Of a stretch of 54,942 bases of DNA, positions 1-54,942 are shown piece after piece (within the stretch, counting starts at the first letter, position 1; every line of letters starts with the position of its first letter). A model generated the notes under the pieces. It searched no databases, was not told the origin of the DNA, and was given only the letters and a program-made list of their open reading frames with translations. Location of the stretch: the NCBI GenBank assembly GCA_023485405.1, contig JAMCZU010000006.1, positions 1 through 54,942 of the forward strand. The letters are read 5' to 3'. The DNA comes from Patescibacteria group bacterium. GTDB lineage: Bacteria; Patescibacteriota; UBA1384; UBA12157; JAENIV01. A program made the position numbers and the translations under genes.

Positions 1-1
1 T

Positions 2-985
2 CAATTTAATTCGGAGGATTTTGCGAACCAAATTGTGAGTGAAGGTATTTGGAAAGATATTGAAGTGGCCACCCCAGATCCAACGACTCTTACCTTTACT
101 TTTAAACAACCTTTTAGTCCATTTTTGTACACTTCCACTGAACCAATTTTTCCTTATGGGCCTTACAAAATTACGAAAGAAAATAAGAACGAAGTTGAAC
201 TTTCGGCACGTGATGATTATTATGCCGGCCGGCCGTATATTGATAAGATAATTTTTAGATTATACCCCGATCAAAATAGTCTTTTGAAAGCGGCTAAGCG
301 GGGTGAAATTGATGGGTTTGCTTTAACCACAGATACCGAAATGCTTTCTAATTTCCAAAAATTTGAGATGAAATTACCACGACAATTAACAATCTTTTTT
401 AATCTTTCCAATAAAGATTTACAAGATATCAATGTTCGAAAAGCGCTCAAGGAAAATTCTAATCCAGGCAAAGCTTTGGAATTAAGATTAGTCACATCTT
501 CGAACCAAAAAAATGTGGATGTGGCTAAAGCCATTGCTGACAAATGGGGCAAAAATGGAATTAAGGTTAATTTAGATATTAAAGATAATGTTACTTTACA
601 AAAAACCGTCATTCCTAAGCGTGATTTTGATGTTTTACTTTACGGTCTAGATTATGGCGAAGATCCGGATCCTTATCCGTTTTGGCATTCTTCGCAAATT
701 AAAGAAGATGGCAAAAATCTTTCGAATTTTAAAAATGTCCAAGGAGATAAACTCTTAGAAGATGCTCGACAAGAATTTGATTTTAAAAAAAGAGAAGAAA
801 AGTATGCTCAGTTTCAGCAAATTTTAAATCAAGAGATTCCGGCTTTTGTGGTGGAACAAGATAATCTTTATTATCAAGTTTCTAAGGACGTTAAAGGTAT
901 TGATAAAATTGTTGGTTCTTTAGAATCAGACCGCTTTTTGGAAGTGGCTAAGTGGTATATTAATACCAAGAGGGTAAAAAAGTAA
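2..985 (+). CDS. ABC-transporter substrate-binding protein, family 5 (peptide/nickel type); 5' end outside window
   Basis: Frame is open from base 2 with no stop before the GTG at 35. Stretches such as YYAGRPYIDKIIFRLYPDQNSLLKAAKRGEIDG and DPYPFWHSS resemble OppA/DppA-like SBP C-terminal halves. Confidence 0.6.
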   Translation, partial: QFNSEDFANQIVSEGIWKDIEVATPDPTTLTFTFKQPFSPFLYTSTEPIFPYGPYKITKENKNEVELSARDDYYAGRPYIDKIIFRLYPDQNSLLKAAKRGEIDGFALTTDTEMLSNFQKFEMKLPRQLTIFFNLSNKDLQDINVRKALKENSNPGKALELRLVTSSNQKNVDVAKAIADKWGKNGIKVNLDIKDNVTLQKTVIPKRDFDVLLYGLDYGEDPDPYPFWHSSQIKEDGKNLSNFKNVQGDKLLEDARQEFDFKKREEKYAQFQQILNQEIPAFVVEQDNLYYQVSKDVKGIDKIVGSLESDRFLEVAKWYINTKRVKK

Positions 986-990
986 TCTAT

Positions 991-1077
991 GCCCCGGTGC
1001 TGGAATTGGCAGACAGGCATGCTTCAGGAGCATGTGATCGTAAGGTCGTGGAGGTTCGACTCCTCTCCGGGGCACCA
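991..1077 (+). tRNA. tRNA-Leu (anticodon CAG), type II with long variable arm, CCA encoded
   Basis: Acceptor GCCCCGG/CCGGGGC. Anticodon stem CATGC/GCATG with loop TTCAGGA. T-arm GGTTCGACTCC. Confidence 0.9.
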
Positions 1078-1113
1078 AATTACACTTTTTTAAAGTGTTT
1101 TTTAATAAAAAAA

Positions 1114-1135
1114 CGGGCAGCGGAGGTGCTGCCCG
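1114..1135 (-). terminator. Rho-independent terminator for minus-strand CDS 1150-1425
   Basis: cgggcagc-ggaggt-gctgcccg hairpin, followed on the minus strand by a T7 run. Confidence 0.6.
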
Positions 1136-1149
1136 GAGTTCGTAGATAG

Positions 1150-1425
1150 TTAGGCTTCCACAAGAGGGATGTCGACACGATCTTTGTCGAAGAGTCGGCA
1201 GTCACAATAGTGAAGGTTTCGTTTGGTGACTTTGGAGCGTGGAAATTGTGGGGTTAATATGGCGTATTGGCTGTCAGGAGAAGCTGATTGTGAACACTTT
1301 TCTGCGAAAGGGCAGTCTGGGAGAAAAGTGCAAGACAGCTCTGTTACTTCGCCAAGTAGTTTACCTTGGAATACTCCAACAACGACCGAGACGGTAACAT
1401 CGGGACGATTTAATAGTTTTTCCAT
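1150..1425 (-). CDS. Hypothetical protein, GC-rich orphan (about 91 aa from second ATG)
   Basis: ORF 1150-1452. The internal ATG at 1425 is preceded by ggaagggggg. TGcTAAAAT extended -10 at 1451-1459 and own terminator. Composition is clearly GC-richer than neighbours. No recognisable family. Confidence 0.4.
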   Translation of the reverse strand: MEKLLNRPDVTVSVVVGVFQGKLLGEVTELSCTFLPDCPFAEKCSQSASPDSQYAILTPQFPRSKVTKRNLHYCDCRLFDKDRVDIPLVEA

Positions 1426-1506
1426 TGGCTCGTTCCCCCCTTCCACGCTCATTTTAGCATAGTCATTTATCCACAGTTTTTTATGTCTACTCTTGACCCC
1501 AGCACA

Positions 1507-1593
1507 ACTTCTTTCTGCAAAACGGACTTCGTCCTGTTATTGCAGAAGCGTCGCATGCGGGGTCTGCGCCCTGTCGAATGACAGGGCTTGACA
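1507..1593. repeat. Dispersed repeat family B, copy 1 (two-tier hairpin ttctgcaa-acggac-ttc-gtcctg-ttgcagaa, ending in TTGACA)
   Basis: Near-identical to 23925-24001 and related to 11523-11630. Confidence 0.8.
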
Positions 1594-1616
1594 AATCGTA
1601 TTATATATGGTATAGT
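1588..1616 (+). promoter_or_regulatory. Sigma70-type promoter
   Basis: TTGACA (1588-1593), 17-nt spacer, TGgTATAGT extended -10 (hexamer 1611-1616). Confidence 0.6.
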
Positions 1617-1633
1617 AACAATTAACAAGACCG

Positions 1634-1750
1634 AAAAAGGCACACCTGTTGTAAGACAGGGTCGCAAAACCACGGGTCCGACTCGAGTAATCGAGGGATA
1701 GCCGGGTTGCCGGAAATGTGCTCACAGAGTTCGTTTCGGCGAATTTTTTG
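1634..1750 (+). promoter_or_regulatory. Candidate c-di-GMP-I (GEMM-I)-like riboswitch aptamer (1634-1713) plus putative terminator (1709-1750)
   Basis: AAAGGCACACC-UGUU-GUAA-GACA-GGGUCGCAAAACC-ACGGGUC...(CUCGA-GUAA-UCGAG)...GAUAGCCGGGUUGCCG matches remembered GEMM-I blocks GGCAAACC / GGGACGCAAAGCC / AGCGGGGUUACCG. Stem gccg(g)aaa/tttcggc followed by a T-run overlaps the 3' end of the aptamer. Confidence 0.5.
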
Positions 1751-1780
1751 GTTTTGTCACTTTCTAACGGAGGTGACAGA

Positions 1781-2023
1781 ATGTCACAAATACCTATTCC
1801 TGGAAGTAAGCGATTGCCTCTAGTTGTGGAGGCAAATGAGGTGGCTCATCTTAACTATCGAGTTTGGCGAAATTCAGTCATCTATTTTAAGATCCGCCTT
1901 AAAAGCGGTGGTTTGAGCCAACTTGCCCAGCTTTCTTATCCGGGCTTTCAGCGACCTGAAGAGATAGTAACTACATGCTGCTGTTGCGGCGAGAAAGTGA
2001 GAGCGACCATCTTCTTTTTTTGA
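1781..2023 (+). CDS. Hypothetical small protein (80 aa, CCCC motif near C-terminus), GC-rich orphan
   Basis: ATG at 1781 lies 7 nt after GGAGGTG. The longer track ORF start at 1718 has no RBS. Strong terminator follows. Confidence 0.45.
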   Translation: MSQIPIPGSKRLPLVVEANEVAHLNYRVWRNSVIYFKIRLKSGGLSQLAQLSYPGFQRPEEIVTTCCCCGEKVRATIFFF

Positions 2024-2036
2024 TTGATGGTCTTTT

Positions 2037-2066
2037 GCCCCCGCTAACCGCGGGGGCATTCTTTTT
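2037..2066 (+). terminator. Rho-independent terminator
   Basis: 8-bp GC stem gcccccgc/gcgggggc with 5-nt loop, then attcttttt. Confidence 0.8.
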
Positions 2067-2105
2067 AATTGATTTTTTCATATTTTTCCCATATAATATA
2101 ACTAT

Positions 2106-2192
2106 GCCCGGGTGGCGAAATTGGCACACGCGCATCCTTGAGGTGGATGTGCCCGCAAGGGCTTGGAGGTTCGAGTCCTCTTCCGGGCACCA
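2106..2192 (+). tRNA. tRNA-Leu (anticodon GAG), type II, CCA encoded
   Basis: Acceptor GCCCGGG/CCCGGGC-like. Anticodon stem CATCC/GGATG with loop TTGAGGT. Long variable arm. GGTTCGAGTCC. Confidence 0.9.
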
Positions 2193-2193
2193 A

Positions 2194-2268
2194 GGGCGGT
2201 TAGCTCAGCGGTAGAGCGCTTCGCTTACATCGAAGATGCCGTAGGTTCGAATCCTTCACCGCCCACCA
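2194..2268 (+). tRNA. tRNA-Val (anticodon TAC), CCA encoded
   Basis: Acceptor GGGCGGT/ACCGCCC. D-arm GCTCAGCGGTAGAGC. Anticodon stem CTTCG/CGAAG with loop CTTACAT. Confidence 0.85.
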
Positions 2269-2275
2269 ATAAAAT

Positions 2276-2812
2276 ATGGAATACAAAATTGTTTATTTTT
2301 TTAATCATCTTGGGTCGGGGACAATAGTTGATAATTTCTCGTTCTATTTTAGCTGGATCCCGTTTTTGGTTGTTTTTTGGTTTTTGCTGGCACTTTTAGC
2401 CCTAATTTTTGATAAAACCAATGGTAAAAGAATTTTCTGGGGAGTAGTTCTATTAGCGGTAATCTATTTTATTATCAATGATCTGATTTTAAAACAAACT
2501 TTGGCGAGTGCTTTTTTCCGCCAACGACCGTACATTGCTCATGCTGATACGATTATTCCTTTGGGAGAATTATTTAGTGATTCATCTTTTCCTTCTGGTC
2601 ATATGGCGATTACCGTTGCCCTTTCAACTTTTTTCCTTTATTTTTATCGTAAATGGTGGATTTGGGTTTTGGTCATAATCTTTGTTCTTTTAATGGCTTT
2701 TTCTCGTTTGCATAACGGCATGCATTACCCAACTGATATTTTAGCTGGCATTATTTTTGGTCTTGGCTACGGCTTTTTGACTGTTCTAATTAGTAAAAAG
2801 ATATTTAGTTAA
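2276..2812 (+). CDS. PAP2-family membrane phosphatase (undecaprenyl-diphosphatase-like)
   Basis: Multi-TM protein with PAP2 motifs SFPSGH and SRLHNGMHYPTD. Confidence 0.8.
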   Translation: MEYKIVYFFNHLGSGTIVDNFSFYFSWIPFLVVFWFLLALLALIFDKTNGKRIFWGVVLLAVIYFIINDLILKQTLASAFFRQRPYIAHADTIIPLGELFSDSSFPSGHMAITVALSTFFLYFYRKWWIWVLVIIFVLLMAFSRLHNGMHYPTDILAGIIFGLGYGFLTVLISKKIFS

Positions 2813-3830
2813 TATCTAGCTCTATTGAGTTATTTGTTTCAACTCCTAAAGATTTTTTAAGATTATTGATAATTTTTTCTTTTTCAATGTTTTCTAAAAC
2901 ATATGGTCTTAGATGCAAACTGCCAAGGGGAATTAGCTCCAGGGTTAATTTTTTGGCATTAATTTTGCCTTTAATTGCCAGTCCTCTTTGGGTTTCTCTG
3001 GAAAAAGTTTGATCAAAAAGGAAGTTGCCTAAAGAATAAAAAATTGGCTTTTCTTTATATATTTCGGCGTCTTGAATGACGTGAGGGTGTGAACCAATAA
3101 TTAAGTCTACACCCTGATTAATCCAAGTATGAGCCAATCTTGCTTGTTTTTGATTATGAATTGTTTGATATTCATCTCCCCAGTGAGGGAAAATAATAAC
3201 AAAAGCGCCGTTTTCTTTTTGTTCTTTAATTTTTTCTTCCAAATCTGGTGTGTTGGCAAGAGTGTTAACGGCGATAACGCTAATTTTAAGATTTCCTTTT
3301 TGAAAAGTTTGAACTAAATCAGCGGAATTTTTCGAATTACCGATTGTGGTAATTTGATTATTATTTAGCAGTTCTTTGGTAAAATTAAATACATTTGTGC
3401 CTTGGTCAAAAGTATGGTTATTACCGAGACTTACAGTATTAATTCCAAGCCATTTTAAAGCATCTTTTGTTTGAGGAGGGAACTTCATGACCAAATTATC
3501 AGGGGTAATATCGGGGATAAATTTTTGATTTACGATTGGTCCTTCAAGATTTAGTATTTTAATATCGCCTTGAAAAAAATTTTGATCTAAATCTCGAAAG
3601 GCTTTGGTTAAATCGTTGCCAAATTGGTCGTAAACGGCTCGGCCAAATATGGCATCGCCGGCAAAAGTAAAAGTTATTTCATCTTCGTTTTTTTTAAGAC
3701 TTTCAAAAGTTGCTAAAACTTTCGGTTCTGAATCATTAATTTTTTCGGTCGTAATTTTAAAAATATAAATAAAAGATGTAACCACACAAAGACTTAGAAA
3801 AATTAATAAATATTGAATGGGTTTGGTCAT
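2805..3830 (-). CDS. CapA-family (PGA_cap metallophosphatase-like) protein with N-terminal TM anchor
   Basis: FTFAGDAIFGR, SLGNNHTFDQG, FPHWGDEY, GSHPHV and YSLGNFLFDQ are typical of the CapA family. Confidence 0.75.
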   Translation of the reverse strand: MTKPIQYLLIFLSLCVVTSFIYIFKITTEKINDSEPKVLATFESLKKNEDEITFTFAGDAIFGRAVYDQFGNDLTKAFRDLDQNFFQGDIKILNLEGPIVNQKFIPDITPDNLVMKFPPQTKDALKWLGINTVSLGNNHTFDQGTNVFNFTKELLNNNQITTIGNSKNSADLVQTFQKGNLKISVIAVNTLANTPDLEEKIKEQKENGAFVIIFPHWGDEYQTIHNQKQARLAHTWINQGVDLIIGSHPHVIQDAEIYKEKPIFYSLGNFLFDQTFSRETQRGLAIKGKINAKKLTLELIPLGSLHLRPYVLENIEKEKIINNLKKSLGVETNNSIELDIN

Positions 3831-3937
3831 AAATTAATTATATCTAATAAGCGGGTTTATTGATAATTTCCTAGATGTATGTTAAGATAAATTTGATCTA
3901 AATATCAGCCTCCTAACAATTATCAAAAATTAACGAT

Positions 3938-4012
3938 GCCTGGGTAGCTCAGTGGTAGAGCACATGACTGAAAATCATGGTGTCGTGAGTCCGATTCTCA
4001 CCCCAGGCACCA
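3938..4012 (+). tRNA. tRNA-Phe (anticodon GAA), CCA encoded
   Basis: Acceptor GCCTGGG/CCCAGGC. GCTCAGTGGTAGAGC. Anticodon stem CATGA/TCATG with loop CTGAAAA. Preceded by TTGATA-17-TAAGAT (3860-3888). Confidence 0.9.
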
Positions 4013-4015
4013 CGT

Positions 4016-4408
4016 ATGATTAATTTTGAAAAATTCTTAACAAAAAGTTATATTTTCGAAATAACGCCCACAACTGTTGGTTTTTATAAATACCTAGCAA
4101 TTGTTTTTGGTTTATTTATTCTGACGGCGTTGATTTTAATAGTAAAATCAAAGAGAAAAGAAGAGATTTGGAAAAATCTTTATGTCAAAATTATCAATTT
4201 GCTTTTATTTGGTGGTGCTTTTGGCTTAATTCTTATCTTTTTTCGCTACGAAGGCATTCCTTATCTTGGTAGTAGACTATTTCTTTTAATCTTGTTGCTG
4301 AGTTTAACTTTTTGGACAATGACAATAGTTTGGTATAGATTTAAAATTTTACCTTATAAAATTAAAGAACATCAAAAGCGAAAAGCTTTTGAAAAATACC
4401 TACCTTAA
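4016..4408 (+). CDS. Hypothetical membrane protein
   Basis: 130 aa with 3-4 hydrophobic segments. No family recognised. Confidence 0.5.
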   Translation: MINFEKFLTKSYIFEITPTTVGFYKYLAIVFGLFILTALILIVKSKRKEEIWKNLYVKIINLLLFGGAFGLILIFFRYEGIPYLGSRLFLLILLLSLTFWTMTIVWYRFKILPYKIKEHQKRKAFEKYLP

Positions 4409-4463
4409 GGCAAGCCAAAAGGCTTGTCCTGAGCGTAGTCGAAGGATGGGATAAAGGATAATA

Positions 4464-5645
4464 ATGAAAAATTCTGAAACAATGAAAGATTTGGCCACTA
4501 ATTTGGGTAGTAGACTTGTGCCTATTCACAATGGAGAATTAGCTGAAGTAAAAATCCTCCAAATTTTAAAGAACAAAATGATTGTTGATGTTGGTGGGTT
4601 TACGCTTGGAATTATTCCAGAGCAAGAATTTTCACCCGAAGTTGGAGATTTTAAAGTTGGCGATAAGATGCTAGCTTATGTTCTAACGATTGAAAATGAC
4701 GAAGGTTATGTTATTTTATCACTTCGTCGAGCCGACAAAGAAAGAGTTTCAAAAATTCTTCATGACAAATTTGAATCAGGTGAAGTTTTACCAATTAAAG
4801 TCTTAGATGCCAACAAAGGTGGTCTTCTTTGCCAATTTGGCGATTACGAAGGTTTTTTGCCGGTTTCGCAATTAGCCACTTCACACTATCCAAAAGTAGC
4901 TTCTGGTAATCGTGAAGAAATTTTTAGTCGTTTAAAATCTTTAGTCGGACAGACTTTACAGGTCAAAGTTTTGAGTTTTGAGCCGGGTTCGGGAAAGTTA
5001 ATTTTTTCTGAAAAAGCGGCTGGTGATATTGCTCAATTTGAAAAAATTAAAGGTATTAAGATTGATGATGTTTTGGAAGGTGAAATAACTGGAATTGTTG
5101 ATTTTGGTTTATTTGTCAAAATAAAAATTGATTCAGATGAAGTTGAAGGACTTGTTCATATTTCGGAAGCTTCTTGGGAACACATTGATGACTTAAAAAG
5201 CAAATTTAAAATTGGCGAGAAAATTACGGTCAAAGTTATTTCAAAAGAAGATAATCGTTTATCGCTTTCTTTGAAGCGTCTAGAACCAGATCCTTGGCTT
5301 AAATTAGCGTCATCTTGTAAAGTTGGTGATGTGGTGGACGCAAAAGTAACTAAAATTACTCCTTTTGGTGCTTTTGTAAAATTGGGCACGATTGATGGTT
5401 TAGTGCATATTTCCGAGCTTGGTGATAAGGTAGCTGATCCTAAAGCCATCGTTGAAGAAGGAAAATCTTATAAATTTAAAATTATGTCCATTGAGCCAGA
5501 GTTACATAAATTAAGCCTTTCATTAAAAGCGGTGGCAGAAAAAGAGACTCCAGTAAAAAAAGAAGAAGCAAAAGTGGAAAAACCAAAAAAAACCAAAAAA
5601 ACGCTCAAAAAAACTGTAACTAAGGCTAAAAAAGGAGAGGAATGA
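4464..5645 (+). CDS. rpsA: 30S ribosomal protein S1 (four S1 domains, Lys-rich tail)
   Basis: Repeated S1-domain signatures (GEITGIVDFGLFVKI, AKVTKITPFGAFVKL, LVHISE). Confidence 0.85.
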   Translation: MKNSETMKDLATNLGSRLVPIHNGELAEVKILQILKNKMIVDVGGFTLGIIPEQEFSPEVGDFKVGDKMLAYVLTIENDEGYVILSLRRADKERVSKILHDKFESGEVLPIKVLDANKGGLLCQFGDYEGFLPVSQLATSHYPKVASGNREEIFSRLKSLVGQTLQVKVLSFEPGSGKLIFSEKAAGDIAQFEKIKGIKIDDVLEGEITGIVDFGLFVKIKIDSDEVEGLVHISEASWEHIDDLKSKFKIGEKITVKVISKEDNRLSLSLKRLEPDPWLKLASSCKVGDVVDAKVTKITPFGAFVKLGTIDGLVHISELGDKVADPKAIVEEGKSYKFKIMSIEPELHKLSLSLKAVAEKETPVKKEEAKVEKPKKTKKTLKKTVTKAKKGEE

Positions 5646-6115
5646 TTATTACTTGGGAGGCAAAAGAAAACTTTACGATTAAAACTCGAAATAAAACAGT
5701 TAAAATTGGTGAAAATATTTCTTTAGGCGATCTTAAAATAAACACACCCGGCGAATATGAATCAGGTGGAGTTCAAATGGAAGTTATTGACGGCACGATT
5801 GAGATTTTTTCAGAAAAGATGATGATTGCTTGGATGAAAAAAGCTAAAGTTTTATCCGACAGCGAATTAGAAAAATTAAGCGGTATTGATGTTTTGCTCA
5901 TTGGCATAGGCGGTGGCGCATTTACCGAAACAAAACAAGCTTTGGAAGTGATTAATCAAATTGATCCCAAAGTAGTGATTCCGATGTATGAAAAAGACTT
6001 AGAAAGTTTTACTAAAGAAGAGGGTATAAATACGCAGGGGCAAGATCAATTCAAATTTACTTTAAATGATTTGCCAGCTGAAGAAAGAAAAGTAATTATC
6101 CTTAATGCTAGTTGA
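5642..6115 (+). CDS. Hypothetical protein (possibly degenerate MBL-fold-like)
   Basis: ATGA overlap with rpsA. Weak resemblance to Lactamase_B_3-type proteins, but no HxHxDH motif. Confidence 0.45.
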   Translation: MIITWEAKENFTIKTRNKTVKIGENISLGDLKINTPGEYESGGVQMEVIDGTIEIFSEKMMIAWMKKAKVLSDSELEKLSGIDVLLIGIGGGAFTETKQALEVINQIDPKVVIPMYEKDLESFTKEEGINTQGQDQFKFTLNDLPAEERKVIILNAS

Positions 6116-7067
6116 TAAACTTATCTCTAAAATTAAAAATTACGAAAATATTTTATTAATGGTGCATGTTGAGCCAGATGGTGATACGTTGGCCGCGACA
6201 GTTGCATTTTACATTGCTCTAAAGAGTCTTGGTAAAAAGGTTTCAATGGTCTGTATTGATGAAATTCCGAAACCTTTTTTATTTTTACCGCAAATTAAAA
6301 ATATTCAAAAAGATATTTTATTTGGTGACTTTGAAGTAATTATTGTGATTGATTGTGGTGATTTGCGAAGGACCGGTTTTCCGGAAAGATTGAAAAAATT
6401 TGCTAAAGTTTTTAAAAATTTTATCAACATTGATCATCATCCTAAAAATGATTTGTGGAAAATTGCTAATATTAATATTGTTGACCAAGGTGCTTCATCC
6501 GCCTCGGAAATTGTTTGGGAAATATTAAAAAAATTGCCGGTCGAATTAAATTGTGATATTGCCACGGCCATTTTGACAGGAATTTATACTGATACCGGTG
6601 GTTTTAAGCATTCCAACACTAGTCCGAAAACTTTAGAAATAGCGGCCGAACTTTTGGCTCACGGGGCAAGGCTTAAAACTATTACTAAAAATGTTTCTTT
6701 AAATAAAAGTGTAGCGGCTTTAAAACTTTGGGGAGTGGCTCTTTCCAGACTGCATAAAAATCAATATTTACAAATTGTCTCTTCGGTTATTACTCGTCAG
6801 GATTTGGATGATTGTGGGGCGACTTATTATGAGTTAGCGGGTGTAGTAAATTTAATGAATTCAATTCCCGATTCTAAAGCAGCCATTTTATTTTTTGAAA
6901 CACCAGAGGGTAATATTAGGGCATCGCTTCGGACTGAAAAAGACAGTGTTGATATTGGTAAAATTGCCAAGCTTTTTGGTGGTGGTGGACATAAAAAAGC
7001 GGCCGGTTTTACCATTGAAGCAGAATTAAAATTAAATGATACACAATGGGAGATTTTATTGAAATAA
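6105..7067 (+). CDS. DHH/DHHA1 phosphoesterase (NrnA-like oligoribonuclease/pAp phosphatase)
   Basis: Motifs DGDTLAA, DCGD, DHH and GGGHKKAAGF in canonical order. Confidence 0.8.
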   Translation: MLVDKLISKIKNYENILLMVHVEPDGDTLAATVAFYIALKSLGKKVSMVCIDEIPKPFLFLPQIKNIQKDILFGDFEVIIVIDCGDLRRTGFPERLKKFAKVFKNFINIDHHPKNDLWKIANINIVDQGASSASEIVWEILKKLPVELNCDIATAILTGIYTDTGGFKHSNTSPKTLEIAAELLAHGARLKTITKNVSLNKSVAALKLWGVALSRLHKNQYLQIVSSVITRQDLDDCGATYYELAGVVNLMNSIPDSKAAILFFETPEGNIRASLRTEKDSVDIGKIAKLFGGGGHKKAAGFTIEAELKLNDTQWEILLK

Positions 7068-7095
7068 GGTAAGTTTTGAGGTAAAATATAGATAG

Positions 7096-7181
7096 GCCGG
7101 GATGTTGGAACTGGTAGACAATGTAGACTTAAAATCTATTGAGGGCAAAACCTCGTGCGGGTTCGAATCCCGCTCCCGGCA
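7096..7181 (+). tRNA. tRNA-Leu (anticodon TAA), type II, no encoded CCA
   Basis: Acceptor GCCGGGA/TCCCGGC. Anticodon loop CTTAAAA. Variable arm GAGGGCAAAACCTCG. GGTTCGAATCC. Confidence 0.85.
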
Positions 7182-7196
7182 ATTAAAAACAAAATT

Positions 7197-7898
7197 ATGG
7201 GAATGACTCCCAAAAAACATATAAATATTCAGTTTTTTAAGCAATGGTCTTCTGACATGGCTTATATTTTAGGTTATATTGCCGCAGATGGAAACATTCA
7301 TAAACGAAAAAACAGAATTAATAGCTGGATGTTGAACATAACATCCAAAGATAAAAATCATTTAGTAGTTCTTAAAAATGCAATGAATTCTGATCATGGT
7401 ATTTCTTCTAAACAGAATGGCCAAGGGGATGTATCTTATCAATTAATAATTTGTCATGCCGAAATTTGTAAAGATTTGAGAAGACTTGGCATTCATCCTC
7501 GAAAAACTTTTACTCTTAAACCAATCAAAGTACCTAAAGAATTTTTTTCTGATTTTGTAAGAGGCTATTTCGATGCTGATGGTTCGGTTTATATTTATGT
7601 TGTAAATGGCACTCCACAAATTAAAGCACATTTTACAGGAGCAAGTCGTATTTTTATCGAGAAGTTAGGTTTAATTTTGTCGCAACTGCTTGGAATAAAG
7701 GAAAAGCCAATTTATACCACAAAAGCTAAAGGCGTTAGACAAAATATGTATCATTTTGATTTTTATATTAGAGATTGCCAGAGACTTTTTGACTTTATGT
7801 ATACACCAATGCCGTCTTTGTATTTATCTAGAAAATATGAAATGTTTGAAAAGTGGAAGTTTGTAAAAAGAAGACACTATATTAGGCAAGTTGCTTAA
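7197..7898 (+). CDS. LAGLIDADG homing endonuclease (double-motif), free-standing
   Basis: Two LAGLIDADG motifs (YILGYIAADGNI and VRGYFDADGSV). ATG at 7197 lies 16 nt after tRNA-Leu. The track start at 7155 would overlap the tRNA. Confidence 0.8.
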   Translation: MGMTPKKHINIQFFKQWSSDMAYILGYIAADGNIHKRKNRINSWMLNITSKDKNHLVVLKNAMNSDHGISSKQNGQGDVSYQLIICHAEICKDLRRLGIHPRKTFTLKPIKVPKEFFSDFVRGYFDADGSVYIYVVNGTPQIKAHFTGASRIFIEKLGLILSQLLGIKEKPIYTTKAKGVRQNMYHFDFYIRDCQRLFDFMYTPMPSLYLSRKYEMFEKWKFVKRRHYIRQVA

Positions 7899-7956
7899 TT
7901 TTGTAAAAAATATTCGACAAAGCAATTCTTTCTTGGTAAGATGAATTTGAGGACTT

Positions 7957-8577
7957 ATGAGAAGATTGGTCAAATTTATTATCGTCATTGTTGTTACGGT
8001 GGTAATTTTAGGTGGTTTTTATTTTTTCTTTCCCCATATTTGGGGTGAATTACTTTATCCTTTAGATTATAAAGATTCAATTAAAAAATACTCAGAGGAA
8101 CGGGGTCTTCGACCTAATTTTGTCGCCGCCGTTATCTATACGGAAAGTCGTTTTAACCCTAAATCTGTTTCGTCTGTAGGCGCAGTTGGTTTGATGCAAA
8201 TTATGCCAGGTACCGCTGATTCAATTGCTTCCGAAATAGGAGAAAAAACGGGTGATTTAACAGATCCCGAAACTTCAATTAAATATGGTACTTGGTATTT
8301 AAAGGGTTTATCTGATAAATATGGTGGCAATACTGATTTAATTTGTGCGGCTTATAATGCCGGGGTGGGTCGAGCTGACAAATTTAAGGATGGAGTAACG
8401 GGGCTGCCATCGGAAACGACTTTTTTTATTCAAAAAGTTAAAAATACCGAAATTATGTATGATAAAATTTACGATTCTTGGTACTCACAAAGTCAATCGG
8501 AAAAGAAAAATCCAGTCGCCATTGGTTTTTCTAATATTTCTGACTATGTCAAAAAACTAATTCTAGGAAATAGATAA
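7957..8577 (+). CDS. Lytic transglycosylase (SLT domain) with N-terminal TM
   Basis: ESRFNPKSVSSVGAVGLMQIMP and AAYNAG motifs. Confidence 0.8.
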   Translation: MRRLVKFIIVIVVTVVILGGFYFFFPHIWGELLYPLDYKDSIKKYSEERGLRPNFVAAVIYTESRFNPKSVSSVGAVGLMQIMPGTADSIASEIGEKTGDLTDPETSIKYGTWYLKGLSDKYGGNTDLICAAYNAGVGRADKFKDGVTGLPSETTFFIQKVKNTEIMYDKIYDSWYSQSQSEKKNPVAIGFSNISDYVKKLILGNR

Positions 8578-8579
8578 AA

Positions 8580-10238
8580 ATGGACTCAAAAACACTGCGT
8601 CAAAAATTTATTCAATTTTTTGTCGAACGTGGGCATAAACAAGTGCCCTCGGCGAGTTTGATTCCCGAAGATCAATCAGTTCTTTTTACCACGGCAGGGA
8701 TGCAACAATTTAAGAAATTTTATACTTCGCCAGAGGCTGCACCGGCCAAAAATGTAGTCACTGTCCAGCCATGTTTTCGAACTTCCGATATCGAAGAAGT
8801 GGGCGATAATACTCACTTAACTTTTTTTGAAATGCTAGGAAATTTTAGTTTCGGCGGCTATTTTAAAAAAGAAACAATCGAAATGGGCTATGAATTTTTA
8901 ACCAAAGAACTCGAAATAGATCCAAAAAGAATTTATTGTTCGGTTTTTAAGGGAGATGAGATTAATCCGCGTGATGAAGAATCGGTCGAAATTTTAGAAA
9001 AAATGGGGTTAACTTATAAAGAACACTCACGCGAAGATAATTTTTGGGGACCAACGGGTGAAGAAGGGCCGTGTGGTCCAACGGTGGAATTTTACGTGGA
9101 TAATATTGAAATTTGGAATTTAGTTTTCAATGAATACTACAAAGAAAAAAGTGGAAAATATCGTAATTTAGAAACTAAGGGTGTTGATACGGGGATGGGT
9201 TTAGAGCGGATGCTGGTGGTAGTAAATAAAGCAGAAAATGTTTTTCACACCGATCTTTTTGATTTGCCGCATAAAAAATTACATCAATTTTTAAAAAAAG
9301 AAGATTCATTTGATGAAAGAATAATTTTAGATCATATTAAAGCTGCAGTTTTTGCAATCAATGATGACGTAAGACCTTCTAATAAAGATAGGGGTTATAT
9401 TGTCAGACGTTTAATTCGTCGAGCCATTGTAAAAGGAAATCAAATTGGGATAGTAGAAAATTTTATTAAAAAGATTGCTGAAGAAGTTTTTGAAACTTAT
9501 AAAGGAATATATCAATTTGATCAAAAAATGATTCAAGATGAATTGGAAAAAGAAGAAACGAAATTTCGAAATACTTTGTCGAATGGTCTCAAAGAATTTG
9601 AAAAACAAAAACAGAATTTAACTGGTGAAATTGCTTTCAATCTTTATCAAACTTATGGTTTTCCTTGGGAGATGACAGCTGAGTTAGCTGAGGAAAACAA
9701 AATCAATGTTGATCGGAAAGATTTTGAAAAGGCCTTCGAAAAACATCAAGAACTCTCGCGCACTGCATCTGCTGGGATGTTCAAGGGCGGTCTGGCGGAT
9801 GGGGGAGAGATGGAGACAAAATATCATACGGCCACTCACCTACTACTCGCTTCCCTTCGTCAAGTTTTAGGGCCAGATGTTTATCAAAAAGGCTCTAATA
9901 TTACGGCTGAACGTTTGCGATTTGATTTTAATTGGCCTGAAAAATTGACTGACGAGCAAATTAAAAAAGTTGAAGATTTAGTCAATGTCCAAATTAAAAA
10001 AGATTTACCAGTCCAAATGCAAGAGATGACTTTAGAAGAGGCCAAAGAAAGTGGGGCAATGGGAGTTTTTGAAAATAAATATGGTGATAAAGTAAAAGTT
10101 TATTCTATTGGTGATTTTTCGCAGGAACTTTGTGGTGGTCCACATGTGAAATCAACGGGTGAATTAGGCCATTTTAAAATCACTAAAGAAGAATCGTCCT
10201 CTGCCGGTATTCGTCGGATTAAGGCAATTTTAGAGTAA
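8580..10238 (+). CDS. alaS: Alanine--tRNA ligase, short form (552 aa)
   Basis: N-terminal FTTAGMQQFK class II core, then HTATHLL and CGGPHV editing-domain motifs. No C-Ala domain. Confidence 0.8.
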   Translation: MDSKTLRQKFIQFFVERGHKQVPSASLIPEDQSVLFTTAGMQQFKKFYTSPEAAPAKNVVTVQPCFRTSDIEEVGDNTHLTFFEMLGNFSFGGYFKKETIEMGYEFLTKELEIDPKRIYCSVFKGDEINPRDEESVEILEKMGLTYKEHSREDNFWGPTGEEGPCGPTVEFYVDNIEIWNLVFNEYYKEKSGKYRNLETKGVDTGMGLERMLVVVNKAENVFHTDLFDLPHKKLHQFLKKEDSFDERIILDHIKAAVFAINDDVRPSNKDRGYIVRRLIRRAIVKGNQIGIVENFIKKIAEEVFETYKGIYQFDQKMIQDELEKEETKFRNTLSNGLKEFEKQKQNLTGEIAFNLYQTYGFPWEMTAELAEENKINVDRKDFEKAFEKHQELSRTASAGMFKGGLADGGEMETKYHTATHLLLASLRQVLGPDVYQKGSNITAERLRFDFNWPEKLTDEQIKKVEDLVNVQIKKDLPVQMQEMTLEEAKESGAMGVFENKYGDKVKVYSIGDFSQELCGGPHVKSTGELGHFKITKEESSSAGIRRIKAILE

Positions 10239-10256
10239 TTAAAATAAATCTAAATT

Positions 10257-10823
10257 ATGAACAAGGTAAAATATCTTTTGACCTATCGTTATGCCGAAAT
10301 CATTCATGATTTGACAGTGGAATTTACTCAAACTTATGTTTTAAGTGGCTTAAGTAACTTAAGAAATCTAAGTTTTCAACGAAGGCCAGATTTTAGGACA
10401 GCCGATCAAATGAATCAAGCTGCTCGAAGTGGTAAACAAAACATTGTCGAAGGAGTTGGGCAAAGCCAAACTTCTTCCAAAGGGTTAATTAAACTTTTAG
10501 GGGTTGCCAACGCTTCTTTTGAGGAACTTCTTTCTGATTATGAAGATTTTCTTCGTCAAAATAAATTAACAATTTACCCAAAAACCGATCAAAGAGTAAC
10601 TGATTTTAGGAAACTTGGTTATCGTCTAAGTGACTTAGGCGAGCTTGAGGAAAAGCCAAAACTTTTAGGCAATCCGGAAAAAGACGCTAATTTTCTTTTG
10701 ACACTTTGCCACTTGGAAACTTATCTTTTGGGTAAACAAGTTAAAGCAGCTGAAGATAAGTTTGTTGAAGAAGGCGGTTATTCGGAAAATCTCTTTAAAA
10801 GAAGACTCCAAAACCGCGAATAA
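10257..10823 (+). CDS. Four-helix-bundle protein (23S rRNA IVS / Avd-like family with C-terminal suffix domain)
   Basis: NIVEG...ASFEEL pattern and overall length resemble four-helix-bundle plus suffix-domain proteins. Not adjacent to an RT. Confidence 0.5.
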   Translation: MNKVKYLLTYRYAEIIHDLTVEFTQTYVLSGLSNLRNLSFQRRPDFRTADQMNQAARSGKQNIVEGVGQSQTSSKGLIKLLGVANASFEELLSDYEDFLRQNKLTIYPKTDQRVTDFRKLGYRLSDLGELEEKPKLLGNPEKDANFLLTLCHLETYLLGKQVKAAEDKFVEEGGYSENLFKRRLQNRE

Positions 10824-10878
10824 TCTAAAATAGTGTAAGAATTCTACGGTCGTAGAAAAATCGCACTTTTTAAAACTC

Positions 10879-10909
10879 TTGACAAATGCAGAGAGAGAGA
10901 GAGTTAAAT
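10879..10909 (+). promoter_or_regulatory. Sigma70-type promoter with (AG)7 tract in a 19-nt spacer
   Basis: TTGACA 10879-10884, spacer aatgc(ag)7 of 19 nt, TTAAAT 10904-10909. Confidence 0.45.
10890..10903. repeat. (AG)7 dinucleotide tract
   Basis: Direct reading. Confidence 0.95.
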
Positions 10910-10964
10910 GAAAATTAGGAAGGCAAAAGCTTTCTAAGATTTAATAAGTTTTGAGGAGGAAAAA

Positions 10965-11378
10965 ATGGGACCAGAGCAAATATCGCAAGAAGAAGTCCAA
11001 GTGGCCGAGAAGATTGACAAGCAAGAGGAACTTAATCAAGTAGGTTATCGATTTGGCTCCGAGTATTTTCAAGAAATTGTAGACGATGGTCAAACGCCAT
11101 CATCATATCTGTGGAATGGTCGAAGAATATTAAGATCAACTTTGCAGTGTATGGCATCAAAGTTGGTTGAGTCTAATCATGCTAGTACAGTCTATGATCG
11201 TGAGAATACTAAAGATGTTAAATTGTCGCATAACGCGCCTGGTCTGTATGAACTTCAAACGAATGATCCGAATTACCAAGATTTTGTTGAGTCTCTTAAT
11301 GAAATAATGAAGCAATATGATAACTTATTTACGGGTTCAGAAAAAATCCGAGAAGCGGCAAACGAAGAGACTGCTTAA
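10965..11378 (+). CDS. Hypothetical protein, GC-richer orphan (137 aa)
   Basis: GAGGAGG lies 6 nt before the ATG. Terminator acctca/tgaggt plus T-run at about 11408-11436. Confidence 0.5.
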   Translation: MGPEQISQEEVQVAEKIDKQEELNQVGYRFGSEYFQEIVDDGQTPSSYLWNGRRILRSTLQCMASKLVESNHASTVYDRENTKDVKLSHNAPGLYELQTNDPNYQDFVESLNEIMKQYDNLFTGSEKIREAANEETA

Positions 11379-11522
11379 AAGATCTATAGATGGTATGATT
11401 ATATTCTGACCTCATCTTTATGGTGAGGTTTTTGGTATCCAATCAAAATTGCGGTATACTATTTATATACATGGATTTAAGAATCCAGTTTTTGCTGTAT
11501 TAAAGTTGAGATATCCCACAGA

Positions 11523-11630
11523 ATTGCTTTCTTTGCAACGGACTACGTCCTGTACGCAAAGAAGCGCAATCAGCGGGACTTCCTGAACTCCGCTTCCGCT
11601 TTCGCGGAGCGCGTCTTCAGGAGCGAAGGT
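11523..11630. repeat. Dispersed repeat family B, diverged copy 2, plus second nested palindrome (cctgaa-ctccgc...gcggag-...ttcagg)
   Basis: ctttctttgcaacggactacgtcctgtacgcaaagaagcg is related to copies at 1507 and 23925. Confidence 0.6.
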
Positions 11631-11638
11631 AGGGAAAA

Positions 11639-12895
11639 TTGGGTCTATTTGATTTTCTAGGCACTAAAAGAATCGAAAATCGTTTTGCTGTCGCCTTAGA
11701 TATTGGGACGGAATTTGCGAAATGTCTAATTTTTAAGGTTGAAGATGATAAAGGTTTGGTGGTTGGTAGCGGCCGTCAACGTCAACGACTTTCGGATATG
11801 CAAGGTGGCGCCGTCACCGACATTGGCGGGGTGGTTAAAAATTGCAAGAAAGCATTAGAACGTGCGGCCGAAATGGCTAAAATTATGCCAACCCAAGTGA
11901 TTATGGGTATTGCCGGTGAATTAGTTAAAGGTAATACCACGACAATAAAATATACTCGACCTAACCCAAAACAAGGGATTACTTTAGAAGAATTAAAAGA
12001 TATAATTTCGCGGATTCAGCGTCGTTCTTTTGACCGTGCTCGCCAAATTTTAGCTTGGGAAACAGGCCATGCCGAAATTGATGTGAAATTAGTTAACGCC
12101 GCGGTAGTGGACGTCAAAATTGATGGTTATAAAGTCACCAATCCTTTAGGCTTTCAAGGACGGGAATTGCAAGTCGGAGTTTTTAACGCTTTTGCGCCAA
12201 TTGTCCACTTAGGCGCTTTGCAGACGATTGCCGCTGAATTAGGCCTAGATCTTCTTTCAATTGTGGCCGATCCTTATGCGCTAGCTAGATCCGTTGGTCC
12301 TAAAGAATCAGCAGAATTTAGCGCGATTTTTATTGATATTGGTGGCGGCACCACCGATATTGCCATTGTCAGTTCCGGTGGCGTTGAAGGCACCAAAATG
12401 TTTGCCCTTGGAGGACGCTCTTTTACCAAAAGAATTGCGCAAGTTTTTGGTTGCACTTTTGAAGAAGCAGAAGAGATGAAAATAAAATATTCTAAAAAAG
12501 AACTGCCAGAAGAAGATGCTCAATTTATTAAAAATGCTTTAAAGACAGATTGTCAGGTCTGGCTTTCGGGCGTAGAATTAACTTTAGAGGAGTTTTCTTC
12601 ACTTGATTTGTTGCCGTCAAGAATTCTTCTTTGTGGCGGTGGGACAATGTTGCCAGATATCGAAGAGGTTTTAAGTAAAGCGGAGTGGAACAAAAATTTG
12701 CCTTTTTCGCGCCGTCCTTCGGTACATTTTATTAAACCAACGGATGTGGAAAATATTGCCGATCAAACTGGGGAATTAAAAAATCCTTGGGACATTACGC
12801 CAATGAGTTTGGCTAATTTAGCGATTGATCTTGTGGGTGAAGAAGCGGTGATGGATAACGTCTTAAATAGAATTGTCTCGAGTTTACGAGAATAA
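11639..12895 (+). CDS. ftsA: Cell-division protein FtsA-like (actin-fold ATPase)
   Basis: DIGTEFAK, IDIGGGTTDIAIV and LCGGGTMLP phosphate/adenosine motifs. TTG start. Confidence 0.7.
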   Translation: MGLFDFLGTKRIENRFAVALDIGTEFAKCLIFKVEDDKGLVVGSGRQRQRLSDMQGGAVTDIGGVVKNCKKALERAAEMAKIMPTQVIMGIAGELVKGNTTTIKYTRPNPKQGITLEELKDIISRIQRRSFDRARQILAWETGHAEIDVKLVNAAVVDVKIDGYKVTNPLGFQGRELQVGVFNAFAPIVHLGALQTIAAELGLDLLSIVADPYALARSVGPKESAEFSAIFIDIGGGTTDIAIVSSGGVEGTKMFALGGRSFTKRIAQVFGCTFEEAEEMKIKYSKKELPEEDAQFIKNALKTDCQVWLSGVELTLEEFSSLDLLPSRILLCGGGTMLPDIEEVLSKAEWNKNLPFSRRPSVHFIKPTDVENIADQTGELKNPWDITPMSLANLAIDLVGEEAVMDNVLNRIVSSLRE

Positions 12896-12937
12896 ACCAT
12901 TTTGATACACCGCGTAGGTGTATCAAAGGTTGTAAGG
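12893..12937. repeat. Hairpin family A, variant stem (tgatacacc-gcgta-ggtgtatca) with family flanks TAAACC... and ...AAGGTTGTAAGG
   Basis: Same flank architecture as 15921-15960 but a different, fully paired stem. Confidence 0.55.
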
Positions 12938-12945
12938 TGAAAAAT

Positions 12946-14589
12946 ATGGACGAAATACTTTATTTAGAACCAGACGAAGAAATTACTTCGGTCATTGATA
13001 AAATTAAGCAATCGAAAGCCGCTCGATTAGGTTTAGTGGTGCCCAGAGAAGCGACTTTACTTCAAAGTGTGGTCAATTTACGATTACTAGTTAAAGAAGC
13101 CGCTAATTTAGGTAAAGAAATTGCGCTCATTACTTCTGATAAAATTGGTCGAAATCTGGCTTCAAAAGTAGGATTACCAGTTTTTGAATCGGTTAAAAAT
13201 CAACAACCCATCTATCAGCCACCACCACCAGCTATCAATCAAGAAGAAATAATTGAAATTGACGACACACCTAGCATTCCAAAAGAAGAAACAAAACCGC
13301 AAGGTGTTCATGTTCACCACTTTCAGGAAAGAGAAAAAGAACATCGTTTAAAAACAAAAACGCCGGTCAAAACTGAAATAGCAGTGCCTTGGCATCCCGA
13401 AAAAACGCCTAAAGAAGTTGATTTAAAAAATTTGAAAAAAATTATTTGGCCAATGGTGGCACTTGTTATTCTATTAATTTTGATTGGGGCGTTTCTTATT
13501 TTACCAAAAGTTAATGTCAGGCTTAGAGTTCAAGCAGAAAGTTTCCAAAAATCGGTTGATGCTCAGGTCTCCGGAAAAGATGTGACTAATCTTGAAAACA
13601 AAACTTTTTCCGGAACACTGATTGATTTAAGTCAAGAAAAAGAAGAAAAATTTTCTACTACCGGTAAAAAGAATTTGGGTGGCAAAGCCTCAGGAACAAT
13701 TACGATTTATAATAATTTAGATAATAGTAATCATAACTTTTCGGCTGGATCAAAACTTTCTTCTTCATCAAAAACTTTTGTTTTGAAAAACAATGTGACT
13801 ATTCCAGGTGCTGGTGTTCAAAGTGGTAAGGCGGTACCTGGGACAGCGAGCGCCGAAATTGAAGCTGAGGATGCGGGTGAGCAGTACAATGTTTCGGCCG
13901 GCCGCTTTACTATTGTGGGACTGGCGGCGGGAAATCAAGAATTTATTTATGGTCAATCCAGCAAAGATTTAACGGGTGGTTTTTCGAAAGTGGCGCAAGT
14001 GGTTTCTCAAGATGATTACGACAAAGCAAAAAATAAATTAACAACTGAACTGACAGATGACTTAAAAAGCCAATTGCAAGTTAAAGCGACGGGCCAAGAA
14101 ATTTTAGATAATGCCATTCAAATAGATTTGGCAGAGGAATCAACTTCCGCTAAAGTTGATAGTGAAGCCCAAGATTTCACTTTGAAAATAAAAATGAGAC
14201 TTCAAGAAATGGTTTTTCAAAGAAATGATTTTGACCAGTTTATTATTAGTATTTTGGAAAAACAAATTCCTAGCACTCAAATGATAACACTTGGTGCCAA
14301 TGATACTATCTCGCCTCAAATTAAAGAAAAGAAATATGACCAGAGTCTTTTAGTTTTTGATGTTAAAGTTTCAGCCAAAATTTCGGCTAAAATTGATACT
14401 GAGCAAGTTAAAAGTAATTTACAAGGTAAAAATCGTCAAGATGCCACCAATTATTTAAGTGGATTAAATGGTTTGTCTGGTTCAGATTTTATATATTCTC
14501 CTTCTTGGTGGCCAATTAAAAGAATTCCCAATTTTGCTCGTAATTTAACGGTTACCCTTGAATATTTAGAACCGGAGGCAACTCAATGA
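12946..14589 (+). CDS. Hypothetical single-pass membrane protein (large extracytoplasmic domain)
   Basis: ATG at 12946 lies 7 nt after AAGGTG. One TM (IIWPMVALVILLILIGAFLIL). Follows ftsA. Confidence 0.5.
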   Translation: MDEILYLEPDEEITSVIDKIKQSKAARLGLVVPREATLLQSVVNLRLLVKEAANLGKEIALITSDKIGRNLASKVGLPVFESVKNQQPIYQPPPPAINQEEIIEIDDTPSIPKEETKPQGVHVHHFQEREKEHRLKTKTPVKTEIAVPWHPEKTPKEVDLKNLKKIIWPMVALVILLILIGAFLILPKVNVRLRVQAESFQKSVDAQVSGKDVTNLENKTFSGTLIDLSQEKEEKFSTTGKKNLGGKASGTITIYNNLDNSNHNFSAGSKLSSSSKTFVLKNNVTIPGAGVQSGKAVPGTASAEIEAEDAGEQYNVSAGRFTIVGLAAGNQEFIYGQSSKDLTGGFSKVAQVVSQDDYDKAKNKLTTELTDDLKSQLQVKATGQEILDNAIQIDLAEESTSAKVDSEAQDFTLKIKMRLQEMVFQRNDFDQFIISILEKQIPSTQMITLGANDTISPQIKEKKYDQSLLVFDVKVSAKISAKIDTEQVKSNLQGKNRQDATNYLSGLNGLSGSDFIYSPSWWPIKRIPNFARNLTVTLEYLEPEATQ

Positions 14590-15017
14590 CCAAACTTTTA
14601 GGTTTAGACATTGGTGAAAAAAGAATCGGGGTAGCTATAGCCGAAGAAAAAATGGTGGTCCCCTTTGGCATTATTAATAATACCAATCTAGATGAAGCCA
14701 TATCGGAAATCGGTAAAATTTGTCGAAATGAAAATATTTTAAAAATTATTATTGGTATTCCTAAATCGGAAGATTCTGTCCAAGCGGATAAAATCTATAA
14801 ATTCGCGTTGACGCTAGCGCAAAACTTAAATTTAGAAGTTGATTTTGTTGATGAATCTTTAACCTCAAAGGAGGCCGAGAGAGAGCTTAAAAATAGTAAT
14901 TTAGATCCTAAAAGTCACGAATTTAAAGAAGAAGTAGACAAACTTTCAGCTAAATATATTCTAGAACAATACATAAACCAAATCCGAAATCCGAAATCCG
15001 AAATCCGAAAAAAATGA
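14586..15017 (+). CDS. ruvX: Holliday-junction resolvase-like YqgF/RuvX
   Basis: LLGLDIGEKRIGVAIAE N-terminus. ATGA overlaps on both sides. Confidence 0.75.
   Translation: MTKLLGLDIGEKRIGVAIAEEKMVVPFGIINNTNLDEAISEIGKICRNENILKIIIGIPKSEDSVQADKIYKFALTLAQNLNLEVDFVDESLTSKEAERELKNSNLDPKSHEFKEEVDKLSAKYILEQYINQIRNPKSEIRKK
14981..15008. repeat. Tandem heptanucleotide repeat (AATCCGA)x4
   Basis: Direct reading. Encodes the last residues of ruvX and ends 5 nt before the mltG ATG. Confidence 0.95.
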
Positions 15018-15922
15018 AAAAGATTTTATTTATTATTTTTATTATTATTTTTACAGCGATTGCGGGGTTTGCGATTTATTTTTATATTAATCTAAGTAAA
15101 AAAGGCAGTGGCCAGGTAAAAGACTTTATTGTCCGTTCTGGTCAAAGCACGCGTGAAATTGGCGATAATCTTCAAAAAGAAGGACTGATTTCTTCTGCTA
15201 CTGTTTTTACTTATTATGCTAAAATGCGGGCTGATTTGATCCAAGTTGGGGTTTATAAAATAGCGCCGACCCAATCAATCAAAGAAATATTAGCGGTTTT
15301 AACTTCTGGCAAAACCTCTGAAGATATTATTACTATTCCGGAAGGTTGGCGGGTAACCCAAATTGACGACTTTCTTACACAAAAGAAAATTATCCAAAAA
15401 GGAACATTGCTTCAAATTGCCTCGGCTAATGAAGGTTTTTTATTCCCCGACACTTATCGTTTTATGCCTAACACTAAACCTGAAGAGATTCGTCAAGAAA
15501 TGCTTGATAATTTTAATCAAAAAACCACTGATCTTAAAGTCACGCGGGAAAATATTATTTTGGCTTCTATTGTGGAAAGGGAAGCTAAATTTGATGAAGA
15601 TCGAGCGAAAATTGCGGGGGTTTACCTAAATCGTCTGGCACAAAATATGAAATTACAAGCTGACCCAACGGTTCAGTATGCTAAGGGGAGTTGGGACCCA
15701 ATTACAGTTTCTGATTATAAAAATGTCAACTCACCTTACAATACTTATCAAAATTTAGGCTTACCGCCTGGACCAATTTGTAACCCAGGAATTAAATCAA
15801 TTGAGGCTGCTTTACATCCGGAAAAAAGTGACTATCTTTATTTTTTTCATAAAAGTGATGGTCATGCGGTTTTTTCAACCACCCTCCAAGAACACGAAGC
15901 AAAGTTAAAACAGTCTAATTAA
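15014..15922 (+). CDS. mltG: Endolytic murein transglycosylase MltG (YceG family)
   Basis: PEGWRV, EGFLFPDTY, ASIVEREA and LPPGPICNPG motifs. Confidence 0.85.
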   Translation: MKKILFIIFIIIFTAIAGFAIYFYINLSKKGSGQVKDFIVRSGQSTREIGDNLQKEGLISSATVFTYYAKMRADLIQVGVYKIAPTQSIKEILAVLTSGKTSEDIITIPEGWRVTQIDDFLTQKKIIQKGTLLQIASANEGFLFPDTYRFMPNTKPEEIRQEMLDNFNQKTTDLKVTRENIILASIVEREAKFDEDRAKIAGVYLNRLAQNMKLQADPTVQYAKGSWDPITVSDYKNVNSPYNTYQNLGLPPGPICNPGIKSIEAALHPEKSDYLYFFHKSDGHAVFSTTLQEHEAKLKQSN

Positions 15923-16098
15923 CCAAAATGTCCACCTCGTAGGTGGACAACAGGTTTAGGAATGTAAAGAACTATTGACAAAAAGGCTATTTTAAGGTAT
16001 AATAATATTTAATATTGAGTAGTTTAACAATTTTTCCTTGGAGCTTATTTGGTCGGGAAAATGGTCAGTTTATCCTGATTAGGTAAGCTCTAAGGAGC
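15919..16098 (+). repeat. 180-bp cassette 5' module, copy 1 (family A hairpin, promoter and structured leader)
   Basis: Near-identical (a handful of substitutions) to 50746-50925. Confidence 0.9.
15975..16003 (+). promoter_or_regulatory. Consensus sigma70 promoter of the DGR target gene
   Basis: TTGACA, 17 nt, TATAAT. Confidence 0.7.
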
Positions 16099-16147
16099 AA
16101 ATAGAGGAAGGTATACCTCGTTAAAAAACCAGAAGGAGAAGTAACCG

Positions 16148-16816
16148 ATGGAAAAAGATCGAGTTACCCTCGAACCGGCAGCAGAGGACTACGGTAGAAG
16201 ATGTAAGAGCATTGGCTTGGAGCGGAAGACTGTAGCTGATTTGCAAGATGCGATGAGTCATCCGGAATTCAAGACCAGCCATCACACTCTTCTCGACAGA
16301 TTGGCTGTTGAGTATCGCTTGAGCAAACCGCTCATAGAGCGGCCGCCCTTCGCAACGATCCAGATCGGAACCTTCAAGAATCTGAACAATCTTCGGAGTG
16401 CGTTGAAGAATGCCAAGTGCAACATCTCAAGCTACGCTGACGATCTCTTTGGTCGAGTTACCTTGGCTACGGAGCCGATGATCCTCGACCTCTGCCGAGC
16501 TTCCAATGCCGAACTTGGTTTGACCCAGGGTGGCACGGTTGCTCAGACGTTCGAGGCGATCGCCAAGATTGGTGGCGAGAAGCTTCCGGCGGAAGCTGGA
16601 CCGCAGTATCGTCTGCAGAATCTCGACCAGAAATTGGGTGAATGGGAACTGATTTATATGGATCCCATCATCGACCGCGTTGGTTGCCCGGACGTGTTCA
16701 GCGTCGAGCACGGCAAGGGCGGTCTCTGGCTCTACGGCTACAATGCCAGTCCTGACTACTTCTACCACGCCGAGTTCGTCTGGGTGTTCAGTCGCAAGCG
16801 ATCTGTTGGTTCTTGA
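16148..16816 (+). CDS. DGR target (variable) protein, 222 aa, GC-rich, no signal peptide or TM visible
   Basis: AAGGAG lies 9 nt before the ATG. The last 44 codons are the VR matching the downstream TR. Confidence 0.85.
   Translation: MEKDRVTLEPAAEDYGRRCKSIGLERKTVADLQDAMSHPEFKTSHHTLLDRLAVEYRLSKPLIERPPFATIQIGTFKNLNNLRSALKNAKCNISSYADDLFGRVTLATEPMILDLCRASNAELGLTQGGTVAQTFEAIAKIGGEKLPAEAGPQYRLQNLDQKLGEWELIYMDPIIDRVGCPDVFSVEHGKGGLWLYGYNASPDYFYHAEFVWVFSRKRSVGS
16665..16797 (+). repeat. DGR variable repeat (VR)
   Basis: Gapless 133-bp alignment with TR at a 531-bp offset. 16 mismatches, all opposite TR adenines. Confidence 0.9.
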
Positions 16817-16857
16817 GTTTTGGATTCTTGTTCCTTTTGTTTTTTTGGGTTTTGTCT

Positions 16858-16879
16858 GGGCCCCGCGTGAGCGGGGCCC
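16858..16879 (+). terminator. GC-rich hairpin about 60 nt downstream of VR (terminator and/or DGR homing-associated hairpin)
   Basis: gggccccgc-gtga-gcggggccc. The same hairpin recurs at 51705-51726. Confidence 0.55.
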
Positions 16880-16976
16880 AATTTGTATCAACAAATTGGG
16901 TTTTCCGAAAAAAATTTTCGTATTTAATCTTCCATCAAACTTGACAGATGAGTACTCTTTAAGGAAAAATGAATAT

Positions 16977-17370
16977 GGTATTAGGTGAATATGCGGGTGG
17001 TTATGGCTTCCCGCTACCGAGCCTAAGTATCGCTTTTTATCCAGAGTGTTCCCAGCTACGGCTTGGGGCAGAGCGATAAGCGAATGCTTAAAAAAATGAA
17101 GATGCTTGGTGCAAGGCGCTAGTGGGTTAAATGGCCCAGAATAAAATACAGTCCTGAGAGCAATCGAAGGACAGTGACTATAGAGAGCGTCTGGTACAAA
17201 ATCGACCGCGATGGTTACCCGAACGTGTTCAACGTCGAACACGACAAGGACGGTCTCTGGCTCAACGGCAACAATGCCAATCCTGACAACTTCTACCACG
17301 CCGAGAACGTCTGGGTGTTCAGTCGCAACTTTCTTCATTTCTCCCGTAGTAAACGGGAGTTTTGCTTTTT
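16977..17370 (+). ncRNA. Putative DGR template RNA (structured 5' region, TR and 3' hairpin); ends approximate
   Basis: Possible promoter TTGACA (16941-16946), 18 nt, AAAAAT. Several GC stems upstream of TR. Hairpin ctcccg-tagtaaa-cgggag plus ttttgcttttt at 17341-17370. Confidence 0.4.
17196..17328 (+). repeat. DGR template repeat (TR)
   Basis: See VR. About 38 adenines, many in AAC codons. The 5' boundary is uncertain by a few nt. Confidence 0.9.
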
Positions 17371-17710
17371 AGTTGAGACTTCTTATCCATCCACCGAGCA
17401 TTCTACCAATTTCTTGTAGATTTTCCGAGAGTGATAAATATCTTTTAGTTGATATGGCTTTAACGTCTTCGGCCAATCGAAGCAAATTTTTAAGTAAATC
17501 AAGTTTGGCTGATGCTACTGACAGGGTTTCGAGCTTTTGATGTTTACCTTGATGACTTGCCAAAATTAAATCTTTAAAAAGTTCAAGTATGGTTTCTTGG
17601 ATTCTTTCGCCTAAAACATAGCGATCTTGCTTAGGAATGTGAGGATACAGTTTATATAATTCGCGATAAAAATCGTAGACCTTTTGAACAATTGGAACAT
17701 CATTATTCAT
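17369..17710 (-). CDS. avd: DGR accessory variability determinant (Avd-like four-helix-bundle protein), about 113 aa
   Basis: From the internal ATG at 17710 (AGAGG 6 nt upstream): MNNDVPIVQKVYDFYRELYKL...IGRMLGGWIRSLN, typical of the Avd / 23S-IVS family. Lies between TR and RT but on the opposite strand. Confidence 0.75.
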   Translation of the reverse strand: MNNDVPIVQKVYDFYRELYKLYPHIPKQDRYVLGERIQETILELFKDLILASHQGKHQKLETLSVASAKLDLLKNLLRLAEDVKAISTKRYLSLSENLQEIGRMLGGWIRSLN

Positions 17711-18721
17711 GGATAACCTCTTTAATAAAATTATTTCAATAGAAAACTTATTTTTGTCTTGGAAAGAATTCAGAAAAGAAAAACGTAAGAAAGCCGATGT
17801 ACAAGAATTTGAGCGGAATTTAGAAGATAATCTTTTTAGTCTGCATCTGGAGCTTAAAAACAAAACTTACCAACATTCCGATTATACCTCATTTTACATT
17901 ACTGATCCAAAATCAAGGCATATCCACAAGGCGTGCGTAAAAGATAGAATTGTCCATCATGCGATTTATCGAGTACTATATCCAATGTTTGATCCGATTT
18001 TTGTGGATGATTCCTATTCTTGTCGTAATAAAAAAGGAACACACAAAGCGGTAAAACGATTAGAAAAATTTAGCCGAATTGTAAGTCACAATTATAATAA
18101 ATCTTGCTGGGCGTTAAAATGTGATATTAAAAAATATTTTGCTTCAGTTAATCATCAAATCCTTTTTGGTTTAATTAAAAATAAAATTCAAGATAAAGAT
18201 GTTCTATGGCTAATTTTTGAAATAATTTCCAGTTTCACAACTCGAGAGAGAGAGAGAGAGGAATACCGATTGGCAATTTAACATCACAACTTTTTGCCAA
18301 TATTTATTTAAACGAGTTGGACCAATTTGTTAAACATCGTTTAAGGATTAAGTACTATCTTAGATACTGTGACGATTTTATTATTTTAGACAATAACCAT
18401 TTAAATTTAGAAAATCTTATTGGTCAGATTCAATTCTTTCTCGATTGCCAGCTTGGTTTGAAACTGCATCGGAGAAAAATTATTATTCGAAAACTTAATC
18501 AAGGAATTGATTTTCTAGGCTATATGATTTTACCACACTATATCTTGCCTAGAAGAAGAACTGTCCGCCGAATTTTTCGAAGTCTAGAGAAAAAAGTTAC
18601 TACCGAACCACAAAAAGCCAATGCCAGTTTGCAATCGAACTTGGGTTATCTAAATCATGCCAATGCCTACAAAATTTCAAAGGCCTTAAAGAAGATTTGC
18701 AAAAAAATTAAAACAATCTAA
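17709..18721 (+). CDS. DGR reverse transcriptase, interrupted by a +2 frameshift in a (GA)8 tract (two ORFs, 17709-18281 and frame-2 continuation to 18721)
   Basis: RT motifs CDIKKYFASVNH, then in the next frame GIPIGNLTSQLFANIYLNELD (DGR-type), YCDD and GIDFLGY. Removing one GA unit gives one continuous ORF. Confidence 0.85.
18244..18260. repeat. (GA)8G dinucleotide tract inside the RT gene
   Basis: Direct reading. Confidence 0.95.
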
Positions 18722-18729
18722 TTAAAAAA

Positions 18730-18751
18730 GCCGAGCGGGGGCGCGCTCGGC
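18730..18751. terminator. GC hairpin between convergent RT and csrA; T-run on the csrA side
   Basis: gccgagcg-ggggcg-cgctcggc, with A6 upstream on the plus strand (T6 after the hairpin on the minus strand). Confidence 0.65.
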
Positions 18752-18769
18752 AAAGACAAAGGTTTGTGA

Positions 18770-18967
18770 TTATTCATTGCCATCGTCAAAGGGGGCTCGG
18801 GCATTTTCTGCTTCAATCTGCTCTAGCAGCTCCTTGCGATGAACCGGTATATCTCGCGGGGCGTCAATACCTAGACGCACTTGGTCTCCTCTGATTTCGA
18901 TGACTAGTATTTCTACGTTGTCGTTAATCACAATAGATTGGCCGGTTTTTCTGGCTAAGACCAACAT
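18770..18967 (-). CDS. csrA: Carbon storage regulator CsrA (RNA-binding translational regulator), 65 aa
   Basis: MLVLARKTGQSIVINDNVEILVIEIRGDQVRLGIDAPRDIPVHRKE is a near-textbook CsrA sequence. AAGGAGG lies 9 nt before the ATG at 18967. Confidence 0.85.
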   Translation of the reverse strand: MLVLARKTGQSIVINDNVEILVIEIRGDQVRLGIDAPRDIPVHRKELLEQIEAENARAPFDDGNE

Positions 18968-18996
18968 TTTCAACGACCTCCTTTTCGACTATGTCA

Positions 18997-19024
18997 ATTA
19001 TAGTTGATTTTTCTAAAAAGTCAA
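18997..19024 (-). promoter_or_regulatory. Consensus sigma70 promoter for csrA
   Basis: Minus strand TTGACT, 16 nt, TATAAT. The -35 overlaps the stop codon of the upstream ORF. Confidence 0.6.
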
Positions 19025-19566
19025 GATGAAAGACCTTTTAAACCTTCATCTTCATCTTCAAGATTGAGATCTGACATATTTTCCTCTTCAAAAAGTCGGA
19101 TAAAATCATCGGCAGTCTGCCATTTTAATTTGGCGTCGTTAGTCATTTCTTTATTTTTATATTCTTCTTGAGCAATTTCAAAATCTTTTTGCATTTTTTC
19201 TCTTCTTTTTTTAATGGCAGAAAGGTGTCCATTGACATTAGTGTTATTAAATTCCAAATCTTTAACGATTTGTTTTTTAGTATTTTCGCGCTGGAGTTTT
19301 AGCCTTTCGTACTCTTCCATTAGTTCCATTTTTCGTTCAGCACCAGGATTTAATTTGGGATTATAGTATTCTCTTTTTATCTCTCGAATCCTTTCAGCAA
19401 TAAAATAAGGATTACTATAGAGATCATTGTAACCAATTTTTTCTTCATGGCTGTTTCTAGAGGTGAGTTTATCCATTCTGCTTTCGTCCATTCTAAAATT
19501 CTCAGGAATTTTAAGATCCTCCTTAGTGTAATTATATTTATCTGGTGATGGTTGTCCTTCGTTCAT
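19021..19566 (-). CDS. Hypothetical coiled-coil/charged protein (181 aa)
   Basis: ORF with host-like AT-rich composition upstream of csrA. No family recognised. Confidence 0.5.
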   Translation of the reverse strand: MNEGQPSPDKYNYTKEDLKIPENFRMDESRMDKLTSRNSHEEKIGYNDLYSNPYFIAERIREIKREYYNPKLNPGAERKMELMEEYERLKLQRENTKKQIVKDLEFNNTNVNGHLSAIKKRREKMQKDFEIAQEEYKNKEMTNDAKLKWQTADDFIRLFEEENMSDLNLEDEDEGLKGLSS

Positions 19567-19704
19567 TTTAATCCTTTCTGCCTCGCCGTTAGGCGGGTCT
19601 TTTAAAATCTAATTTTAGTGTATAATAAAACAAAGAAAAATAATATTGGAGGGGCTTTTAGTAAGTCACCTTTTTTGTTAAACTTAAAGATACAAAGGAA
19701 GTAA

Positions 19705-20751
19705 ATGCAAATATTAGATCGTTTTTGGGGCATATTCTCTCACGATATCGGGATTGATTTAGGTACAGCCAACACTTTGGTCTACGTTCGTGATAAAGGC
19801 ATTGTGATCAATGAGCCATCAGTCGTGGCAATTAACCAAAAATCTAAACAAATTTTAGCAATTGGCAACGATGCGCGCAAAATGGTCGGTCGGACTCCTT
19901 CGCATATTGTGGCGATCAGACCTTTGGTTGATGGGGTTATTTCTGATTTTGAAGTCACCGAACAAATGCTTAAATATTTTATTGATAAAGTTCATCGTGA
20001 AAAATTTTCTCTTTTCCCACGGCCGCGGATCGTCATTGGTATACCTTATGGGGTGACAGAAGTAGAGCGGCGGGCAGTTGAAGAAGCGGCTTTAAATGCG
20101 GGTGCCAGGCAAGTTTTTTTAATTGAAGAACCAGTCGCGGCCGCCATTGGGGCAAGACTGCCAATTCAAGAAGCCAATGGCAATATGGTGGTAGATATTG
20201 GTGGTGGCACCACTGAAGTGGCGGTTATTTCCTTAGGTGGGATTGTGGCCTCAAGGTCACTTCGGATTGCTGGTGATGAAATGAACCAAGATATTATTGC
20301 TTTTGCTCGTGATAAATTAAGTTTACTTTTGGGGGAAAGAACAGCTGAGGATATAAAATTTACGATTGGTTCAGCTATTGTTAAAGAGAATACCGAGATG
20401 CCGATGCGCGGGCGTGATTTGGTAACAGGCCTACCCAAAGAAATTATGGTTAATGCTGAGCAAGTAAACTTGGCTTTAAAGAAATCGGTGACCCAAATTG
20501 TGGAGGCAATTCGTGTCACAATGGAAGAAACACCACCAGAATTGGTGGCGGATATTATGGAAAAAGGGATTGTTCTTTGTGGCGGTGGCGCGTTACTTAA
20601 AGGTCTTGATCAGTTGATTTTTGAGACAACCAAAACAAGAGTTCACATTGCTAATGATCCTCTAACCTCAGTCGTGCGAGGAACTGGCTTAGTTCTAGAA
20701 GATCTCGAAAGTTTGAAAGGTGTTTTACTGCCGACTCAATTTAATCCTTAA
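19705..20751 (+). CDS. mreB: Rod-shape-determining protein MreB
   Basis: IGIDLGTANT, DIGGGTTEVAV and LCGGGALLKGLD. Confidence 0.9.
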   Translation: MQILDRFWGIFSHDIGIDLGTANTLVYVRDKGIVINEPSVVAINQKSKQILAIGNDARKMVGRTPSHIVAIRPLVDGVISDFEVTEQMLKYFIDKVHREKFSLFPRPRIVIGIPYGVTEVERRAVEEAALNAGARQVFLIEEPVAAAIGARLPIQEANGNMVVDIGGGTTEVAVISLGGIVASRSLRIAGDEMNQDIIAFARDKLSLLLGERTAEDIKFTIGSAIVKENTEMPMRGRDLVTGLPKEIMVNAEQVNLALKKSVTQIVEAIRVTMEETPPELVADIMEKGIVLCGGGALLKGLDQLIFETTKTRVHIANDPLTSVVRGTGLVLEDLESLKGVLLPTQFNP

Positions 20752-20758
20752 TTAAAAA

Positions 20759-21544
20759 ATGAAAAAATTTAAAATTTTAATTATGGCAGCCATTTTAATC
20801 ATTACTGGCTTCCTGCTTTATCCGACAGGAGTTTTATCAACACCTAAAAACATTCTTTTTAGAGCTTTGAAACCTTTTTCAATTGTTTCAAATTATACGG
20901 TGGATAAGGTGGTGACAATTTTTGGTAATTTCGCCAACTTAAATTCATTGGGAAAAGAAAATCAAAAATTAATTAAAGAAAATTTGGAACTCCAAGGACA
21001 AATAGCAATTATAAAAGAAGTCCAACACGAAAATGAAATTTTAAAAAAAGAAATCGGTTTTTTAAACACTAAAAGTGATTTGAAATTAATGCCTGCTAAC
21101 ATTGTTGGTCGCTCAATTTCTGGTTATTTAAAAACAATTGTGATTGATCGTGGTGAAAAAGATGGGATTAAACAAAATCAGGCGATTATTTCACAAGGAT
21201 TTTTGGTTGGAACGGTGAGACAAGTTTTCCCAAATTCAGCCGAAGTTATTTTGATTACTGACAATAATTCCCTCGTGCCAGTTGTTTTACAAGATTCGCG
21301 TGGCACAGGAATGCTTAGAGGTGGTTTCGGTGGTCTCACGGTTGAAGACATTCCTTTAAATATTCCAATTAAAAAAGGAGAACAAGTGGTCACTTCTGGA
21401 TTAGGTGGCGATGTTCCTCTGGGTATAATGGTTGGAACAGTCGAAGATGTAATTTCTCATGAAGGAGAAATTTTTCAAAAAGTCACGGTTAAATCACCAA
21501 TTCAAATTTATTTTTTGGAATTTGTTTTTGTGGCCTCACAATGA
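20759..21544 (+). CDS. mreC: Rod-shape-determining protein MreC
   Basis: N-terminal TM, coiled coil and beta-rich C-terminal domains. Position between mreB and mreD. Confidence 0.75.
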   Translation: MKKFKILIMAAILIITGFLLYPTGVLSTPKNILFRALKPFSIVSNYTVDKVVTIFGNFANLNSLGKENQKLIKENLELQGQIAIIKEVQHENEILKKEIGFLNTKSDLKLMPANIVGRSISGYLKTIVIDRGEKDGIKQNQAIISQGFLVGTVRQVFPNSAEVILITDNNSLVPVVLQDSRGTGMLRGGFGGLTVEDIPLNIPIKKGEQVVTSGLGGDVPLGIMVGTVEDVISHEGEIFQKVTVKSPIQIYFLEFVFVASQ

Positions 21545-22014
21545 AAAAAAATTTAATTAAAGTTTTAGGCATTTTATTACTAATAATTTTACAATTTACT
21601 TTTTTTAGTAAACTTTCTGTTTTGACTTTCATACCAAATTTAATTTTTGTTATTAGTATTGTTTTACTCCTTCGGGGATTTTTATCGGATAGTTTATTAG
21701 TAGCAGTTTTGGGTGGTTTGTTTTTAGATTTAACCTCATCATTTCGTTTTGGTTTTTATACTTTTGTCATAATTTTAATTTTACTTTTTTTAAATTTTAT
21801 TATTTTAAAGAACATTCCCACTCTTAATTTATTTTTAATTTTCTTAATTATTTTTGTTATCTTCATTTCTATTGATTTAGTAATGTGTTTAATTTTTCGC
21901 ACAATGCCCACTTGGCAAATGATTGTAGATGGAGTAGTAAATGGTTTATGGGGGATCGTTGTCTATTTTGTTTTAGAAAAATTTACGAAGCAAGAGGAGA
22001 TAAAATTTAGTTAA
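21541..22014 (+). CDS. mreD: Rod-shape-determining protein MreD (polytopic membrane protein)
   Basis: Five hydrophobic segments. Overlapping start with mreC. Call is by position in the mre operon. Confidence 0.6.
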   Translation: MKKNLIKVLGILLLIILQFTFFSKLSVLTFIPNLIFVISIVLLLRGFLSDSLLVAVLGGLFLDLTSSFRFGFYTFVIILILLFLNFIILKNIPTLNLFLIFLIIFVIFISIDLVMCLIFRTMPTWQMIVDGVVNGLWGIVVYFVLEKFTKQEEIKFS

Positions 22015-22015
22015 A

Positions 22016-23914
22016 ATGTCAATCTTTGATTTATATGATGATCATTATTTACCGGGAGACAAATCAGGGCGAAATTTGCGTCAGGATGTGTTAGAGTATG
22101 ATCATTTTGATAAAGATGCTACGGGTGTAGAAATCTTTCAAGAAAAAAAGAAGTCTTTTTGGCTACCGTATCTATTTTCTTTTTTAGCTTTTAGTATACT
22201 TTTAGTACAACTTTTAAGATTGCAAATTACGCAGGGAAGTTTTAATCGAAACTTAGCTGAAGGAAACCGCGTTCGTTCTCGAGAAATTGCCGCACCACGA
22301 GGATTAATTTATGATTCCTCTGGAAAAATTTTAGCTCAAAATAAAGCTTCTTTCAATTTAGAGATTTATCCTTTAGATTTTCCTCGAAATGCTAAAGAGA
22401 AAGAGGAAATTTTCCAAAAATTATCAGAGATTACCCAAATTCCCAAGACAGAAATACAAGATAAAGTGACTAAAAAAGGTTTTTTAACCTATGATCCGAT
22501 TGTTTTAAAAGAAAATCTTGATCGCGATACAGCCATGATTTTAGAGTATAAAACAATTAATTTACCAGGAGTGGTGGTAGCTAAAGATCCAGTGAGAGAA
22601 TATCAATCGATTTCTGGTTTGGGCCCTGTTTTAGGTTATGTTAGTAAGGTGACTGATCAAGACTTAAAAAATCATCCCGATTACCGATTGTCAGATGAAA
22701 TTGGTCAAGAAGGTTTGGAGTCGTTTTACGAAAAATATTTAAGAGGGAGACCAGGAGTTTTAGAAATTGAGGTTGATTCCCGTGGTCGTCAACAAAGACA
22801 ACTTTCCGCTACTTCTCCTTCGCCTGGTAATAATTTAACTTTGAGTATTGATGCGGGGCTGGAGGCAAAAATGGCCGAAACTTTAGGAGCGGAAGTAAGC
22901 GCCGTTAATTCTCCGGGTGGGGCCGTGGTAGCGGTTAACCCTCAGACGGGTCAAATTCTAGGGATGGCGAGCGTTCCCACTTTTGATAATAATATTTTTA
23001 CTTCTTTAAATATGAGCGAAGAGTACACGAAACTCATTAATGACCCGTCGAAACCAATGTTTAATCGAGCAATTTCTGGGACTTATCCATCTGGTTCAAT
23101 TGTTAAACCTATTGTAGCGGCGGCTGGTCTTCAGGAAGGGATTATTACGGCTAACACAACGATTAACGCGCCGGGTGAGATTAAAGTTGGTAATTGGACT
23201 TATCCGGACTGGAAAGTCCATGGCTTAACTGATGTTCGTAAAGCGATTGCTGAAAGTGTGAATATATTTTTCTATGCCTTGGCTGGTGGCTGGGATAAGA
23301 TTAAGGGTTTAGGTATTGCTAAACTCGATGATTACTTAATTAAATTTGGTTTTCAGGACAAAACGGGGATTGATTTACCGGGGGAAGCAAGTGGTCTTGT
23401 GCCGACGCCTGAGTGGAAAGAGAAAAATAAAAAGGAAATTTGGTATTTAGGGGATACTTATCATTTAGGGATTGGTCAGGGAGACTTTTTAATTACTCCT
23501 TTACAAATGGCGATGGCCACATCGGTCATTGCCAATGGTGGCGAACTTTTACGACCGCAAATTGTTTCGAAAATTACCGATAAAGATGGTCATGTAGTAA
23601 AAGATTTTCAGAAAGATATCAAAGCTAAAAATTTAATTGACGATCAAAATCTCCAAGTAGTGCGTGAAGGGATGCGTCAAGCGGTCACTTCCGGATCAGC
23701 TAAACGTTTAAGTGACTTGTCAGTACCAGTCGCGGCTAAAACAGGGACCGCTCAATTCGGTGCTGATGGTAAAACCCACGCTTGGATGACAGCTTTTGCA
23801 CCTTATAATAATCCTCAAATTATGATTGTGGCTTTGGTTGAAGAAGGGGGTGAGGGCTATGCAACGGCGGGTCCCGTAGTGTATGATATTCTCAATTGGT
23901 ATTTTAACCATTGA
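22016..23914 (+). CDS. mrdA: Penicillin-binding protein 2 (peptidoglycan D,D-transpeptidase)
   Basis: SGSIVKP (SxxK), SVN and KTGTA motifs. Follows mreBCD. Confidence 0.85.
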   Translation: MSIFDLYDDHYLPGDKSGRNLRQDVLEYDHFDKDATGVEIFQEKKKSFWLPYLFSFLAFSILLVQLLRLQITQGSFNRNLAEGNRVRSREIAAPRGLIYDSSGKILAQNKASFNLEIYPLDFPRNAKEKEEIFQKLSEITQIPKTEIQDKVTKKGFLTYDPIVLKENLDRDTAMILEYKTINLPGVVVAKDPVREYQSISGLGPVLGYVSKVTDQDLKNHPDYRLSDEIGQEGLESFYEKYLRGRPGVLEIEVDSRGRQQRQLSATSPSPGNNLTLSIDAGLEAKMAETLGAEVSAVNSPGGAVVAVNPQTGQILGMASVPTFDNNIFTSLNMSEEYTKLINDPSKPMFNRAISGTYPSGSIVKPIVAAAGLQEGIITANTTINAPGEIKVGNWTYPDWKVHGLTDVRKAIAESVNIFFYALAGGWDKIKGLGIAKLDDYLIKFGFQDKTGIDLPGEASGLVPTPEWKEKNKKEIWYLGDTYHLGIGQGDFLITPLQMAMATSVIANGGELLRPQIVSKITDKDGHVVKDFQKDIKAKNLIDDQNLQVVREGMRQAVTSGSAKRLSDLSVPVAAKTGTAQFGADGKTHAWMTAFAPYNNPQIMIVALVEEGGEGYATAGPVVYDILNWYFNH

Positions 23915-23924
23915 CCCCGCCAGA

Positions 23925-24001
23925 ATTCCTTTCTGCAAAACGGACTACGTCCTGTTATTGCAGAAGCGTCATCTGCGAGGGTCTGCGTCACCGGCTTGAC
24001 A
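23925..24001. repeat. Dispersed repeat family B, copy 3, ending in the greA -35 box
   Basis: ctttctgcaaaacggactacgtcctgttattgcagaagcgtc...ggcttgaca matches 1507-1593. Confidence 0.8.
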
Positions 24002-24024
24002 TTTTAAAGGTTATATTCTAAAAT
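23996..24024 (+). promoter_or_regulatory. Sigma70 promoter of greA
   Basis: TTGACA, 17 nt, TAAAAT. Confidence 0.6.
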
Positions 24025-24059
24025 AGGTAAGAAATAATAGTAAAATTAAAGAAGGACGT

Positions 24060-24515
24060 ATGCAAGAACAGATTCTTTTGACCGTTTCCGGTCATGAAAA
24101 AATTAAACAAGAACTTCAAGGCTTAAAGAACCGTCGTCAGAAAATTTCCGAAAGAATAAAAACCGCTCGAGAATTTGGGGATTTAAGTGAAAACAGCGAA
24201 TATGAAGATGCTAAAAATGAGCAATCTTTTGTGGAAGGTAGAATTCTAGAGTTGGAAGAAATGCTTCGTCGGGCAAAAGTGATGACTAAAAATGGTACTG
24301 ACAAAGTAGAACTCGGCTCAACGGTGGTTTTAAAAATTGATGGTCAAGTGCCTGAGTATACTATTGTTGGTGCTTCAGAGTCTGATCCGGCCACGGGTAA
24401 GATTTCAGTTGATTCACCGCTTGGACATTCACTGGTGGGTCGCGCTAAAGGAGAAGAAGTCGAGATTTTGACTCCTAATGGCAAAATGACTTGTGAAATT
24501 GTCGAAGTAAAGTAA
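24060..24515 (+). CDS. greA: Transcription elongation factor GreA
   Basis: GDLSENSEYEDAK and a C-terminal FKBP-like domain. Terminator at about 24535-24578. Confidence 0.9.
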   Translation: MQEQILLTVSGHEKIKQELQGLKNRRQKISERIKTAREFGDLSENSEYEDAKNEQSFVEGRILELEEMLRRAKVMTKNGTDKVELGSTVVLKIDGQVPEYTIVGASESDPATGKISVDSPLGHSLVGRAKGEEVEILTPNGKMTCEIVEVK

Positions 24516-24607
24516 TTATTAATTTTTTGAAAAAACGGTTTCTGGCTTAAGGTTGCTCTGGAGCCGTTTTTTTGATATGGTAAAAATAAGCTTCGGCTTA
24601 TAGAAAG

Positions 24608-26173
24608 ATGGTTATGTTTTGGGCAGATGAAATCGTTGAAGATATTATTAAAAAAATTCCCAAAGATTCATATTTGGTGACCGATTGGATGACTACTTCT
24701 GGTCATGCTCATGTTGGCTCACTTCGAGGAGTAATAGTTCACGATTTAATCAAACGTGGTCTTTTAACAAATAATAAAAAAGCCGAATTTCAATGGGGTT
24801 TTGACGACTTTGATCCGATGGACGGTTTGCCAAGTTATTTAGATGAAAGTTGGCTACAATATATGGGAAAACCTTTGTGTAATATTCCAGCGCCGGATGG
24901 TAATTCTGAAAGTTTTGCTAAACAATATGGTGCAGAATTTGAAGAGGTTTTTACCAAATTGGGAGTTAAGCCAAAAATAGTTTGGACGTCAGAACTTTAT
25001 AAAAAAGGGGAATTTAATGAGTCAATAAAAATTATTTTAGATCATGCGACAGAAATTAGAAAAATTTACAAAGAAATTTCTGGATCAGATAAGGGTGATA
25101 ATTGGTATCCTTTTCAGGTTATTTGTCCAAAATGTGGTAAAATCGGCACAACTAAAGTGACCGGTTGGGACGGTCAGGAGGTTGAATTTACCTGCGAAGA
25201 AAATTTAGTAGAATGGGCTCAAGGTTGTGGCTATAAAGGTAAAGTTTCGCCATTTGATGGTAATGGTAAATTACCATGGAAAGTAGAATGGCCATCAAAA
25301 TGGTATATTACTAAAACTGATATTGAAGGTGAGGGTAAAGATCACTTTGCCTCTGGCGGTTCTCGTGATATTGCAGATATTATCTTTCGAGAAGTTTTTA
25401 AAAAAACTCCCCCCTATGATATTCGTTACGAACATATTTTGATTGGTGGTGCTAAAATGTCCTCATCTAAAGGTTTGGGTGTGACGGCTAAAGATATGGC
25501 CGATTTTCTTCCAGGGAATATCTTAAGATTTCTTTTTGTTCGAACGCGTTATAAAAGAGCCATTGATTTTCAGCCAGAAGGCGAGACTATTCCTTTGCTT
25601 TATGATGAATTTGATCGTGCTTGGATGGCGTATAACACCGATCCAAAATTGGATTTAAGTCGCGCTTTTTATTATACGGAAATTGATCCAGATAAGAAGC
25701 AATTAAAATATCTTTTGCGATTTTCTAAGATTGCTTACATGCTTCAAATGCCACATGTGGATATTTTTGAGTATGCCAAAGTTGAAAAAGAAGAAGATCT
25801 AACTGAAATTGAACGTCAGGAAATTGAAGATCGAATTATGGTAGCTAAAGTTTGGCTTGAAAAATTCGCTCCGGAAAGTTATAAATTTACAATTTGTGAA
25901 AAATTACCGGAAATAGCAAAAGAAATATCAGCGCAGCAAAAAGAATTTTTAAAGAAAATTTTAGAGACAATTAAATCAAAAGATTTTACAGGTGAGGATT
26001 TGCATCAAGAAATTCATCAGATTAAAAAAGAGACAGGAATTCCACCCCGCGATGCTTTTTCAGCGATTTATTTAGTGTTTTTGGGTAAAGATTCCGGTCC
26101 GCAAGCTGGTTGGTTGCTGGCTAGTTTAGATAAAAATTTTGTTTTAAAGAGACTTGAGGAGGTTATTTCTTAA
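24608..26173 (+). CDS. lysS: Lysine--tRNA ligase, class I
   Basis: HVGSLRG (HIGH-like) and KMSSSKG (KMSKS), with the overall class I LysRS layout. Confidence 0.8.
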   Translation: MVMFWADEIVEDIIKKIPKDSYLVTDWMTTSGHAHVGSLRGVIVHDLIKRGLLTNNKKAEFQWGFDDFDPMDGLPSYLDESWLQYMGKPLCNIPAPDGNSESFAKQYGAEFEEVFTKLGVKPKIVWTSELYKKGEFNESIKIILDHATEIRKIYKEISGSDKGDNWYPFQVICPKCGKIGTTKVTGWDGQEVEFTCEENLVEWAQGCGYKGKVSPFDGNGKLPWKVEWPSKWYITKTDIEGEGKDHFASGGSRDIADIIFREVFKKTPPYDIRYEHILIGGAKMSSSKGLGVTAKDMADFLPGNILRFLFVRTRYKRAIDFQPEGETIPLLYDEFDRAWMAYNTDPKLDLSRAFYYTEIDPDKKQLKYLLRFSKIAYMLQMPHVDIFEYAKVEKEEDLTEIERQEIEDRIMVAKVWLEKFAPESYKFTICEKLPEIAKEISAQQKEFLKKILETIKSKDFTGEDLHQEIHQIKKETGIPPRDAFSAIYLVFLGKDSGPQAGWLLASLDKNFVLKRLEEVIS

Positions 26174-26213
26174 CCCCAATGTCCACCTCGTAGGTGGACA
26201 ACAGGTTTAGAGG
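26171..26213. repeat. Hairpin family A copy (taacc-ccaa-tgtccacct-cgt-aggtggaca-acaggtttagagg)
   Basis: Same core as 15921-15960 and 50748-50787. Begins at the lysS stop codon. Confidence 0.85.
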
Positions 26214-26323
26214 TTAATTAAAATCAGGTCGAAAGACTTGATTTTTTGGTATAATAATGATAAATTGCCAATATAGTCTTAGGGTTTACTAAGGCAGAAC
26301 GGCTGATAAGGAGGTGAAACGAG

Positions 26324-36198: not shown

Positions 36199-37112
36199 AT
36201 TGGATACCAATTACTCGTATTACGAAATTAGGTTTAACTAATTTTTGGCGTAATCGTTGGTTGTCGCTGGCCTCTACTTTGGTAATGACACTGACGCTCC
36301 TGATTATTTCAATGTTTGTCATTATGACAATGGTGATTAATAAAACTACCGATCGAATTAAATCAAAAATGGATATTACTGTTTATTTTAATGATTCGGC
36401 GACAACGGAAAATATTGCCGATTTGCAACAAAAATTGGCGGCGCGCGCTGACGTTTCGGAAGTAAAATATATTTCTAAAGAAGAAGCCTTGCAAATTTGG
36501 GAGCAAACCCAAAAAAATCAGCAAATTAAAGATTTAATTACGACTAACGATAATCCTTTGCCACGATCATTGGCAGTTAAAGCGACGACCCCGGAAAAAC
36601 TAAATGACATTGACAACTATCTTTTGTCAGATGATTTTGCGCCAATGATCCATAAAATTTCTTATGAGGAAAATAAAGTTATTATTGATAAGCTTTTAGC
36701 GATTACTGCTTTTATCAAAAAAATGGGTTGGCTTTTTTCGGGTATATTCATTATTGTTTCTATTTTAGTAATTTTAAACACCATTCGACTTGCTATTTTT
36801 ACCAGGAAAAGTGAAATTGAAATTATGCGACTAGTCGGTGCCTCTGACCGATTTATTAAAATGCCTTTTGTAATCGAAGGTGCTCTTTATGGCATTCTGG
36901 CTTGTATTTTAGCTTTTATTTTAATGTGGTTAGGGGTTTATGTCATTATTGCGTCACTGGTGACTCAGTATTTAGGGGCGGCGGTGACTGAAAATTTGAA
37001 ATCATTTTTTTCTAGTTACATTTTTTATATTATTCTGCTACAGTTTTTGGTAGGGATTGTGATTGGTGTTGGCTGTTCACTATTTAGTATTAGGAAATAT
37101 CTGAAGGTGTAA
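36195..37112 (+). CDS. ftsX: Cell-division permease-like FtsX
   Basis: TM, large extracytoplasmic loop, then three C-terminal TMs. Overlaps ftsE. Confidence 0.8.
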   Translation: MNWIPITRITKLGLTNFWRNRWLSLASTLVMTLTLLIISMFVIMTMVINKTTDRIKSKMDITVYFNDSATTENIADLQQKLAARADVSEVKYISKEEALQIWEQTQKNQQIKDLITTNDNPLPRSLAVKATTPEKLNDIDNYLLSDDFAPMIHKISYEENKVIIDKLLAITAFIKKMGWLFSGIFIIVSILVILNTIRLAIFTRKSEIEIMRLVGASDRFIKMPFVIEGALYGILACILAFILMWLGVYVIIASLVTQYLGAAVTENLKSFFSSYIFYIILLQFLVGIVIGVGCSLFSIRKYLKV

Positions 37113-37114
37113 AA

Positions 37115-38251
37115 ATGAAGAAACTAAAATTTTTAATTTTAATTGGCCTGATCGCTGTATTTGTATTTCAACCGGCTAATTTGGCTCGAGCCGATACTTT
37201 AAGTGATCTTCAGCAAAAACAGGCCGATTTAAATGTGCAAATTCAGGCAAATAGAAATGCTCTTAATGCTAAAAAACAACAAATTAAAGATACGCAAGGT
37301 ATGATTGCTAGTCTGGATAGTCAAATTGCTGCCACTGAAAACGATATCAATCTTTCAACTAGTAAAATCGAGGTGACTAATCAACAAATTAATAAACTTC
37401 AAGACGAAATTGCGCAGAAAGAAAAAGAACTCGAAATACAAAAAGAGAATCTTTATGAAACAATGCGAGTAATGTATGAAACGCCGCAGAAATCAACTAT
37501 GGAAATAGTAATTGGTTCAAATTCTCTTTCGGAAGTGGTGGATCGTGCTCAGTATATTGAATCATTGAACTATCAGATTGAAACAACAATTAAAACTATT
37601 ACTCAGCTCAAAGCCGATTTAGAAAATGAAAAAAATCAACAAGAAGTGCAAAAAGCTGATTTAGAAAAACAAAAAGCGGCTTTAGTAGAGAAGAAAAAAG
37701 GAATGGATTTGCAAAAAAATCAAAAAACTCAACTTTTAAATCAAAGCTTGTCGGAGCAGACCAGTTTTCAAACTAAGTTATCTGAGCTGACGGCAGAGCA
37801 TAGCCAAATTTCAGCAGAAATTTATTCTCAAAGAATGGCGCAGGGCGGAGTGTTTATTGGAACTTCTGATTATCCGTTTTTAAGTATTGACATACCTGAT
37901 CCTTGGAGCTTTTTAACCTCCGAATGCACGTCTTATGCTGCTTGGTATTGGAATGCTAAAGAAGGTAAAAATTGGTATAATACTCAACCAGGACGAGGTA
38001 GTGCCCGATATTGGGATGAAATTGCGAGAACCCTGGGTTATACAGTGAGTTCTACGCCGCAGATTGGTGGTTTTGTGGTTTGGCGAGGGCCGCTTTATGC
38101 TGGTGATCAGTGGGGTCATGTTGCAATCGTTGAGGCAGTTTATCCCGATGGAACAATTGATGTCTCAGAGATGAACTGGGCAAGATATTCCTATACCTAT
38201 CGGACAAGAATTAGCCCAGGTAATTGGGGATCGTATTATTATATTTATTAA
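37115..38251 (+). CDS. Secreted coiled-coil plus CHAP-domain peptidoglycan hydrolase (PcsB-like)
   Basis: Signal peptide and a long Q/E/K coiled coil. CHAP residues CTSYAAWYW and GHVAIVE. Confidence 0.75.
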   Translation: MKKLKFLILIGLIAVFVFQPANLARADTLSDLQQKQADLNVQIQANRNALNAKKQQIKDTQGMIASLDSQIAATENDINLSTSKIEVTNQQINKLQDEIAQKEKELEIQKENLYETMRVMYETPQKSTMEIVIGSNSLSEVVDRAQYIESLNYQIETTIKTITQLKADLENEKNQQEVQKADLEKQKAALVEKKKGMDLQKNQKTQLLNQSLSEQTSFQTKLSELTAEHSQISAEIYSQRMAQGGVFIGTSDYPFLSIDIPDPWSFLTSECTSYAAWYWNAKEGKNWYNTQPGRGSARYWDEIARTLGYTVSSTPQIGGFVVWRGPLYAGDQWGHVAIVEAVYPDGTIDVSEMNWARYSYTYRTRISPGNWGSYYYIY

Positions 38252-38313
38252 TTTTAAATTTTTAGATAATGTATATTTTCCTTTAAAATTTTACAGGATA
38301 ATTTTGTAAAAAT

Positions 38314-38535
38314 ATGTATATATTTTTGGTAATTTGGTTTCTTTTTCTTTTTGTCTATATTATTTTTAATATCTACGGGCTTTACAGAATTTGTGCGATG
38401 CGTTTTAAAGGTGACGCCGTCAGTCGAATGGTGCTTATTTATTTGATTTCTATATTTGTGATTATTTTTCTTTCAATTTTGTTTATTAGTCATCTCGATT
38501 GGTCAAAAAGTTTAAGAGACATATTTAGAATTTGA
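38314..38535 (+). CDS. Hypothetical small membrane protein
   Basis: Two hydrophobic segments. Confidence 0.4.
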   Translation: MYIFLVIWFLFLFVYIIFNIYGLYRICAMRFKGDAVSRMVLIYLISIFVIIFLSILFISHLDWSKSLRDIFRI

Positions 38536-38542
38536 GATTTTT

Positions 38543-39271
38543 ATGGCTGAATATCATTTTCCTATACCAGGATCAATCAAAGAAAACGAAATTGTTGTTT
38601 TTGTTCGTCGTCACTTTGTGGCTTTTTTAGGTCAATTTTTATTGGCTTTTTTGCTTTTAATTATTCCAGTGATTATTATAATCATTATTTTCGCTTTTCA
38701 TTTTGATACAAAAATATTTCAAGGCCTATTTTTAAATTTTTTGGTTTTAATTTTATCTGCCTATTATTTAGTCATTGCCACTTTTACTTTTGTTTCATGG
38801 GTGTCTTTTTATTATAATTGCTATATTATTACGAGAACAGAAATTATTGAAATTACCCAAATTGGTTTTTTTGGTCGAAAAGTCTCTCAACTCTCATTAC
38901 TTCGGGTTCAGGATGTTTCTTCTGATATTAAAGGATTTCTGGCGACTTTTTTTGCCTACGGTGATGTTTTAGTGGAAACGGCAGGTGAACGGGAAACTTT
39001 TCTTTTGCAATCCGTACCTAATCCACAAGAAATTTCTTCAAAAATTATGGCAATTCATGATGAAATAATTGAGACCGAAGGAAGACATCATCAGATTTTA
39101 GAAGGTGAAGGAGTTTTAGTACCGGGTAAAATTAAAACCGAAGAAAAGACACCGTATCAAGAACTATTAGAAAAAGAAAAAATACCAAAGCAAGAAATTT
39201 CAAAGGAAGGTGAAGTTTCAAAAGATAATTTAGATGAAGGGGGAGAAGTGGATTTGCGTAAAGAGGAATGA
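38543..39271 (+). CDS. Membrane protein with bacterial PH (bPH_2/YdbT-like) domain
   Basis: Two TM segments followed by [31 protein letters not shown]...GDVLVETAG. Confidence 0.55.
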
Positions 39272-39894
39272 TTAAACGTTTTTATTTTATTTTAAAATTT
39301 GTTTTTGTTTTAGGTTTTATTTTTGGTTCTTTGGGACTTGAGACAGCGGCGGCGGCTGATAGTGCTGCTAGTACCGCGGTGGCTAAAAAGAAAGCAGCAG
39401 CCGAAACCAAAGCGATCTCTAAAACTAAAACTTTAGTTGCTAAATCTTCTTTGGGTGTAAAGCAGGCGGCCGTAAACGCAAAAATTGCTATTAGTAAAAA
39501 GAAAAAAACCGGTTATGTTAATCGCGGTGATATTATTGGCTACGAAGGAGGATTACCGGGTGCTCCCGGGGCTGGTTTGTCCACCGGATCTCATTTGCAT
39601 TTTGGTGTGCAAAAAAATGGCTCATTTGTTAATCCGCGTGATTATTTAGGTGGAATTTTGAGTTGGCCGCTGAGTAGTTACCGCGTGACTCAAGAATTTG
39701 GTCCGGCCGACTGGACATCTTGGTATACTTTTCATACCGGGATTGATTTGGTGGATCATTATAGTGCACCAGTTCGTGCGGCAGCGACCGGTAATATTGT
39801 TTTTGATTCACTGAGCAATGGCTATGGTCATTTAATTATTATTGATCACGGTGGTGGACTTCGTACTTATTATGGTCACTTAATTTACCCATAA
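39268..39894 (+). CDS. M23/LytM-family peptidase with apparently permuted motif order
   Basis: [21 protein letters not shown] (HxH end of the domain) precedes HTGIDL...[21 protein letters not shown] (HxxxD start of the domain). Confidence 0.6.
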
Positions 39895-39938
39895 TATAAC
39901 CAAATCGAACCCCAGGGGTTCAATTTTACAGGTTGGGG
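39892..39938. repeat. Hairpin family A, variant stem (gaacccc-a-ggggttc) with flanks TAA..AACC and ACAGGTTGGGG
   Basis: Flank architecture shared with 15921-15960. Confidence 0.45.
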
Positions 39939-39949
39939 AAAATAAGAGA

Positions 39950-41818
39950 ATGGGGAAGACAAAGTATTTATTAATTTTTCTTTTTAGTCTTATTTGTGTT
40001 ATTTTGGGGACTCAAAAAACCCATGCTGTTACCAATGATCCCACTTCGGAAGTGGGAGTGGTTATCAATGAAGTAATGGCGAATGCACCGACACCAGAGG
40101 ATAAATTGGAATGGGTTGAGCTTTATAATCCAGGGGATATACCAATTGATCTCAAAAATTGGACGTTCGGTAGCAAAGTTATTTCCACGACGTCTTTAAT
40201 TTTGGAACCAGGAAAATATTTAGTTTTAGCTCGAAATAGTGATGCTTTTAAATTGCAATGGCCAAATGTGATAGCACTAATTATTCAAATTTCGATGTCT
40301 TTAACTAATAGTAATGACACAGTTATTTTAAAAAATGCTGATGGTACTTATCAGGAAGAATTCTCTTGGGTGAGCGATACTGGTGACAATATTTCTTGGG
40401 AGAGAATTGACCCATTGGTTTCTTCTAATAATAATTGGGCACCATCACTTATTATTGGTGGCACGCCAGGCGAAAAAAATTCTGTTTTTGATCTTTCGCC
40501 TCCCCTTTCGCCTACTCTTTTATCACCGCAAAATAATATGGAACTAGCAAATGCGACATCTTTAGAATTTAGTTGGCAAATTCAAAATGGTTTAAAATAT
40601 GAATTTATTTTATCAAAAGAATCTGATTTTAAAGATTTTATTTACGACGAACCAAATTTAACGACTGGAAAATTTCTAACCGAAGATTTAAAGCCGGGAA
40701 CATATTATTGGAAAGTCATTGCCACAAATATTCTTGGTGAGACATCATCAGAAATTTTTTCTTTTGAAATTTCCCCACCGATTTATTCTTCCGCCATCAT
40801 TATTAATGAAATCTATCCAGATCCTACTAGCGGTGAAGAATGGATTGAACTTTACAATGATTCGGCCGAAGATGTAAATCTAAAAAATTGGATTTTAGAA
40901 GATTTAAAAGGCAGTGTTCATCAATATAAAATTGATAATGATTTGGTTATCCTGGCTTTTGGTTATTATCAAATTTTAAAATCACAAAGCGGCATTACAC
41001 TAAATAACGACCAAGACGGCGTGCGACTGACCCGGCCGGACGGAGTTGTGCTTTTTGAAACACCAATTTTTTCTGGTGGTCAAAAAGGTTGGAGTTTTGC
41101 GAGAAATTCTACTGGTATTTGGCAGTGGACAACTGAAATCACACCAACAGCTACAAATATTGTTTCTGTACCGGTAGTCGAAGAAACTATTGTTAATGAA
41201 GAAGAAAATACTCCTAAAAACACCGCGCCAATCGAAATAAAAACCGGTGAAATTCAAAATCACGAAGATTATTTAGTTAAAATTACCGGTGCGGTGGTGG
41301 AAACTTCTGGAAACACATTTTATCTTGATGATGGTTCAGGTAAAGCCAAAATCTATATTCAGGCAGCTGCTGGCATAGACAAGCCCGAAATGCACTCCGG
41401 TGATATTTTTGAAGTCACTGGTATTGTTAATTTGTATCGTAATATTTGGCGTGTTTTGCCGCAAAAACAAGATGACATCAAATTAGTTAAAGCTAAGGAA
41501 GAAAACCAAGAAATTGTTGTCTCAAACGCTAAAAAATCTACCACCAAATCTTCAACCGCCAGTACCGCCAAAGTGGCGACTACCACCGCTAAAGCGCGGG
41601 CACCGACAAGTAAAAAAGTTGCTTCAGCAAATACAAATATTGGTAATTTAAGCAATAATATTCAGGTTGGTGGTTACAAATCATCATTTTGGATCGAAAT
41701 GATCAAGGTTGTTATTGGACTCTCTGTTGTTTTTCTGGTAATATTGATTATCAAGCTCTGGAAAATGAAAAAGGACAATTTGCCGATCGGAGGAAATTTT
41801 GGCGATGATTTCACGTAA
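39950..41818 (+). CDS. Cell-surface protein with two lamin-tail (LTD) domains, OB-like region and C-terminal TM anchor
   Basis: Signal peptide. VVINEVMANAP...EWVELYNPG and IIINEIYPDP...EWIELYNDS. C-terminal hydrophobic helix. Confidence 0.6.
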   Translation: MGKTKYLLIFLFSLICVILGTQKTHAVTNDPTSEVGVVINEVMANAPTPEDKLEWVELYNPGDIPIDLKNWTFGSKVISTTSLILEPGKYLVLARNSDAFKLQWPNVIALIIQISMSLTNSNDTVILKNADGTYQEEFSWVSDTGDNISWERIDPLVSSNNNWAPSLIIGGTPGEKNSVFDLSPPLSPTLLSPQNNMELANATSLEFSWQIQNGLKYEFILSKESDFKDFIYDEPNLTTGKFLTEDLKPGTYYWKVIATNILGETSSEIFSFEISPPIYSSAIIINEIYPDPTSGEEWIELYNDSAEDVNLKNWILEDLKGSVHQYKIDNDLVILAFGYYQILKSQSGITLNNDQDGVRLTRPDGVVLFETPIFSGGQKGWSFARNSTGIWQWTTEITPTATNIVSVPVVEETIVNEEENTPKNTAPIEIKTGEIQNHEDYLVKITGAVVETSGNTFYLDDGSGKAKIYIQAAAGIDKPEMHSGDIFEVTGIVNLYRNIWRVLPQKQDDIKLVKAKEENQEIVVSNAKKSTTKSSTASTAKVATTTAKARAPTSKKVASANTNIGNLSNNIQVGGYKSSFWIEMIKVVIGLSVVFLVILIIKLWKMKKDNLPIGGNFGDDFT

Positions 41819-42296
41819 TACAGGGGAGACAATTGAATCTGCTCAAAAATTTGCTAAAAAATTAAAAGGTGGGGAGACAATTGGTTTAATTGGCGATTTG
41901 GGTGCTGGCAAGACCGTTTTTGTTAAAGGTTTAGCCGAAGAATTGGGAATTAAAGAAGCAATTACTAGTCCTACTTTTGTAATTTTGAAGGAATATGATA
42001 TTTTACGACCCAGACCCCACCTGTCAGGTGGAGGGAAGGGGTTAAAAAAGCTTATTCATATTGATACCTATCGGGTAGAAAATATCGAAGATATTAAATC
42101 GGTCGGGATTGAAGATTATTTTGGCCGCAAAGATATTATTATAGTAGTGGAATGGGCCGAAAAAATTAAAAAACTTTTACCAAAAAATACTATTTATATA
42201 AACTTTAAACATATTGACAAAAATTCTCGGGAAATATCAATTTTTAACCGAGTGTCCACCTACGAGGTGGACAACGGGTTTAGGGGTACAAAATGA
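41799..42296 (+). CDS. tsaE: tRNA t6A biosynthesis ATPase TsaE, carrying repeat-derived in-frame segments
   Basis: GDLGAGKT P-loop, SPTFV and HIDTYR. Confidence 0.75.
   Translation: MAMISRNTGETIESAQKFAKKLKGGETIGLIGDLGAGKTVFVKGLAEELGIKEAITSPTFVILKEYDILRPRPHLSGGGKGLKKLIHIDTYRVENIEDIKSVGIEDYFGRKDIIIVVEWAEKIKKLLPKNTIYINFKHIDKNSREISIFNRVSTYEVDNGFRGTK
42245..42287. repeat. Hairpin family A copy inside the tsaE 3' coding end (loop inverted: acg instead of cgt)
   Basis: taacc-gag-tgtccacct-acg-aggtggaca-acgggtttagggg. Confidence 0.8.
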
Positions 42297-42655
42297 TTTT
42301 AGATATTAATACCACCAGGCGTGAGAAAATTTATTTAATACTTTATAAAGAGAAATCGCAGAAATGTTTTGAGTTTGAGACCCAAGATCAAAGTGCGGAT
42401 TTGTTAGTGGTAATTGAGAAAATACTAAAACAGCAAAAAACATTATTAAAAAACTTAAAAGCAATCATGATTAATATCGGTCCCGGTTCTTTTACAGGAG
42501 TAAGAGTAGGGGTGACGGTCGCTAATACTCTTGCTTGGACATTGGATATTCCAATTTACGGTTACAAAGAAGGCGAGCAAGATAAGATTTTTGGTGAGGC
42601 GATTAAAAATCGTCAAAATAAATTTTCAAAATCAGTAATCCCCTATTACCAATAA
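42293..42655 (+). CDS. tsaB: TsaB-like protein (short, N-terminal domain only)
   Basis: INIGPGSFTGVRVGVTVANTLAW. ATGA overlap with tsaE. Confidence 0.7.
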   Translation: MILDINTTRREKIYLILYKEKSQKCFEFETQDQSADLLVVIEKILKQQKTLLKNLKAIMINIGPGSFTGVRVGVTVANTLAWTLDIPIYGYKEGEQDKIFGEAIKNRQNKFSKSVIPYYQ

Positions 42656-42720
42656 TTTTCAATTTTAAATTTTCAATTATTGATGATATACTATAGTTGT
42701 ATCCCATAAAGGAGATATTT

Positions 42721-44079
42721 TTGTTTAGAAAAAAAGTACAACCTGTCCCAATGCAACCGCGGGAAGTGAAAATTTCTCGCAATCCATGGAAAAAGAAATT
42801 AAAATGGTTTATTTTGGGTATTTTTTTGATTATCTTGGGGGTTGGTCTTTGGATTGGTGTTTCGGCTAATCGGGCAATCAAAAATATAACCACGGATGGT
42901 AATAATAAATCTTCCTTACTTTCTTTTTTGGGCGATTTTAACTCAACTAATATTAAGGGAAAGAGTGAAGGTCGGACCAATATTTTAATTTTAGGTATGG
43001 GTGGTGGTAACCATCCGGGCGGAAACTTATCTGACACGATGATTGTGGCCTCGATTGATTATAAAGACAATAAATTGGGTCTAATGAATATTCCGCGTGA
43101 TTTGTGGGTGCCAATCCCAGGTTTTGGTCATGCTAAAATTAATGAAGCTTATGCTGATGGCGAAAAAAATAAAAGTACGGCTGGCAGTGGTGGGCAGCTT
43201 TCAAGCAAAACAGTTGAAAATATTTTAGGAATTCCGATTCATTATTATTTACGACTTGATTTCGAAGGGTTTAAAAAGTTAGTAGATACGGTTGGTGGCG
43301 TGGATGTTTACGTGGAAAAAGATCTTTCAGATCCATATTATCCAGCCGATAATATGATTGACTATAGCCCATTTAAAATTTCGACTGGTAATCATCATCT
43401 TGACGGTGCTTTAGCCTTAAAATATGTCCGTTCGAGGGAGACTACTTCTGATTTTGATCGCTCGCGCCGTCAACAACAAGTAATGGCGGCCGTTAAAGAA
43501 AAGATTTTAACTTTAGATATTTTAGCTAATCCGAAAAAAGTCACGGATCTGATTAATATTTTAGGTGATCATATTAGGACGAACATGCAAGTAGACGAAC
43601 TTTACGCTCTTTGGAATGCAAGTAAATCAATTGATATGACCAATGTGACTAATAAAGTTTTAGATACTTCTCCTAACGGACCATTGACCTCGTCTCAAGA
43701 TTATCGCGGTTATTATATTTATCCTCGTAAAGGCATTGATAATTTTACCGAGCTGCAGTTAATGGCTAAAAATCTTTTTCAAGCAGGTTCAAGCAGTGAT
43801 ATTAATTCAGCCAAAGTCGAAATTCTTAATGGCACGAGTCGAAGCGGTACTGCTTCGACAGTTTCTCAATATCTAAAAAGTTACGGTTATAATGTAACAA
43901 AAATTGATACAGCCAGAAATAAAGTTAGCAAAACGATTGTTTATGATTATTCAGGTGGGAAATACCATGTTTTAGCTCAAGCAATTGCTGATCAGTTGAA
44001 AGCGAGTCTTGATACAAAAGAGGGCAGTATTCCTAATATTGATATTCAAGTTATTGTTGGAGAAGATTATTTAAAGTAG
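42721..44079 (+). CDS. LytR-CpsA-Psr (LCP) family protein with C-terminal LytR_C-like domain
   Basis: TNILILGMGG..LSDTMIVASID, NIPRDLWV and RSRETTSDFDR. TTG at 42721 lies 5 nt after AAGGAGA. Confidence 0.8.
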   Translation: MFRKKVQPVPMQPREVKISRNPWKKKLKWFILGIFLIILGVGLWIGVSANRAIKNITTDGNNKSSLLSFLGDFNSTNIKGKSEGRTNILILGMGGGNHPGGNLSDTMIVASIDYKDNKLGLMNIPRDLWVPIPGFGHAKINEAYADGEKNKSTAGSGGQLSSKTVENILGIPIHYYLRLDFEGFKKLVDTVGGVDVYVEKDLSDPYYPADNMIDYSPFKISTGNHHLDGALALKYVRSRETTSDFDRSRRQQQVMAAVKEKILTLDILANPKKVTDLINILGDHIRTNMQVDELYALWNASKSIDMTNVTNKVLDTSPNGPLTSSQDYRGYYIYPRKGIDNFTELQLMAKNLFQAGSSSDINSAKVEILNGTSRSGTASTVSQYLKSYGYNVTKIDTARNKVSKTIVYDYSGGKYHVLAQAIADQLKASLDTKEGSIPNIDIQVIVGEDYLK

Positions 44080-44083
44080 GCTC

Positions 44084-44656
44084 ATGAAAATTATTTCTAA
44101 GTATCTTTGGGAGATTTTAGGCGCTCTTGTTCTTATTTTGGTTGTCCTCGGGTTTTTTTATTTTGAAACATCAACTATTCTTCGAGTGTTAGTAGTAATC
44201 TTGGGGTTACTAAGTTTGATGGCAATTCGTAGTGCCAGTGAGATTTTAGCTCTTTTAATTTTTTATTTAGGTTTATATGATTTTTATAACATTCGTTATG
44301 GTTTAGCTGTACCTTTGTTTCTGATTATTCTAACTGTTTTTGGTTTAACCATATTTACCTTTTCTCTTTGGATTCATTTCCAAAAGTTATCTCAAAGACA
44401 AGATAAAAATATTTTGTGGCTTTATGGTATTACTACTGGTTTAATTGCCATGGAAATATTTTTAACCATGTCTTTCTGGCCAGTTGAACCGAAGGTAAAA
44501 AGTTTAGTCATTGTGGTGGTTTTTTATATCATTTCACGAATATTTTACTTGTATATTAATAATGTGTTAAACTCAAAAAAGATAGTAGTTTTTATTTTAA
44601 TTTCTTTGCTTATTTTGGGGGCGGTTCTAGCTTTTAATCTGTTTTTTGGATTTTAA
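44084..44656 (+). CDS. Hypothetical polytopic membrane protein
   Basis: Six hydrophobic segments. Confidence 0.5.
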   Translation: MKIISKYLWEILGALVLILVVLGFFYFETSTILRVLVVILGLLSLMAIRSASEILALLIFYLGLYDFYNIRYGLAVPLFLIILTVFGLTIFTFSLWIHFQKLSQRQDKNILWLYGITTGLIAMEIFLTMSFWPVEPKVKSLVIVVVFYIISRIFYLYINNVLNSKKIVVFILISLLILGAVLAFNLFFGF

Positions 44657-44664
44657 GGAGTGGC

Positions 44665-45615
44665 ATGAAAATAAATTTTTCGAACTTTAAGTTTAAATTC
44701 AAAAATTTCTTTGTAAATTTAATTTATCGTTTAAAACCACGATGGCAATTTCGTTGGATTTTAACTTTTGTCATTTGGATAATAGTTCTTGCTTATGTTG
44801 GCTTTGGCATCTATTTTGGCCGAGAAATTTATATTAAACATTCAGAAAATTCAAAAGTTGTTTTCTCTACAAAAATTTATCCATTTCCCGCCGCTTTTGT
44901 GGGCGGAAACATTATTTGGACCAAAGAATATTATCAACAACTTTCTTATATTAGAAGATTTTCCGATAAAACAAAACAAGCTACTCCTTCAGAACAAGAT
45001 TTAAGGGCTCAAATCATTGATCAGCTGATTGAAAACCGACTTTTAAGTTGGGAAGCGGCCAAAAATGGGATCAGAGTTACTTCTAAAGACGTGGATGATG
45101 CTTTTGGAAAAATCGTTGATCAAAGTGGGGGACTAGCCAATGTACAAAAAACTTTAAGAGATCTCTACGATATGTCAGAGAGTGAATTTAAGGGTTTAGT
45201 GCATGATCAAGTGGTCAAAGAAAAAATTCAAGATGAACTAATTGCTCAAGTTAAAGTTTCACATATTTTAGTTAAAGATGAAGGACGGGCTAACGAAGTA
45301 GCACAGAAAGCAAAAAATGGTGAAGATTGGGCTGGATTGGCTAAAACTTATTCTGAAGATATTAAAACTCGTGATAGTGCCGGTGACCTTGGTTGGTTAG
45401 CGCGGGGAAATTTAGTGATTGACAATAAACAGGTGCCTGAATTTGAAGAAGCCGCTTTTGCGGCTAAAATTGGTGAAATTTTTGGACCAGTTAAATCTCA
45501 AGTCGGTTTTCAAATTGGCAAAGTTGAGGACAAAAAAGGAAAAGTTCAACTCTCGTATAATAATTGGTTAAGTAATATCAAAAAAGAAACTAAGATATAC
45601 ATCTTTATAAAATGA
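44665..45615 (+). CDS. Membrane-anchored parvulin-type peptidyl-prolyl isomerase (PrsA/SurA-like)
   Basis: VSHILVKDE...GDLGWLARG...FGPVKSQVGFQI. Confidence 0.75.
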   Translation: MKINFSNFKFKFKNFFVNLIYRLKPRWQFRWILTFVIWIIVLAYVGFGIYFGREIYIKHSENSKVVFSTKIYPFPAAFVGGNIIWTKEYYQQLSYIRRFSDKTKQATPSEQDLRAQIIDQLIENRLLSWEAAKNGIRVTSKDVDDAFGKIVDQSGGLANVQKTLRDLYDMSESEFKGLVHDQVVKEKIQDELIAQVKVSHILVKDEGRANEVAQKAKNGEDWAGLAKTYSEDIKTRDSAGDLGWLARGNLVIDNKQVPEFEEAAFAAKIGEIFGPVKSQVGFQIGKVEDKKGKVQLSYNNWLSNIKKETKIYIFIK

Positions 45616-46298
45616 AAAAAACCGTTTGGGCAGTCATATTAGTGATAATGGGTTTATTTTTTGTGGTGTATTTTCGTGGAGAAAAGTATCCAAGGAAACA
45701 AGTAATTGAATCTACGCTTTTTGAACCTCCTGTTCAAAATGAGGTTGAAAATACTCCCTTTGATCTAGACTATAAAGGTTTTAAGTATAAGCTTACCCCT
45801 CGTTATGAATATAGTTTGTATGGTATGGTTTTGGCTTATCATTATAGCGATTCTTGGATTGATATTAGTCATAAAAATGATCCGTATAACACTGAAGATA
45901 TATGCGTAATGTGGGGAAGAGATATTAATACGGAAATTTATCGTAAAATGAAATTTTCTCATGGTGACTGGACTTGCTACGCTGATTTTAAAAGTAGTGC
46001 TTCTTCGACTGATTATCAGCAATTTAATAGTAACGAGATTTCTAATAATCATTTAATTCCGGCTAATGATTATATTAATGGTTTAATGAGACAAGCGAAA
46101 AATGGCGATCAAATATATATAAAAGGTTATTTGGTAGATTATGAAGTGTTTAATACCGAAGGTCAAAAAGTGGGTGGACGCCAGACAAGTACAACAGTTG
46201 AGGATCAAAAATGCGAAGTAATTTATGTCACAGATTTTAAAATTCTTAAAAAATATACTTTTCTTGAGCATTTAGAATCTGGTGTTGGTCTAAAATAA
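45612..46298 (+). CDS. Hypothetical protein with N-terminal TM
   Basis: ORF with host-like composition. No family recognised. Confidence 0.5.
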   Translation: MKKTVWAVILVIMGLFFVVYFRGEKYPRKQVIESTLFEPPVQNEVENTPFDLDYKGFKYKLTPRYEYSLYGMVLAYHYSDSWIDISHKNDPYNTEDICVMWGRDINTEIYRKMKFSHGDWTCYADFKSSASSTDYQQFNSNEISNNHLIPANDYINGLMRQAKNGDQIYIKGYLVDYEVFNTEGQKVGGRQTSTTVEDQKCEVIYVTDFKILKKYTFLEHLESGVGLK

Positions 46299-46302
46299 AA
46301 AA

Positions 46303-46374
46303 TGGTGGTCAATCGTAGACAATATTAGAACTGCGATTATGAATCATGAGAGCGAAATTGTAATTCCAAAAATA
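46303..46374 (+). repeat. 72-bp direct repeat, copy A
   Basis: 58 of 72 positions identical to 47147-47218 by my count. Confidence 0.8.
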
Positions 46375-46385
46375 GCTCCCATCTC

Positions 46386-46414
46386 TTGATTTCCCTCTCT
46401 TTTTTTAGTATACT
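46386..46414 (+). promoter_or_regulatory. Sigma70-type promoter
   Basis: TTGATT, 17 nt, TATACT. Confidence 0.55.
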
Positions 46415-46447
46415 TACCTATGACTTTTAGACTTGGAGGTGAGTGAT

Positions 46448-46975
46448 TTGACAATAAAGTTTTCCACCGAAAGTAAAGTGTTTGAAAAGGTCATTATTGG
46501 TATTTTGCAGCAATCTGGTTACCGTTTAGTCAAAGATTGGAAAAAAATCGGGCCACAGAAAAAAGGAATTAAGCGATCAGCTCAGTACCAGGATTGCATT
46601 CTAAAGGTTGATTTCTGGCTTCACTTTCCAATATCATCCGATACTTCCATTTGGCTTCCGATTCAACTGACTGGTTGTCCGCAGAGCAAAGAAAATCTTA
46701 GGCGAAGAATAGAACGCAAGCAAAGACAACTGGATTGTCTGCACGAATCGAAGCATTCTGTTATCTTTGTTGCATTGAATCAAAAACGAGCAAAGGAGGC
46801 TTTGGAAGGAAATATTAAGCAAGAGCTTAAGTTAGTCGTTGAGGAATTTGAAAGTGCTGTTCGGGAGCAATTGACGAAGCCAGACTTGCTGACAATATCG
46901 GAAGGTTTTCGACTCGACACTCATTATACAAAAACTCGCCAAGCGGCGAAAAAGCGAGATCAAACTGCCAGTTGA
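46448..46975 (+). CDS. Hypothetical protein (about 175 aa), GC-richer orphan
   Basis: GGAGG lies 8 nt before the TTG at 46448 (alternative starts at 46433 and 46439). Own terminator. Confidence 0.5.
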   Translation: MTIKFSTESKVFEKVIIGILQQSGYRLVKDWKKIGPQKKGIKRSAQYQDCILKVDFWLHFPISSDTSIWLPIQLTGCPQSKENLRRRIERKQRQLDCLHESKHSVIFVALNQKRAKEALEGNIKQELKLVVEEFESAVREQLTKPDLLTISEGFRLDTHYTKTRQAAKKRDQTAS

Positions 46976-46990
46976 ATATTGGCAGTTTTT
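46964..46990 (+). terminator. Rho-independent terminator (stop codon in loop)
   Basis: actgcca-gttgaatat-tggcagt followed by tttt. Confidence 0.7.
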
Positions 46991-47065
46991 AATAAAAATA
47001 GGATATAACCCAATCCTGAGGTGGAGTATATTTATAACTCTTATTAATTTTTTAAATGTTTTATT

Positions 47066-47116
47066 AAAAACAGGCCTAAAATATTAAGTTGAATTTAATA
47101 TCTCAAGCCTGTTTTT
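47066..47116. repeat. Repeated bidirectional terminator-like hairpin, copy 1 (aaaaacaggc...gcctgttttt)
   Basis: About 85% identical to 48039-48090. Confidence 0.7.
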
Positions 47117-47146
47117 GTGTTGAAAACACCACCAATTTGGTGGTGT

Positions 47147-47218
47147 TGGTGGTCAATCGTCGAGGATGTTCGAACTGCAATTATGAATTACGAGGGAGAA
47201 ATTAAGATTCCAAAATTA
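47147..47218 (+). repeat. 72-bp direct repeat, copy B
   Basis: See copy A. Preceded by hairpin caccacca-attt-tggtggtg. Confidence 0.8.
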
Positions 47219-47229
47219 TCATCTACCGA

Positions 47230-47258
47230 TTGCCAATCTAGTGAATTATTGCTATAAT
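47230..47258 (+). promoter_or_regulatory. Sigma70-type promoter
   Basis: TTGCCA, 17 nt, TATAAT. Confidence 0.6.
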
Positions 47259-47285
47259 ATAACTGTAATTAAAAAAGGAGCATTT

Positions 47286-47969
47286 ATGAATCAAAATCAA
47301 CCGGTTTCATCCAATCCTCAAGGTAGTTCGCTTAAATGGCTGCTGATAATTTTAGCGGTAGTCGTAATTTTAGGTGGTGGTTATTTGCTGTATGCAAAGT
47401 ATGGTAAAAAATCATCTACAGCTACCACTACAACCAGTCCTACGACAAAAACGTCAAATCCGGCAACGACAACAACGCCAACCACCACCACAGATAAAAC
47501 AGCAACTTGGAAAGCTTACACGAGCTCATTAGGAGGTTATACTGTTAAGTATCCCACCACTTGGGTTTACGGCAAAGATTCGGCTACCGACGCTCAAACT
47601 GCTGGTTATATTTCTCAAGCGATTTGGTACAAGGATCAAGCACAAAAGTCAGCTCAGGTTGGTCAAGAATTTCAAGTTGATATTACGACGAACAACACTA
47701 CTAAGACATTGGACCAGGAAGTTCAAGCACGTAAAACGGCTATTACCAGCGAAGACCCATCTTTCACATTTGCATCTACAAAATCAACAATTGGAACCCA
47801 TAGTGTTGCTACATTAGAGGTTACAGATAAGAATGGTAAAAATAATGGTTTTTCATATATTTTCATTGAGAAAGGTAAAATATTTCAAATTAGTGTCGGC
47901 TTATTAGCAGAAGCATCTACGAAAACTGAAACTGTTAAAACGATGATCGAAACAATTACTCTACAATAA
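47286..47969 (+). CDS. Hypothetical exported/anchored protein with Thr/Pro-rich linker
   Basis: AAGGAG lies 7 nt before the ATG at 47286. N-terminal TM, then the TTTTSPTTKTSNPATTTTPTTTT linker. Confidence 0.55.
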   Translation: MNQNQPVSSNPQGSSLKWLLIILAVVVILGGGYLLYAKYGKKSSTATTTTSPTTKTSNPATTTTPTTTTDKTATWKAYTSSLGGYTVKYPTTWVYGKDSATDAQTAGYISQAIWYKDQAQKSAQVGQEFQVDITTNNTTKTLDQEVQARKTAITSEDPSFTFASTKSTIGTHSVATLEVTDKNGKNNGFSYIFIEKGKIFQISVGLLAEASTKTETVKTMIETITLQ

Positions 47970-48038
47970 TCTCTTCAATCACAAAATAAGCAAAAGGCCG
48001 TCTTAATAGGCGGTTTTTTGTTGTGTAAAATCGTAACT

Positions 48039-48090
48039 AAAAACAGGCGTGAAATATTAAGCAAAATTTAGTACTTCAAGCCTGTTTTTT
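48039..48090. repeat. Repeated bidirectional terminator-like hairpin, copy 2
   Basis: Lies between convergent CDS 47286-47969 and tRNA-Asp. Confidence 0.7.
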
Positions 48091-48092
48091 CT

Positions 48093-48170
48093 TGGCGGGC
48101 CCGACCGGATTCGAACCGGCGATCTTCGCCGTGACAGGGCGACGCGATTAAACCACTACGCTACGGGCCC
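48093..48170 (-). tRNA. tRNA-Asp (anticodon GTC), CCA encoded
   Basis: The reverse complement reads GGGCCCGTAGCGTAGTGGTTTAATCGCGTCGCCCTGTCACGGCGAAGATCGCCGGTTCGAATCCGGTCGGGCCCGCCA. Confidence 0.9.
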
Positions 48171-48866
48171 AAACCTTTTTATGTTCTCTTTAAATTTTAA
48201 ATGTTTTCTTACAATATACAATGATTTTTCACAATCCTTATATATGAATTTAAATAATTTATTACTATCCTTCGAGGCATAAGCTAACCTATAGCCTAAA
48301 TGAAAACATAATGTTCCCAATGTTAATTGTGCATTCTTTTGTAAAATTAATTGTAATTCTTGTAAAAAATCTTTACTTCCTGAAGTAAAACCGCTTAAAA
48401 GCGCTTTGCCTAAAGACGGACGATTTTTTCTTTTAAAATGGCAAAAATTACTATGTCCATCACCATCAAAATATCCTCGTACAAAATGGGATAAAAATTT
48501 TGCTGGAACTGTTAGAAATTGCATAACATTACTTTTATTGGGCATGAAACCTATTCTGACAAGATCCTGAAATATTTTCTTGCTACCTATTTGTAATCGG
48601 TATGCATCTTTACAATTAACTTTTCCTATTCTTAGTCCAATCTTGTGATTTGACTTAAGGCATTTTTTAATGTTCTCTATGATTTCTTTATCAGTAGAAA
48701 CAAATTCAATATATTTATTATTTCTTTTACTGTTGATGGTTAGACAGCCATCGGCGGCGAAAAATCCCAAGATATAAGCCATATTTGGCGACCACTTGGT
48801 GAAGAATTCTTCATCTACATAACAAATATTACTCTTCTTTTTAGACCAAACTTCTCGTTCGTCCAC
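48156..48866 (-). CDS. LAGLIDADG homing endonuclease (double-motif), free-standing
   Basis: YILGFFAADGCL and VRGYFDGDGHS. The last 5 codons overlap the 5' end of tRNA-Asp. Confidence 0.8.
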   Translation of the reverse strand: MDEREVWSKKKSNICYVDEEFFTKWSPNMAYILGFFAADGCLTINSKRNNKYIEFVSTDKEIIENIKKCLKSNHKIGLRIGKVNCKDAYRLQIGSKKIFQDLVRIGFMPNKSNVMQFLTVPAKFLSHFVRGYFDGDGHSNFCHFKRKNRPSLGKALLSGFTSGSKDFLQELQLILQKNAQLTLGTLCFHLGYRLAYASKDSNKLFKFIYKDCEKSLYIVRKHLKFKENIKRFGPVA

Positions 48867-48980
48867 TTTCCCTACCTTACCTTATAATTATATCTGATTT
48901 TTTGGTGAATTTCAACTGCTGTTTGAAAAGAAAATAATATTGTTCTATACTTAAAATAAGCTTAAAAAATTGGAGGGTTT

Positions 48981-50711
48981 ATGAAGAAAAAAACACAAAA
49001 TGTTCTCATTGAGCTTTTATTAGTCTTTTTTATGTTGGCTAATCTTTTGGTTTTTTCGACCGCTTACGGATTTTATGGGGTTAACAATTTGTCTATCACT
49101 CGAATCATGCCGGCTCAGCGAAATTTGGCTGATCAGCGAATGAAGGCGGCGGGGATTGGCTGGGCTAGAGAAGAATTTAATTGGGGATTGATTGAGCCGA
49201 GAAATAACCGTTGGAGTTGGGCAAATCCCGATCAGGCCATGGCCACACATCGTCGCAATGGTGTTCAAGTTGTTGGTATGTTGGCCTATACTGCATCATG
49301 GGCTTCAAGTTGTGGTGGTGCTAACGCTCAATTTTGTAAGCCTAATATTAATGAGTGGAAAGACTATGTTGGCGCGGTGGCCCGTCGTTATGGCGATGTT
49401 ACTAACTGGGAGATTTGGAATGAACCAAACGCTTTTTGGCGGCCCAGTCCTAATCCGGATGAATACCGAGAAATTTTAGTCGCAGCTTACGATACGATAA
49501 AATCAATTAACCCTTCAGCCAAAGTAGCGAGCGGTGGCACAACTTATATTGATAATGATTTCATCAATAGCGTTTTAAATAATGGTGGTTGGGAACATCT
49601 TGATGCAGTGGCGGTCCACTACTATCCTGGAGCTGGGCCAGAATCGGTTCCCGGCAATCGTTTAAGAGAAGAGCTATTGAATCTTGAGAACAATACCATT
49701 GCACCTCACGGTGGTCCAAAAGAAATTTGGGTGACAGAGATGGGTTGGCAATCAAGTCAGATTGGACTAACAGCTCAAGCGGAAGTACTTTCCAGAGCGC
49801 TGATTATTGCCCGGACGGTCAATGAAGCACCTAAAATTTTAATTTATAATCTGCGTGATGATCCGACAGGTACTTATGGTTTGGTGGATAGAAGTTTTCG
49901 GCCAAAAACCGCTTATAATTATTATAAAAAAACCGTTGAGTTTTTGGGCAACAAATGGCCAGCGCAATTAATTGATTTAGACGATGGTTCAAAGTTTTAT
50001 GTTTTCGATGGACCGGGTGGGCCAATGGCGGCAGCCTGGAATCCTGACGGCACGCGGGTCAAAGGCTTTCATATTAATTCTTCCAGTATCCGTTGTTACG
50101 ATATTACGGGGCAATCTACTACTACCACAAGAAGTAAAACAGGTACGGTTACTAACAACCGAAATATTGATGTTACTTCGAGTGTAGTTAAAAGTTGGAA
50201 TAATGGTGATGTCACTTTAGAATTTAAATCGCGGCCAATTTTTTGCCAGCTAAGCAATTTCTCCGCTTTAAACACGGTGCCTTCAAGTAACCTGCCTCAA
50301 GTGGCGGGAGCAAGTATTAAAGCTCAAGTGGCGGGAGTAACAAGTGTAGATGTGGCCACTCAAAATAATTCTCTGTCCAAAATTACCGGTAGTATTCAGA
50401 ATGAATTTTCGGGCGCGATGGATGCAAAAGTCATTGCTTACAAAGAGAACGGTTCGACTTGGCAAAAACAAAGTGAAACTTCGACCAATGGTGGCTCATA
50501 TAGTTTAGATCTACCGGAGGGAAAATATTATCTTGCTTATAAAATGCCTGGGTTGCTAACCAGTCGAACGGAGCCTTTTGAGGTTAAAGGCGATTCTGAT
50601 ATTAGTCTAGAAACAAGGCTTTTGAGTAGTTGGGTGGCTTATAGTATTTTATTGGGTGGTGTTGTGATTTTAATTTTGTTTATTTTGAAATATACTCGTC
50701 GAAAAACCTAA
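48981..50711 (+). CDS. Clan GH-A glycoside hydrolase (GH5/GH39-like) with C-terminal beta-sandwich region and TM anchor
   Basis: WEIWNEPN (acid/base Glu) and WVTEMGW (nucleophile Glu). N-terminal signal/TM and C-terminal TM. Confidence 0.65.
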   Translation: MKKKTQNVLIELLLVFFMLANLLVFSTAYGFYGVNNLSITRIMPAQRNLADQRMKAAGIGWAREEFNWGLIEPRNNRWSWANPDQAMATHRRNGVQVVGMLAYTASWASSCGGANAQFCKPNINEWKDYVGAVARRYGDVTNWEIWNEPNAFWRPSPNPDEYREILVAAYDTIKSINPSAKVASGGTTYIDNDFINSVLNNGGWEHLDAVAVHYYPGAGPESVPGNRLREELLNLENNTIAPHGGPKEIWVTEMGWQSSQIGLTAQAEVLSRALIIARTVNEAPKILIYNLRDDPTGTYGLVDRSFRPKTAYNYYKKTVEFLGNKWPAQLIDLDDGSKFYVFDGPGGPMAAAWNPDGTRVKGFHINSSSIRCYDITGQSTTTTRSKTGTVTNNRNIDVTSSVVKSWNNGDVTLEFKSRPIFCQLSNFSALNTVPSSNLPQVAGASIKAQVAGVTSVDVATQNNSLSKITGSIQNEFSGAMDAKVIAYKENGSTWQKQSETSTNGGSYSLDLPEGKYYLAYKMPGLLTSRTEPFEVKGDSDISLETRLLSSWVAYSILLGGVVILILFILKYTRRKT

Positions 50712-50745
50712 ATTTTTGTTCTCAAATCTTTTAATTTCAGGGGTG

Positions 50746-50925
50746 TTAACCAAAATGTCCACCTCGTAGGTGGACAACAGGTTTAGGAATGTAAAGAACT
50801 ATTGACAAAAAGGTTATTTTAAGGTGTAATAACATGTAATATTGAGTAGTTTAACAATTTTTCCTTGGAGCTTATTTGGTCGGGAAAATAGTCAGTTTAT
50901 CCTGATTAGATAAGCTCTAAGGAGC
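50746..50925 (+). repeat. 180-bp cassette 5' module, copy 2
   Basis: Near-identical to 15919-16098. Confidence 0.9.
50802..50830 (+). promoter_or_regulatory. Sigma70 promoter (copy of the DGR-target promoter)
   Basis: TTGACA, 17 nt, TGTAAT. Confidence 0.6.
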
Positions 50926-50976
50926 TATAAGATCGCGAAAATCCCTGAATCCTGAGTTTATCGAAGGACAGGTGCG

Positions 50977-51687
50977 ATGAAGAAAGGACTGACCATGTCG
51001 GAAGATATGCTCAGCAAGACGCTAGTCCGAGAGCTACCCGGACTGATGCGCGACTTCATGAAGAAAGTGCTCGGCGACAACGGACAAGAATGGATAGAGG
51101 CCTTCAAGAGGTTCTTGAAGAAGCAGAACCCTTGGTCCGATGCATCTTCGTCCAAACCAGCTAAGAAGCGTCTCAAAGTGCTCCAGCCACTAAAAGCGGT
51201 TGCCGAGTTCTTGATGACGTTGGAATTCCGAGCTGCTGACAACTTCAGTATCACACCGCAGGATCAGAAAACAACCGCAGAAGTAGTCATTGGTTTCCTT
51301 AATGACAACTTCAAGAACGCGTTTCTTGCGAACGGCGGAAAGGTCGAGACCAGCATCTTTGACTCCAAGCTTCGGCCTTATCGTCTCAAGAAGGCGTCGG
51401 TAGACGGTCCGATCATTGCTGATCTCGGCGGAGAAGAGAAGGTTGAGACCACTCTTGCCGAGATGTTCACGCTGATGAAGGCACAGGGCTGTGGACGGCG
51501 AGGCATCCTGCTAACTAATGGCTATGCCAACATCTTCTATGTAAGAGACGCTAAAGGTATACTTTGGGTGGTCTCTTGCGCTTGGTTCTCGGACGATCAG
51601 TTTTGGCTCGTTCGTGCCTATCCAATTACGGATCTGAGTACATGGAACGCTGAGCGTCAGGTGTTCTCTCGTGATTTTGGTTCTTAG
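50977..51687 (+). CDS. Paralog of the DGR target protein (236 aa), GC-rich, no TR-matching VR
   Basis: Shares the 5' module, the 3' flank and C-terminal pattern (..IF.V...KG.LW......VFSR..GS*) with CDS 16148-16816. Confidence 0.7.
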   Translation: MKKGLTMSEDMLSKTLVRELPGLMRDFMKKVLGDNGQEWIEAFKRFLKKQNPWSDASSSKPAKKRLKVLQPLKAVAEFLMTLEFRAADNFSITPQDQKTTAEVVIGFLNDNFKNAFLANGGKVETSIFDSKLRPYRLKKASVDGPIIADLGGEEKVETTLAEMFTLMKAQGCGRRGILLTNGYANIFYVRDAKGILWVVSCAWFSDDQFWLVRAYPITDLSTWNAERQVFSRDFGS

Positions 51688-51704
51688 TTTCTTTGGTCTT
51701 GTCT

Positions 51705-51726
51705 GGGCCCCGCATGAGCGGGGTCC
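51705..51726 (+). terminator. GC hairpin terminator (copy of 16858-16879) followed by T-rich tract
   Basis: gggccccgc-atga-gcggggtcc followed by aattttgttttgtttt. Confidence 0.7.
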
Positions 51727-51794
51727 AATTTTGTTTTGTTTTATCTTCCAATTTCAGGGGAAATTTGCTAAAATTAATGCAGAATGGGGAAAAT

Positions 51795-51866
51795 GCGGGA
51801 GTAGTTCATCGGTAGAACGTCTCCTTCCCAAGGAGAAGGCAGCGGGTTCAATTCCCGTTTCCCGCT
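51795..51866 (+). tRNA. tRNA-Gly (anticodon CCC), no encoded CCA
   Basis: Acceptor GCGGGAG/TTCCCGC. Anticodon stem TCTCC/GGAGA with loop TTCCCAA. GGTTCAATTCC. Confidence 0.85.
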
Positions 51867-51868
51867 TA

Positions 51869-51943
51869 GCCGGAGTAACTCAGGGGTAGAGTAGCTGTTT
51901 CGTAAATAGCAAGTCGCGGGTTCGAATCCCGCCTCCGGCTCCA
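51869..51943 (+). tRNA. tRNA-Thr (anticodon CGT), CCA encoded
   Basis: Acceptor GCCGGAG/CTCCGGC. Anticodon stem GCTGT/ATAGC with loop TTCGTAA. GGTTCGAATCC. Confidence 0.85.
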
Positions 51944-51951
51944 TTAAAAAT

Positions 51952-52269
51952 ATGAAAAAAATTTATCTTATTTTAAAAGAAATAATTAGAGATTTTATTT
52001 TTAATTCTTTCTGGAAATCGTGGCCAGCGTTATTAATTATAGCTTCATCGTTGATTTTAAATGGTATTTTGTGGTATATTTTCCTTTCGAAAATTAAAGT
52101 TAATTTTATCCCCTTTATCTTTGCTTCCGGTTTGATTTTTTTGAATCTAATTCTTGGCAATTACCTGTGGGAAAAAGAAAAAATTGCGAGTTTCTTTCTT
52201 ATTTCAGTTGGGCTTTTTGTTCAAGTTTTAATGTTAGTTTTTATTCGTTTTTTAATGTTGGTTTTTTAA
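51952..52269 (+). CDS. Hypothetical small membrane protein
   Basis: Three hydrophobic segments. Confidence 0.45.
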   Translation: MKKIYLILKEIIRDFIFNSFWKSWPALLIIASSLILNGILWYIFLSKIKVNFIPFIFASGLIFLNLILGNYLWEKEKIASFFLISVGLFVQVLMLVFIRFLMLVF

Positions 52270-52272
52270 AAT

Positions 52273-53769
52273 ATGAAGAAAAGAAAATTCATTCGCTTTT
52301 TAGAAATTGTTCCGGGTGCTGTCACTTGGTCAGCGTTGGTTTTACCAATTATTTTTTCCTTTTTTTGGCCGGCAGCAGTCGCCACTTTTGTCATTACTTT
52401 TGACCTGTATTGGCTTTATAAATCAATTTTAATGGGCTATCATTTAGTTTCCGGTTACTACAATTTAAAACGGGATTTAAAAGTTGATTGGCAAGAAAAA
52501 TGTCAGAATGTTCCTAAGGATAATCTTAATTTAGATTGCCGAAAAATTTATCAAGCAGTAATTTTCGCCACTTATAAAGAAGAAATTGATACTCTGGTAC
52601 CGTCTTTTCAAGCTCTAGTTGATTCAGATTTTCCTCAAAATCGAATCATTGTTGTTTTAGCCACTGAAAAACGTGATTTTCAGAGAGCTAGAGAAAATGC
52701 CGAAATTTTGAAAACTAAATTTGGTGATAATTTTTTTAAGTTTTTAGTGACTATCCATCCTGATATTCCGGGTGAAGTCAAAGCTAAAGGAGCTAACGTT
52801 AAGTGGGCAGCCAAAGCTTTACAAAAATTTGTTGAAAGTAAAAATATTCCGCTTGAAGATATTGTGGTGACAACTTGCGATGCCGATTCGCGCTTGCATC
52901 GTAAATATTTGTCCTGCCTTACTTATAAATATGTTACTAATCCTAATCGTGAGCATCGTAGCTTTCAACCAATTCCATTATATTCAAATAATATTTGGCA
53001 AGCGCCGGGTTTTTCACGAGTCATTGCTTTCGGCAATTCTTTTTGGCAGCTGATTGAAGCCACTCGTCCGTGGCGATTAATAAATTTTTCAACTCACGCC
53101 ATGAGTCTTAAAACTTTAGTGGAAATTGATTTTTGGGACACATCGGTGGTTAACGAAGATTCGCGTCAGTTTTGGCGAGCTTATTTTCGCTTTGAGGGTG
53201 ATCATGAAGTTGTGCCTTTATTTGTTCCAGTTTATATGGATGCGGTACTTGCTGGAAATTTTTGGCAAACTTTTAGAAATCAATATTTGCAAAAAAAACG
53301 TTGGTATTATGGTGTGGAACATTTTCCTTATGTCGTAACAGAATCTTTGAAATCTAAAAAAATTCCGCTTCTCGATCGTTTAATTAAAAATTATCGTTTA
53401 TTTGAAGCTAACTATTCACTAGCAACTTCTTCTATTTATATTGCAGTGGTTGCATGGTTGCCCTTACTTTTTGGGCCAGGTTTTCAAGACACAGTACTGG
53501 CTCAAAATTTGCCAACAGTTATTAAAATTTTAGCTGGTCTGACTTGGATTGGACTACTGACTTCAATGGCTATTTCAATTCTTCTTTTACCGCCAATGCC
53601 ATCCGGTTATCGGCGTCATCGGTTTCTAAGTATGATTTATCAATGGATTTTGATTCCTTTTACGGCAATTTTATTTTCGTCACTTCCGGCGATTGATGCT
53701 CAAACACGTTTTATGCTGGGGAAATATATGACTTTTTATGTGACTGAAAAAAAAGCGGTGACGCAGTAA
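52273..53769 (+). CDS. Membrane-embedded family 2 glycosyltransferase (processive synthase-like)
   Basis: TTCDADS (DxD) and QKKRW (QxxRW), flanked by N- and C-terminal TM segments. Confidence 0.65.
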   Translation: MKKRKFIRFLEIVPGAVTWSALVLPIIFSFFWPAAVATFVITFDLYWLYKSILMGYHLVSGYYNLKRDLKVDWQEKCQNVPKDNLNLDCRKIYQAVIFATYKEEIDTLVPSFQALVDSDFPQNRIIVVLATEKRDFQRARENAEILKTKFGDNFFKFLVTIHPDIPGEVKAKGANVKWAAKALQKFVESKNIPLEDIVVTTCDADSRLHRKYLSCLTYKYVTNPNREHRSFQPIPLYSNNIWQAPGFSRVIAFGNSFWQLIEATRPWRLINFSTHAMSLKTLVEIDFWDTSVVNEDSRQFWRAYFRFEGDHEVVPLFVPVYMDAVLAGNFWQTFRNQYLQKKRWYYGVEHFPYVVTESLKSKKIPLLDRLIKNYRLFEANYSLATSSIYIAVVAWLPLLFGPGFQDTVLAQNLPTVIKILAGLTWIGLLTSMAISILLLPPMPSGYRRHRFLSMIYQWILIPFTAILFSSLPAIDAQTRFMLGKYMTFYVTEKKAVTQ

Positions 53770-53777
53770 AATAAAAA

Positions 53778-54942
53778 ATGAATAAGAATTTTATTTTAAA
53801 ATTTTTTCTTGTTATTATTTTTTTAACCTCTTTTTTACTTCTGATTTTTTCCGGGCTTTCGGACTCACAGACAACCGACGAAGCAATTCATTTATTTAGT
53901 GGTTATACTTATTTAACGCAAAAAGATTTTCGACTTGATCCTGAACATCCACCGCTACTAAAAGAATTAGCAGCGACGCCTCTTTTATTTTTTCAAAGTC
54001 TTAAAATTTCTTTAGGTAATTTCTGGATTCAGGCTGGAAATTTTTACTACGATTCTTGGCAAGAGGCGAGGGTGTTGGGGGAGGAATTTTTTTATTCGTT
54101 AGGTAATTCGCCGGCCAAACTTTTATTTTGGGGGAGATTGCCTTTTATTTTTTTAACTTTAATTCTAGGTTATTTTGGTTATTTTTGGGCTAAAAAAATA
54201 TATGGTGAAAAGCCAGGCATTCTTGCATCTTTTTTGATTTTGTTTTTTCCTAATATATTAGCTCACGGTCGTTTGATTAATACCGATTTGGGTTTAACTT
54301 TATTTATTTTTATTGCCACTTATTTTTGGGGACAATTTTTAAAACAGAAAAACTGTCAAAATCTTTTTTTAACGGGGTTATTTAGTGGTTTAGCGATGGC
54401 TTCGAAATATACTGCTATCATTTTATTTATTATTTTATTTGTCTTGGCAGTGATTAAATTATTTCAAGAAAAAGAAAAATACGGCAAAATTATTTTAGGA
54501 TATTTGGGGGTTCTAATTATTTCTTTTATTGTAGTTTGGGCAAGTTATGGTTTTTCTTTACATTTTATGGCCGAATTTTATAAAGGCATTTTTTTTGTTT
54601 TACGACACACGCTTGGTGGACACGGCTCATTTCTTTTGGGGCAAAATTCAAATTTTGGCTGGTGGTATTATTTTCCAGTAACTATTTTTTACAAAACACC
54701 GATCCCGATTTTTATTTTATTAATTTTGACAATTATAATGTTTACGAAAATCAGGGCTAAGAATATTTTCGATGAATATCTTCTAATTATTCCACCAATT
54801 ATTTTTTTGATTTTGGCAATGATTTCAAAAGCCGATTTAGGCATTCGTCATATTTTGCCGATTTTTCCGTTTCTCTTTGTTTTTATTGCTAAATCGATTA
54901 ATTTAATTGATTTTAGAAAAATTAAGTTAGCAACAATTGCCT
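53778..54942 (+). CDS. ArnT/PMT-like (GT39/GT83) polyprenyl-phosphate-dependent glycosyltransferase; 3' end outside window
   Basis: My own translation is open to the window end: MNKNFILKFF..DEAIHLFSGYTYL..DPEHPPLLK..GIRHILPIFPF, a polytopic protein. Not in the ORF track because no stop is reached. Confidence 0.65.
   Translation, partial: MNKNFILKFFLVIIFLTSFLLLIFSGLSDSQTTDEAIHLFSGYTYLTQKDFRLDPEHPPLLKELAATPLLFFQSLKISLGNFWIQAGNFYYDSWQEARVLGEEFFYSLGNSPAKLLFWGRLPFIFLTLILGYFGYFWAKKIYGEKPGILASFLILFFPNILAHGRLINTDLGLTLFIFIATYFWGQFLKQKNCQNLFLTGLFSGLAMASKYTAIILFIILFVLAVIKLFQEKEKYGKIILGYLGVLIISFIVVWASYGFSLHFMAEFYKGIFFVLRHTLGGHGSFLLGQNSNFGWWYYFPVTIFYKTPIPIFILLILTIIMFTKIRAKNIFDEYLLIIPPIIFLILAMISKADLGIRHILPIFPFLFVFIAKSINLIDFRKIKLATIA

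Follow-up and report, generated by a model that had tools for sequence, protein, structure and literature searches.

The window analysed here is a 54,942-nt stretch of DNA from a Patescibacteria group bacterium (G+C 36.5%), whose host genome is tiny, AT-rich, largely SD-poor and Berkelbacteria-like. Nine small ORFs within it had been proposed to be about half G+C and to form horizontally acquired, self-expressing cassettes. These ORFs and their associated features are listed below.

1150..1425, minus strand: small GC-rich ORF between two tRNA-Leu genes, GC3 0.40 (z 3.5); GC-rich terminator at 1114-1135
1630..1715, plus strand: c-di-GMP-I-GGC riboswitch aptamer (RF03167, 68.7 bits; gathering score 59)
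1781..2023, plus strand: 80-aa GC-rich ORF under this riboswitch, GC3 0.41 (z 3.8); terminator at 2036-2058
10965..11378, plus strand: ORF with a strong SD, GC3 0.31 (z 1.2)
16148..16816, plus strand: variable-protein (target) gene of a DGR, GC3 0.62 (z 9.3); VR at 16665-16797
18770..18967, minus strand: csrA, GC3 0.45 (z 4.8)
26324..26898, plus strand: two small ORFs of 86 and 105 aa with an ATGA overlap (26324-26584, GC3 0.53, z 6.9; 26581-26898, GC3 0.47, z 5.3)
46306..48091, plus strand: two-unit array with ORFs 46448-46975 (GC3 0.38, z 3.0) and 47286-47969
50977..51687, plus strand: orphan gene of the DGR-target family, GC3 0.59 (z 8.5); likely start ATG at 50995

The 52 non-listed ORFs in the window served as the GC3 reference set (0.265 ± 0.038). 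Against them, eight of the nine listed ORFs were outliers (z 3.0–9.3), so the claim of unusual composition stood except for the ORF at 10965–11378, which at a GC3 of only 0.31 is not a compositional outlier. The strong SDs were confirmed, with a median anti-SD duplex energy of -13.0 kcal/mol for the nine listed ORFs versus -5.5 for the 52 others (Mann–Whitney p = 1.8e-6). Near-consensus promoters had been assigned to every unit, and this held in part. The top three sigma-70 matches within 1–20000 lay at 15975 (DGR target; 12/12), 19024 on the minus strand (csrA; 11/12) and 1588 (riboswitch ORF; 11/12 plus TG), the last being the promoter at 1588–1616, upstream of the aptamer. For the copy of the 15975 promoter at 50.7 kb the scan listed no match; its second hexamer reads TGTAAT. 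At 26.2 kb the gap from TTGATT to TATAAT is only 6 nt; that promoter is therefore an extended -10 (TGGTATAAT) and not a -35/-10 pair. The spacer of the promoter at 10.8 kb is 19 nt. GC-rich terminators were borne out, since the four most GC-rich terminator-like hairpins within 1–20000 all belong to cassettes. A supposedly shared 3′ motif, ttt(t/a)atctt, was not: it had 8 matches against 7.0 ± 2.8 expected, and two of its three cases are paralogous. As the original prediction had said, no recombinase was found within the window.

A strain-variable DGR cassette and its orphan paralogue

A 2801-bp strain-variable insertion downstream of yceG is a complete DGR cassette with target, TR, avd and a frameshifted RT.

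15923..18723, plus strand: complete DGR cassette
15905..15922, plus strand: left direct repeat TTAAAACAGTCTAATTAA, the last codons of yceG
15975..16003, plus strand: target promoter TTGACA-17-TATAAT (12/12, best in 1–20000)
16030..16103, plus strand: leader forming a long near-perfect RNA hairpin including G-U pairs (z -5.7)
16857..16880, plus strand: GC-rich hairpin GGGCCCCGC-GTGA-GCGGGGCCC after the VR, which also scores as a terminator
17196..17328, plus strand: template repeat (TR)
17371..17710, minus strand: avd accessory gene (bAvd; PF22296, E 2.7e-23)
17709..18721, plus strand: reverse transcriptase (RVT_1 by Pfam), frameshifted in a (GA)8 tract at 18244-18259
18708..18725, plus strand: right direct repeat TTAAAACAATCTAATTAA, containing the RT stop codon in a frame that differs from that of yceG

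TR and VR differ by 16 mismatches, and 16/16 fall at TR adenines. The hairpin at 16857–16880 occupies the position of the GC-rich inverted repeat known from DGRs (PMC5758913). In a contig from run X1 of the same metagenome, 15922 is joined to 18724, giving the exact empty site of the cassette (joint depth 36, versus 51 for the filled allele). Because the strain behind this contig also differs by SNPs close by and by two additional A's, the contig reflects presence/absence and not excision. The flanking direct repeats are 18 nt long with one mismatch, the longest in shuffles being 12. GC-richness within the cassette is restricted to the target, its leader and the TR, and avd and RT have host composition; one X1 contig (16054–18768, 0 mismatches) covers both the GC-rich target and the AT-rich RT, and this mosaic is therefore not a mis-assembly. 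Horizontal transfer of DGRs is reported to show in atypical GC and in sporadic occurrence among strains (PMC5758913).

The cassette at 50.7 kb is an orphan paralogue, in which the 5′ module (hairpin, promoter, leader) and the 3′ hairpin are kept and the body is different.

50726..50743, plus strand: left direct repeat ATCTTTTAATTTCAGGGG
51704..51727, plus strand: GC-rich hairpin, an 89% copy of 16857-16880
51743..51760, plus strand: right direct repeat ATCTTCCAATTTCAGGGG

The two 5′ modules form a 187-nt duplication with 95% identity, and the leader they have in common occurs in part in the relative L023. The 3′ end of 50977–51687 had no match to the local TR, and no contig with an empty site was seen for this cassette. 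Its direct repeats match at 16/18 positions, and 0/300 shuffles reach 18. Flanking direct repeats of 18 bp are thus significant for two window cassettes. The DGR in L025 is flanked by repeats of 25 nt with one mismatch, and its right copy likewise contains the RT stop codon in a frame unlike that of the upstream gene. As seven of ten checked DGR-type cassettes lack a flanking repeat, such repeats may be signs of recent events only, or of a less common route.

The 50.7-kb target belongs to a large Patescibacterial family of at least 269 matching proteins, whose genes adjoin an RT, with or without Avd, in L025, L026, L029, L030 and L031 and stand alone amid housekeeping genes in L024 and L027. 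Target GC3 is 0.66–0.74 in L023–L025 (loci of 36–43% GC) and 0.78 in L006. GC-richness is a trait of this family in all loci examined and not a mark of recent import. High GC3 with a strong SD is a lasting property of the DGR-target family and of csrA and, we infer, of the remaining cassettes too; it is not simply a timestamp of recent import, and for the non-DGR cassettes GC-richness may be either maintained or foreign. A confident structure model of the family of the 50.7-kb target (pLDDT 90) matched no PDB fold, and hence none of the C-type lectin kind.

Shared sites in relatives and a dispersed hairpin

At two sites, YceG|MreB and LysRS|SerRS, several relatives have the two genes adjacent or abutting, and others have GC-rich cargo of differing kinds between them. 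Five relatives have YceG next to MreB, and in the nearest relative, L001, only csrA lies between the two. The GC3 of csrA is 0.41–0.46 in the window and in L001, at the same site and over backgrounds of 0.23–0.27; csrA is ancestral, an old resident. LysRS|SerRS abut in L002 and L007, whereas L003, L004 and L005 carry other cargo with raised GC3 and L006 carries the same DGR as the 15.9-kb cassette. In the window this hotspot holds the 26.3-kb operon, for which L001 has two tandem homologous pairs (GC3 0.47–0.53 in the window versus 0.32–0.39 in L001). The operon family is near-orphan, the 26.5-kb protein having three homologues among 1.8 billion representatives. A terminator-like hairpin with a T run and an extended -10 (26216..26258, plus strand; AATCAGGTC-GAAA-GACTTGATTTTTTGGTATAAT) is kept in five genomes, ahead of differing cargo. 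In the array at 46306–48091, each unit is bracketed by a 72-nt repeat (46303–46374, 47147–47218) and a 76-nt repeat (47041–47116, 48014–48089), and a contig from a coexisting strain skips the array (46305 joined to 48092, depth 27, with a shorter side of only 30 nt).

The cassettes had also been proposed to insert at, or to arrive with, a hairpin seen in three copies. The sequence TGTCCACCT-N3-AGGTGGACA occurs four times in the window versus 0 in 100 shuffles, the additional copy (at 42253, loop inverted) lying within the 3′ end of tsaE and being followed by tsaB with no cassette.

15919..15959, plus strand: copy 1, TTAACCAAAA-TGTCCACCT-CGT-AGGTGGACA-ACAGGTTTAG; yceG stops at its TAA
26170..26210, plus strand: copy 2, which supplies the stop codon of lysS (TAA) and precedes the conserved terminator/extended -10 module
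42243..42283, plus strand: copy 3, loop ACG
50746..50786, plus strand: copy 4, opening the 187-nt 5′ module in common with 15919-16105

The repeat unit is ~41 nt (TTAACC....GGTTTAG), with a sharp left edge at 15919–15921 and many different flanks. Its core word reaches a depth of ~1225 in assembled contigs versus ~50–100 for single-copy sequence, or roughly 10–20 copies, a rough figure as it comes from contig word depth and some copies may be those of other organisms. Copy 1 folds at -17.3 kcal/mol (z -3.8); within the inserted DGR segment it comes first, and the empty-site contig lacks it. Copies 1 and 4 lie in one duplication and are therefore not independent. Translation of copy 3 gives TsaE an additional 16 aa at its C terminus, a tail missing in 8/9 homologues, and the same element stands at the same position in L032. 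Continuation of the hairpin into ...AAAGAACnnTTGAC(A) is common to at least four contexts, and several copies have a fixed hairpin-to-promoter distance and one promoter type. At the orthologous sites of seven relatives (L001–L007) the repeat was absent. We class the TGTCCACCT hairpin as a dispersed, REP-like palindrome of ~40 nt that caps some cassettes. It does come in with the DGR-type cassette, as the empty allele shows, but a role as general insertion site is not supported, because cargo of relatives at the same sites lacks the hairpin, one copy has no cassette and the element is dispersed and multi-copy.

Origin and mobility of the cassettes

The GC-rich, strong-SD genes are mostly strain-variable add-on cassettes wedged amid housekeeping genes, and they are not one class. 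Horizontal acquisition, as in the original prediction, fits most of them as accessory self-contained insertions, given the DGR empty site, the variable cargo and the direct repeats. It does not fit as a single account, since csrA and the 26.3-kb operon have counterparts at the same sites in L001, the kind of synteny named beforehand as speaking against insertion. We consider it probable that they are accessory, self-contained expression units of mixed kinds, two of them DGR variable-protein cassettes, and that the hairpin is a dispersed REP-like repeat. Each unit would bring its own promoter, strong SD and GC-rich terminator, would often supply a new promoter to the housekeeping gene that follows, and would settle beside tRNA genes or at the 3′ end of a conserved gene. 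The complete DGR (15923–18723) would be present or absent among coexisting strains, with 50.7 kb as its orphan paralogue; the remaining cassettes would be lineage-restricted small genes and csrA an old resident. The hairpin would land at or just past stop codons and could even end up translated, and its promoter-fused form would be the outermost 5′ element of DGR-type cassettes. Insertion may use or create direct repeats of ~18–25 bp that consist of the upstream gene's final bases. First insertion could proceed via a recombinase encoded elsewhere or by short-homology recombination, after which homologous recombination via conserved flanking genes could spread or remove cassettes in the population.

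It seems unlikely that the hairpin instead serves a dedicated attC-like or REP/IS200-like cassette system as its recombination site, with a recombinase acting on the folded hairpin and promoter-bearing cassettes inserted or exchanged at its foot. On its left side the polymorphic 2.8-kb insert ends exactly at the outer foot of the hairpin (TTAA|CC), where the bottom strand reads G|TTAATT, and integron sites have their crossover point at G|TTRRRY. At least six contexts share one sharp left edge of the repeat; its outer 4-bp stem, asymmetric 4/3-nt internal loop, 9-bp inner stem and triloop resemble an attC R box, spacer and L box; and in L020 a 388-aa ORF between dprA and rplK is flanked by two direct-orientation hairpins. 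However, the 18-bp repeats far exceed integron-type core identity, and integron cassettes are promoterless and closed by a hairpin at the 3′ end. The hairpin-free cargo at the same sites and the cassette-less tsaE copy kept in a relative also argue against this reading, as do the varying orientation relative to neighbouring genes and the lack of a visible recombinase in the window. Mobilisation by the DGR reverse transcriptase, through an RNA copy, target-primed reverse transcription and long target-site duplications, is very improbable, and we know of no precedent for it. In its favour, two unrelated DGR cassettes (window and L025), both without an integrase, have 18–25-bp repeats whose right copy overlaps the RT 3′ end, RT is the last gene of the unit and the repeat frame differs from that of the upstream gene. 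Yet the unit includes its own promoter and upstream hairpin, which an RNA copy would contain only via read-through; a similar repeat flanks the 50.7-kb cassette, which has no RT; the window RT is frameshifted; and extra degenerate repeat copies in L025 look more like serial gene-end insertions.

Ordinary resident genes, neither mobile nor acquired and with composition set by expression needs (e.g. control of translation via GGA-rich leaders), are a doubtful general explanation. The steady GC3 of csrA in the window and L001, GC-richness at every DGR-target locus examined and the strong SD contrast would suit it. Against it stand the exact DGR empty site, the sites empty in L002 and L007 and differently filled in L003–L006, the flanking repeats and the near-orphan 26.5-kb protein; it is refuted for the DGR cassette and the LysRS|SerRS cargo and stands for csrA only. 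Assembly chimeras or contamination from a GC-rich organism, suggested by sharp composition borders and by 5′ module borders at repeats where assemblers break, have practically no chance of being correct. Independent Logan contigs from two runs cross the GC- and AT-rich parts with no mismatches (X1 16054–18768, X2 16633–19196, X1 26332–29770) and refute this reading, relatives L006, L025 and L029 have the same arrangement, and the GC-rich target and the AT-rich RT are linked through the relation of TR to VR.

Among known systems, the DGRs surveyed in CPR/Patescibacteria (PMC5758913, PMC8144416; prototype BPP-1, mtd-avd-TR-brt) are like the 15.9-kb unit in having bAvd, a reverse transcriptase matching RVT_1, TR/VR differences at adenines only and a GC-rich hairpin beyond the VR. 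Unlike them, the window unit is GC-rich in target, leader and TR only, with host-like avd and RT, has an inverted avd and an RT frameshifted in its (GA)n tract, and lies between copies of an 18-bp direct repeat, its exact empty allele occurring in the same population; the family of the 50.7-kb target, as modelled, would also differ in its fold. The hairpin can be compared with enterobacterial REP/BIME elements and with MITE-like palindromes that carry outward promoters, for example the Correia elements of Neisseria. Like these it is a ~40-nt imperfect palindrome, present in many copies and either orientation, just past stop codons or in intergenic gaps and with some copies promoter-linked. In contrast to them it lacks terminal inverted repeats and target duplications of its own, has only ~10–20 copies, and is in one case translated as a protein tail kept in a relative. 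Integron cassettes resemble the window units as small single-gene units recurring at fixed places, with a folded imperfect hairpin at the border and a G|TT step at its foot. The window cassettes, however, have their own promoters and terminators, are dispersed and not arrayed beside an integrase, and have the hairpin at the 5′ end and 18-bp flanking repeats, and most same-hotspot cargo in relatives lacks such a hairpin.

Integrative elements that target gene ends or tRNA genes include islands that leave the target gene with a displaced or duplicated 3′ end and cis-mobilisable elements without an integrase. The window units differ in being very small (0.8–2.8 kb), each a complete insulated expression unit, and in a common GC3/SD signature foreign to the host. 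They are like them in direct repeats derived from the upstream gene end and in lacking an internal integrase, and, as at core-gene hotspots, the same intergenic sites carry different cargo in each genome.

Composition and expression signals of the accessory units

The analysis set the window (54,942 bp; G+C 36.5%) beside related loci, contigs from public metagenomes and those of three sequencing runs. Synteny links its housekeeping genes to Berkelbacteria/Patescibacteria MAGs, and its class I LysRS shares 84% identity with that of the nearest related locus (L001) and 61-73% with those of six others (L002-L007). Nine small ORFs had been proposed to be GC-rich against this background, and for eight of them this held: GC3 lay 3.0-9.3 SD above the background of 0.265 +/- 0.038 (52 non-listed ORFs, taken ORF by ORF), with the highest values at 16148-16816 (0.62) and 50977-51687 (0.59). 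The exception was ORF 10965-11378, which falls in the normal range (GC3 0.31, z 1.2).

The stronger Shine–Dalgarno (SD) sequences expected of the listed ORFs were borne out, the median anti-SD pairing being -13.0 kcal/mol compared with -5.5 kcal/mol for the other genes (p = 1.8e-6). Each unit had also been predicted to have its own sigma70 promoter and a GC-rich terminator. In positions 1-20000, the top promoter matches are those of the target gene of a diversity-generating retroelement (DGR; 12/12), csrA (11/12) and a riboswitch-associated ORF (11/12 plus TG), and the most GC-rich terminator-like hairpins of this interval belong to the same three. The promoter prediction failed in one detail: at 26.2 kb the proposed TTGATT is only 6 nt from the -10 element, and the promoter is therefore read as an extended -10 (TGGTATAAT). 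The ttt(t/a)atctt motif thought to mark cassette ends occurs no more often than by chance (8 observed versus 7.0 expected). The region was absent from the RNA-seq runs searched.

The csrA gene (PF02599) occupies the same site in L001, where its GC3 is 0.41 compared with a background of 0.23; it is ancestral to the window and L001 and remains GC-rich. It is itself among the SD-bearing GC-rich genes, the native genes of this genome being mostly without an SD. GGA motifs are abundant around the SD in the cassette leaders at 16090-16147, 26290-26323 and 50925-50994, and we speculate that CsrA might act mainly on these GGA-rich leaders. Between csrA and mreB lies a 181-aa ORF of host-like composition (19021-19566, minus strand) with no Pfam or PADLOC match; it is missing there in L001, so it represents another insertion, in this case AT-rich.

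The DGR cassette and its target family

In five relatives yceG is followed directly by mreB, and in L001 only csrA lies between them. A mine-tailings metagenome (Logan contigs) contains 94% of the words of this region, and one of its contigs carries an empty site in which 15922 is joined straight to 18724 (depth 36); the insert is therefore 15923-18723. The filled allele (depth 51) is covered by a 2715-nt contig with 0 mismatches. SNPs nearby and two additional A's set the empty allele apart, so the two alleles reflect presence or absence between coexisting strains and not excision. Presence or absence at otherwise syntenic sites is seen in this same-sample empty-site contig and in the empty or otherwise filled sites of relatives. 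Mis-assembly or a chimera is excluded by contigs that span the cassettes. The cassette has the makeup of a complete DGR and its presence varies between strains; its parts are as follows:

15923-18723, the insert, with a hairpin as its first element and the reverse transcriptase (RT) as its last
16148-16816, GC-rich target ORF
16665-16797, variable repeat (VR), at the 3' end of the target ORF
16857-16880, GC-rich inverted repeat GGGCCCCGC-GTGA-GCGGGGCCC, downstream of the VR/IMH
17196-17328, template repeat (TR)
between TR and RT, minus strand, inverted gene for the accessory protein bAvd (PF22296, E 2.7e-23)
18244-18259, (GA)8 tract with the frameshift that splits the RT ORF

VR and TR align without gaps, and 16/16 mismatches fall at TR adenines. 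A GC-rich inverted repeat downstream of the VR/IMH is a described DGR feature (PMC5758913). RVT_1 matches both RT halves (E 3.3e-8 and 3.3e-3), a match at the Pfam level that is not DGR-specific. Unlike the adjoining GC-rich target, avd and RT have the composition of the host. Searches of the hairpin/leader/TR region and of a second repeat family against Rfam gave only weak matches, to RT-7 (21.5 bits; gathering 116.8) and SpF44. The insert is flanked by 18-bp direct repeats, TTAAAACAGTCTAATTAA and TTAAAACAATCTAATTAA (longest in shuffles, 12 nt), the left one made up of the last YceG codons and the right one containing the RT stop codon in a different frame.

A related DGR in L006 also has its RT frameshift inside (GA)n (about 14360-14385), in the opposite sense: the frame is restored by one GA unit fewer in the window and by one more in L006. 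On the sequences alone, these frameshifts look like repeat-slippage on/off switching of the RT. No (GA)n length variant was present among the contigs of two metagenome sequencing runs (X1 and X2), and a tract of this kind is lacking in five further DGR RTs that were checked. An (AG)7 tract (10890-10903), a repeat of the same type, provides the 19-nt promoter spacer before ORF 10965-11378.

The 50.7-kb cassette shares with the 15.9-kb DGR target a common 5' module of hairpin, promoter and leader, together with a 3' hairpin. At least 269 proteins are related to its product (50977-51687). None of them is named and most lie on short contigs; the few with a stated source come mainly from Patescibacteria MAGs. 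An RT, with or without Avd, adjoins family members at five loci (L025, L026, L029, L030 and L031), and a VR/TR pair of the classic type, as expected of DGR variable proteins, is readable in L025. Solitary members lie between two transketolase halves (L024) and between ddl and a P-type ATPase gene (L027), and the closest homologue (79%, L023) comes after a large serine recombinase. At its 3' end the 50.7-kb gene resembles the local TR, in an IMH-like way, over no more than about 35 nt, and no second TR was found within the window. It is an orphan DGR target, and an 18-bp repeat (16/18 identical; 0/300 shuffles reach 18) lies on either side of the cassette. The body of the cassette has a depth of 12 in X1, and a third contig joins the same leader to yet another body; these leader/body combinations suggest that the flanks are conserved and the bodies exchangeable.

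An AlphaFold model of the target family (alignment A4) reached a pLDDT of 90.3 and a pTM of 0.73. A Foldseek search of this model against the PDB gave no match at E <= 0.001, on which basis the family would be neither a C-type lectin nor an Ig variable protein; the C-type lectin/FGE-like fold of characterised variable proteins was not found for 50977-51687. DGR targets in L006, L023, L024 and L025 have a GC3 of 0.66-0.78 in loci of 36-43% G+C, and GC-richness is a family trait of these targets. For the DGR targets and csrA, composition does not indicate a foreign donor, since the target family is GC-rich in these loci and csrA in both the window and L001. Of the proposed horizontal acquisition, the presence/absence evidence stands and the argument from composition falls away for these genes.

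Insertion sites, the dispersed hairpin and proposed routes of insertion

The 26.3-kb cassette sits in an insertion hotspot. LysRS adjoins SerRS directly in L002 and L007; between the two genes, L001 has two tandem homologues of the two-gene 26.3-kb operon, L006 has the same DGR as the window (Avd 74%, RT 57-80% identity), and L003, L004 and L005 have unrelated cargo. Cargo GC3 exceeds the local background in every case. Pfam and PADLOC returned nothing for the orphan ORFs or the relatives' cargo, apart from a weak ROK-like match in L003. The same terminator-like hairpin and T run precede the cargo in the window, L001, L004, L005 and L006, with a compensatory change at one base pair of the conserved stem. 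The exact extended -10 precedes it in the window, L004 and L006, not in L001 or L005, and wherever there is cargo, SerRS has an extended -10 promoter of its own. The 105-aa protein of the operon has only three relatives in an exhaustive search of 1.8 billion representatives, and a word-based search with this protein, encoded at 26.5 kb, returned only the self-match. The hairpin repeat of the window (TGTCCACCT-N3-AGGTGGACA) is absent from this site in 7/7 relatives; the 26.2-kb copy is either a separate later insertion here or has been lost elsewhere.

The same hairpin had been proposed to stand directly before three cassettes. The repeat is real, with four copies in the 55 kb and 0 in shuffles, but the fourth (42253, loop inverted) lies inside the end of tsaE with no cassette after it. 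The unit is about 41 nt long and comprises an outer AACC/GGTT stem, a 4/3-nt internal loop, a 9-bp stem and a triloop. The 15.9- and 50.7-kb copies belong to one 187-nt duplication (95% identity) that includes the promoter and a long leader hairpin, and in DGR-type cassettes the hairpin is the outermost 5' element. In X1, the word depth of its core is about 1225, compared with about 50-100 where sequence is single-copy, and its flanks are many and varied; we estimate roughly 10-20 copies. Its left edge is sharp at 15919-15921, and in at least four contexts the same promoter region, ...AAAGAACnnTTGAC(A), comes next. The tsaE copy is translated as a 16-residue tail missing from 8/9 homologues. 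L032 (TsaE 75% identical) has the same element at the same site, with 39/41 positions identical over 42243-42283 and 89% over the whole alignment.

Exact copies of the hairpin occur in 15 metagenome contigs, several of them AT-rich with Patescibacteria-like genes, and in L020 a pair of copies in direct orientation flanks a 388-aa ORF located between dprA and rplK. Its orientation relative to neighbouring genes varies, and two copies score as intrinsic terminators on the minus strand. There were 0 matches in viral contigs, and a literature search on the palindrome as a candidate LexA operator found no paper centred on Patescibacterial LexA motifs. Like REP sequences in REP/RAYT systems, the hairpin is a short imperfect palindrome with many extragenic copies, and on the whole its behaviour is that of a REP-like palindrome, dispersed and in some cases fused to a promoter.

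The units are accessory and complete expression units that recur at particular gene ends. Long direct repeats derived from the last bases of the upstream gene accompany two or three cassettes, and in the unrelated DGR of L025 a repeat of 25 nt likewise overlaps the stop codon of the RT. Flanking repeats were not above chance in L006, L024, L026, L027, L029, L030 or L031, nor at the 26.2-kb cassette. With 7/10 of the cassettes checked lacking them, the repeats are not a defining feature, and their absence fits old insertions. We propose that a recombinase encoded elsewhere, or short-homology recombination, would have made the first insertion, and that cassettes may later have spread or been lost by homologous recombination through the conserved flanking genes. 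In L025, four copies of an about 30-nt gene-end-derived motif (ATAGTGAAGACAAGGGTGGGGTAA-like; 5561-5595, 5766-5800, 8517-8545 and 8590-8620) punctuate the DGR locus, a pattern that suggests insertions may have occurred serially behind one gene.

The original prediction instead had cassettes insert at, or arrive together with, hairpin sites; relatives with hairpin-free cargo at the same sites and the tsaE copy without a cassette speak against the hairpin as the general insertion site. A hairpin-directed system of the attC or REP/HUH kind is an unlikely alternative. The insert border does fall exactly at the hairpin foot, where the other strand reads G|TTAATT, but the 18-bp flanking repeats, the 5' position of the hairpin, the promoters on the cassettes and the hairpin-free cargo of relatives all weigh against it. 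Integron attC sites lie 3' of promoterless cassettes, whereas here the hairpin is 5' and the cassettes have consensus promoters; by eye it matches only 5-6/7 positions of the attC R''/R' boxes (RYYYAAC / GTTRRRY). Neither a RAYT (Y1 HUH transposase) gene nor an integron integrase (IntI) gene was found within the window. We consider it improbable that Patescibacteria have a cassette-exchange system of their own, in which a hairpin-recognising recombinase inserts or swaps GC-rich genes, each with its promoter and SD, at housekeeping stop codons. Under such a system the cargo would include whole DGRs and spare target genes, 5'-capped by an attC-like hairpin of ~40 nt; the recombinase would be encoded elsewhere and would cut at the hairpin foot, TTAA|CC (other strand G|TTAA); and the conserved 5' and 3' modules would permit different gene bodies. 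RT-mediated retrotransposition of DGR-type cassettes would account for repeats at the RT 3' end, but leaves the inclusion of a promoter and the RT-less 50.7-kb cassette unexplained. Native genes of special composition, as a further explanation, fit only csrA.

Hotspots between core genes and REP-like repeats are of known kinds, and strain-sporadic DGRs with atypical GC have been reported as evidence of horizontal transfer (PMC5758913). Four features appear to be undescribed: within the DGR, the split between a GC-rich target, leader and TR and a host-like avd and RT; an exact empty allele together with repeats made from a gene end; the capping of cassettes by hairpin and promoter; and a conserved terminator/promoter 'landing pad' whose cargo changes. 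The genomes of Patescibacteria are tiny and streamlined, and how they gain and lose genes is little understood. As this window shows, their variable genes can occupy very small insulated units at recurrent sites between essential genes, bearing translation and composition signals unlike those of the host. One such unit is a complete DGR whose filled and empty alleles occur side by side in a single community. Some units take their outer end, and often their promoter, from a short palindromic repeat. If identified, the insertion chemistry would explain how DGRs and accessory genes spread in Patescibacteria, and a natural 'landing pad' logic might thereby become available for organisms not yet engineerable.

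Further units and repeats in the window

Two tRNA-Leu genes enclose a divergent pair of small ORFs, one of which is downstream of a c-di-GMP-I-GGC riboswitch (68.7 bits). A joint of 1067 to 2193 was rejected as an empty site at the tRNA-Leu pair, as one side spans only 21 nt and the joint also occurs in other organisms. At 46306-48091 two units form an array, and copies of a 72-nt and a 76-nt repeat bracket each of them, the 72-nt repeat reading as a displaced coding remnant; an X1 contig joins 46305 to 48092, one side by only 30 nt. Other elements of the window are as follows:

47126-47146, second palindrome in the style of the main hairpin, ACACCACCA-ATT-TGGTGGTGT (CCACC/GGTGG core, stem of 9 bp, loop of 3 nt), lying at the second unit's left border in the 46.3-48.1-kb array
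1490-1570, 11519-11575 and 23900-23980, second dispersed repeat of about 80 nt (TTGACCCC...CTTTCTGCAAAACGGACTACGTCCTGTTATTGCAGAAG...)
7200-7898, plus strand, and 48156-48866, minus strand, two free-standing LAGLIDADG endonuclease genes
32149-32236, 32625-32952 and 35413-35498, three pairs of inverted arms of about 22 nt (GCCGGGTAGTGAAACTTCGACA...)

The 80-nt repeat folds as a long hairpin (z -6.2), has an X1 word depth of 650-880 and sharp edges at 1490/1493 and 1569/1573, and lies upstream of the riboswitch unit and of FtsA-like and GreA-like genes, the last two named by N-terminal sequence only. Both LAGLIDADG genes adjoin tRNA genes (Asp, Leu), and in a coexisting strain in X1, 22 nt replace 48172-48898 (depth 36). 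One pair of inverted arms brackets an 86-aa GIY-YIG nuclease gene (PF01541, E 1.7e-17), and the other two are empty.

What the first reader, a model, noticed from the sequence alone, without database searches (positions are those of the whole stretch)
16665..17328. Complete diversity-generating retroelement: TR/VR pair with strictly adenine-specific differences
VR (16665-16797, the last 44 codons of CDS 16148-16816) aligns without gaps to TR (17196-17328) at a constant 531-bp offset. I count 16 mismatches, and every one has an adenine in TR: positions 17196, 17199, 17200, 17211, 17217, 17222, 17232, 17239, 17244, 17250, 17264, 17270, 17280, 17288, 17306 and 17307. They are replaced in VR by C, T or G. 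No TR C, G or T differs. TR has about 38 adenines, many in AAC codons (..NVFNVEHDKDGLWLNGNNANPDNFYHAENV..). The final 21 nt (cgtctgggtgttcagtcgcaa) are identical in both, including three unsubstituted adenines, as expected of an IMH-like segment. An Avd-like gene and an RT with the DGR-type IGNLTSQ motif lie immediately downstream. This is the hallmark of mutagenic retrohoming.
Basis: partly seen in the sequence, partly recalled or inferred. Interest (0 to 1): 0.85.

Follow-up and report, generated by a model that had tools for sequence, protein, structure and literature searches.

The report
Diversity-generating retroelement, reverse transcriptase switched off
This is a real adenine-mutating retroelement (DGR) in an uncultured ultra-small bacterium, but its reverse transcriptase is knocked out of frame by a slippery (GA)8 repeat that in relatives varies between in-frame and out-of-frame lengths, which suggests a repeat-based on/off switch for targeted hypermutation.

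Summary
VR 16665-16797 aligns without gaps to TR 17196-17328, with 16 mismatches, all at TR adenines (p about 1e-10). Avd passes the curated DGR-Avd model. The RT is closest to the Bordetella phage DGR RT. 106 related CPR loci share the layout VR-TR-avd(reverse)-RT.

"Complete DGR" is only partly right. Avd is on the opposite strand (known architecture B3). The RT is split over two frames at a (GA)8 tract (18244-18259), and losing one unit would restore a 336-aa RT. Two other assemblies show the same frameshift.

The tract is a lineage feature:
- Relatives carry (GA/AG)8-16 in the same RT loop.
- A length-unbiased protein sample gives about 10 in-frame and 36 out-of-frame alleles, in both shifted frames.
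- One element exists as (AG)9 intact and (AG)10 split, with no other difference in 1,744 bp.
- Out-of-frame alleles keep both RT halves open and clean TR/VR pairs.
- Two samples of one out-of-frame relative differ at 16 sites in 6.3 kb, all at TR-adenine sites in the VR.

Best reading: a standard CPR DGR in a reversible OFF or low-expression phase set by a hypermutable repeat. No description of this was found in the literature searched.

The parts
15975..16003 (+). Perfect sigma-70-like promoter (TTGACA-17-TATAAT) upstream of the target gene
   Evidence: 12/12 match. It lies within a 149-nt segment (15950-16098) that is 96% identical to 50777-50925.
16036..16095 (+). Long near-perfect hairpin (about 27 bp) in the 5' leader of the target mRNA; function unknown
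   Evidence: RNAfold. The same hairpin occurs in the copy near 50.86 kb.
16148..16816 (+). Target gene (222 aa), a GC-rich island (53.5% GC against 36.5% for the window). No Pfam, NCBIfam or PDB sequence match. 30 CPR homologs with hypervariable C-termini.
   Evidence: AlphaFold model pLDDT 92.9. No significant structural neighbour.
16665..16797 (+). Variable repeat (VR), codons 173-217; secure core 16670-16797
16777..16797 (+). IMH-like 21-nt segment identical to TR 17308-17328, including 3 unsubstituted A
   Evidence: Its function is inferred from the Bordetella phage DGR model described in PMC5758913.
16857..16880 (+). GC-rich hairpin TGGGCCCCGC-GTGA-GCGGGGCCCA, about 60 nt 3' of VR. Either a target-recognition hairpin as in other DGRs, a terminator, or both.
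   Evidence: -24 kcal/mol. 45 of 100 relatives have a hairpin of -12 kcal/mol or stronger in the same place, against 8 of 100 controls. The same hairpin also follows the unrelated gene at 51.7 kb.
16941..16970 (+). Promoter-like site (TTGACA-18-AAAAAT) that could start a separate TR RNA
   Evidence: 10/12. Inferred, not tested.
17196..17328 (+). Template repeat (TR), 38 adenines, 7 in-frame AAC codons
17341..17369 (+). Hairpin CTCCCGT-AGTAA-ACGGGAG followed by TTTTGCTTTT, 12 nt after TR. Either the terminator of the TR RNA or part of the RNA that follows TR.
   Evidence: Not generally conserved in relatives.
17369..17710 (-). avd accessory gene (113 aa), divergent from the RT; its start codon overlaps the RT start
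   Evidence: Pfam bAvd 83 bits (cutoff 40). NCBIfam DivGenRetAVD 97.7 bits (cutoff 80). Divergent avd in 140 of 140 relatives.
17709..18281 (+). RT, N-terminal reading frame (190 codons). Runs through the (GA)8 tract and stops at a TAA inside the IGNLTSQ coding stretch.
18244..18259 (+). (GA)8 dinucleotide tract that shifts the RT frame; (GA)7 would give an intact 336-aa RT (...TTRERERGIPIGNLTSQ...)
   Evidence: One of only two dinucleotide runs of 6 or more units in the 55-kb window.
18260..18721 (+). RT, C-terminal part in the +2 frame (GIPIGNLTSQ, RYCDD, GIDFLGY), open to its stop
   Evidence: dN/dS against relatives is 0.085-0.16.

Best explanation
This is a chromosomal diversity-generating retroelement of a CPR (Patescibacteria) bacterium. 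Its layout is the known one: target(VR) - TR - avd(reverse strand) - RT.

How it works (inferred from the Bordetella phage model):
1. A TR-containing RNA is copied by the RT-Avd complex into cDNA, with random bases opposite template adenines.
2. The cDNA replaces the VR, recoding up to about 20 codons in the C-terminal region of a 222-aa protein of unknown function.

In the sequence as read, the RT is out of frame at a hypermutable (GA)8 tract in the variable loop just before the GxPIGNLTSQ motif. The element is therefore in an OFF, or at most very low expression, phase. Slippage of the tract by one unit would restore a full-length RT and switch mutagenesis back on.

What is shown: the TR/VR signature, Avd, the RT family, the frameshift and its position, the tract polymorphism among relatives, and VR turnover in an out-of-frame relative.

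What is inferred: that this particular copy reverts, that the switch is selected rather than merely tolerated, and all the biochemistry.

Confidence that it is a DGR is about 0.97. Confidence in the reversible repeat-gated OFF reading is about 0.6, and that is the figure given for the whole statement.
For: DGR identity:
- 16 of 16 mismatches are at TR adenines, p = 1.2e-10.
- 36 of 38 TR adenines are at codon positions 1 or 2, all 7 AAC codons are changed, and codon changes are 14 non-synonymous to 1 synonymous.
- Avd is above the curated equivalog cutoff.
- The RT's best solved-structure match is 8ub7_A, 141 bits, sharing GIPIG(N/S)LTSQLFAN.
- 106 of 164 related loci show A-biased TR/VR pairs in the same layout, and avd is divergent in 140 of 140.

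Frameshift:
- The two RT halves are in different frames and meet at (GA)8; removing one unit restores the frame.
- The same (GA)8 is present in two other assemblies, L001 and L002.
- The catalytic motifs are intact.
- dN/dS of the downstream half is 0.085-0.16, like the upstream half.

The tract as a lineage feature:
- (GA/AG)8-16 tracts occur at the same loop in relatives.
- In the N-half search there are 10 ON, 36 OFF (both shifted frames) and 13 proteins ending at the tract.
- L164 with (AG)10 is split while L004 and L165-L168 with (AG)9 are intact. L164 and L004 have 0 mismatches and one 2-nt gap in 1,744 bp.
- OFF alleles on contigs of 85-867 kb keep both halves open, with TR/VR mismatches at TR adenines in 14/14, 19/20, 18/21 and 16/17.
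- L177 and L178, both (GA)13 out of frame, differ at 16 sites in 6,362 bp, all in the VR and all at TR adenines.
- 26 of 27 dinucleotide tracts of 6 or more units in 1.04 Mb of related loci lie in the RT loop or just upstream of the RT, p about 6e-36.
Against: - No in-frame allele of the window's own lineage was found. The window, L001 and L002 all have (GA)8 and the same VR, so reversibility here is by analogy with relatives.
- The ON fraction (10 of 46) is not above the 1/3 expected for random tract lengths. That fits neutral drift of a tolerated repeat as well as a selected switch.
- dS is saturated, so dN/dS says nothing about very recent relaxation.
- VR turnover in L177/L178 could also be explained by slippage during transcription, or by an RT encoded elsewhere in that genome.
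- Read-level heterogeneity could not be examined.
- The target's fold and function are unassigned.
Confidence: 0.6

Rival explanations
1. Recoding rather than DNA switching. The out-of-frame gene still yields some full-length RT, because RNA polymerase (or, less likely, the ribosome) slips on the (GA)n tract. The tract would then be a constitutive attenuator keeping RT levels low, and the 'OFF' alleles would not really be off.
For: L177 and L178 rewrote their VR although both consensus sequences are out of frame. OFF alleles predominate yet stay intact. A 2-nt slip within a tract of 16 nt or more keeps an RNA:DNA hybrid fully paired (inference).
Against: All three frame states occur, and DNA-level length differences are directly seen, so DNA slippage certainly happens. 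A fixed-direction programmed ribosomal frameshift does not fit both shifted frames plus in-frame alleles. To my knowledge, transcriptional slippage is established for homopolymer runs, not dinucleotide runs. There is no slippery heptamer.
Confidence: 0.15
2. Decay. The RT has been inactivated for good by a frameshift in a mutation-prone repeat. The TR/VR pair is a fossil of past activity, and this DGR is on its way to loss.
For: The RT is out of frame in three assemblies with an identical VR. The ON fraction among tract-bearing relatives is no higher than chance. None of 160 loci selected by full-length tblastn is split, so intact RTs are the norm outside the tract-bearing lineages.
Against: There is no second lesion. 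Both halves are open, the motifs are intact, avd and the target are intact, and non-adenine TR/VR positions are 95/95 identical. The tract persists across lineages with 46-80% RT identity, with ON and OFF states interspersed. An OFF relative shows recent VR turnover. A one-unit ON/OFF pair exists.
Confidence: 0.17
3. Artefact. The extra GA unit is a sequencing or assembly error, and the RT is really intact.
For: Dinucleotide repeats show PCR stutter. 13 related protein calls end exactly at the tract, which suggests assemblers have trouble there.
Against: The same (GA)8 appears in the window and in two Logan assemblies from different runs. 36 independent out-of-frame alleles from many projects, in both frames, include contigs of 85-867 kb. 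The tracts (16-32 nt) are far shorter than a read.
Confidence: 0.05
4. Not a DGR. The TR/VR similarity is an ordinary duplication next to a group II intron or retron-type RT.
For: NCBIfam's best (sub-threshold) RT hit is the group II intron RT/maturase model, and some sources label relatives 'retron-type'.
Against: The adenine-only mismatches have p about 1e-10. Avd passes the equivalog model. bRT is the best structural-database match. 106 relatives have the same A-biased repeat layout. No intron RNA, maturase or retron ncRNA features were found by Rfam.
Confidence: 0.01

Closest known systems
Bordetella phage BPP-1 DGR (mtd-avd-TR-brt), the prototype
   Same: TR/VR pair with adenine-specific substitutions concentrated in AAC codons. 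VR near the 3' end of the target gene. An invariant 3' segment (IMH-like) and a GC-rich hairpin downstream. An Avd four-helix-bundle accessory protein. RT with the GIPIGxLTSQLFAN motif; bRT is the best solved-structure match.
   Different: Chromosomal in a CPR bacterium, not a phage. avd is on the opposite strand and overlaps the RT start. TR lies upstream of avd, so the RNA following TR would be antisense to avd. IMH and IMH* are identical over 21 nt. The hairpin is about 60 nt (not a few nt) from the VR. The target is not recognisably Mtd or C-type lectin by sequence. The RT carries a (GA)n-encoded insertion where bRT has a short PDEGV loop, and here it is out of frame.
CPR DGRs: 'CPR set' with Architecture B3, TR-(avd)-RT, of Wu et al. 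2018 (PMC5758913); DGR clade 2 of Roux et al. 2021 (PMC8144416)
   Same: Same host group, same gene order and avd orientation (140 of 140 relatives), and the same kind of small target protein without known domains. Thousands of RT homologs at 45-78% identity.
   Different: Neither survey mentions dinucleotide repeats in or next to the RT, or split RTs caused by them (term searches; library searches). The window's copy is an out-of-frame allele.
Simple-sequence-repeat contingency loci (phase variation) of Haemophilus, Neisseria and Campylobacter
   Same: An intragenic repeat tract whose unit number sets the reading frame. ON and OFF alleles differ by one unit in otherwise identical DNA. Both shifted frames are seen, and the flanking ORF halves are kept intact.
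   Different: The gated gene is not a surface structure or restriction-modification enzyme but the enzyme of a targeted hypermutation system. The host is an uncultured CPR bacterium. The repeat is a dinucleotide (GA)n encoding (Arg-Glu)n. Switching rates and within-population heterogeneity have not been measured.

Membership tests
Diversity-generating retroelement (DGR) | TR/VR repeat pair whose differences are (nearly) confined to adenines of the TR | tested here: met
   16 of 16 mismatches at TR adenines (13 of 13 in the BLAST core); p = 1.2e-10 and 4e-9.
Diversity-generating retroelement (DGR) | VR lies inside a protein-coding target gene, with mutable adenines at codon positions 1 and 2 (AAC-rich) | tested here: met
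   VR covers codons 173-217 of CDS 16148-16816. 36 of 38 TR adenines are at codon positions 1 or 2, and there are 7 AAC codons.
Diversity-generating retroelement (DGR) | RT of the DGR clade (motif 4 [IL]GxxxSQ; closer to known DGR RTs than to group II intron or retron RTs) | tested here: met
   GIPIGNLTSQ is present. Best PDB sequence hit is 8ub7_A, 141 bits, against about 83 bits for group II intron and retron-type RTs. That 8ub7 is BPP-1 bRT rests on my knowledge of its sequence, not on the tool's label. No formal phylogeny was built.
Diversity-generating retroelement (DGR) | RT gene is an intact open reading frame | tested here: not met
   The frame is broken at (GA)8, 18244-18259; the two halves are in frames 0 and +2. 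The same is seen in L001 and L002.
Diversity-generating retroelement (DGR) | Accessory variability determinant (Avd) next to TR and RT | tested here: met
   NCBIfam DivGenRetAVD 97.7 bits (cutoff 80); Pfam bAvd 83 bits (cutoff 40).
Diversity-generating retroelement (DGR) | IMH/IMH* at the 3' end of VR/TR and a GC-rich inverted repeat downstream of VR only | tested here: inconclusive
   A 21-nt invariant 3' segment is present. A GC hairpin lies at 16857-16880 after VR and not after TR and is enriched in relatives. However, it sits about 60 nt away and also follows an unrelated gene at 51.7 kb, so it may simply be a terminator.
Diversity-generating retroelement (DGR) | Ongoing diversification: VR polymorphism at TR-adenine sites within or between populations | tested here: inconclusive
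   For the window's own lineage, the three consensus sequences have identical VRs, and reads are not available. In a sister lineage (L177/L178), 16 of 16 differences are at TR-adenine sites in the VR.
Diversity-generating retroelement (DGR) | Variable residues displayed on a C-type lectin or Ig-like fold | tested here: inconclusive
   The model is confident (pLDDT 92.9), but no hit has E < 0.001. There are only weak C-type-lectin-domain matches (TM 0.45-0.47 normalised to the target, E about 1-6).
CPR DGR, Architecture B3, TR-(avd)-RT (Wu et al. 2018) | Order TR, avd on the reverse strand, then RT; CPR host | tested here: met
   The architecture is defined in PMC5758913. Relatives are named Levybacteria, Daviesbacteria and Patescibacteria.
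SSR-mediated phase-variable (contingency) gene | Intragenic simple repeat, long enough to be slippage-prone, with a unit not divisible by 3 | tested here: met
   (GA)8 inside the RT. Relatives have 8-16 units.
SSR-mediated phase-variable (contingency) gene | Alleles that differ only in unit number, giving in-frame and out-of-frame states | tested here: met
   Met in a relative: L164 with (AG)10 is split and L004 with (AG)9 is intact, with 0 mismatches in 1,744 bp. This was not found for the window's own lineage.
SSR-mediated phase-variable (contingency) gene | Out-of-frame alleles otherwise intact (no secondary lesions), implying reversibility | tested here: met
   In the window and 6 other OFF lineages, both RT halves are open and the TR/VR pairs are clean. 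dN/dS of the downstream half is 0.085-0.16.
SSR-mediated phase-variable (contingency) gene | High-frequency, reversible switching within a population | not testable with these tools
   This needs read-level or single-cell data, or culture. Only consensus assemblies are available.

The most novel reading that the evidence does not exclude
Dinucleotide repeats are a selected, lineage-wide on/off (bet-hedging) switch for DGR hypermutation in CPR bacteria. They occur in two alternative placements: (GA)n inside a tolerant RT loop, as in this window, or (GT)n/(CT)n filling the tiny divergent avd-RT spacer, as in other relatives. Under this reading, most cells carry a silent mutator and rare slippage events open short bursts of target diversification. 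That would be a contingency locus controlling a diversity generator, and it would explain 'inactive' DGRs and pulsed VR turnover in metagenomes.
Probability: 0.45. Interest if true: 0.8.

Novelty: new variant of a known kind. Interest (0 to 1): 0.66.

Why it matters
DGRs are the only known natural system of targeted protein hypermutation in prokaryotes, and CPR bacteria are their richest reservoir. How their activity is controlled is largely unknown. A slippery repeat that sets the reading frame of the RT would give a simple, heritable and reversible control, with a diversifying subpopulation and a stable majority.

It would change how metagenomic DGR surveys should be read. Split RTs are usually discarded as non-functional, yet here an element with a split RT has rewritten its VR.

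It is also directly testable with existing read data, by comparing tract-length heterogeneity with VR diversity, and with standard heterologous cDNA assays.

If the tract is only a tolerated mutational liability, the finding is still a useful caution: a large fraction of one CPR DGR lineage sits out of frame at any time.

Tried and rejected
- Rfam at gathering thresholds on the window and on 17 relatives found only tRNAs and one riboswitch. A relaxed scan gave a 21.5-bit partial hit to RT-7 RNA at 17040-17093 (gathering score 116.8), not reproduced in relatives and treated as chance.
- Pfam, NCBIfam, a PDB sequence profile and Foldseek (PDB and BFVD) on the target protein gave no assignable family or fold.
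- A search for further VRs in the window found none.
- A search for other alleles of the window's own lineage, using exact matches to Avd, CsrA and the RT C-terminal ORF, found only L001 and L002, both identical to the window.
- The pairs L172/L173, L174/L175 and L169/L170 were 100% identical and therefore uninformative.
- My start-codon heuristic for the avd-RT spacers failed and was replaced by direct inspection.
- A hairpin with a T-run after TR is present in the window but is not general in relatives, so I do not claim it as a conserved element.
- The protein at 50977-51687 is not significantly similar to the target (E = 0.038 for one short segment), so 'paralog' is not established.
- No near-identical pair was found for the (GT)n spacer class; the closest flanks are 84% identical with 10 and 20 units.
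- Paul et al. 2017 could not be retrieved.
Full report
**1. The observation**

The claimed alignment reproduces exactly.
- Window 16665-16797 (VR) and 17196-17328 (TR) align without gaps at a 531-bp offset.
- There are 16 mismatches at the listed positions. Every one is an A in TR, replaced by T (7), G (7) or C (2).
- TR holds 38 adenines in 133 nt. The chance that 16 random mismatches all fall on adenines is 1.2e-10.
- The three 5'-most mismatches sit at a ragged edge. The BLAST core 17201-17328 has 13 mismatches, all at A (p = 4e-9).
- The last 21 nt are identical, and similarity ends abruptly after them.
- In frame, 36 of 38 TR adenines are at codon positions 1 or 2. All seven AAC codons are changed. 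14 codon changes are non-synonymous against 1 synonymous.
- No other VR exists in the window.

**2. The parts**

The target is CDS 16148-16816 (222 aa).
- It has no Pfam, NCBIfam or PDB-sequence match.
- Its 30 homologs, all from CPR metagenomes, have conserved scaffold residues interspersed with hypervariable positions in the last 45 residues or so.
- An AlphaFold model built from that alignment is confident (pLDDT 92.9, pTM 0.83).
- Foldseek finds nothing significant in PDB or BFVD. There are only weak C-type-lectin-domain matches. I therefore leave the fold unassigned.

Regulatory-looking sites around the target and TR:
- A perfect consensus promoter (15975-16003) precedes the target.
- A promoter-like site (16941-16970) and a hairpin with a T-run (17341-17369) bracket the TR.
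- A GC hairpin with a GTGA loop lies about 60 nt after the VR.
- Comparable hairpins follow the VR in 45 of 100 relatives, against 8 of 100 controls.

Avd (113 aa) is on the minus strand, 17710 to 17369. It passes NCBIfam DivGenRetAVD (97.7 bits, cutoff 80) and Pfam bAvd. Its start codon overlaps the RT start (17709) within CATG.

**3. The RT is out of frame**

- ORF 17709-18281 (190 codons) ends at a TAA that lies inside the DNA encoding IGNLTSQ.
- The motif itself, and the rest of the RT up to 18721, are in the +2 frame.
- The two tblastn segments meet at a (GA)8 tract, 18244-18259.
- Removing one GA unit gives a 336-aa RT (...TTRERERGIPIGNLTSQ...) with intact DIKKYF, RYCDD and GIDFLGY motifs.
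This is a 328-aa RT that I recognise as Bordetella phage bRT. Group II intron and retron-type RTs score about 83 bits.
- It also has more than 7,900 homologs, named where named as Levybacteria, Daviesbacteria or Patescibacteria.
- Two Logan assemblies from different runs (L001, L002) are 100% identical to the window over 2.6-2.7 kb, including (GA)8 and the VR.
- The frameshift is therefore reproducible.

**4. Context in the family**

I fetched 160 related loci.
- Avd is divergent and immediately upstream of the RT in all 140 loci where it is detectable.
- 106 of 164 loci show an A-biased TR/VR pair in the same order VR-TR-avd(-)-RT(+).
- This is the catalogued "Architecture B3, TR-(avd)-RT" of Wu et al. 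2018 (PMC5758913). It belongs to the CPR clade of DGRs (clade 2 of Roux et al. 2021, PMC8144416).
- Apart from the frameshift, the element is a typical member.

**5. The repeat tract is a recurrent, length-variable feature**

The closest intact RTs carry RERERE at the same loop, just before GxPIGNLTSQ. bRT and most relatives have a short loop there.

At the DNA level these are (GA)15, (AG)9, (GA)11, (GA)8, (GA)8, (AG)9 and (CT)14.

In 1.04 Mb of related loci there are 27 dinucleotide tracts of 6 or more units:
- 8 lie in this RT loop.
- 18 lie within about 100 nt upstream of the RT, in the short divergent avd-RT spacer.
- 1 lies elsewhere. The enrichment has p about 6e-36.

Searching with the window's real 190-aa product does not favour full-length proteins. 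The closest hits are dominated by fragments of 170-240 aa. 49 of the 65 short proteins end at or just after an RERE tract.

Classified:

| State | Count |
|---|---|
| In frame (ON) | 10 |
| Out of frame, tails "..RLAI*" (the window's shifted frame) | 13 |
| Out of frame, tails "..DWQFN..FCQYL.." (the other shifted frame) | 10 |
| Out of frame, other tails | 13 |
| Ending exactly at the tract | 13 |

Several of the out-of-frame proteins are on contigs of 85-867 kb.

**6. DNA-level tests**

- L164 carries (AG)10 and a split RT. L004 and L165-L168 carry (AG)9 and an intact RT. L164 and L004 have no mismatch and a single 2-nt gap over 1,744 bp.
- Out-of-frame alleles L169 (AG)10, L171 (GA)8, L172 (GA)14 and L174 (GA)16 are broken only at the tract. 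Some need +1 unit and others -1 unit to come back into frame.
- These alleles retain TR/VR pairs with 14/14, 19/20, 18/21 and 16/17 mismatches at TR adenines.
- dN/dS between the window and relatives is 0.085-0.16 for the half downstream of the tract, against 0.06-0.13 upstream. dS is saturated, so this speaks only to the long term.
- L177 and L178 are the most telling. They are the same element from two JGI samples, with an RT N-half 76% identical to the window's and a target of the same family. Both carry an out-of-frame (GA)13.
- They differ at 16 positions in 6,362 bp. All 16 are inside the VR and all are at TR-adenine sites. The TR and the tract are identical in both.
- An element whose consensus RT is out of frame has therefore rewritten its VR, while nothing else changed.

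**7. Interpretation**

The window holds a bona fide CPR DGR whose RT sits in an out-of-frame state of a hypermutable (GA)n tract. The best-supported mechanism is mutagenic retrohoming gated by repeat slippage: one unit lost or two gained restores the RT.

Shown:
- the tract polymorphism
- the intactness of OFF alleles
- VR turnover in an OFF relative

Inferred:
- that this copy reverts
- that the switch is selected

The ON fraction (10 of 46) is not above the 1/3 expected by chance. Neutral tolerance of a slippery insertion in a permissive loop therefore remains possible.

Rivals:
- Low-level recoding by transcriptional slippage. This also fits L177/L178, but is not known to me for dinucleotide tracts.
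- Irreversible decay.
- Assembly error. This is argued against.

**8. Comparison with what is known, and novelty**

The DGR itself is a new member of a known kind. The repeat-gated RT appears to be undescribed. Five full-text searches that combined DGR terms with simple sequence repeats, dinucleotide repeats, phase variation, contingency loci, frameshift or CPR/avd returned no paper connecting them. Term searches inside Wu 2018 and Roux 2021 found no mention. The library is incomplete, and Paul et al. 2017 could not be read. I therefore rate it a new variant of a known kind, with moderate to high interest that rests on the switch hypothesis.

**9. Host context**

The flanking ORFs read as housekeeping genes.
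- CsrA lies at 18770-18973 on the minus strand (Pfam PF02599 in the gene table).
- By my own reading of the translations, not tested, there is an MreB-like ORF at 19705-20751, a RuvX-like ORF at 14586-15017 and an MltG-like ORF at 15014-15922.
- There are also eight tRNA genes, and the window's G+C is 36.5%.

This is a cellular chromosome, not a phage.

Noticed in passing
Related loci L005, L006, L007, L009, L013, L014, L084-L086, L088, L091, L093, L094, L098 ((GT)6-20); L012, L042, L047 ((CT)12-28); L068 ((GA)8): In other lineages of the same RT clade, a dinucleotide tract fills most of the short divergent spacer between the avd and RT starts. The flanks are conserved (e.g. CTATAGGCA-(GT)n-GAATATC...TGTATGCAT) and the unit numbers differ between relatives. 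Together with the RT-loop tracts, these account for 26 of 27 long dinucleotide runs in 1.04 Mb. This may be a second, promoter or 5'-UTR level version of the same control.
   Followed up: partly
window 15950-16098 and 50777-50925; hairpins 16857-16880 and about 51709-51730; CDS 50977-51687: A 149-nt segment is 96% identical at two loci 35 kb apart. It contains the consensus promoter and a 5'-UTR hairpin of about 27 bp. The same GC hairpin follows both genes. The gene between them at 51 kb (236 aa, no Pfam hit, 50% GC) is not significantly similar to the DGR target and has no TR match. A partial match to the leader lies upstream of the target gene in L015. This is a shared expression cassette of unknown meaning.
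   Followed up: partly
window 16148-16816 and 50977-51687: Both leader-sharing genes are GC-rich islands (53.5% and 50.4% GC) in a 36.5% GC window. The avd (34.5%) and RT (31%) genes have host-like composition. The high GC extends well beyond the VR.
   Followed up: no
L177 3945-4071 against L178 2599-2725: Two samples of one related element differ only in the VR: 16 of 16 differences are at TR-adenine sites, with none elsewhere in 6.3 kb. This is a clean natural record of a retrohoming event between samples JGI 3300038418 and 3300041418.
   Followed up: yes
proteins P0153, P0156, P0157, P0159, P0160, P0167, P0176, P0181, P0196, P0205, P0208, P0220, P0235: Thirteen related RT gene calls end exactly at the RERE tract, mostly on short contigs. 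This suggests that assemblies often break at the repeat, as would happen if tract length is heterogeneous in the sampled population. Contig ends were not inspected.
   Followed up: no
window 10890-10903: The only other long dinucleotide run in the window, (AG)7, is intergenic. It lies 67 nt after an ORF (10257-10823) with a sub-threshold match to the Avd-related 23S_rRNA_IVP family (25.9 bits, cutoff 33.8) and 62 nt before ORF 10965-11378.
   Followed up: partly
window 1630-1715: A c-di-GMP-I-GGC riboswitch aptamer (68.7 bits, gathering score 59) lies in another GC-rich patch. It is followed by a small ORF with no Pfam match.
   Followed up: no
window 17040-17093: A weak partial hit to Rfam RT-7 RNA (21.5 bits against a gathering score of 116.8, E = 0.016) lies in the spacer upstream of TR. 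It was not seen in 17 relatives at gathering threshold and is probably chance.
   Followed up: yes

Follow-up and report, generated by a model that had tools for sequence, protein, structure and literature searches.

A conserved GA repeat in the reverse transcriptase gene of CPR-type DGRs: a probable slipped-strand contingency locus

A GA tract divides the RT gene of a DGR

The reverse transcriptase (RT) gene of a DGR carried by a Patescibacteria group bacterium (assembly GCA_023485405.1, contig JAMCZU010000006.1) is split between two reading frames at a perfect GA repeat. The same repeat is found at the same site in the RT genes of many other CPR bacteria, where it occurs in all three frames and where its length differs between near-identical genomes. 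We consider it probable that slipped-strand changes in this (GA)n tract turn DGR mutagenesis on and off, which would make the tract a contingency locus. For the population from which the analysed contig derives (54,942 nt, referred to here as the window), such switching is suggested by the behaviour of the tract in its relatives.

The tract occupies nt 18244–18260 of the plus strand and reads gagagagagagagagag, that is (GA)8 plus a G, 17 nt in all, perfect and uninterrupted (nt 18240–18269: act cga gag aga gag aga gag gaa tac cga). It encodes RERERE, in a loop just 5' of the RT motif GIPIGNLTSQ, and the proline codon of GIPIGN (CCG) follows it at a distance of 5 nt. The tract is also the point at which the reading frame changes. 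The N-terminal part of the RT (nt 17709–18281, plus strand, frame 0; 190 aa) begins with an ATG at nt 17709, contains the fingers motifs and covers positions 8–106 of the RVT_1 profile. It reads ...EIISSFTTREREREEYRLAI, ending in protein letters with ...SSFTTREREREEYRLAI, and stops at a TAA (nt 18279–18281) situated 19 nt past the tract. The C-terminal part (nt 18260–18721, plus strand) lies in the -1/+2 frame, reads ...RERERGIPIGNLTSQLFANIYLNELD...YCDD...GIDFLGY and ends with a TAA at nt 18719–18721. From the GGA at nt 18260 this frame reads GIPIGNLTSQLFANIYLNELD ... YCDD ... GIDFLGY, so that it carries GIPIGNLTSQ, the catalytic motif YCDD, GIDFLGY and the thumb, and it matches RVT_1 positions 118–205. 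Within it, GIPIGNLTSQLFAN is a DGR-clade RT motif ([I/L]GxxxSQ type). The first start codon of its own is a TTG at nt 18317, with none earlier. The uninterrupted RT frame that typifies a DGR is absent in this assembly, being split at nt 18244–18260, and because the N-terminal fragment is without the catalytic YCDD, the gene as encoded cannot yield an active RT.

A sequence-only reading of this DNA had proposed that the RT is split by one extra unit in a GA tract, that the essential downstream motifs continue in the displaced frame, and that deletion of a single unit would restore an RT of about 336 aa. All three points are confirmed. Removal of one GA unit gives a single ORF of exactly 336 aa, while addition of 1 nt gives 337 aa and addition of two GA units gives 338 aa. 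The repaired protein matches Pfam RVT_1 over positions 8–205 of 205 (E = 6e-20), and its best solved relative is the Bordetella bRT (8ub7_A, E = 3.5e-40); in the alignment with bRT, the residues encoded by the GA tract sit in a short loop just before GIPIGSLTSQ. A GA run of even 12 nt is not expected by chance in this DNA (0.00 expected, from 100 dinucleotide-preserving shuffles of the window), and the window has just two further GA tracts, an (AG)7 at nt 10890–10903 and the 9-nt GAGAGAGAG at nt 14877–14885. A search against Rfam gave no match at the tract or at the hairpins, either in the window or in eight related loci.

Apart from the RT split, the element is a complete DGR. The accessory gene avd (nt 17369–17710, minus strand; 113 aa) matches NF033474 (DivGenRetAVD) with 97.7 bits, the equivalog cut-off being 80, as well as PF22296 (bAvd). 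It is divergent from the RT gene, and the two start codons overlap. The template repeat (TR; nt 17201–17328, plus strand) is 128 nt in length with 34 adenines, and the corresponding variable repeat (VR; nt 16670–16797, plus strand) forms the 3' end of the target gene (nt 16148–16816, plus strand; 222 aa), encoding the C terminus of the target protein and ending 19 nt before its stop codon. VR and TR differ at 13 positions, every one of them a TR adenine (13 of the 34), with no other differences; such a pattern speaks for past mutagenic activity only. The target protein has no match in Pfam or NCBIfam.

Several putative signals accompany these genes. Upstream of the target gene is a perfect sigma-70-like promoter (TTGACA-17-TATAAT; nt 15975–16003, plus strand), predicted from its match to the consensus. 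A GC-rich hairpin of 10 pairs (nt 16857–16880, plus strand) lies about 40 nt past the target stop; DGR hairpins are usually situated downstream of VR, and a similar role is likely here by analogy with known DGRs. A further hairpin followed by a T run (nt 17341–17359, plus strand) comes directly after TR and may represent the end of the TR RNA. The convergent neighbour of the RT gene is csrA, and between this gene and the RT stop is a terminator-like GC hairpin (nt 18730–18751, minus strand).

Distribution and conservation of the tract

A protein search with the repaired RT retrieved thousands of homologues, the named ones coming from Levybacteria and Daviesbacteria; the best match was 78% identical, and no near-identical intact copy was found among these protein homologues. 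The nearest relatives (P0001, P0002, P0003, P0004, P0006 and P0083), at an amino acid distance of 17 to 35% from the window RT, carry RERE peptides at exactly this loop, and in their DNA these are encoded by perfect GA tracts of 30, 20, 20, 18, 19 and 11 nt, respectively. Remoter homologues have a short loop at the tract site. All six genes are in frame, but this is a biased sample, as they were found via intact proteins. The tract is not universal in CPR-type DGR RTs: it was present in 6 of 150 cluster representatives (50% identity) and in 9 of the 120 best intact RT homologues. Look-ups of exact proteins matched no record for the RT N-terminal part, the MltG-like protein or MreB, and metagenomes contained no match to the window's own flanks when these were scanned for with a gap of variable length between them.

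GTDB species representatives were also scanned at the DNA level, for GAGAGAGAGA followed after 8–38 nt by CCNATYGGNAAYYTNA (encoding P-I-G-N-L). By a rough estimate, a handful of chance matches would be expected. At least 119 loci matched, and at least 118 of them are RT genes, with L105 the sole exception among the matches listed; since the figure of at least 119 counts the matches listed rather than the total, the prevalence obtained is a lower bound. Nearly all of the matches listed are labelled CPR/Patescibacteria, and include Saccharibacteria, Berkel-, Wolfe-, Uhr-, Doudna-, Yanofsky- and Nomurabacteria, Paceibacterota and others. The labels Gammaproteobacteria and Bdellovibrionales attached to some third-party assemblies are perhaps unreliable. 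Throughout the matches listed, the tract is perfect, is placed at the same RT loop and ranges from 10 to 71 nt. The flanks of these loci, 828 kb in total, contain no other GA/TC tract of 5 units or more, which shows that the tract is specific to one loop of one gene. Viral contigs scanned for the pattern of tract plus motif gave 0 matches, and thus nothing that would point to an origin in phages.

In a neighbour-joining tree of 273 RTs, the presence or absence of the tract requires about 10 changes, and 102 of 106 tract-bearing RTs have a nearest neighbour that also bears it, while the median pairwise difference among tract-bearing RTs is 48% of aligned residues. Judged from these sequence comparisons, the tract is long-lived in RT lineages. 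The AGA/GAG alternation is always perfect even though arginine and glutamate have eight codons between them, indicating that it is the DNA repeat that is conserved, and not the RE peptide. That the loop tolerates the insert is seen from natural in-frame alleles with tracts of 11–46 nt.

Reading frames and integrity of out-of-frame genes

The frame of each locus was called by comparing the long open frame that leads into the tract with the frame of the downstream PIGNL motif. Among the matches listed, 118 loci match an RT profile; 27 of them keep the frame, while one shifted frame accounts for 45 and the other for 46. Under stricter length filters the numbers are 23 in frame and 41 and 38 shifted (n = 102). 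The in-frame share of these matches (23%) is somewhat under one third (binomial p = 0.019). Out-of-frame genes are in the majority for every class of assembler among the matches listed (IDBA-type, 14/18; MEGAHIT, 15/18; SPAdes, 36/50; nanopore, 4/5) and also in every class of tract length. For the short tracts of 10–17 nt among these matches, 30 of 35 are out of frame and 5 in frame. A majority that persists across assemblers and in tracts as short as 10–17 nt argues against assembly error as a general cause, which the sequence-only reading had named as one alternative.

Another alternative it had named was a true pseudogene, and here too the relatives speak against it. The N- and C-terminal parts were joined conceptually and scored with a profile built from 120 intact homologues. 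The full length of this RT profile was covered by 77 of 91 out-of-frame genes among the matches listed. Median scores were 451–454 for out-of-frame and 466 for in-frame genes, and the YxDD motif was kept in 88 of the 91. In the out-of-frame genes among these matches, the C frame is free of stop codons from the tract to motif 3. Pairs of TR and VR with a bias to adenine adjoin out-of-frame (OFF) and in-frame (ON) genes equally frequently (50/93 and 15/26 of the matches listed, respectively), and the median number of TR/VR mismatches is 17 beside both. From these sequence features, the out-of-frame RT genes are not decaying, as dozens of independently dead genes would look otherwise. The maintenance of both halves needs either reversible switching or recoding. 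Three further features were recorded for the matches listed: a TAA directly after the tract in 39/119, a GC hairpin after the tract, often with a TTCG loop, in 26/119, and a C frame without ATG, GTG or TTG past the tract in 71/92 out-of-frame loci.

Tract length differs between near-identical genomes

In each of four lineages, there are assemblies with flanks that are 99.5–100% identical, in which only the number of GA units differs, and each lineage includes both in-frame and out-of-frame alleles. Locus L060 (18 nt) and locus L130 (16 nt) are one GA unit apart and otherwise identical over 4.7 kb, while L003 (20 nt), which is in frame, is 99.5% identical to this lineage. Three sibling JGI samples (3300013126, 3300013136 and 3300013138) gave tracts of 23 nt (L131, in frame), 21 nt (L133) and 31 nt (L132), with flanks 99.5–100% identical. 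The tracts of L071 (29 nt) and L092 (27 nt, in frame), from two SRP263991 co-assemblies, have flanks that are 100% identical over 1450 nt. Among the polymorphic lineages is one of Berkelbacteria, represented by three assemblies (Ga0076298, the SRP050083 co-assembly and ERZ27254729). At a greater distance (91–95% identity), L010 has a tract of 71 nt and L047 one of 35 nt. The same picture is given by two protein clusters formed at 90% identity, each of which mixes intact RTs, N halves and C halves, the N halves in both clusters ending out of frame just past RERE. Between the near-identical assemblies there are few substitutions and none in VR, and one apparent gap is a masked run of N; these differences are no guide to DGR activity. 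Where a population is mixed, the consensus of a MAG gives its dominant allele or an arbitrary one. In one related lineage, the same in-frame 18-nt tract is present in six assemblies, and so switching is not so fast that every assembly differs.

Comparison of orthologous DGR RTs therefore shows GA tracts at the same site with lengths that differ between near-identical assemblies. Together, the conserved site, the range of lengths (10–71 nt), the occupation of all three frames and the near-identical ON and OFF alleles of relatives support the slipped-strand switch that the sequence-only reading had put forward.

Proposed mechanism and alternative explanations

Under the mechanism we propose, the (GA)n tract would be a hypermutable simple-sequence repeat placed in a length-tolerant surface loop of the RT, directly before GIPIGNLTSQ. 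Slipped-strand mispairing at replication would add or remove GA units, a change of length that is documented in the relatives, and each one-unit change would bring the catalytic C-terminal part of the RT, with its YCDD, into frame or take it out. The (GA)8 allele of the window would represent the OFF state, its product a 190-aa fragment without catalytic residues, and tracts of 7 or 10 units would represent ON. Since the two halves of the RT are intact, as are Avd, TR and a diversified VR, an OFF cell could presumably give ON descendants, and the reverse. The population represented by the window would probably be mixed, with a subset of cells mutagenising the target gene while the rest keep their current VR, a form of bet-hedging on hypermutation itself. 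The switch may well be of adaptive value; some of the same features would be expected of a self-perpetuating microsatellite that a non-essential gene tolerates, and a near-uniform distribution of frames is also expected if expression is independent of frame, through slippage of RNA polymerase or ribosome.

The last of these possibilities amounts to recoding, in which slippage on the GA tract, by RNA polymerase or by the ribosome, would let any genomic frame give a low, constant amount of full-length RT, the frame of the DNA being nearly neutral. By the RNA polymerase route, the transcript would realign by 2 nt. The near-uniform frames across the 118 loci listed, as if the genomic frame were irrelevant, agree with this, as do the intact halves of the out-of-frame genes. 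The RNA:DNA hybrid of a transcribing polymerase is about 9 bp, and all of the tracts listed exceed it; the 17-nt tract of the window exceeds even a 9-bp hybrid that has moved by 2 nt. This excess over the hybrid makes correction of the frame possible during transcription, and correction during translation is possible because a shift of 2 nt in either direction leaves a repeat of period 2 unchanged for both tRNAs. The TAA or GC hairpin that follows many of the tracts listed (39/119 and 26/119) could be read in the same way, as both stimulate recoding elsewhere, and the transposases of IS1 and IS3 offer a precedent in which an obligatory frameshift limits the dose of an enzyme. Yet in the window the tract is followed by neither a hairpin nor an immediate stop, productive transcriptional slippage is known on homopolymer runs, with stimulatory hairpins that are 5' of the slip site and not 3', and the change of DNA length is directly seen and by itself enough to restore the frame. 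We regard recoding as an unlikely explanation of the tract. A classical programmed -1 ribosomal frameshift, with a slippery heptamer and a fixed ratio of short to full-length product, can be rejected with near certainty. The C-terminal part is indeed in the -1 frame, which is open from about nt 18222 and overlaps the N frame by 60 nt, but this overlap (nt 18222–18281) has no heptamer of the form X XXY YYZ, there is no downstream structure in the window, and the relatives listed need a +1 shift, a -1 shift or no shift in similar numbers, with no conserved direction; the lack of a heptamer and the mixed directions of shift are decisive. A two-polypeptide RT, with the C-terminal part translated separately and the GA tract serving as its ribosome-binding site, was likewise rejected as a general mechanism, given that 71 of the 92 out-of-frame loci listed have no start in the C frame and that in-frame fused alleles exist.

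Two further explanations concern an error and a dead element. If the split were an assembly or consensus error, the true genome would have (GA)7 or (GA)10 and an intact RT, and repeats are indeed error-prone in some technologies. A tract of 17 nt is, however, far shorter than a read or k-mer; the window assembly looks clean, with 86.6% of its length in ORFs of at least 100 aa and no further split genes noticed; and the out-of-frame state dominates in relatives across assemblers and at lengths of 10–17 nt. An error of this kind is thus very unlikely. Cellular DGRs with inactive RTs do exist, and a split RT, unable as encoded to be catalytic, would suit a dead element, that is, a DGR decaying as a pseudogene after a permanent inactivating frameshift. 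Against this, there is no second lesion in the window: the two halves are open and score as RT, Avd is intact and the differences between TR and VR are purely at adenines. The intact halves of the out-of-frame relatives would be unexpected for dozens of independently dead genes, and we give the dead element scarcely any credence.

Relationship to known systems

The DGR of Bordetella phage BPP-1 (PDB 8ub7) resembles that of the window in its RT motif GIPIG(N/S)LTSQLFAN, its Avd, the adenine-specific relationship of TR and VR and the location of VR at the 3' end of the target gene. It differs in that bRT has a short loop, LPDEGV, where the window RT has the RE repeat encoded by the GA tract. The two also differ in gene order, avd being divergent from the RT gene and TR lying upstream of avd in the window, and in host, a CPR-type bacterium rather than a phage. 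We know of no repeat-tract control of bRT.

Slipped-strand contingency loci formed by CT/GA repeats are known from outer-membrane protein genes of Helicobacter pylori, such as sabA (PMC2715451, PMC4081817), and phase-variable methyltransferases, or 'phasevarions', are contingency loci as well (PMC4525171). As in the H. pylori genes, the repeat described here is perfect, short and inside an ORF, the number of units sets the frame, and near-identical strains differ in carrying an ON or an OFF allele. As in phasevarions, the switched gene specifies an enzyme whose state changes other loci. Features by which contingency loci are recognised are found in the window (a perfect repeat within an ORF, with a unit that is not a multiple of 3, where a change in unit number restores or destroys an intact ORF) and in its relatives (length polymorphism among near-identical genomes, with both ON and OFF alleles). 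The present case is unlike the H. pylori and phasevarion loci in that the gene switched is a mutagenic RT, so that one variable system gates a second system of hypervariation, and in that the tract is conserved across RTs that are about 48% divergent and in many CPR lineages.

Transcriptional slippage occurs in some IS630 elements and in dnaX. These, together with IS1 and IS3, are similar to the split RT in being two-frame enzymes for which a minority of expression events gives active protein. They have a fixed slippery site that works in one direction at the level of RNA or ribosome, while the tract described here exists in three frame states and changes its length in the DNA. Contingency loci with reversible frameshifts from polymerase slippage have been described in phage genomes as bet-hedging outside the classical pathogens (bioRxiv 10.1101/2025.10.21.683753); these concern a different host and class of gene, and the tract pattern had no match in viral contigs. 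Full-text literature searches and papers on DGRs, with incomplete coverage of CPR DGRs, gave no mention of a DGR RT that has a repeat tract, is frameshifted or varies in phase; a prior mention is possible. Both parts are known (DGRs on the one hand and CT/GA contingency loci on the other), and it is their combination, a conserved microsatellite that gates a hypermutation RT, that appears to be new.

Implications for DGR biology

DGRs are especially common in CPR. A repeat that toggles the RT is a candidate mechanism by which cells restrain DGR mutagenesis, one that would be stochastic, heritable and reversible. In a study of Bacteroides DGRs, the regulatory mechanisms were said to "await discovery", and bursts of mutagenesis between quiescent periods of fixation were expected (bioRxiv 10.1101/2024.11.15.621889). 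We lean, by a small degree, towards the view that the GA microsatellite is the long-sought regulator of DGRs in CPR/Patescibacteria, making hypermutation itself phase-variable, perhaps with some low-level decoding by slippage, and that surveys based on intact ORFs miss or mislabel most such elements. If this is correct, diversification would be confined to a shifting minority of cells, with VR fixed in most, and the TAA and UUCG-type hairpin found past the tract in many lineages would perhaps assist any decoding by slippage. As about three-quarters of the tract-bearing RT genes listed from species representatives are out of frame, pipelines that accept only intact RTs, or that call such genes pseudogenes, would undercount active DGRs.

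Boundaries and gene arrangement of the DGR cassette

The entire DGR cassette, 2.8 kb in length, carries at both ends a direct repeat of 22 nt, the two copies of which are 91% identical. Copy 1 (nt 15901–15922) forms the 3' end of a MltG-like gene, while copy 2 (nt 18704–18725) forms the 3' end of the reverse transcriptase (RT) gene. Related cassettes have different genomic neighbours, namely lysS (locus L009), rplJ (L003) and scpA (L131). Together, the flanking repeat and the differing contexts suggest that the DGR cassette was inserted as one unit.

Within the cassette, avd and the RT gene are divergent and their start codons (nt 17710–17708, minus strand, and nt 17709–17711, plus strand, respectively) overlap by 2 nt. 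As this leaves no intergenic space for promoters, each promoter must lie within the opposite gene or farther upstream. Convergent with the RT gene is a gene for a CsrA family regulator (nt 18770–18973, minus strand; PF02599, E = 7e-25), and a hairpin at nt 18730–18751 is common to both genes. Elsewhere in the window, a c-di-GMP-I-GGC riboswitch aptamer (RF03167) is found on the plus strand at nt 1630–1715; its score of 68.7 bits exceeds the gathering score, which is 59.

A second dinucleotide tract

Apart from the tract in the RT gene, the window has just one long GA tract, (AG)7 at nt 10890–10903. It is embedded in the promoter-like sequence cTTGACAaatgc(AG)7TTAAATg (nt 10879–10909), where it occupies the 19 nt spacer that separates a perfect -35 hexamer from the -10-like TTAAAT; loss of one GA unit would give the optimal spacer of 17 nt. 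Downstream is an ORF (nt 10965–11378) for which a Pfam search returned no match. (AG)7 is thus placed as a promoter-spacer contingency site would be, and may represent a second such locus in the window. Immediately 5' of the promoter-like site is a gene for a 188 aa protein (nt 10257–10823, plus strand), which matches the four-helix-bundle 23S_rRNA_IVP/Avd-like family weakly and below the threshold (E = 1.2e-05).

The GA tract in related RT loci

Related loci L010–L128 were compared over the stretch that separates the GA tract from the GIPIGN codons, and the counts given here refer to the 119 matches listed. The base 5' of the tract is C in 101 of these 119 loci. Directly 3' of the tract, TAA(A) occurs in 39/119 and a GC-rich hairpin in 26/119, commonly with a TTCG loop; examples are cagccTTCGgctg and gcgcTTCGcgc. 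Pairing of the stems is kept despite sequence differences between loci, and the hairpin could act as a slippage stimulator or a recoding signal.

The longest tract among the matches listed, a perfect GA run of 71 nt, belongs to an RT gene from Wolfebacteria (L010, MGIW01000005.1); the tract of its relative L047, with flanks 91–95% identical, is 35 nt. At least three genomes harbor two separate tract-bearing RT loci (L042 and L084, L089 and L108, L038 and L051), indicating that where a genome has multiple DGRs, each can own a GA tract.

Follow-up and report, generated by a model that had tools for sequence, protein, structure and literature searches.

A single-gene unit with a DGR-target-like gene, inserted next to tRNA-Gly in a Patescibacteria group bacterium

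The stretch of DNA analyzed here (the window, 54,942 nt) carries two genes, P1 and P2, in closely similar surroundings. P1 is the target gene of a complete DGR, whereas P2 stands alone, and its locus raises the question of whether it is a second, diverged copy of the P1 cassette, as the initial annotation had it, or a unit with a history of its own. The reading that we favor, at a probability of roughly 0.7, is that the P2 unit is an inserted expression unit with a host duplication, that P2 is an orphan or remote DGR target, that its flanks are portable, mosaic modules, and that the unit is probably what was left when the rest of a DGR was lost.

The P2 slot and the resident DGR insertion

The P2 unit is a discrete insert of 1,006 bp (bases 50744 to 51749) between a glycosidase-like gene and tRNA-Gly, in a Patescibacteria genome that is probably from the Berkelbacteria. 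The slot is framed by the following features.

48981-50711, forward strand: glycoside-hydrolase-like gene, the conserved left neighbor of the P2 slot
50726-50743, no strand assigned: left copy of the duplicated host sequence, ATCTTTTAATTTCAGGGG, with the perfect 11-mer at 50733-50743; contiguous with the ancestral sequence proximal to the glycosidase-like gene; one copy is found before tRNA-Gly in L011 and L009
51743-51760, no strand assigned: right copy of the duplicated host sequence, ATCTTCCAATTTCAGGGG, with the perfect 11-mer at 51750-51760; runs on into the conserved upstream region of tRNA-Gly, AAATTTGCTAAAAT
51795-51943, forward strand: tRNA-Gly(CCC) and tRNA-Thr(CGT), the conserved right neighbors of the P2 slot

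The duplication comprises either 11 bp with perfect identity or 18 bp with 16/18 identity (two mismatches). Searches of both strands of the 54,942-nt window, allowing up to one mismatch, show only two exact copies of the 11-mer, AATTTCAGGGG, at 50733 and 51750, where they bracket the P2 unit. The gene order tRNA-Asp, glycosidase-like gene, variable content, and tRNA-Gly-tRNA-Thr is kept in five relatives, and the cargo of the slot differs from one relative to the next. Relatives with this synteny have either a single copy of the 11-mer, located inside ATCTTTWAATTTCAGGRGAAATTTG, or a nearly empty site. Thus, in L011 and L009 a single (T/A)TCTTT(T/A)AATTTCAGGAGAAATTTG lies immediately 5' of tRNA-Gly, and in L010 the gap between the gene and tRNA-Gly is only 86 nt. 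Each copy of the 11-mer in the window is contiguous with a different half of the sequence that is single-copy in the relatives. When the site is rebuilt without the insert, its alignment to the relatives spans the junction; an empty site would join TCTTTTAATTTCAGGGG straight to AAATTTGCTAAAAT. The exact direct repeat reported in the initial annotation is, by these comparisons, a genuine duplication of host sequence, evidently made by the insertion, and the description of the 1-kb unit as a discrete inserted promoter-gene-terminator cassette holds as well.

Two relatives are less straightforward. In L008, whose neighboring gene is 83% identical at the amino acid level, the contig stops 95 nt past that gene and diverges after ATCTTTT, with no clean empty site. 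In L009, the P2 slot is occupied by a full DGR, with its RT end abutting ATCTTTAAATTTCAGGAG; the encoded RT is 80% identical to the RT of the window in its N-terminal part and 58% identical in its C-terminal part. L009 lacks a left-hand copy of the duplicated sequence at the slot, which leaves descent from one DGR inserted there in a shared ancestor conjectural.

The resident DGR of the window includes the following features.

15905-15922, no strand assigned: left copy, TTAAAACAGTCTAATTAA, of the 18-nt duplication on both sides of the complete DGR, at the 3' end of mltG; the site is empty in L016 and L019
15919-16105, forward strand: P1 copy of the shared 5' module, with the REP-like palindrome, a TTGACA-17-TATAAT promoter, and the type-A leader hairpin
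16148-16816, forward strand: P1, the DGR-adjacent target gene (222 aa), with its VR at 16670-16797
16857-16934, forward strand: P1 3' module, with the GC hairpin at 16857-16880, reaching ATCTTCCA at 16927-16934
17201-17328, forward strand: template repeat (TR) of the resident DGR, a 90% match to the P1 VR with mismatches at TR adenines; no match to P2
17369-17710, reverse strand: bAvd accessory gene (Pfam bAvd, E = 2.7e-23)
17709-18721, forward strand: DGR reverse transcriptase (RVT_1), in two frames split at the (GA)8 tract 18244-18259
18708-18725, no strand assigned: right copy of the 18-nt duplication, TTAAAACAATCTAATTAA; the ancestral mltG/csrA terminator comes next

The complete DGR is also an insertion, located between mltG and csrA, with an 18-nt duplication. 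In the window, 2.8 kb separate the two copies of TTAAAACA(G/A)TCTAATTAA, whereas L016, L017, and L019 have no insert there, and the terminator of mltG and then csrA come straight after the gene; the insert-free locus would join the end of mltG straight to AAAAGCCGAGCGGG. The reading frame of the RT is broken in the assembly at the (GA)8 tract. Close relatives have DGRs or their targets after mltG, greA, the glycosidase-like gene, dinB, or a serine recombinase gene. Literature searches on target-site duplication or mobility of DGRs, and on phase-variable DGR RTs, returned nothing relevant.

The mode of insertion is less clear than the insertion itself. No terminal inverted repeats join the ends of either 50744-51749 or 15923-18707. 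The P2 unit encodes P2 alone, the ORFs scanned yielded no transposase domain, and no direct repeats of at least 11 nt surround the stand-alone homologue in L002. No enzyme or end structure seen in the sequence would account for a duplication of 11 to 18 bp. Duplication by an integrase at an att site is unlikely: the duplicated sequences of the two insertions are unrelated, and the ORFs scanned include no integrase. An origin by TPRT or as a retrocopy is unlikely, too, as the unit includes its own promoter and REP and has no A-tail. Like MITE- and IS-like elements, the P2 unit is a discrete insert bordered by directly duplicated host sequence, and relatives have empty sites. It differs from them in the absence of terminal inverted repeats and a transposase, in carrying a full cellular-type expression unit, and in its unusually long duplication, which varies in length and perfection between the two insertions. 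Like phage morons and, as a looser analogy, integron cassettes, it places a GC-richer gene (about 50% versus about 35% GC) with its own promoter and terminator between housekeeping genes, in a slot whose cargo varies, but no prophage context, attC, or integrase is seen, and integron cassettes do not have promoters of their own.

The P2 family and its variable region

The P2 gene contains the following features.

50995-51687, forward strand: P2 coding sequence (230 aa), a member of a Patescibacteria DGR-target family without Pfam domains; the frame is open from 50977 (236 aa)
51564-51676, forward strand: VR-like region of P2, with 10 hypervariable codons amid an invariant W/V/A scaffold; homologous VR/TR pairs are found in L001, L003, L025, and L028
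51660-51674, forward strand: IMH-like 3' end of the P2 VR, GGTGTTCTCTCGTGA, which matches the point where the VR/TR homology of the orthologues stops; unique in the window

Alignment to homologues indicates that the likely start of P2 is the ATG at 50995 (MSEDML...). Searches of Pfam, NCBIfam, and PDB sequences gave no match to P2, and Foldseek, queried with the whole of its AlphaFold model (pLDDT 91.5), found no match in either PDB or BFVD (best E values, 0.36 to 0.9). By inspection, P2 contains neither a signal peptide nor a membrane segment and is apparently cytoplasmic. It has at least 269 homologues, none with a Pfam domain, and shares 79% identity with P0002 and 59% with P0009, both of which have an adjacent TR. 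In the orthologues from L001, L003, L025, and L028, A-mismatched VR/TR pairs are accompanied by Avd or RT. The family alignment shows ten columns with an entropy of more than 3 bits between the invariant residues W203, W210, A214, and W223. The corresponding P2 codons (aa 200, 202, 204, 211, 213, 215, 219, 221, 224, and 227 in the 236-aa numbering) are all pyrimidine ended (10/10 NNY), as predicted by AAY templating, and GGTGTTCTCTCG is conserved where the VR/TR homology ends in the orthologues. As judged from these alignments, P2 is a member of a widespread unannotated DGR-target family, with a predicted VR in the last ~40 codons. In the orthologues, the downstream TR, bAvd, and RT would rewrite the VR at the AAY-templated codons.

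Patescibacteria are known to have their own DGR clade (PMC8144416), and this genome carries both a DGR-type RT, although out of frame, and bAvd. P2 is similar to other DGR target genes in the alternation of invariant and hypervariable codons in its C-terminal VR and in the IMH-like end, which is followed by a GC hairpin; its orthologues adjoin an A-mismatched TR, bAvd, and RT. It may differ from them in fold, as Foldseek detects no C-type-lectin or other known fold in its confident whole-protein model. For P1, the predicted model gives only weak C-type-lectin-like matches (E values, 0.07 to 2.7; TM score of about 0.45 on the target). A clearer difference is that the 55-kb contig contains no cognate TR for P2: the best match in an ungapped scan of 51540-51690 against both strands is 60% over 40 nt, and searches for degenerate patterns of the IMH and scaffold match only the P2 gene itself. 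The resident TR (17201-17328) does not align to P2 and was rejected as its template. With no TR for P2 on the contig and a resident TR that serves a different family, that of P1, P2 appears to be an orphan or remote target, the absence of the TR applying to this one 55-kb contig. The proposal that one member of the pair is diversified by the DGR and the other is not can be kept accordingly for P1, which is DGR linked, and within the limits of this contig for P2.

Unless a second TR resides elsewhere in the genome, P2 would be frozen. The alternative that P2 is an active remote target has a real but lesser chance of being correct. Here, a second TR located elsewhere, with or without an RT of its own, would provide the template, and the RT and Avd encoded at 17369-18721, or another copy of them, would diversify 51564-51676 in trans. 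The intact VR scaffold with NNY at every hypervariable codon and the presence of both the IMH-like motif and the downstream GC hairpin are consistent with such activity. Dispersed architectures are also found in relatives: L029 encodes a target-plus-TR module without an RT, and L002, L004, and L007 contain stand-alone targets. On the other hand, no TR is found across 55 kb, and the one RT seen has a broken reading frame as assembled. In addition, P2 differs from the orthologous TR at non-adenine positions and has L220 in place of a near-invariant scaffold proline, a pattern that fits drift, although the comparison is with the TR of orthologues and not with one of P2's own.

Flanking modules of P1 and P2

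The features on both sides of the P2 gene are as follows.

50746-50786, forward strand: REP-like palindrome, TTAACC..TGTCCACCT-cgt-AGGTGGACA..GGTTTAG, with a hairpin at 50756-50776; left end of the P2 unit
50802-50830, forward strand: sigma-70-like promoter, TTGACA (50802-50807)-17-TGTAAT (50825-50830), read directly from the sequence
50861-50924, forward strand: type-A 5'-UTR leader hairpin, with the base CUCCUUGGAGC...GCUCUAAGGAG and a variable distal stem
50932-50977, forward strand: second leader hairpin, specific for the P2 family (GAUCGCG...CCCUGA...CAGGUGCGAU), from RNA folding
51704-51737, forward strand: GC-rich hairpin, TGGGCCCCGC-ATGA-GCGGGGTCCA (stem 51704-51727), followed by a T-run; P1 type, unlike the hairpins of P2 orthologues, as compared with P1 (16857-16880), L004, and L030

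The similarity of these flanks to those of P1, the starting point of the initial annotation, is borne out, as are the positions of the upstream hairpin, promoter, and leader stem. The 5' flanks (15919-16105 and 50746-50932) share 95% identity over 187 nt, and the 3' flanks (16841-16884 and 51688-51731) share 89% identity over 44 nt. Both 3' flanks form a 10-bp GC stem with a 4-nt loop, and at both loci the GC hairpin is followed by ATCTTCCA, which has no other occurrence in the window. The window contains the REP-like palindrome four times, at 15919, 26170, 42243, and 50746, located at the 3' ends of genes, and its hairpins are predicted to be stable (DNA fold z scores, -3.6 to -4.3). The -10 hexamer of P2 is TGTAAT, with G for the -11 A, compared to the consensus TATAAT in the P1 copy; because of this G at position 2 of the hexamer, a consensus promoter scan missed the P2 promoter. 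The P2 hexamer is probably weaker than that of P1, which makes its expression uncertain. A similar promoter precedes the homologue in L002.

The 13-bp leader stem forms the base of a longer hairpin of 24 to 29 bp. Its consensus structure includes 24 pairs, 5 of them with compensatory changes (8 sequences from 7 loci), and the RNA fold has a z score of -5.6. This hairpin is found upstream of three target families, namely, the P2 family, P1 of the window, and a third family in L029. No part of the window matches Rfam at the gathering threshold, and 50700-51000 gives only chance-level matches, with E values of 1 or worse. The second leader hairpin has its sequence kept in the P2 orthologues from L001, L021, L023, L025, and L026 and is absent 5' of P1. 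At the other end of the gene, the GC hairpin looks like an intrinsic terminator and could double as a DGR target hairpin. In the phage BPP-1, a required recognition sequence lies directly downstream of the IMH, and targeting involves the IMH together with a hairpin/cruciform (Guo et al. 2011, PMC3240598). P1, P2, and every homologue examined likewise have a GC stem with a 4-nt loop 3' of the VR, with varying sequence and conserved structure. In contrast to the BPP-1 element, this hairpin is located 30 to 60 nt past the end of the VR/TR homology, and a T-run comes after it; it may thus be no more than a terminator.

These flanking modules turn up independently of one another in other genomes. 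The closest homologue of P1, in L030, has a different leader and a near-identical 3' flank; P2 orthologues share the distal leader with P2 and have a different 3' hairpin. As far as such comparisons go, the conserved flanks are separable modules, namely, a REP-like palindrome, a strong promoter, a leader hairpin, and a GC hairpin, rather than one cassette backbone, and both units are mosaics, P1 with a P2-type leader and P2 with a P1-type 3' hairpin, which points to recombination between cassettes. The suggested family of mobile or recombining cassettes stands with respect to the insertion, the duplication, and the recombined modules but lacks the terminal inverted repeats and transposase expected of classical transposition.

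The REP-like palindromes invite comparison with REP/RAYT systems. Within 55 kb, the 41-nt imperfect palindrome is found four times, at the ends of genes. In L004, a Y1_Tnp (PF01797) gene (4178-4852) lies between identical hairpins (4160-4174 and 4872-4886) that are similar to the palindrome, and in L030 a P1-type cassette has REPs and a RAYT-like gene as its neighbors. Unlike REP/RAYT systems, each unit of the window has a REP at its left end only and is flanked by duplications of 11 to 18 bp. Y1 transposases need related hairpins at both ends, and neither they nor RAYTs are known to produce target duplications. A second alternative, unlikely in our estimate, is that a host enzyme moves the P2 unit as a non-autonomous mobile element, either a REP-associated Y1 transposase at the left palindrome or the DGR RT via cDNA; the identity of the flanks would then stem from recent duplicative transposition of a chassis that takes up different ORFs by recombination. 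This alternative would fit the location of the REP-like palindromes exactly at the left ends of three units, the RAYT-like genes that adjoin P1-family cassettes in L004 and L030, the varied chromosomal sites of DGRs and targets among close relatives, and the long duplications at both insertions. However, the left and right hairpins are unrelated and Y1 enzymes are not known to leave duplications on insertion; a cDNA of the unit's own transcript would miss the promoter and the REP; the P2 unit has no poly(A)-type tail; and no RAYT gene was identified among the window ORFs scanned.

The view that the P2 unit is a paralogous second P1 cassette, with a diverged body and moved transposon-like with an 11-bp target-site duplication, fares worse and seems improbable. 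The insert does end, on both sides, within about 2 nt of where the P1-unit homology ends (left, TTAACC; right, ATCTTCC(A)), a third unit with the same ends is found at 26170, and the duplication is real. The gene bodies share only a short C-terminal match, as originally described (7/17 identities in BLASTP, E = 0.038); hhalign aligns the C-terminal halves of the P2 and P1 profiles only, with a probability of 7.6% and an E value of 0.0046, and their secondary-structure elements are in matching order. Against common descent of the bodies, P2 and P1 are members of separate families that have orthologues of their own (at 60 to 80% identity), and a profile HMM built from 120 P2-family members, run with filters off, does not match P1. 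Moreover, with the flanks at 95% identity, divergence of the bodies from a common copy would be impossible in the time available; the flank modules are independent of each other in other genomes, and the unit has neither terminal inverted repeats nor a transposase. P2 is thus hardly a diverged copy of the P1 target gene. Finally, chance similarity or an assembly artifact without any insertion can scarcely be credited: short AT-rich repeats are common at 35% GC (about 1.9 one-mismatch 11-mer matches are expected in shuffles), but just two exact copies of the 11-mer exist, each continuing into a different half of a sequence present once in L009 and L011, the flanks show differences at about 10/187 positions, and the P1 and P2 loci have independent conserved synteny.

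Origin of the P2 unit and implications for DGR biology

Returning to the favored reading, in which the inserted unit derives from a lost DGR, P2 is most likely the remnant of a second complete DGR insertion in the slot. A deletion between ATCTTCCA, where the target unit ends, and ATCTTTTA, where the right-hand duplication begins, would have removed the TR-avd-RT part. This scenario draws on an 8-nt motif, ATCTTCCA, that is common to the P1 3' flank, a similarity that might be due to chance. Orphaning is seen elsewhere in this clade: in L030, a P1-type target and the DGR-RNA region, over its first ~150 nt, are retained and then give way to a REP and a RAYT-like gene, and the targets of L002, L004, and L007 stand alone. 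The target-plus-TR module of L029 shows that dispersed components occur.

DGRs are usually viewed as domesticated and immobile, riding on phages, plasmids, or chromosomes. In this window, a complete DGR and a separate single-gene target unit are both clean insertions with long duplications, at sites that are empty in close relatives, and promoter, leader, and hairpin modules are reshuffled among target families. These observations hint that DGR and target modules move or recombine in bacteria of the candidate phyla radiation, and they raise the question of whether DGR components themselves move. A broader proposal can be formulated, which we consider doubtful at present: the DGRs and target units of Berkelbacteria-like members of this radiation might be discrete mobile or exchangeable modules, which insert with 11- to 18-bp duplications by a mechanism undescribed for DGRs and acquire, swap, or orphan hypervariable genes, with the RT toggled by a (GA)n slippage tract.

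The analysis also adds a large, structurally unassigned DGR-target family and a conserved structured leader RNA located 5' of DGR targets. If the genome contains no second TR, P2 would represent a natural frozen variable gene, left after the loss of its template. The ways in which DGRs gain and lose their targets become testable in a clade where DGRs are very common.

The P2 insertion and its duplicated target

P2 is carried by an insertion that forms a self-contained expression unit; its protein belongs to a diversity-generating retroelement (DGR) target family. The unit lies between a glycosidase-like gene (48981-50711) and the tRNA-Gly-tRNA-Thr pair (51795-51943), and the order tRNA-Asp, glycosidase-like gene, variable content, tRNA-Gly-tRNA-Thr is common to five relatives. 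The 11-mer AATTTCAGGGG, taken in the initial annotation for a target-site duplication, has exactly two copies in the window, at 50733 and 51750, and a search tolerating one mismatch adds none. The left copy runs leftwards into conserved sequence beside the glycosidase-like gene, and the right copy runs rightwards into AAATTTGCTAAAAT and the tRNA. A search for empty sites found only 86 nt between the glycosidase-like gene and tRNA-Gly in one relative (L010) and a single copy directly upstream of tRNA-Gly in two others, TTCTTTTAATTTCAGGAGAAATTTGCTAAGAT in L011 and ATCTTTAAATTTCAGGAGAAATTTGTTATAAT in L009. Excision of 50744-51760 restores a site that aligns with those of the relatives across the junction. 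These comparisons indicate a real target duplication, which may extend to 18 nt, ATCTT[TT/CC]AATTTCAGGGG. Among relatives, the slot is occupied by a small ORF (L011), a spoVS-like gene named from a reading of the translation (L014), or a complete DGR (L009), and this differing cargo marks it as an insertion hot spot.

The flanks of P2 closely match those of P1, the target gene beside the resident DGR, as described earlier. The alignments give 95% identity over 187 nt upstream (15919-16105 and 50746-50932) and 89% over 44 nt downstream (16841-16884 and 51688-51731), and the only window copies of ATCTTCCA are the two that come after the 3' hairpins. An assembly duplication is excluded, since the flanks differ at ~10 positions and each locus has its own conserved neighborhood. 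The previously proposed promoter is present:

50802-50830, +, P2 promoter read from the sequence: TTGACA (50802-50807), 17-nt spacer, TGTAAT (50825-50830)

This promoter resembles the consensus promoter preceding the homologues. The -10 hexamer of P1 (15998-16003) is the consensus TATAAT, from which that of P2 differs solely at the second position. This position is normally critical, and P2 may thus be expressed more weakly than P1. The ORF is open over 50977-51687; when homologues are aligned together with the sequence upstream of them, ATG 50995 (MSEDML...) emerges as the likely start of translation.

The P2 family and its relation to P1

P2 has no match in Pfam, NCBIfam, or PDB sequences, and Foldseek comparison of its confident AlphaFold model (pLDDT 91.5) with the PDB and BFVD finds none either. 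It has at least 269 homologues, all unannotated, from Patescibacteria and groundwater-type metagenomes. In the last ~40 residues of the family alignment, an invariant scaffold (W203, W210, V212, A214, W223, V229, and R232) alternates with 10 hypervariable columns of entropy >3 bits (200, 202, 204, 211, 213, 215, 219, 221, 224, and 227), the pattern that marks a DGR variable region (VR). The orthologues confirm it. P0002 (locus L001), 79% identical to P2, has a VR (4503-4616) and a template repeat (TR; 4993-5106) with adenine mismatches. P0030 (L003) comes with a VR/TR pair and a reverse transcriptase (RT), P0009 (L025) with two tandem targets, a TR, the accessory protein bAvd, and an RT, and the homologue in L028 with a VR/TR pair. 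The tandem targets of L025 (54-1615) share a single downstream TR, bAvd, and RT, each target having its own 3' GC hairpin. Each of the 10 hypervariable P2 codons (TCT GCT TTC CTC CGT TAT GAT AGT AAC CGT) has a pyrimidine at its third position, which is weak but consistent as a trace of AAY-templated mutagenesis. On both homology and VR pattern, P2 belongs to a DGR-target family.

The defining VR/TR test for P2 failed within the available 54,942-nt contig, which the window appears to span in full. The resident TR shows no alignment to the VR of P2, and neither an ungapped scan nor degenerate patterns for the scaffold and the IMH (the 3' boundary motif of the VR) find another template in the window. 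Of the two units, described in the initial annotation as one DGR-diversified and one not or no longer so, P1 has a VR/TR pair and P2 has no template in the contig.

The view of the P2 unit as a second P1 cassette with a diverged body does not hold, as the two genes represent separate families. Flanks that are 95% identical around bodies that cannot be aligned exclude a single duplicated gene that diverged later. The divergence of the bodies and the restriction of their likeness to the C terminus are borne out: a profile of 120 P2-family proteins, with filters off, does not detect P1; the BLASTP match covers only 17 residues; and in profile-profile comparison the C-terminal halves align at an E value of 0.0046 but a probability of only 7.6%. 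The helix and strand order predicted in the confident models of both proteins agrees with this alignment, so the VR-bearing domains may share a very remote ancestor. The P1 family comprises 31 proteins with a VR pattern of their own, and the P1 model shows weak matches to C-type-lectin-like folds.

The resident DGR and the modular flanks

The resident element is a standard DGR; its components, the duplication that flanks it and the palindrome copies of the window are:

16148-16816, P1 target gene; VR at 16670-16797
17201-17328, TR, 90% identical to the P1 VR, with mismatches at TR adenines
17369-17710, -, bAvd (E 2.7e-23)
17709-18721, RT (RVT_1), with its reading frame broken in two by a (GA)8 tract (18244-18259)
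15905-15922 and 18708-18725, 18-nt duplication of the mltG 3' end, TTAAAACA(G/A)TCTAATTAA, flanking the whole DGR
15919, 26170, and 50746, REP-like palindrome copies at the left ends of GC-richer units
42243-42283, solo palindrome copy inside the 3' end of ORF 41799-42296, just upstream of the overlapping start of the next ORF

The whole resident DGR, 2.8 kb from the palindrome to the RT end between the two 18-nt copies, is also an insertion. In the closest relatives, L016 and L017 (Berkelbacteria GW2011_GWA1_36_9, with mltG 86% identical to that in the window) and L019, mltG is followed by its terminator and convergent csrA with nothing between; in the window, the ancestral terminator and csrA follow the right copy, within which the RT frame terminates. 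Elsewhere, DGRs or targets of these families are found after greA (L021), a dinB-like gene (L023), or a serine recombinase gene (L001), between two transketolase genes (L002), and adjoining Y1 transposase genes (L004 and L030). Judging from these differing neighbors, the location is not conserved among relatives.

The RT tract sits immediately upstream of the GxPIGNLTSQ motif. The window RT is out of frame at n=8, and n=7 or 10 would restore it; the L009 RT (4615-4640) has (AG)9 and is intact, and that of L025 (3050-3085) has about (GA)15 and is split. The tract may act as an ON/OFF switch of the DGR by strand slippage; alternatively, it may be a consensus over a mixed population.

The palindrome, which forms the first 41 nt of the unit (TTAACC..TGTCCACCTcgtAGGTGGACA..GGTTTAG), has four copies in the window. 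A closely similar hairpin lies on both sides of a Y1_Tnp gene in L004, which is how REP elements lie around their RAYT transposase genes. The third GC-richer unit (26170-26960), between lysS and a gene starting at 26990, begins with the palindrome and ends with a terminator and TTTTATCTT; within it are a promoter of its own and two small ORFs (26324-26584 and about 26518/26583-26898) that match nothing in Pfam or NCBIfam.

An alignment of eight sequences from seven loci shows conservation of the leader hairpin (50861-50924), with 24 consensus pairs, 5 of them with compensatory changes. The leader has a fold z-score of -5.6, and the hairpin matches no Rfam family. It precedes P2-family genes in L001, L021, L023, L026, and L028, P1 in the window, and a third target family, with its own VR/TR pair, in L029. 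The L029 unit (5050-6620) encodes a 272-aa protein, with a palindrome upstream and the TR 460 nt downstream; gyrB is next, and there is no Avd or RT nearby. DGR components are evidently dispersed in these genomes.

The closest P1 homologue (L030; 72% amino acid identity) has a 3' flank nearly identical to that of P1 but a different leader, of a type also seen in L009; therefore, P1 in the window bears a P2-type 5' module. P2 orthologues match P2 in the distal leader and in the 16 nt that follow the stop; beyond that, they carry another hairpin, CCGCCCCGAAGGGGCGG, whereas P2 has the P1-type one. Both units are thus mosaics and imply that cassettes have recombined within this lineage.

Other window repeats are a promoter-plus-hairpin leader, TTGACCCC...CTTTCTGCAAAACGGACTnCGTCCTGTTATTGCAGAAG, in or beside GC-richer stretches (1482-1562, 11519-11575, and 23900-23980), and a long inverted repeat, CCGGGTAGTGAAACTTCGACA ... 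TGTCGAAGTTCTACTACCCGG, with a stem of about 21 bp (32149-32236, 32625-32952, and 35413-35498) and no Rfam match at the gathering threshold. A c-di-GMP-I-GGC riboswitch (1630-1715; 68.7 bits) precedes ORF 1718-2023.

Proposed origin and predicted diversification of P2

The preferred origin, with a probability of roughly 35 to 40%, is a second complete DGR in the P2 slot that has since lost TR-avd-RT. It would have entered with an 18-nt duplication. L009 has a complete DGR in this slot today, whose RT end abuts the same 18-mer as in the P2 duplication (this RT is 80% identical to the window RT in its N-terminal part and 58% in its C-terminal part). A deletion from ATCTTCCA, the end of the target unit, to ATCTTTTA, the start of the right-hand duplication, would explain the two 18-mer mismatches, the common ATCTTCCA, and the absent TR. 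L030 (1-1677) is an independently orphaned target: its P1-type gene retains some 150 nt from the leader region of the DGR RNA, after which come REP GAGAACCGTCCCCTATGG, also present in inverted form upstream of that gene, and a Y1 transposase gene that is RAYT-like; TR, avd, and RT are absent. Alternatively, the target unit alone was mobilized. Neither scenario supplies an enzyme. The insertion ends carry no terminal inverted repeats, Y1 transposases are not known to make duplications, and a retrocopy would lack its promoter.

Remote and multiple DGR targets are already known, and Patescibacteria have a DGR clade of their own (PMC8144416). A literature search returned no description of clean insertions of both a DGR and a separate target unit, each having a long target duplication and an empty site in relatives, and no account of promoter/leader/hairpin module shuffling among DGR-target families, of a leader hairpin conserved in front of DGR targets, or of a dinucleotide-repeat frameshift in a DGR RT.

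P2 would be transcribed from its own, somewhat weakened promoter through the structured leader. Given a matching TR RNA, Avd, and RT in trans, the P2 VR would be rewritten by way of the IMH-like GGTGTTCTCTCG and perhaps the downstream GC hairpin, on the model of the BPP-1 DGR (PMC3240598). The hairpin is also an ordinary terminator candidate.
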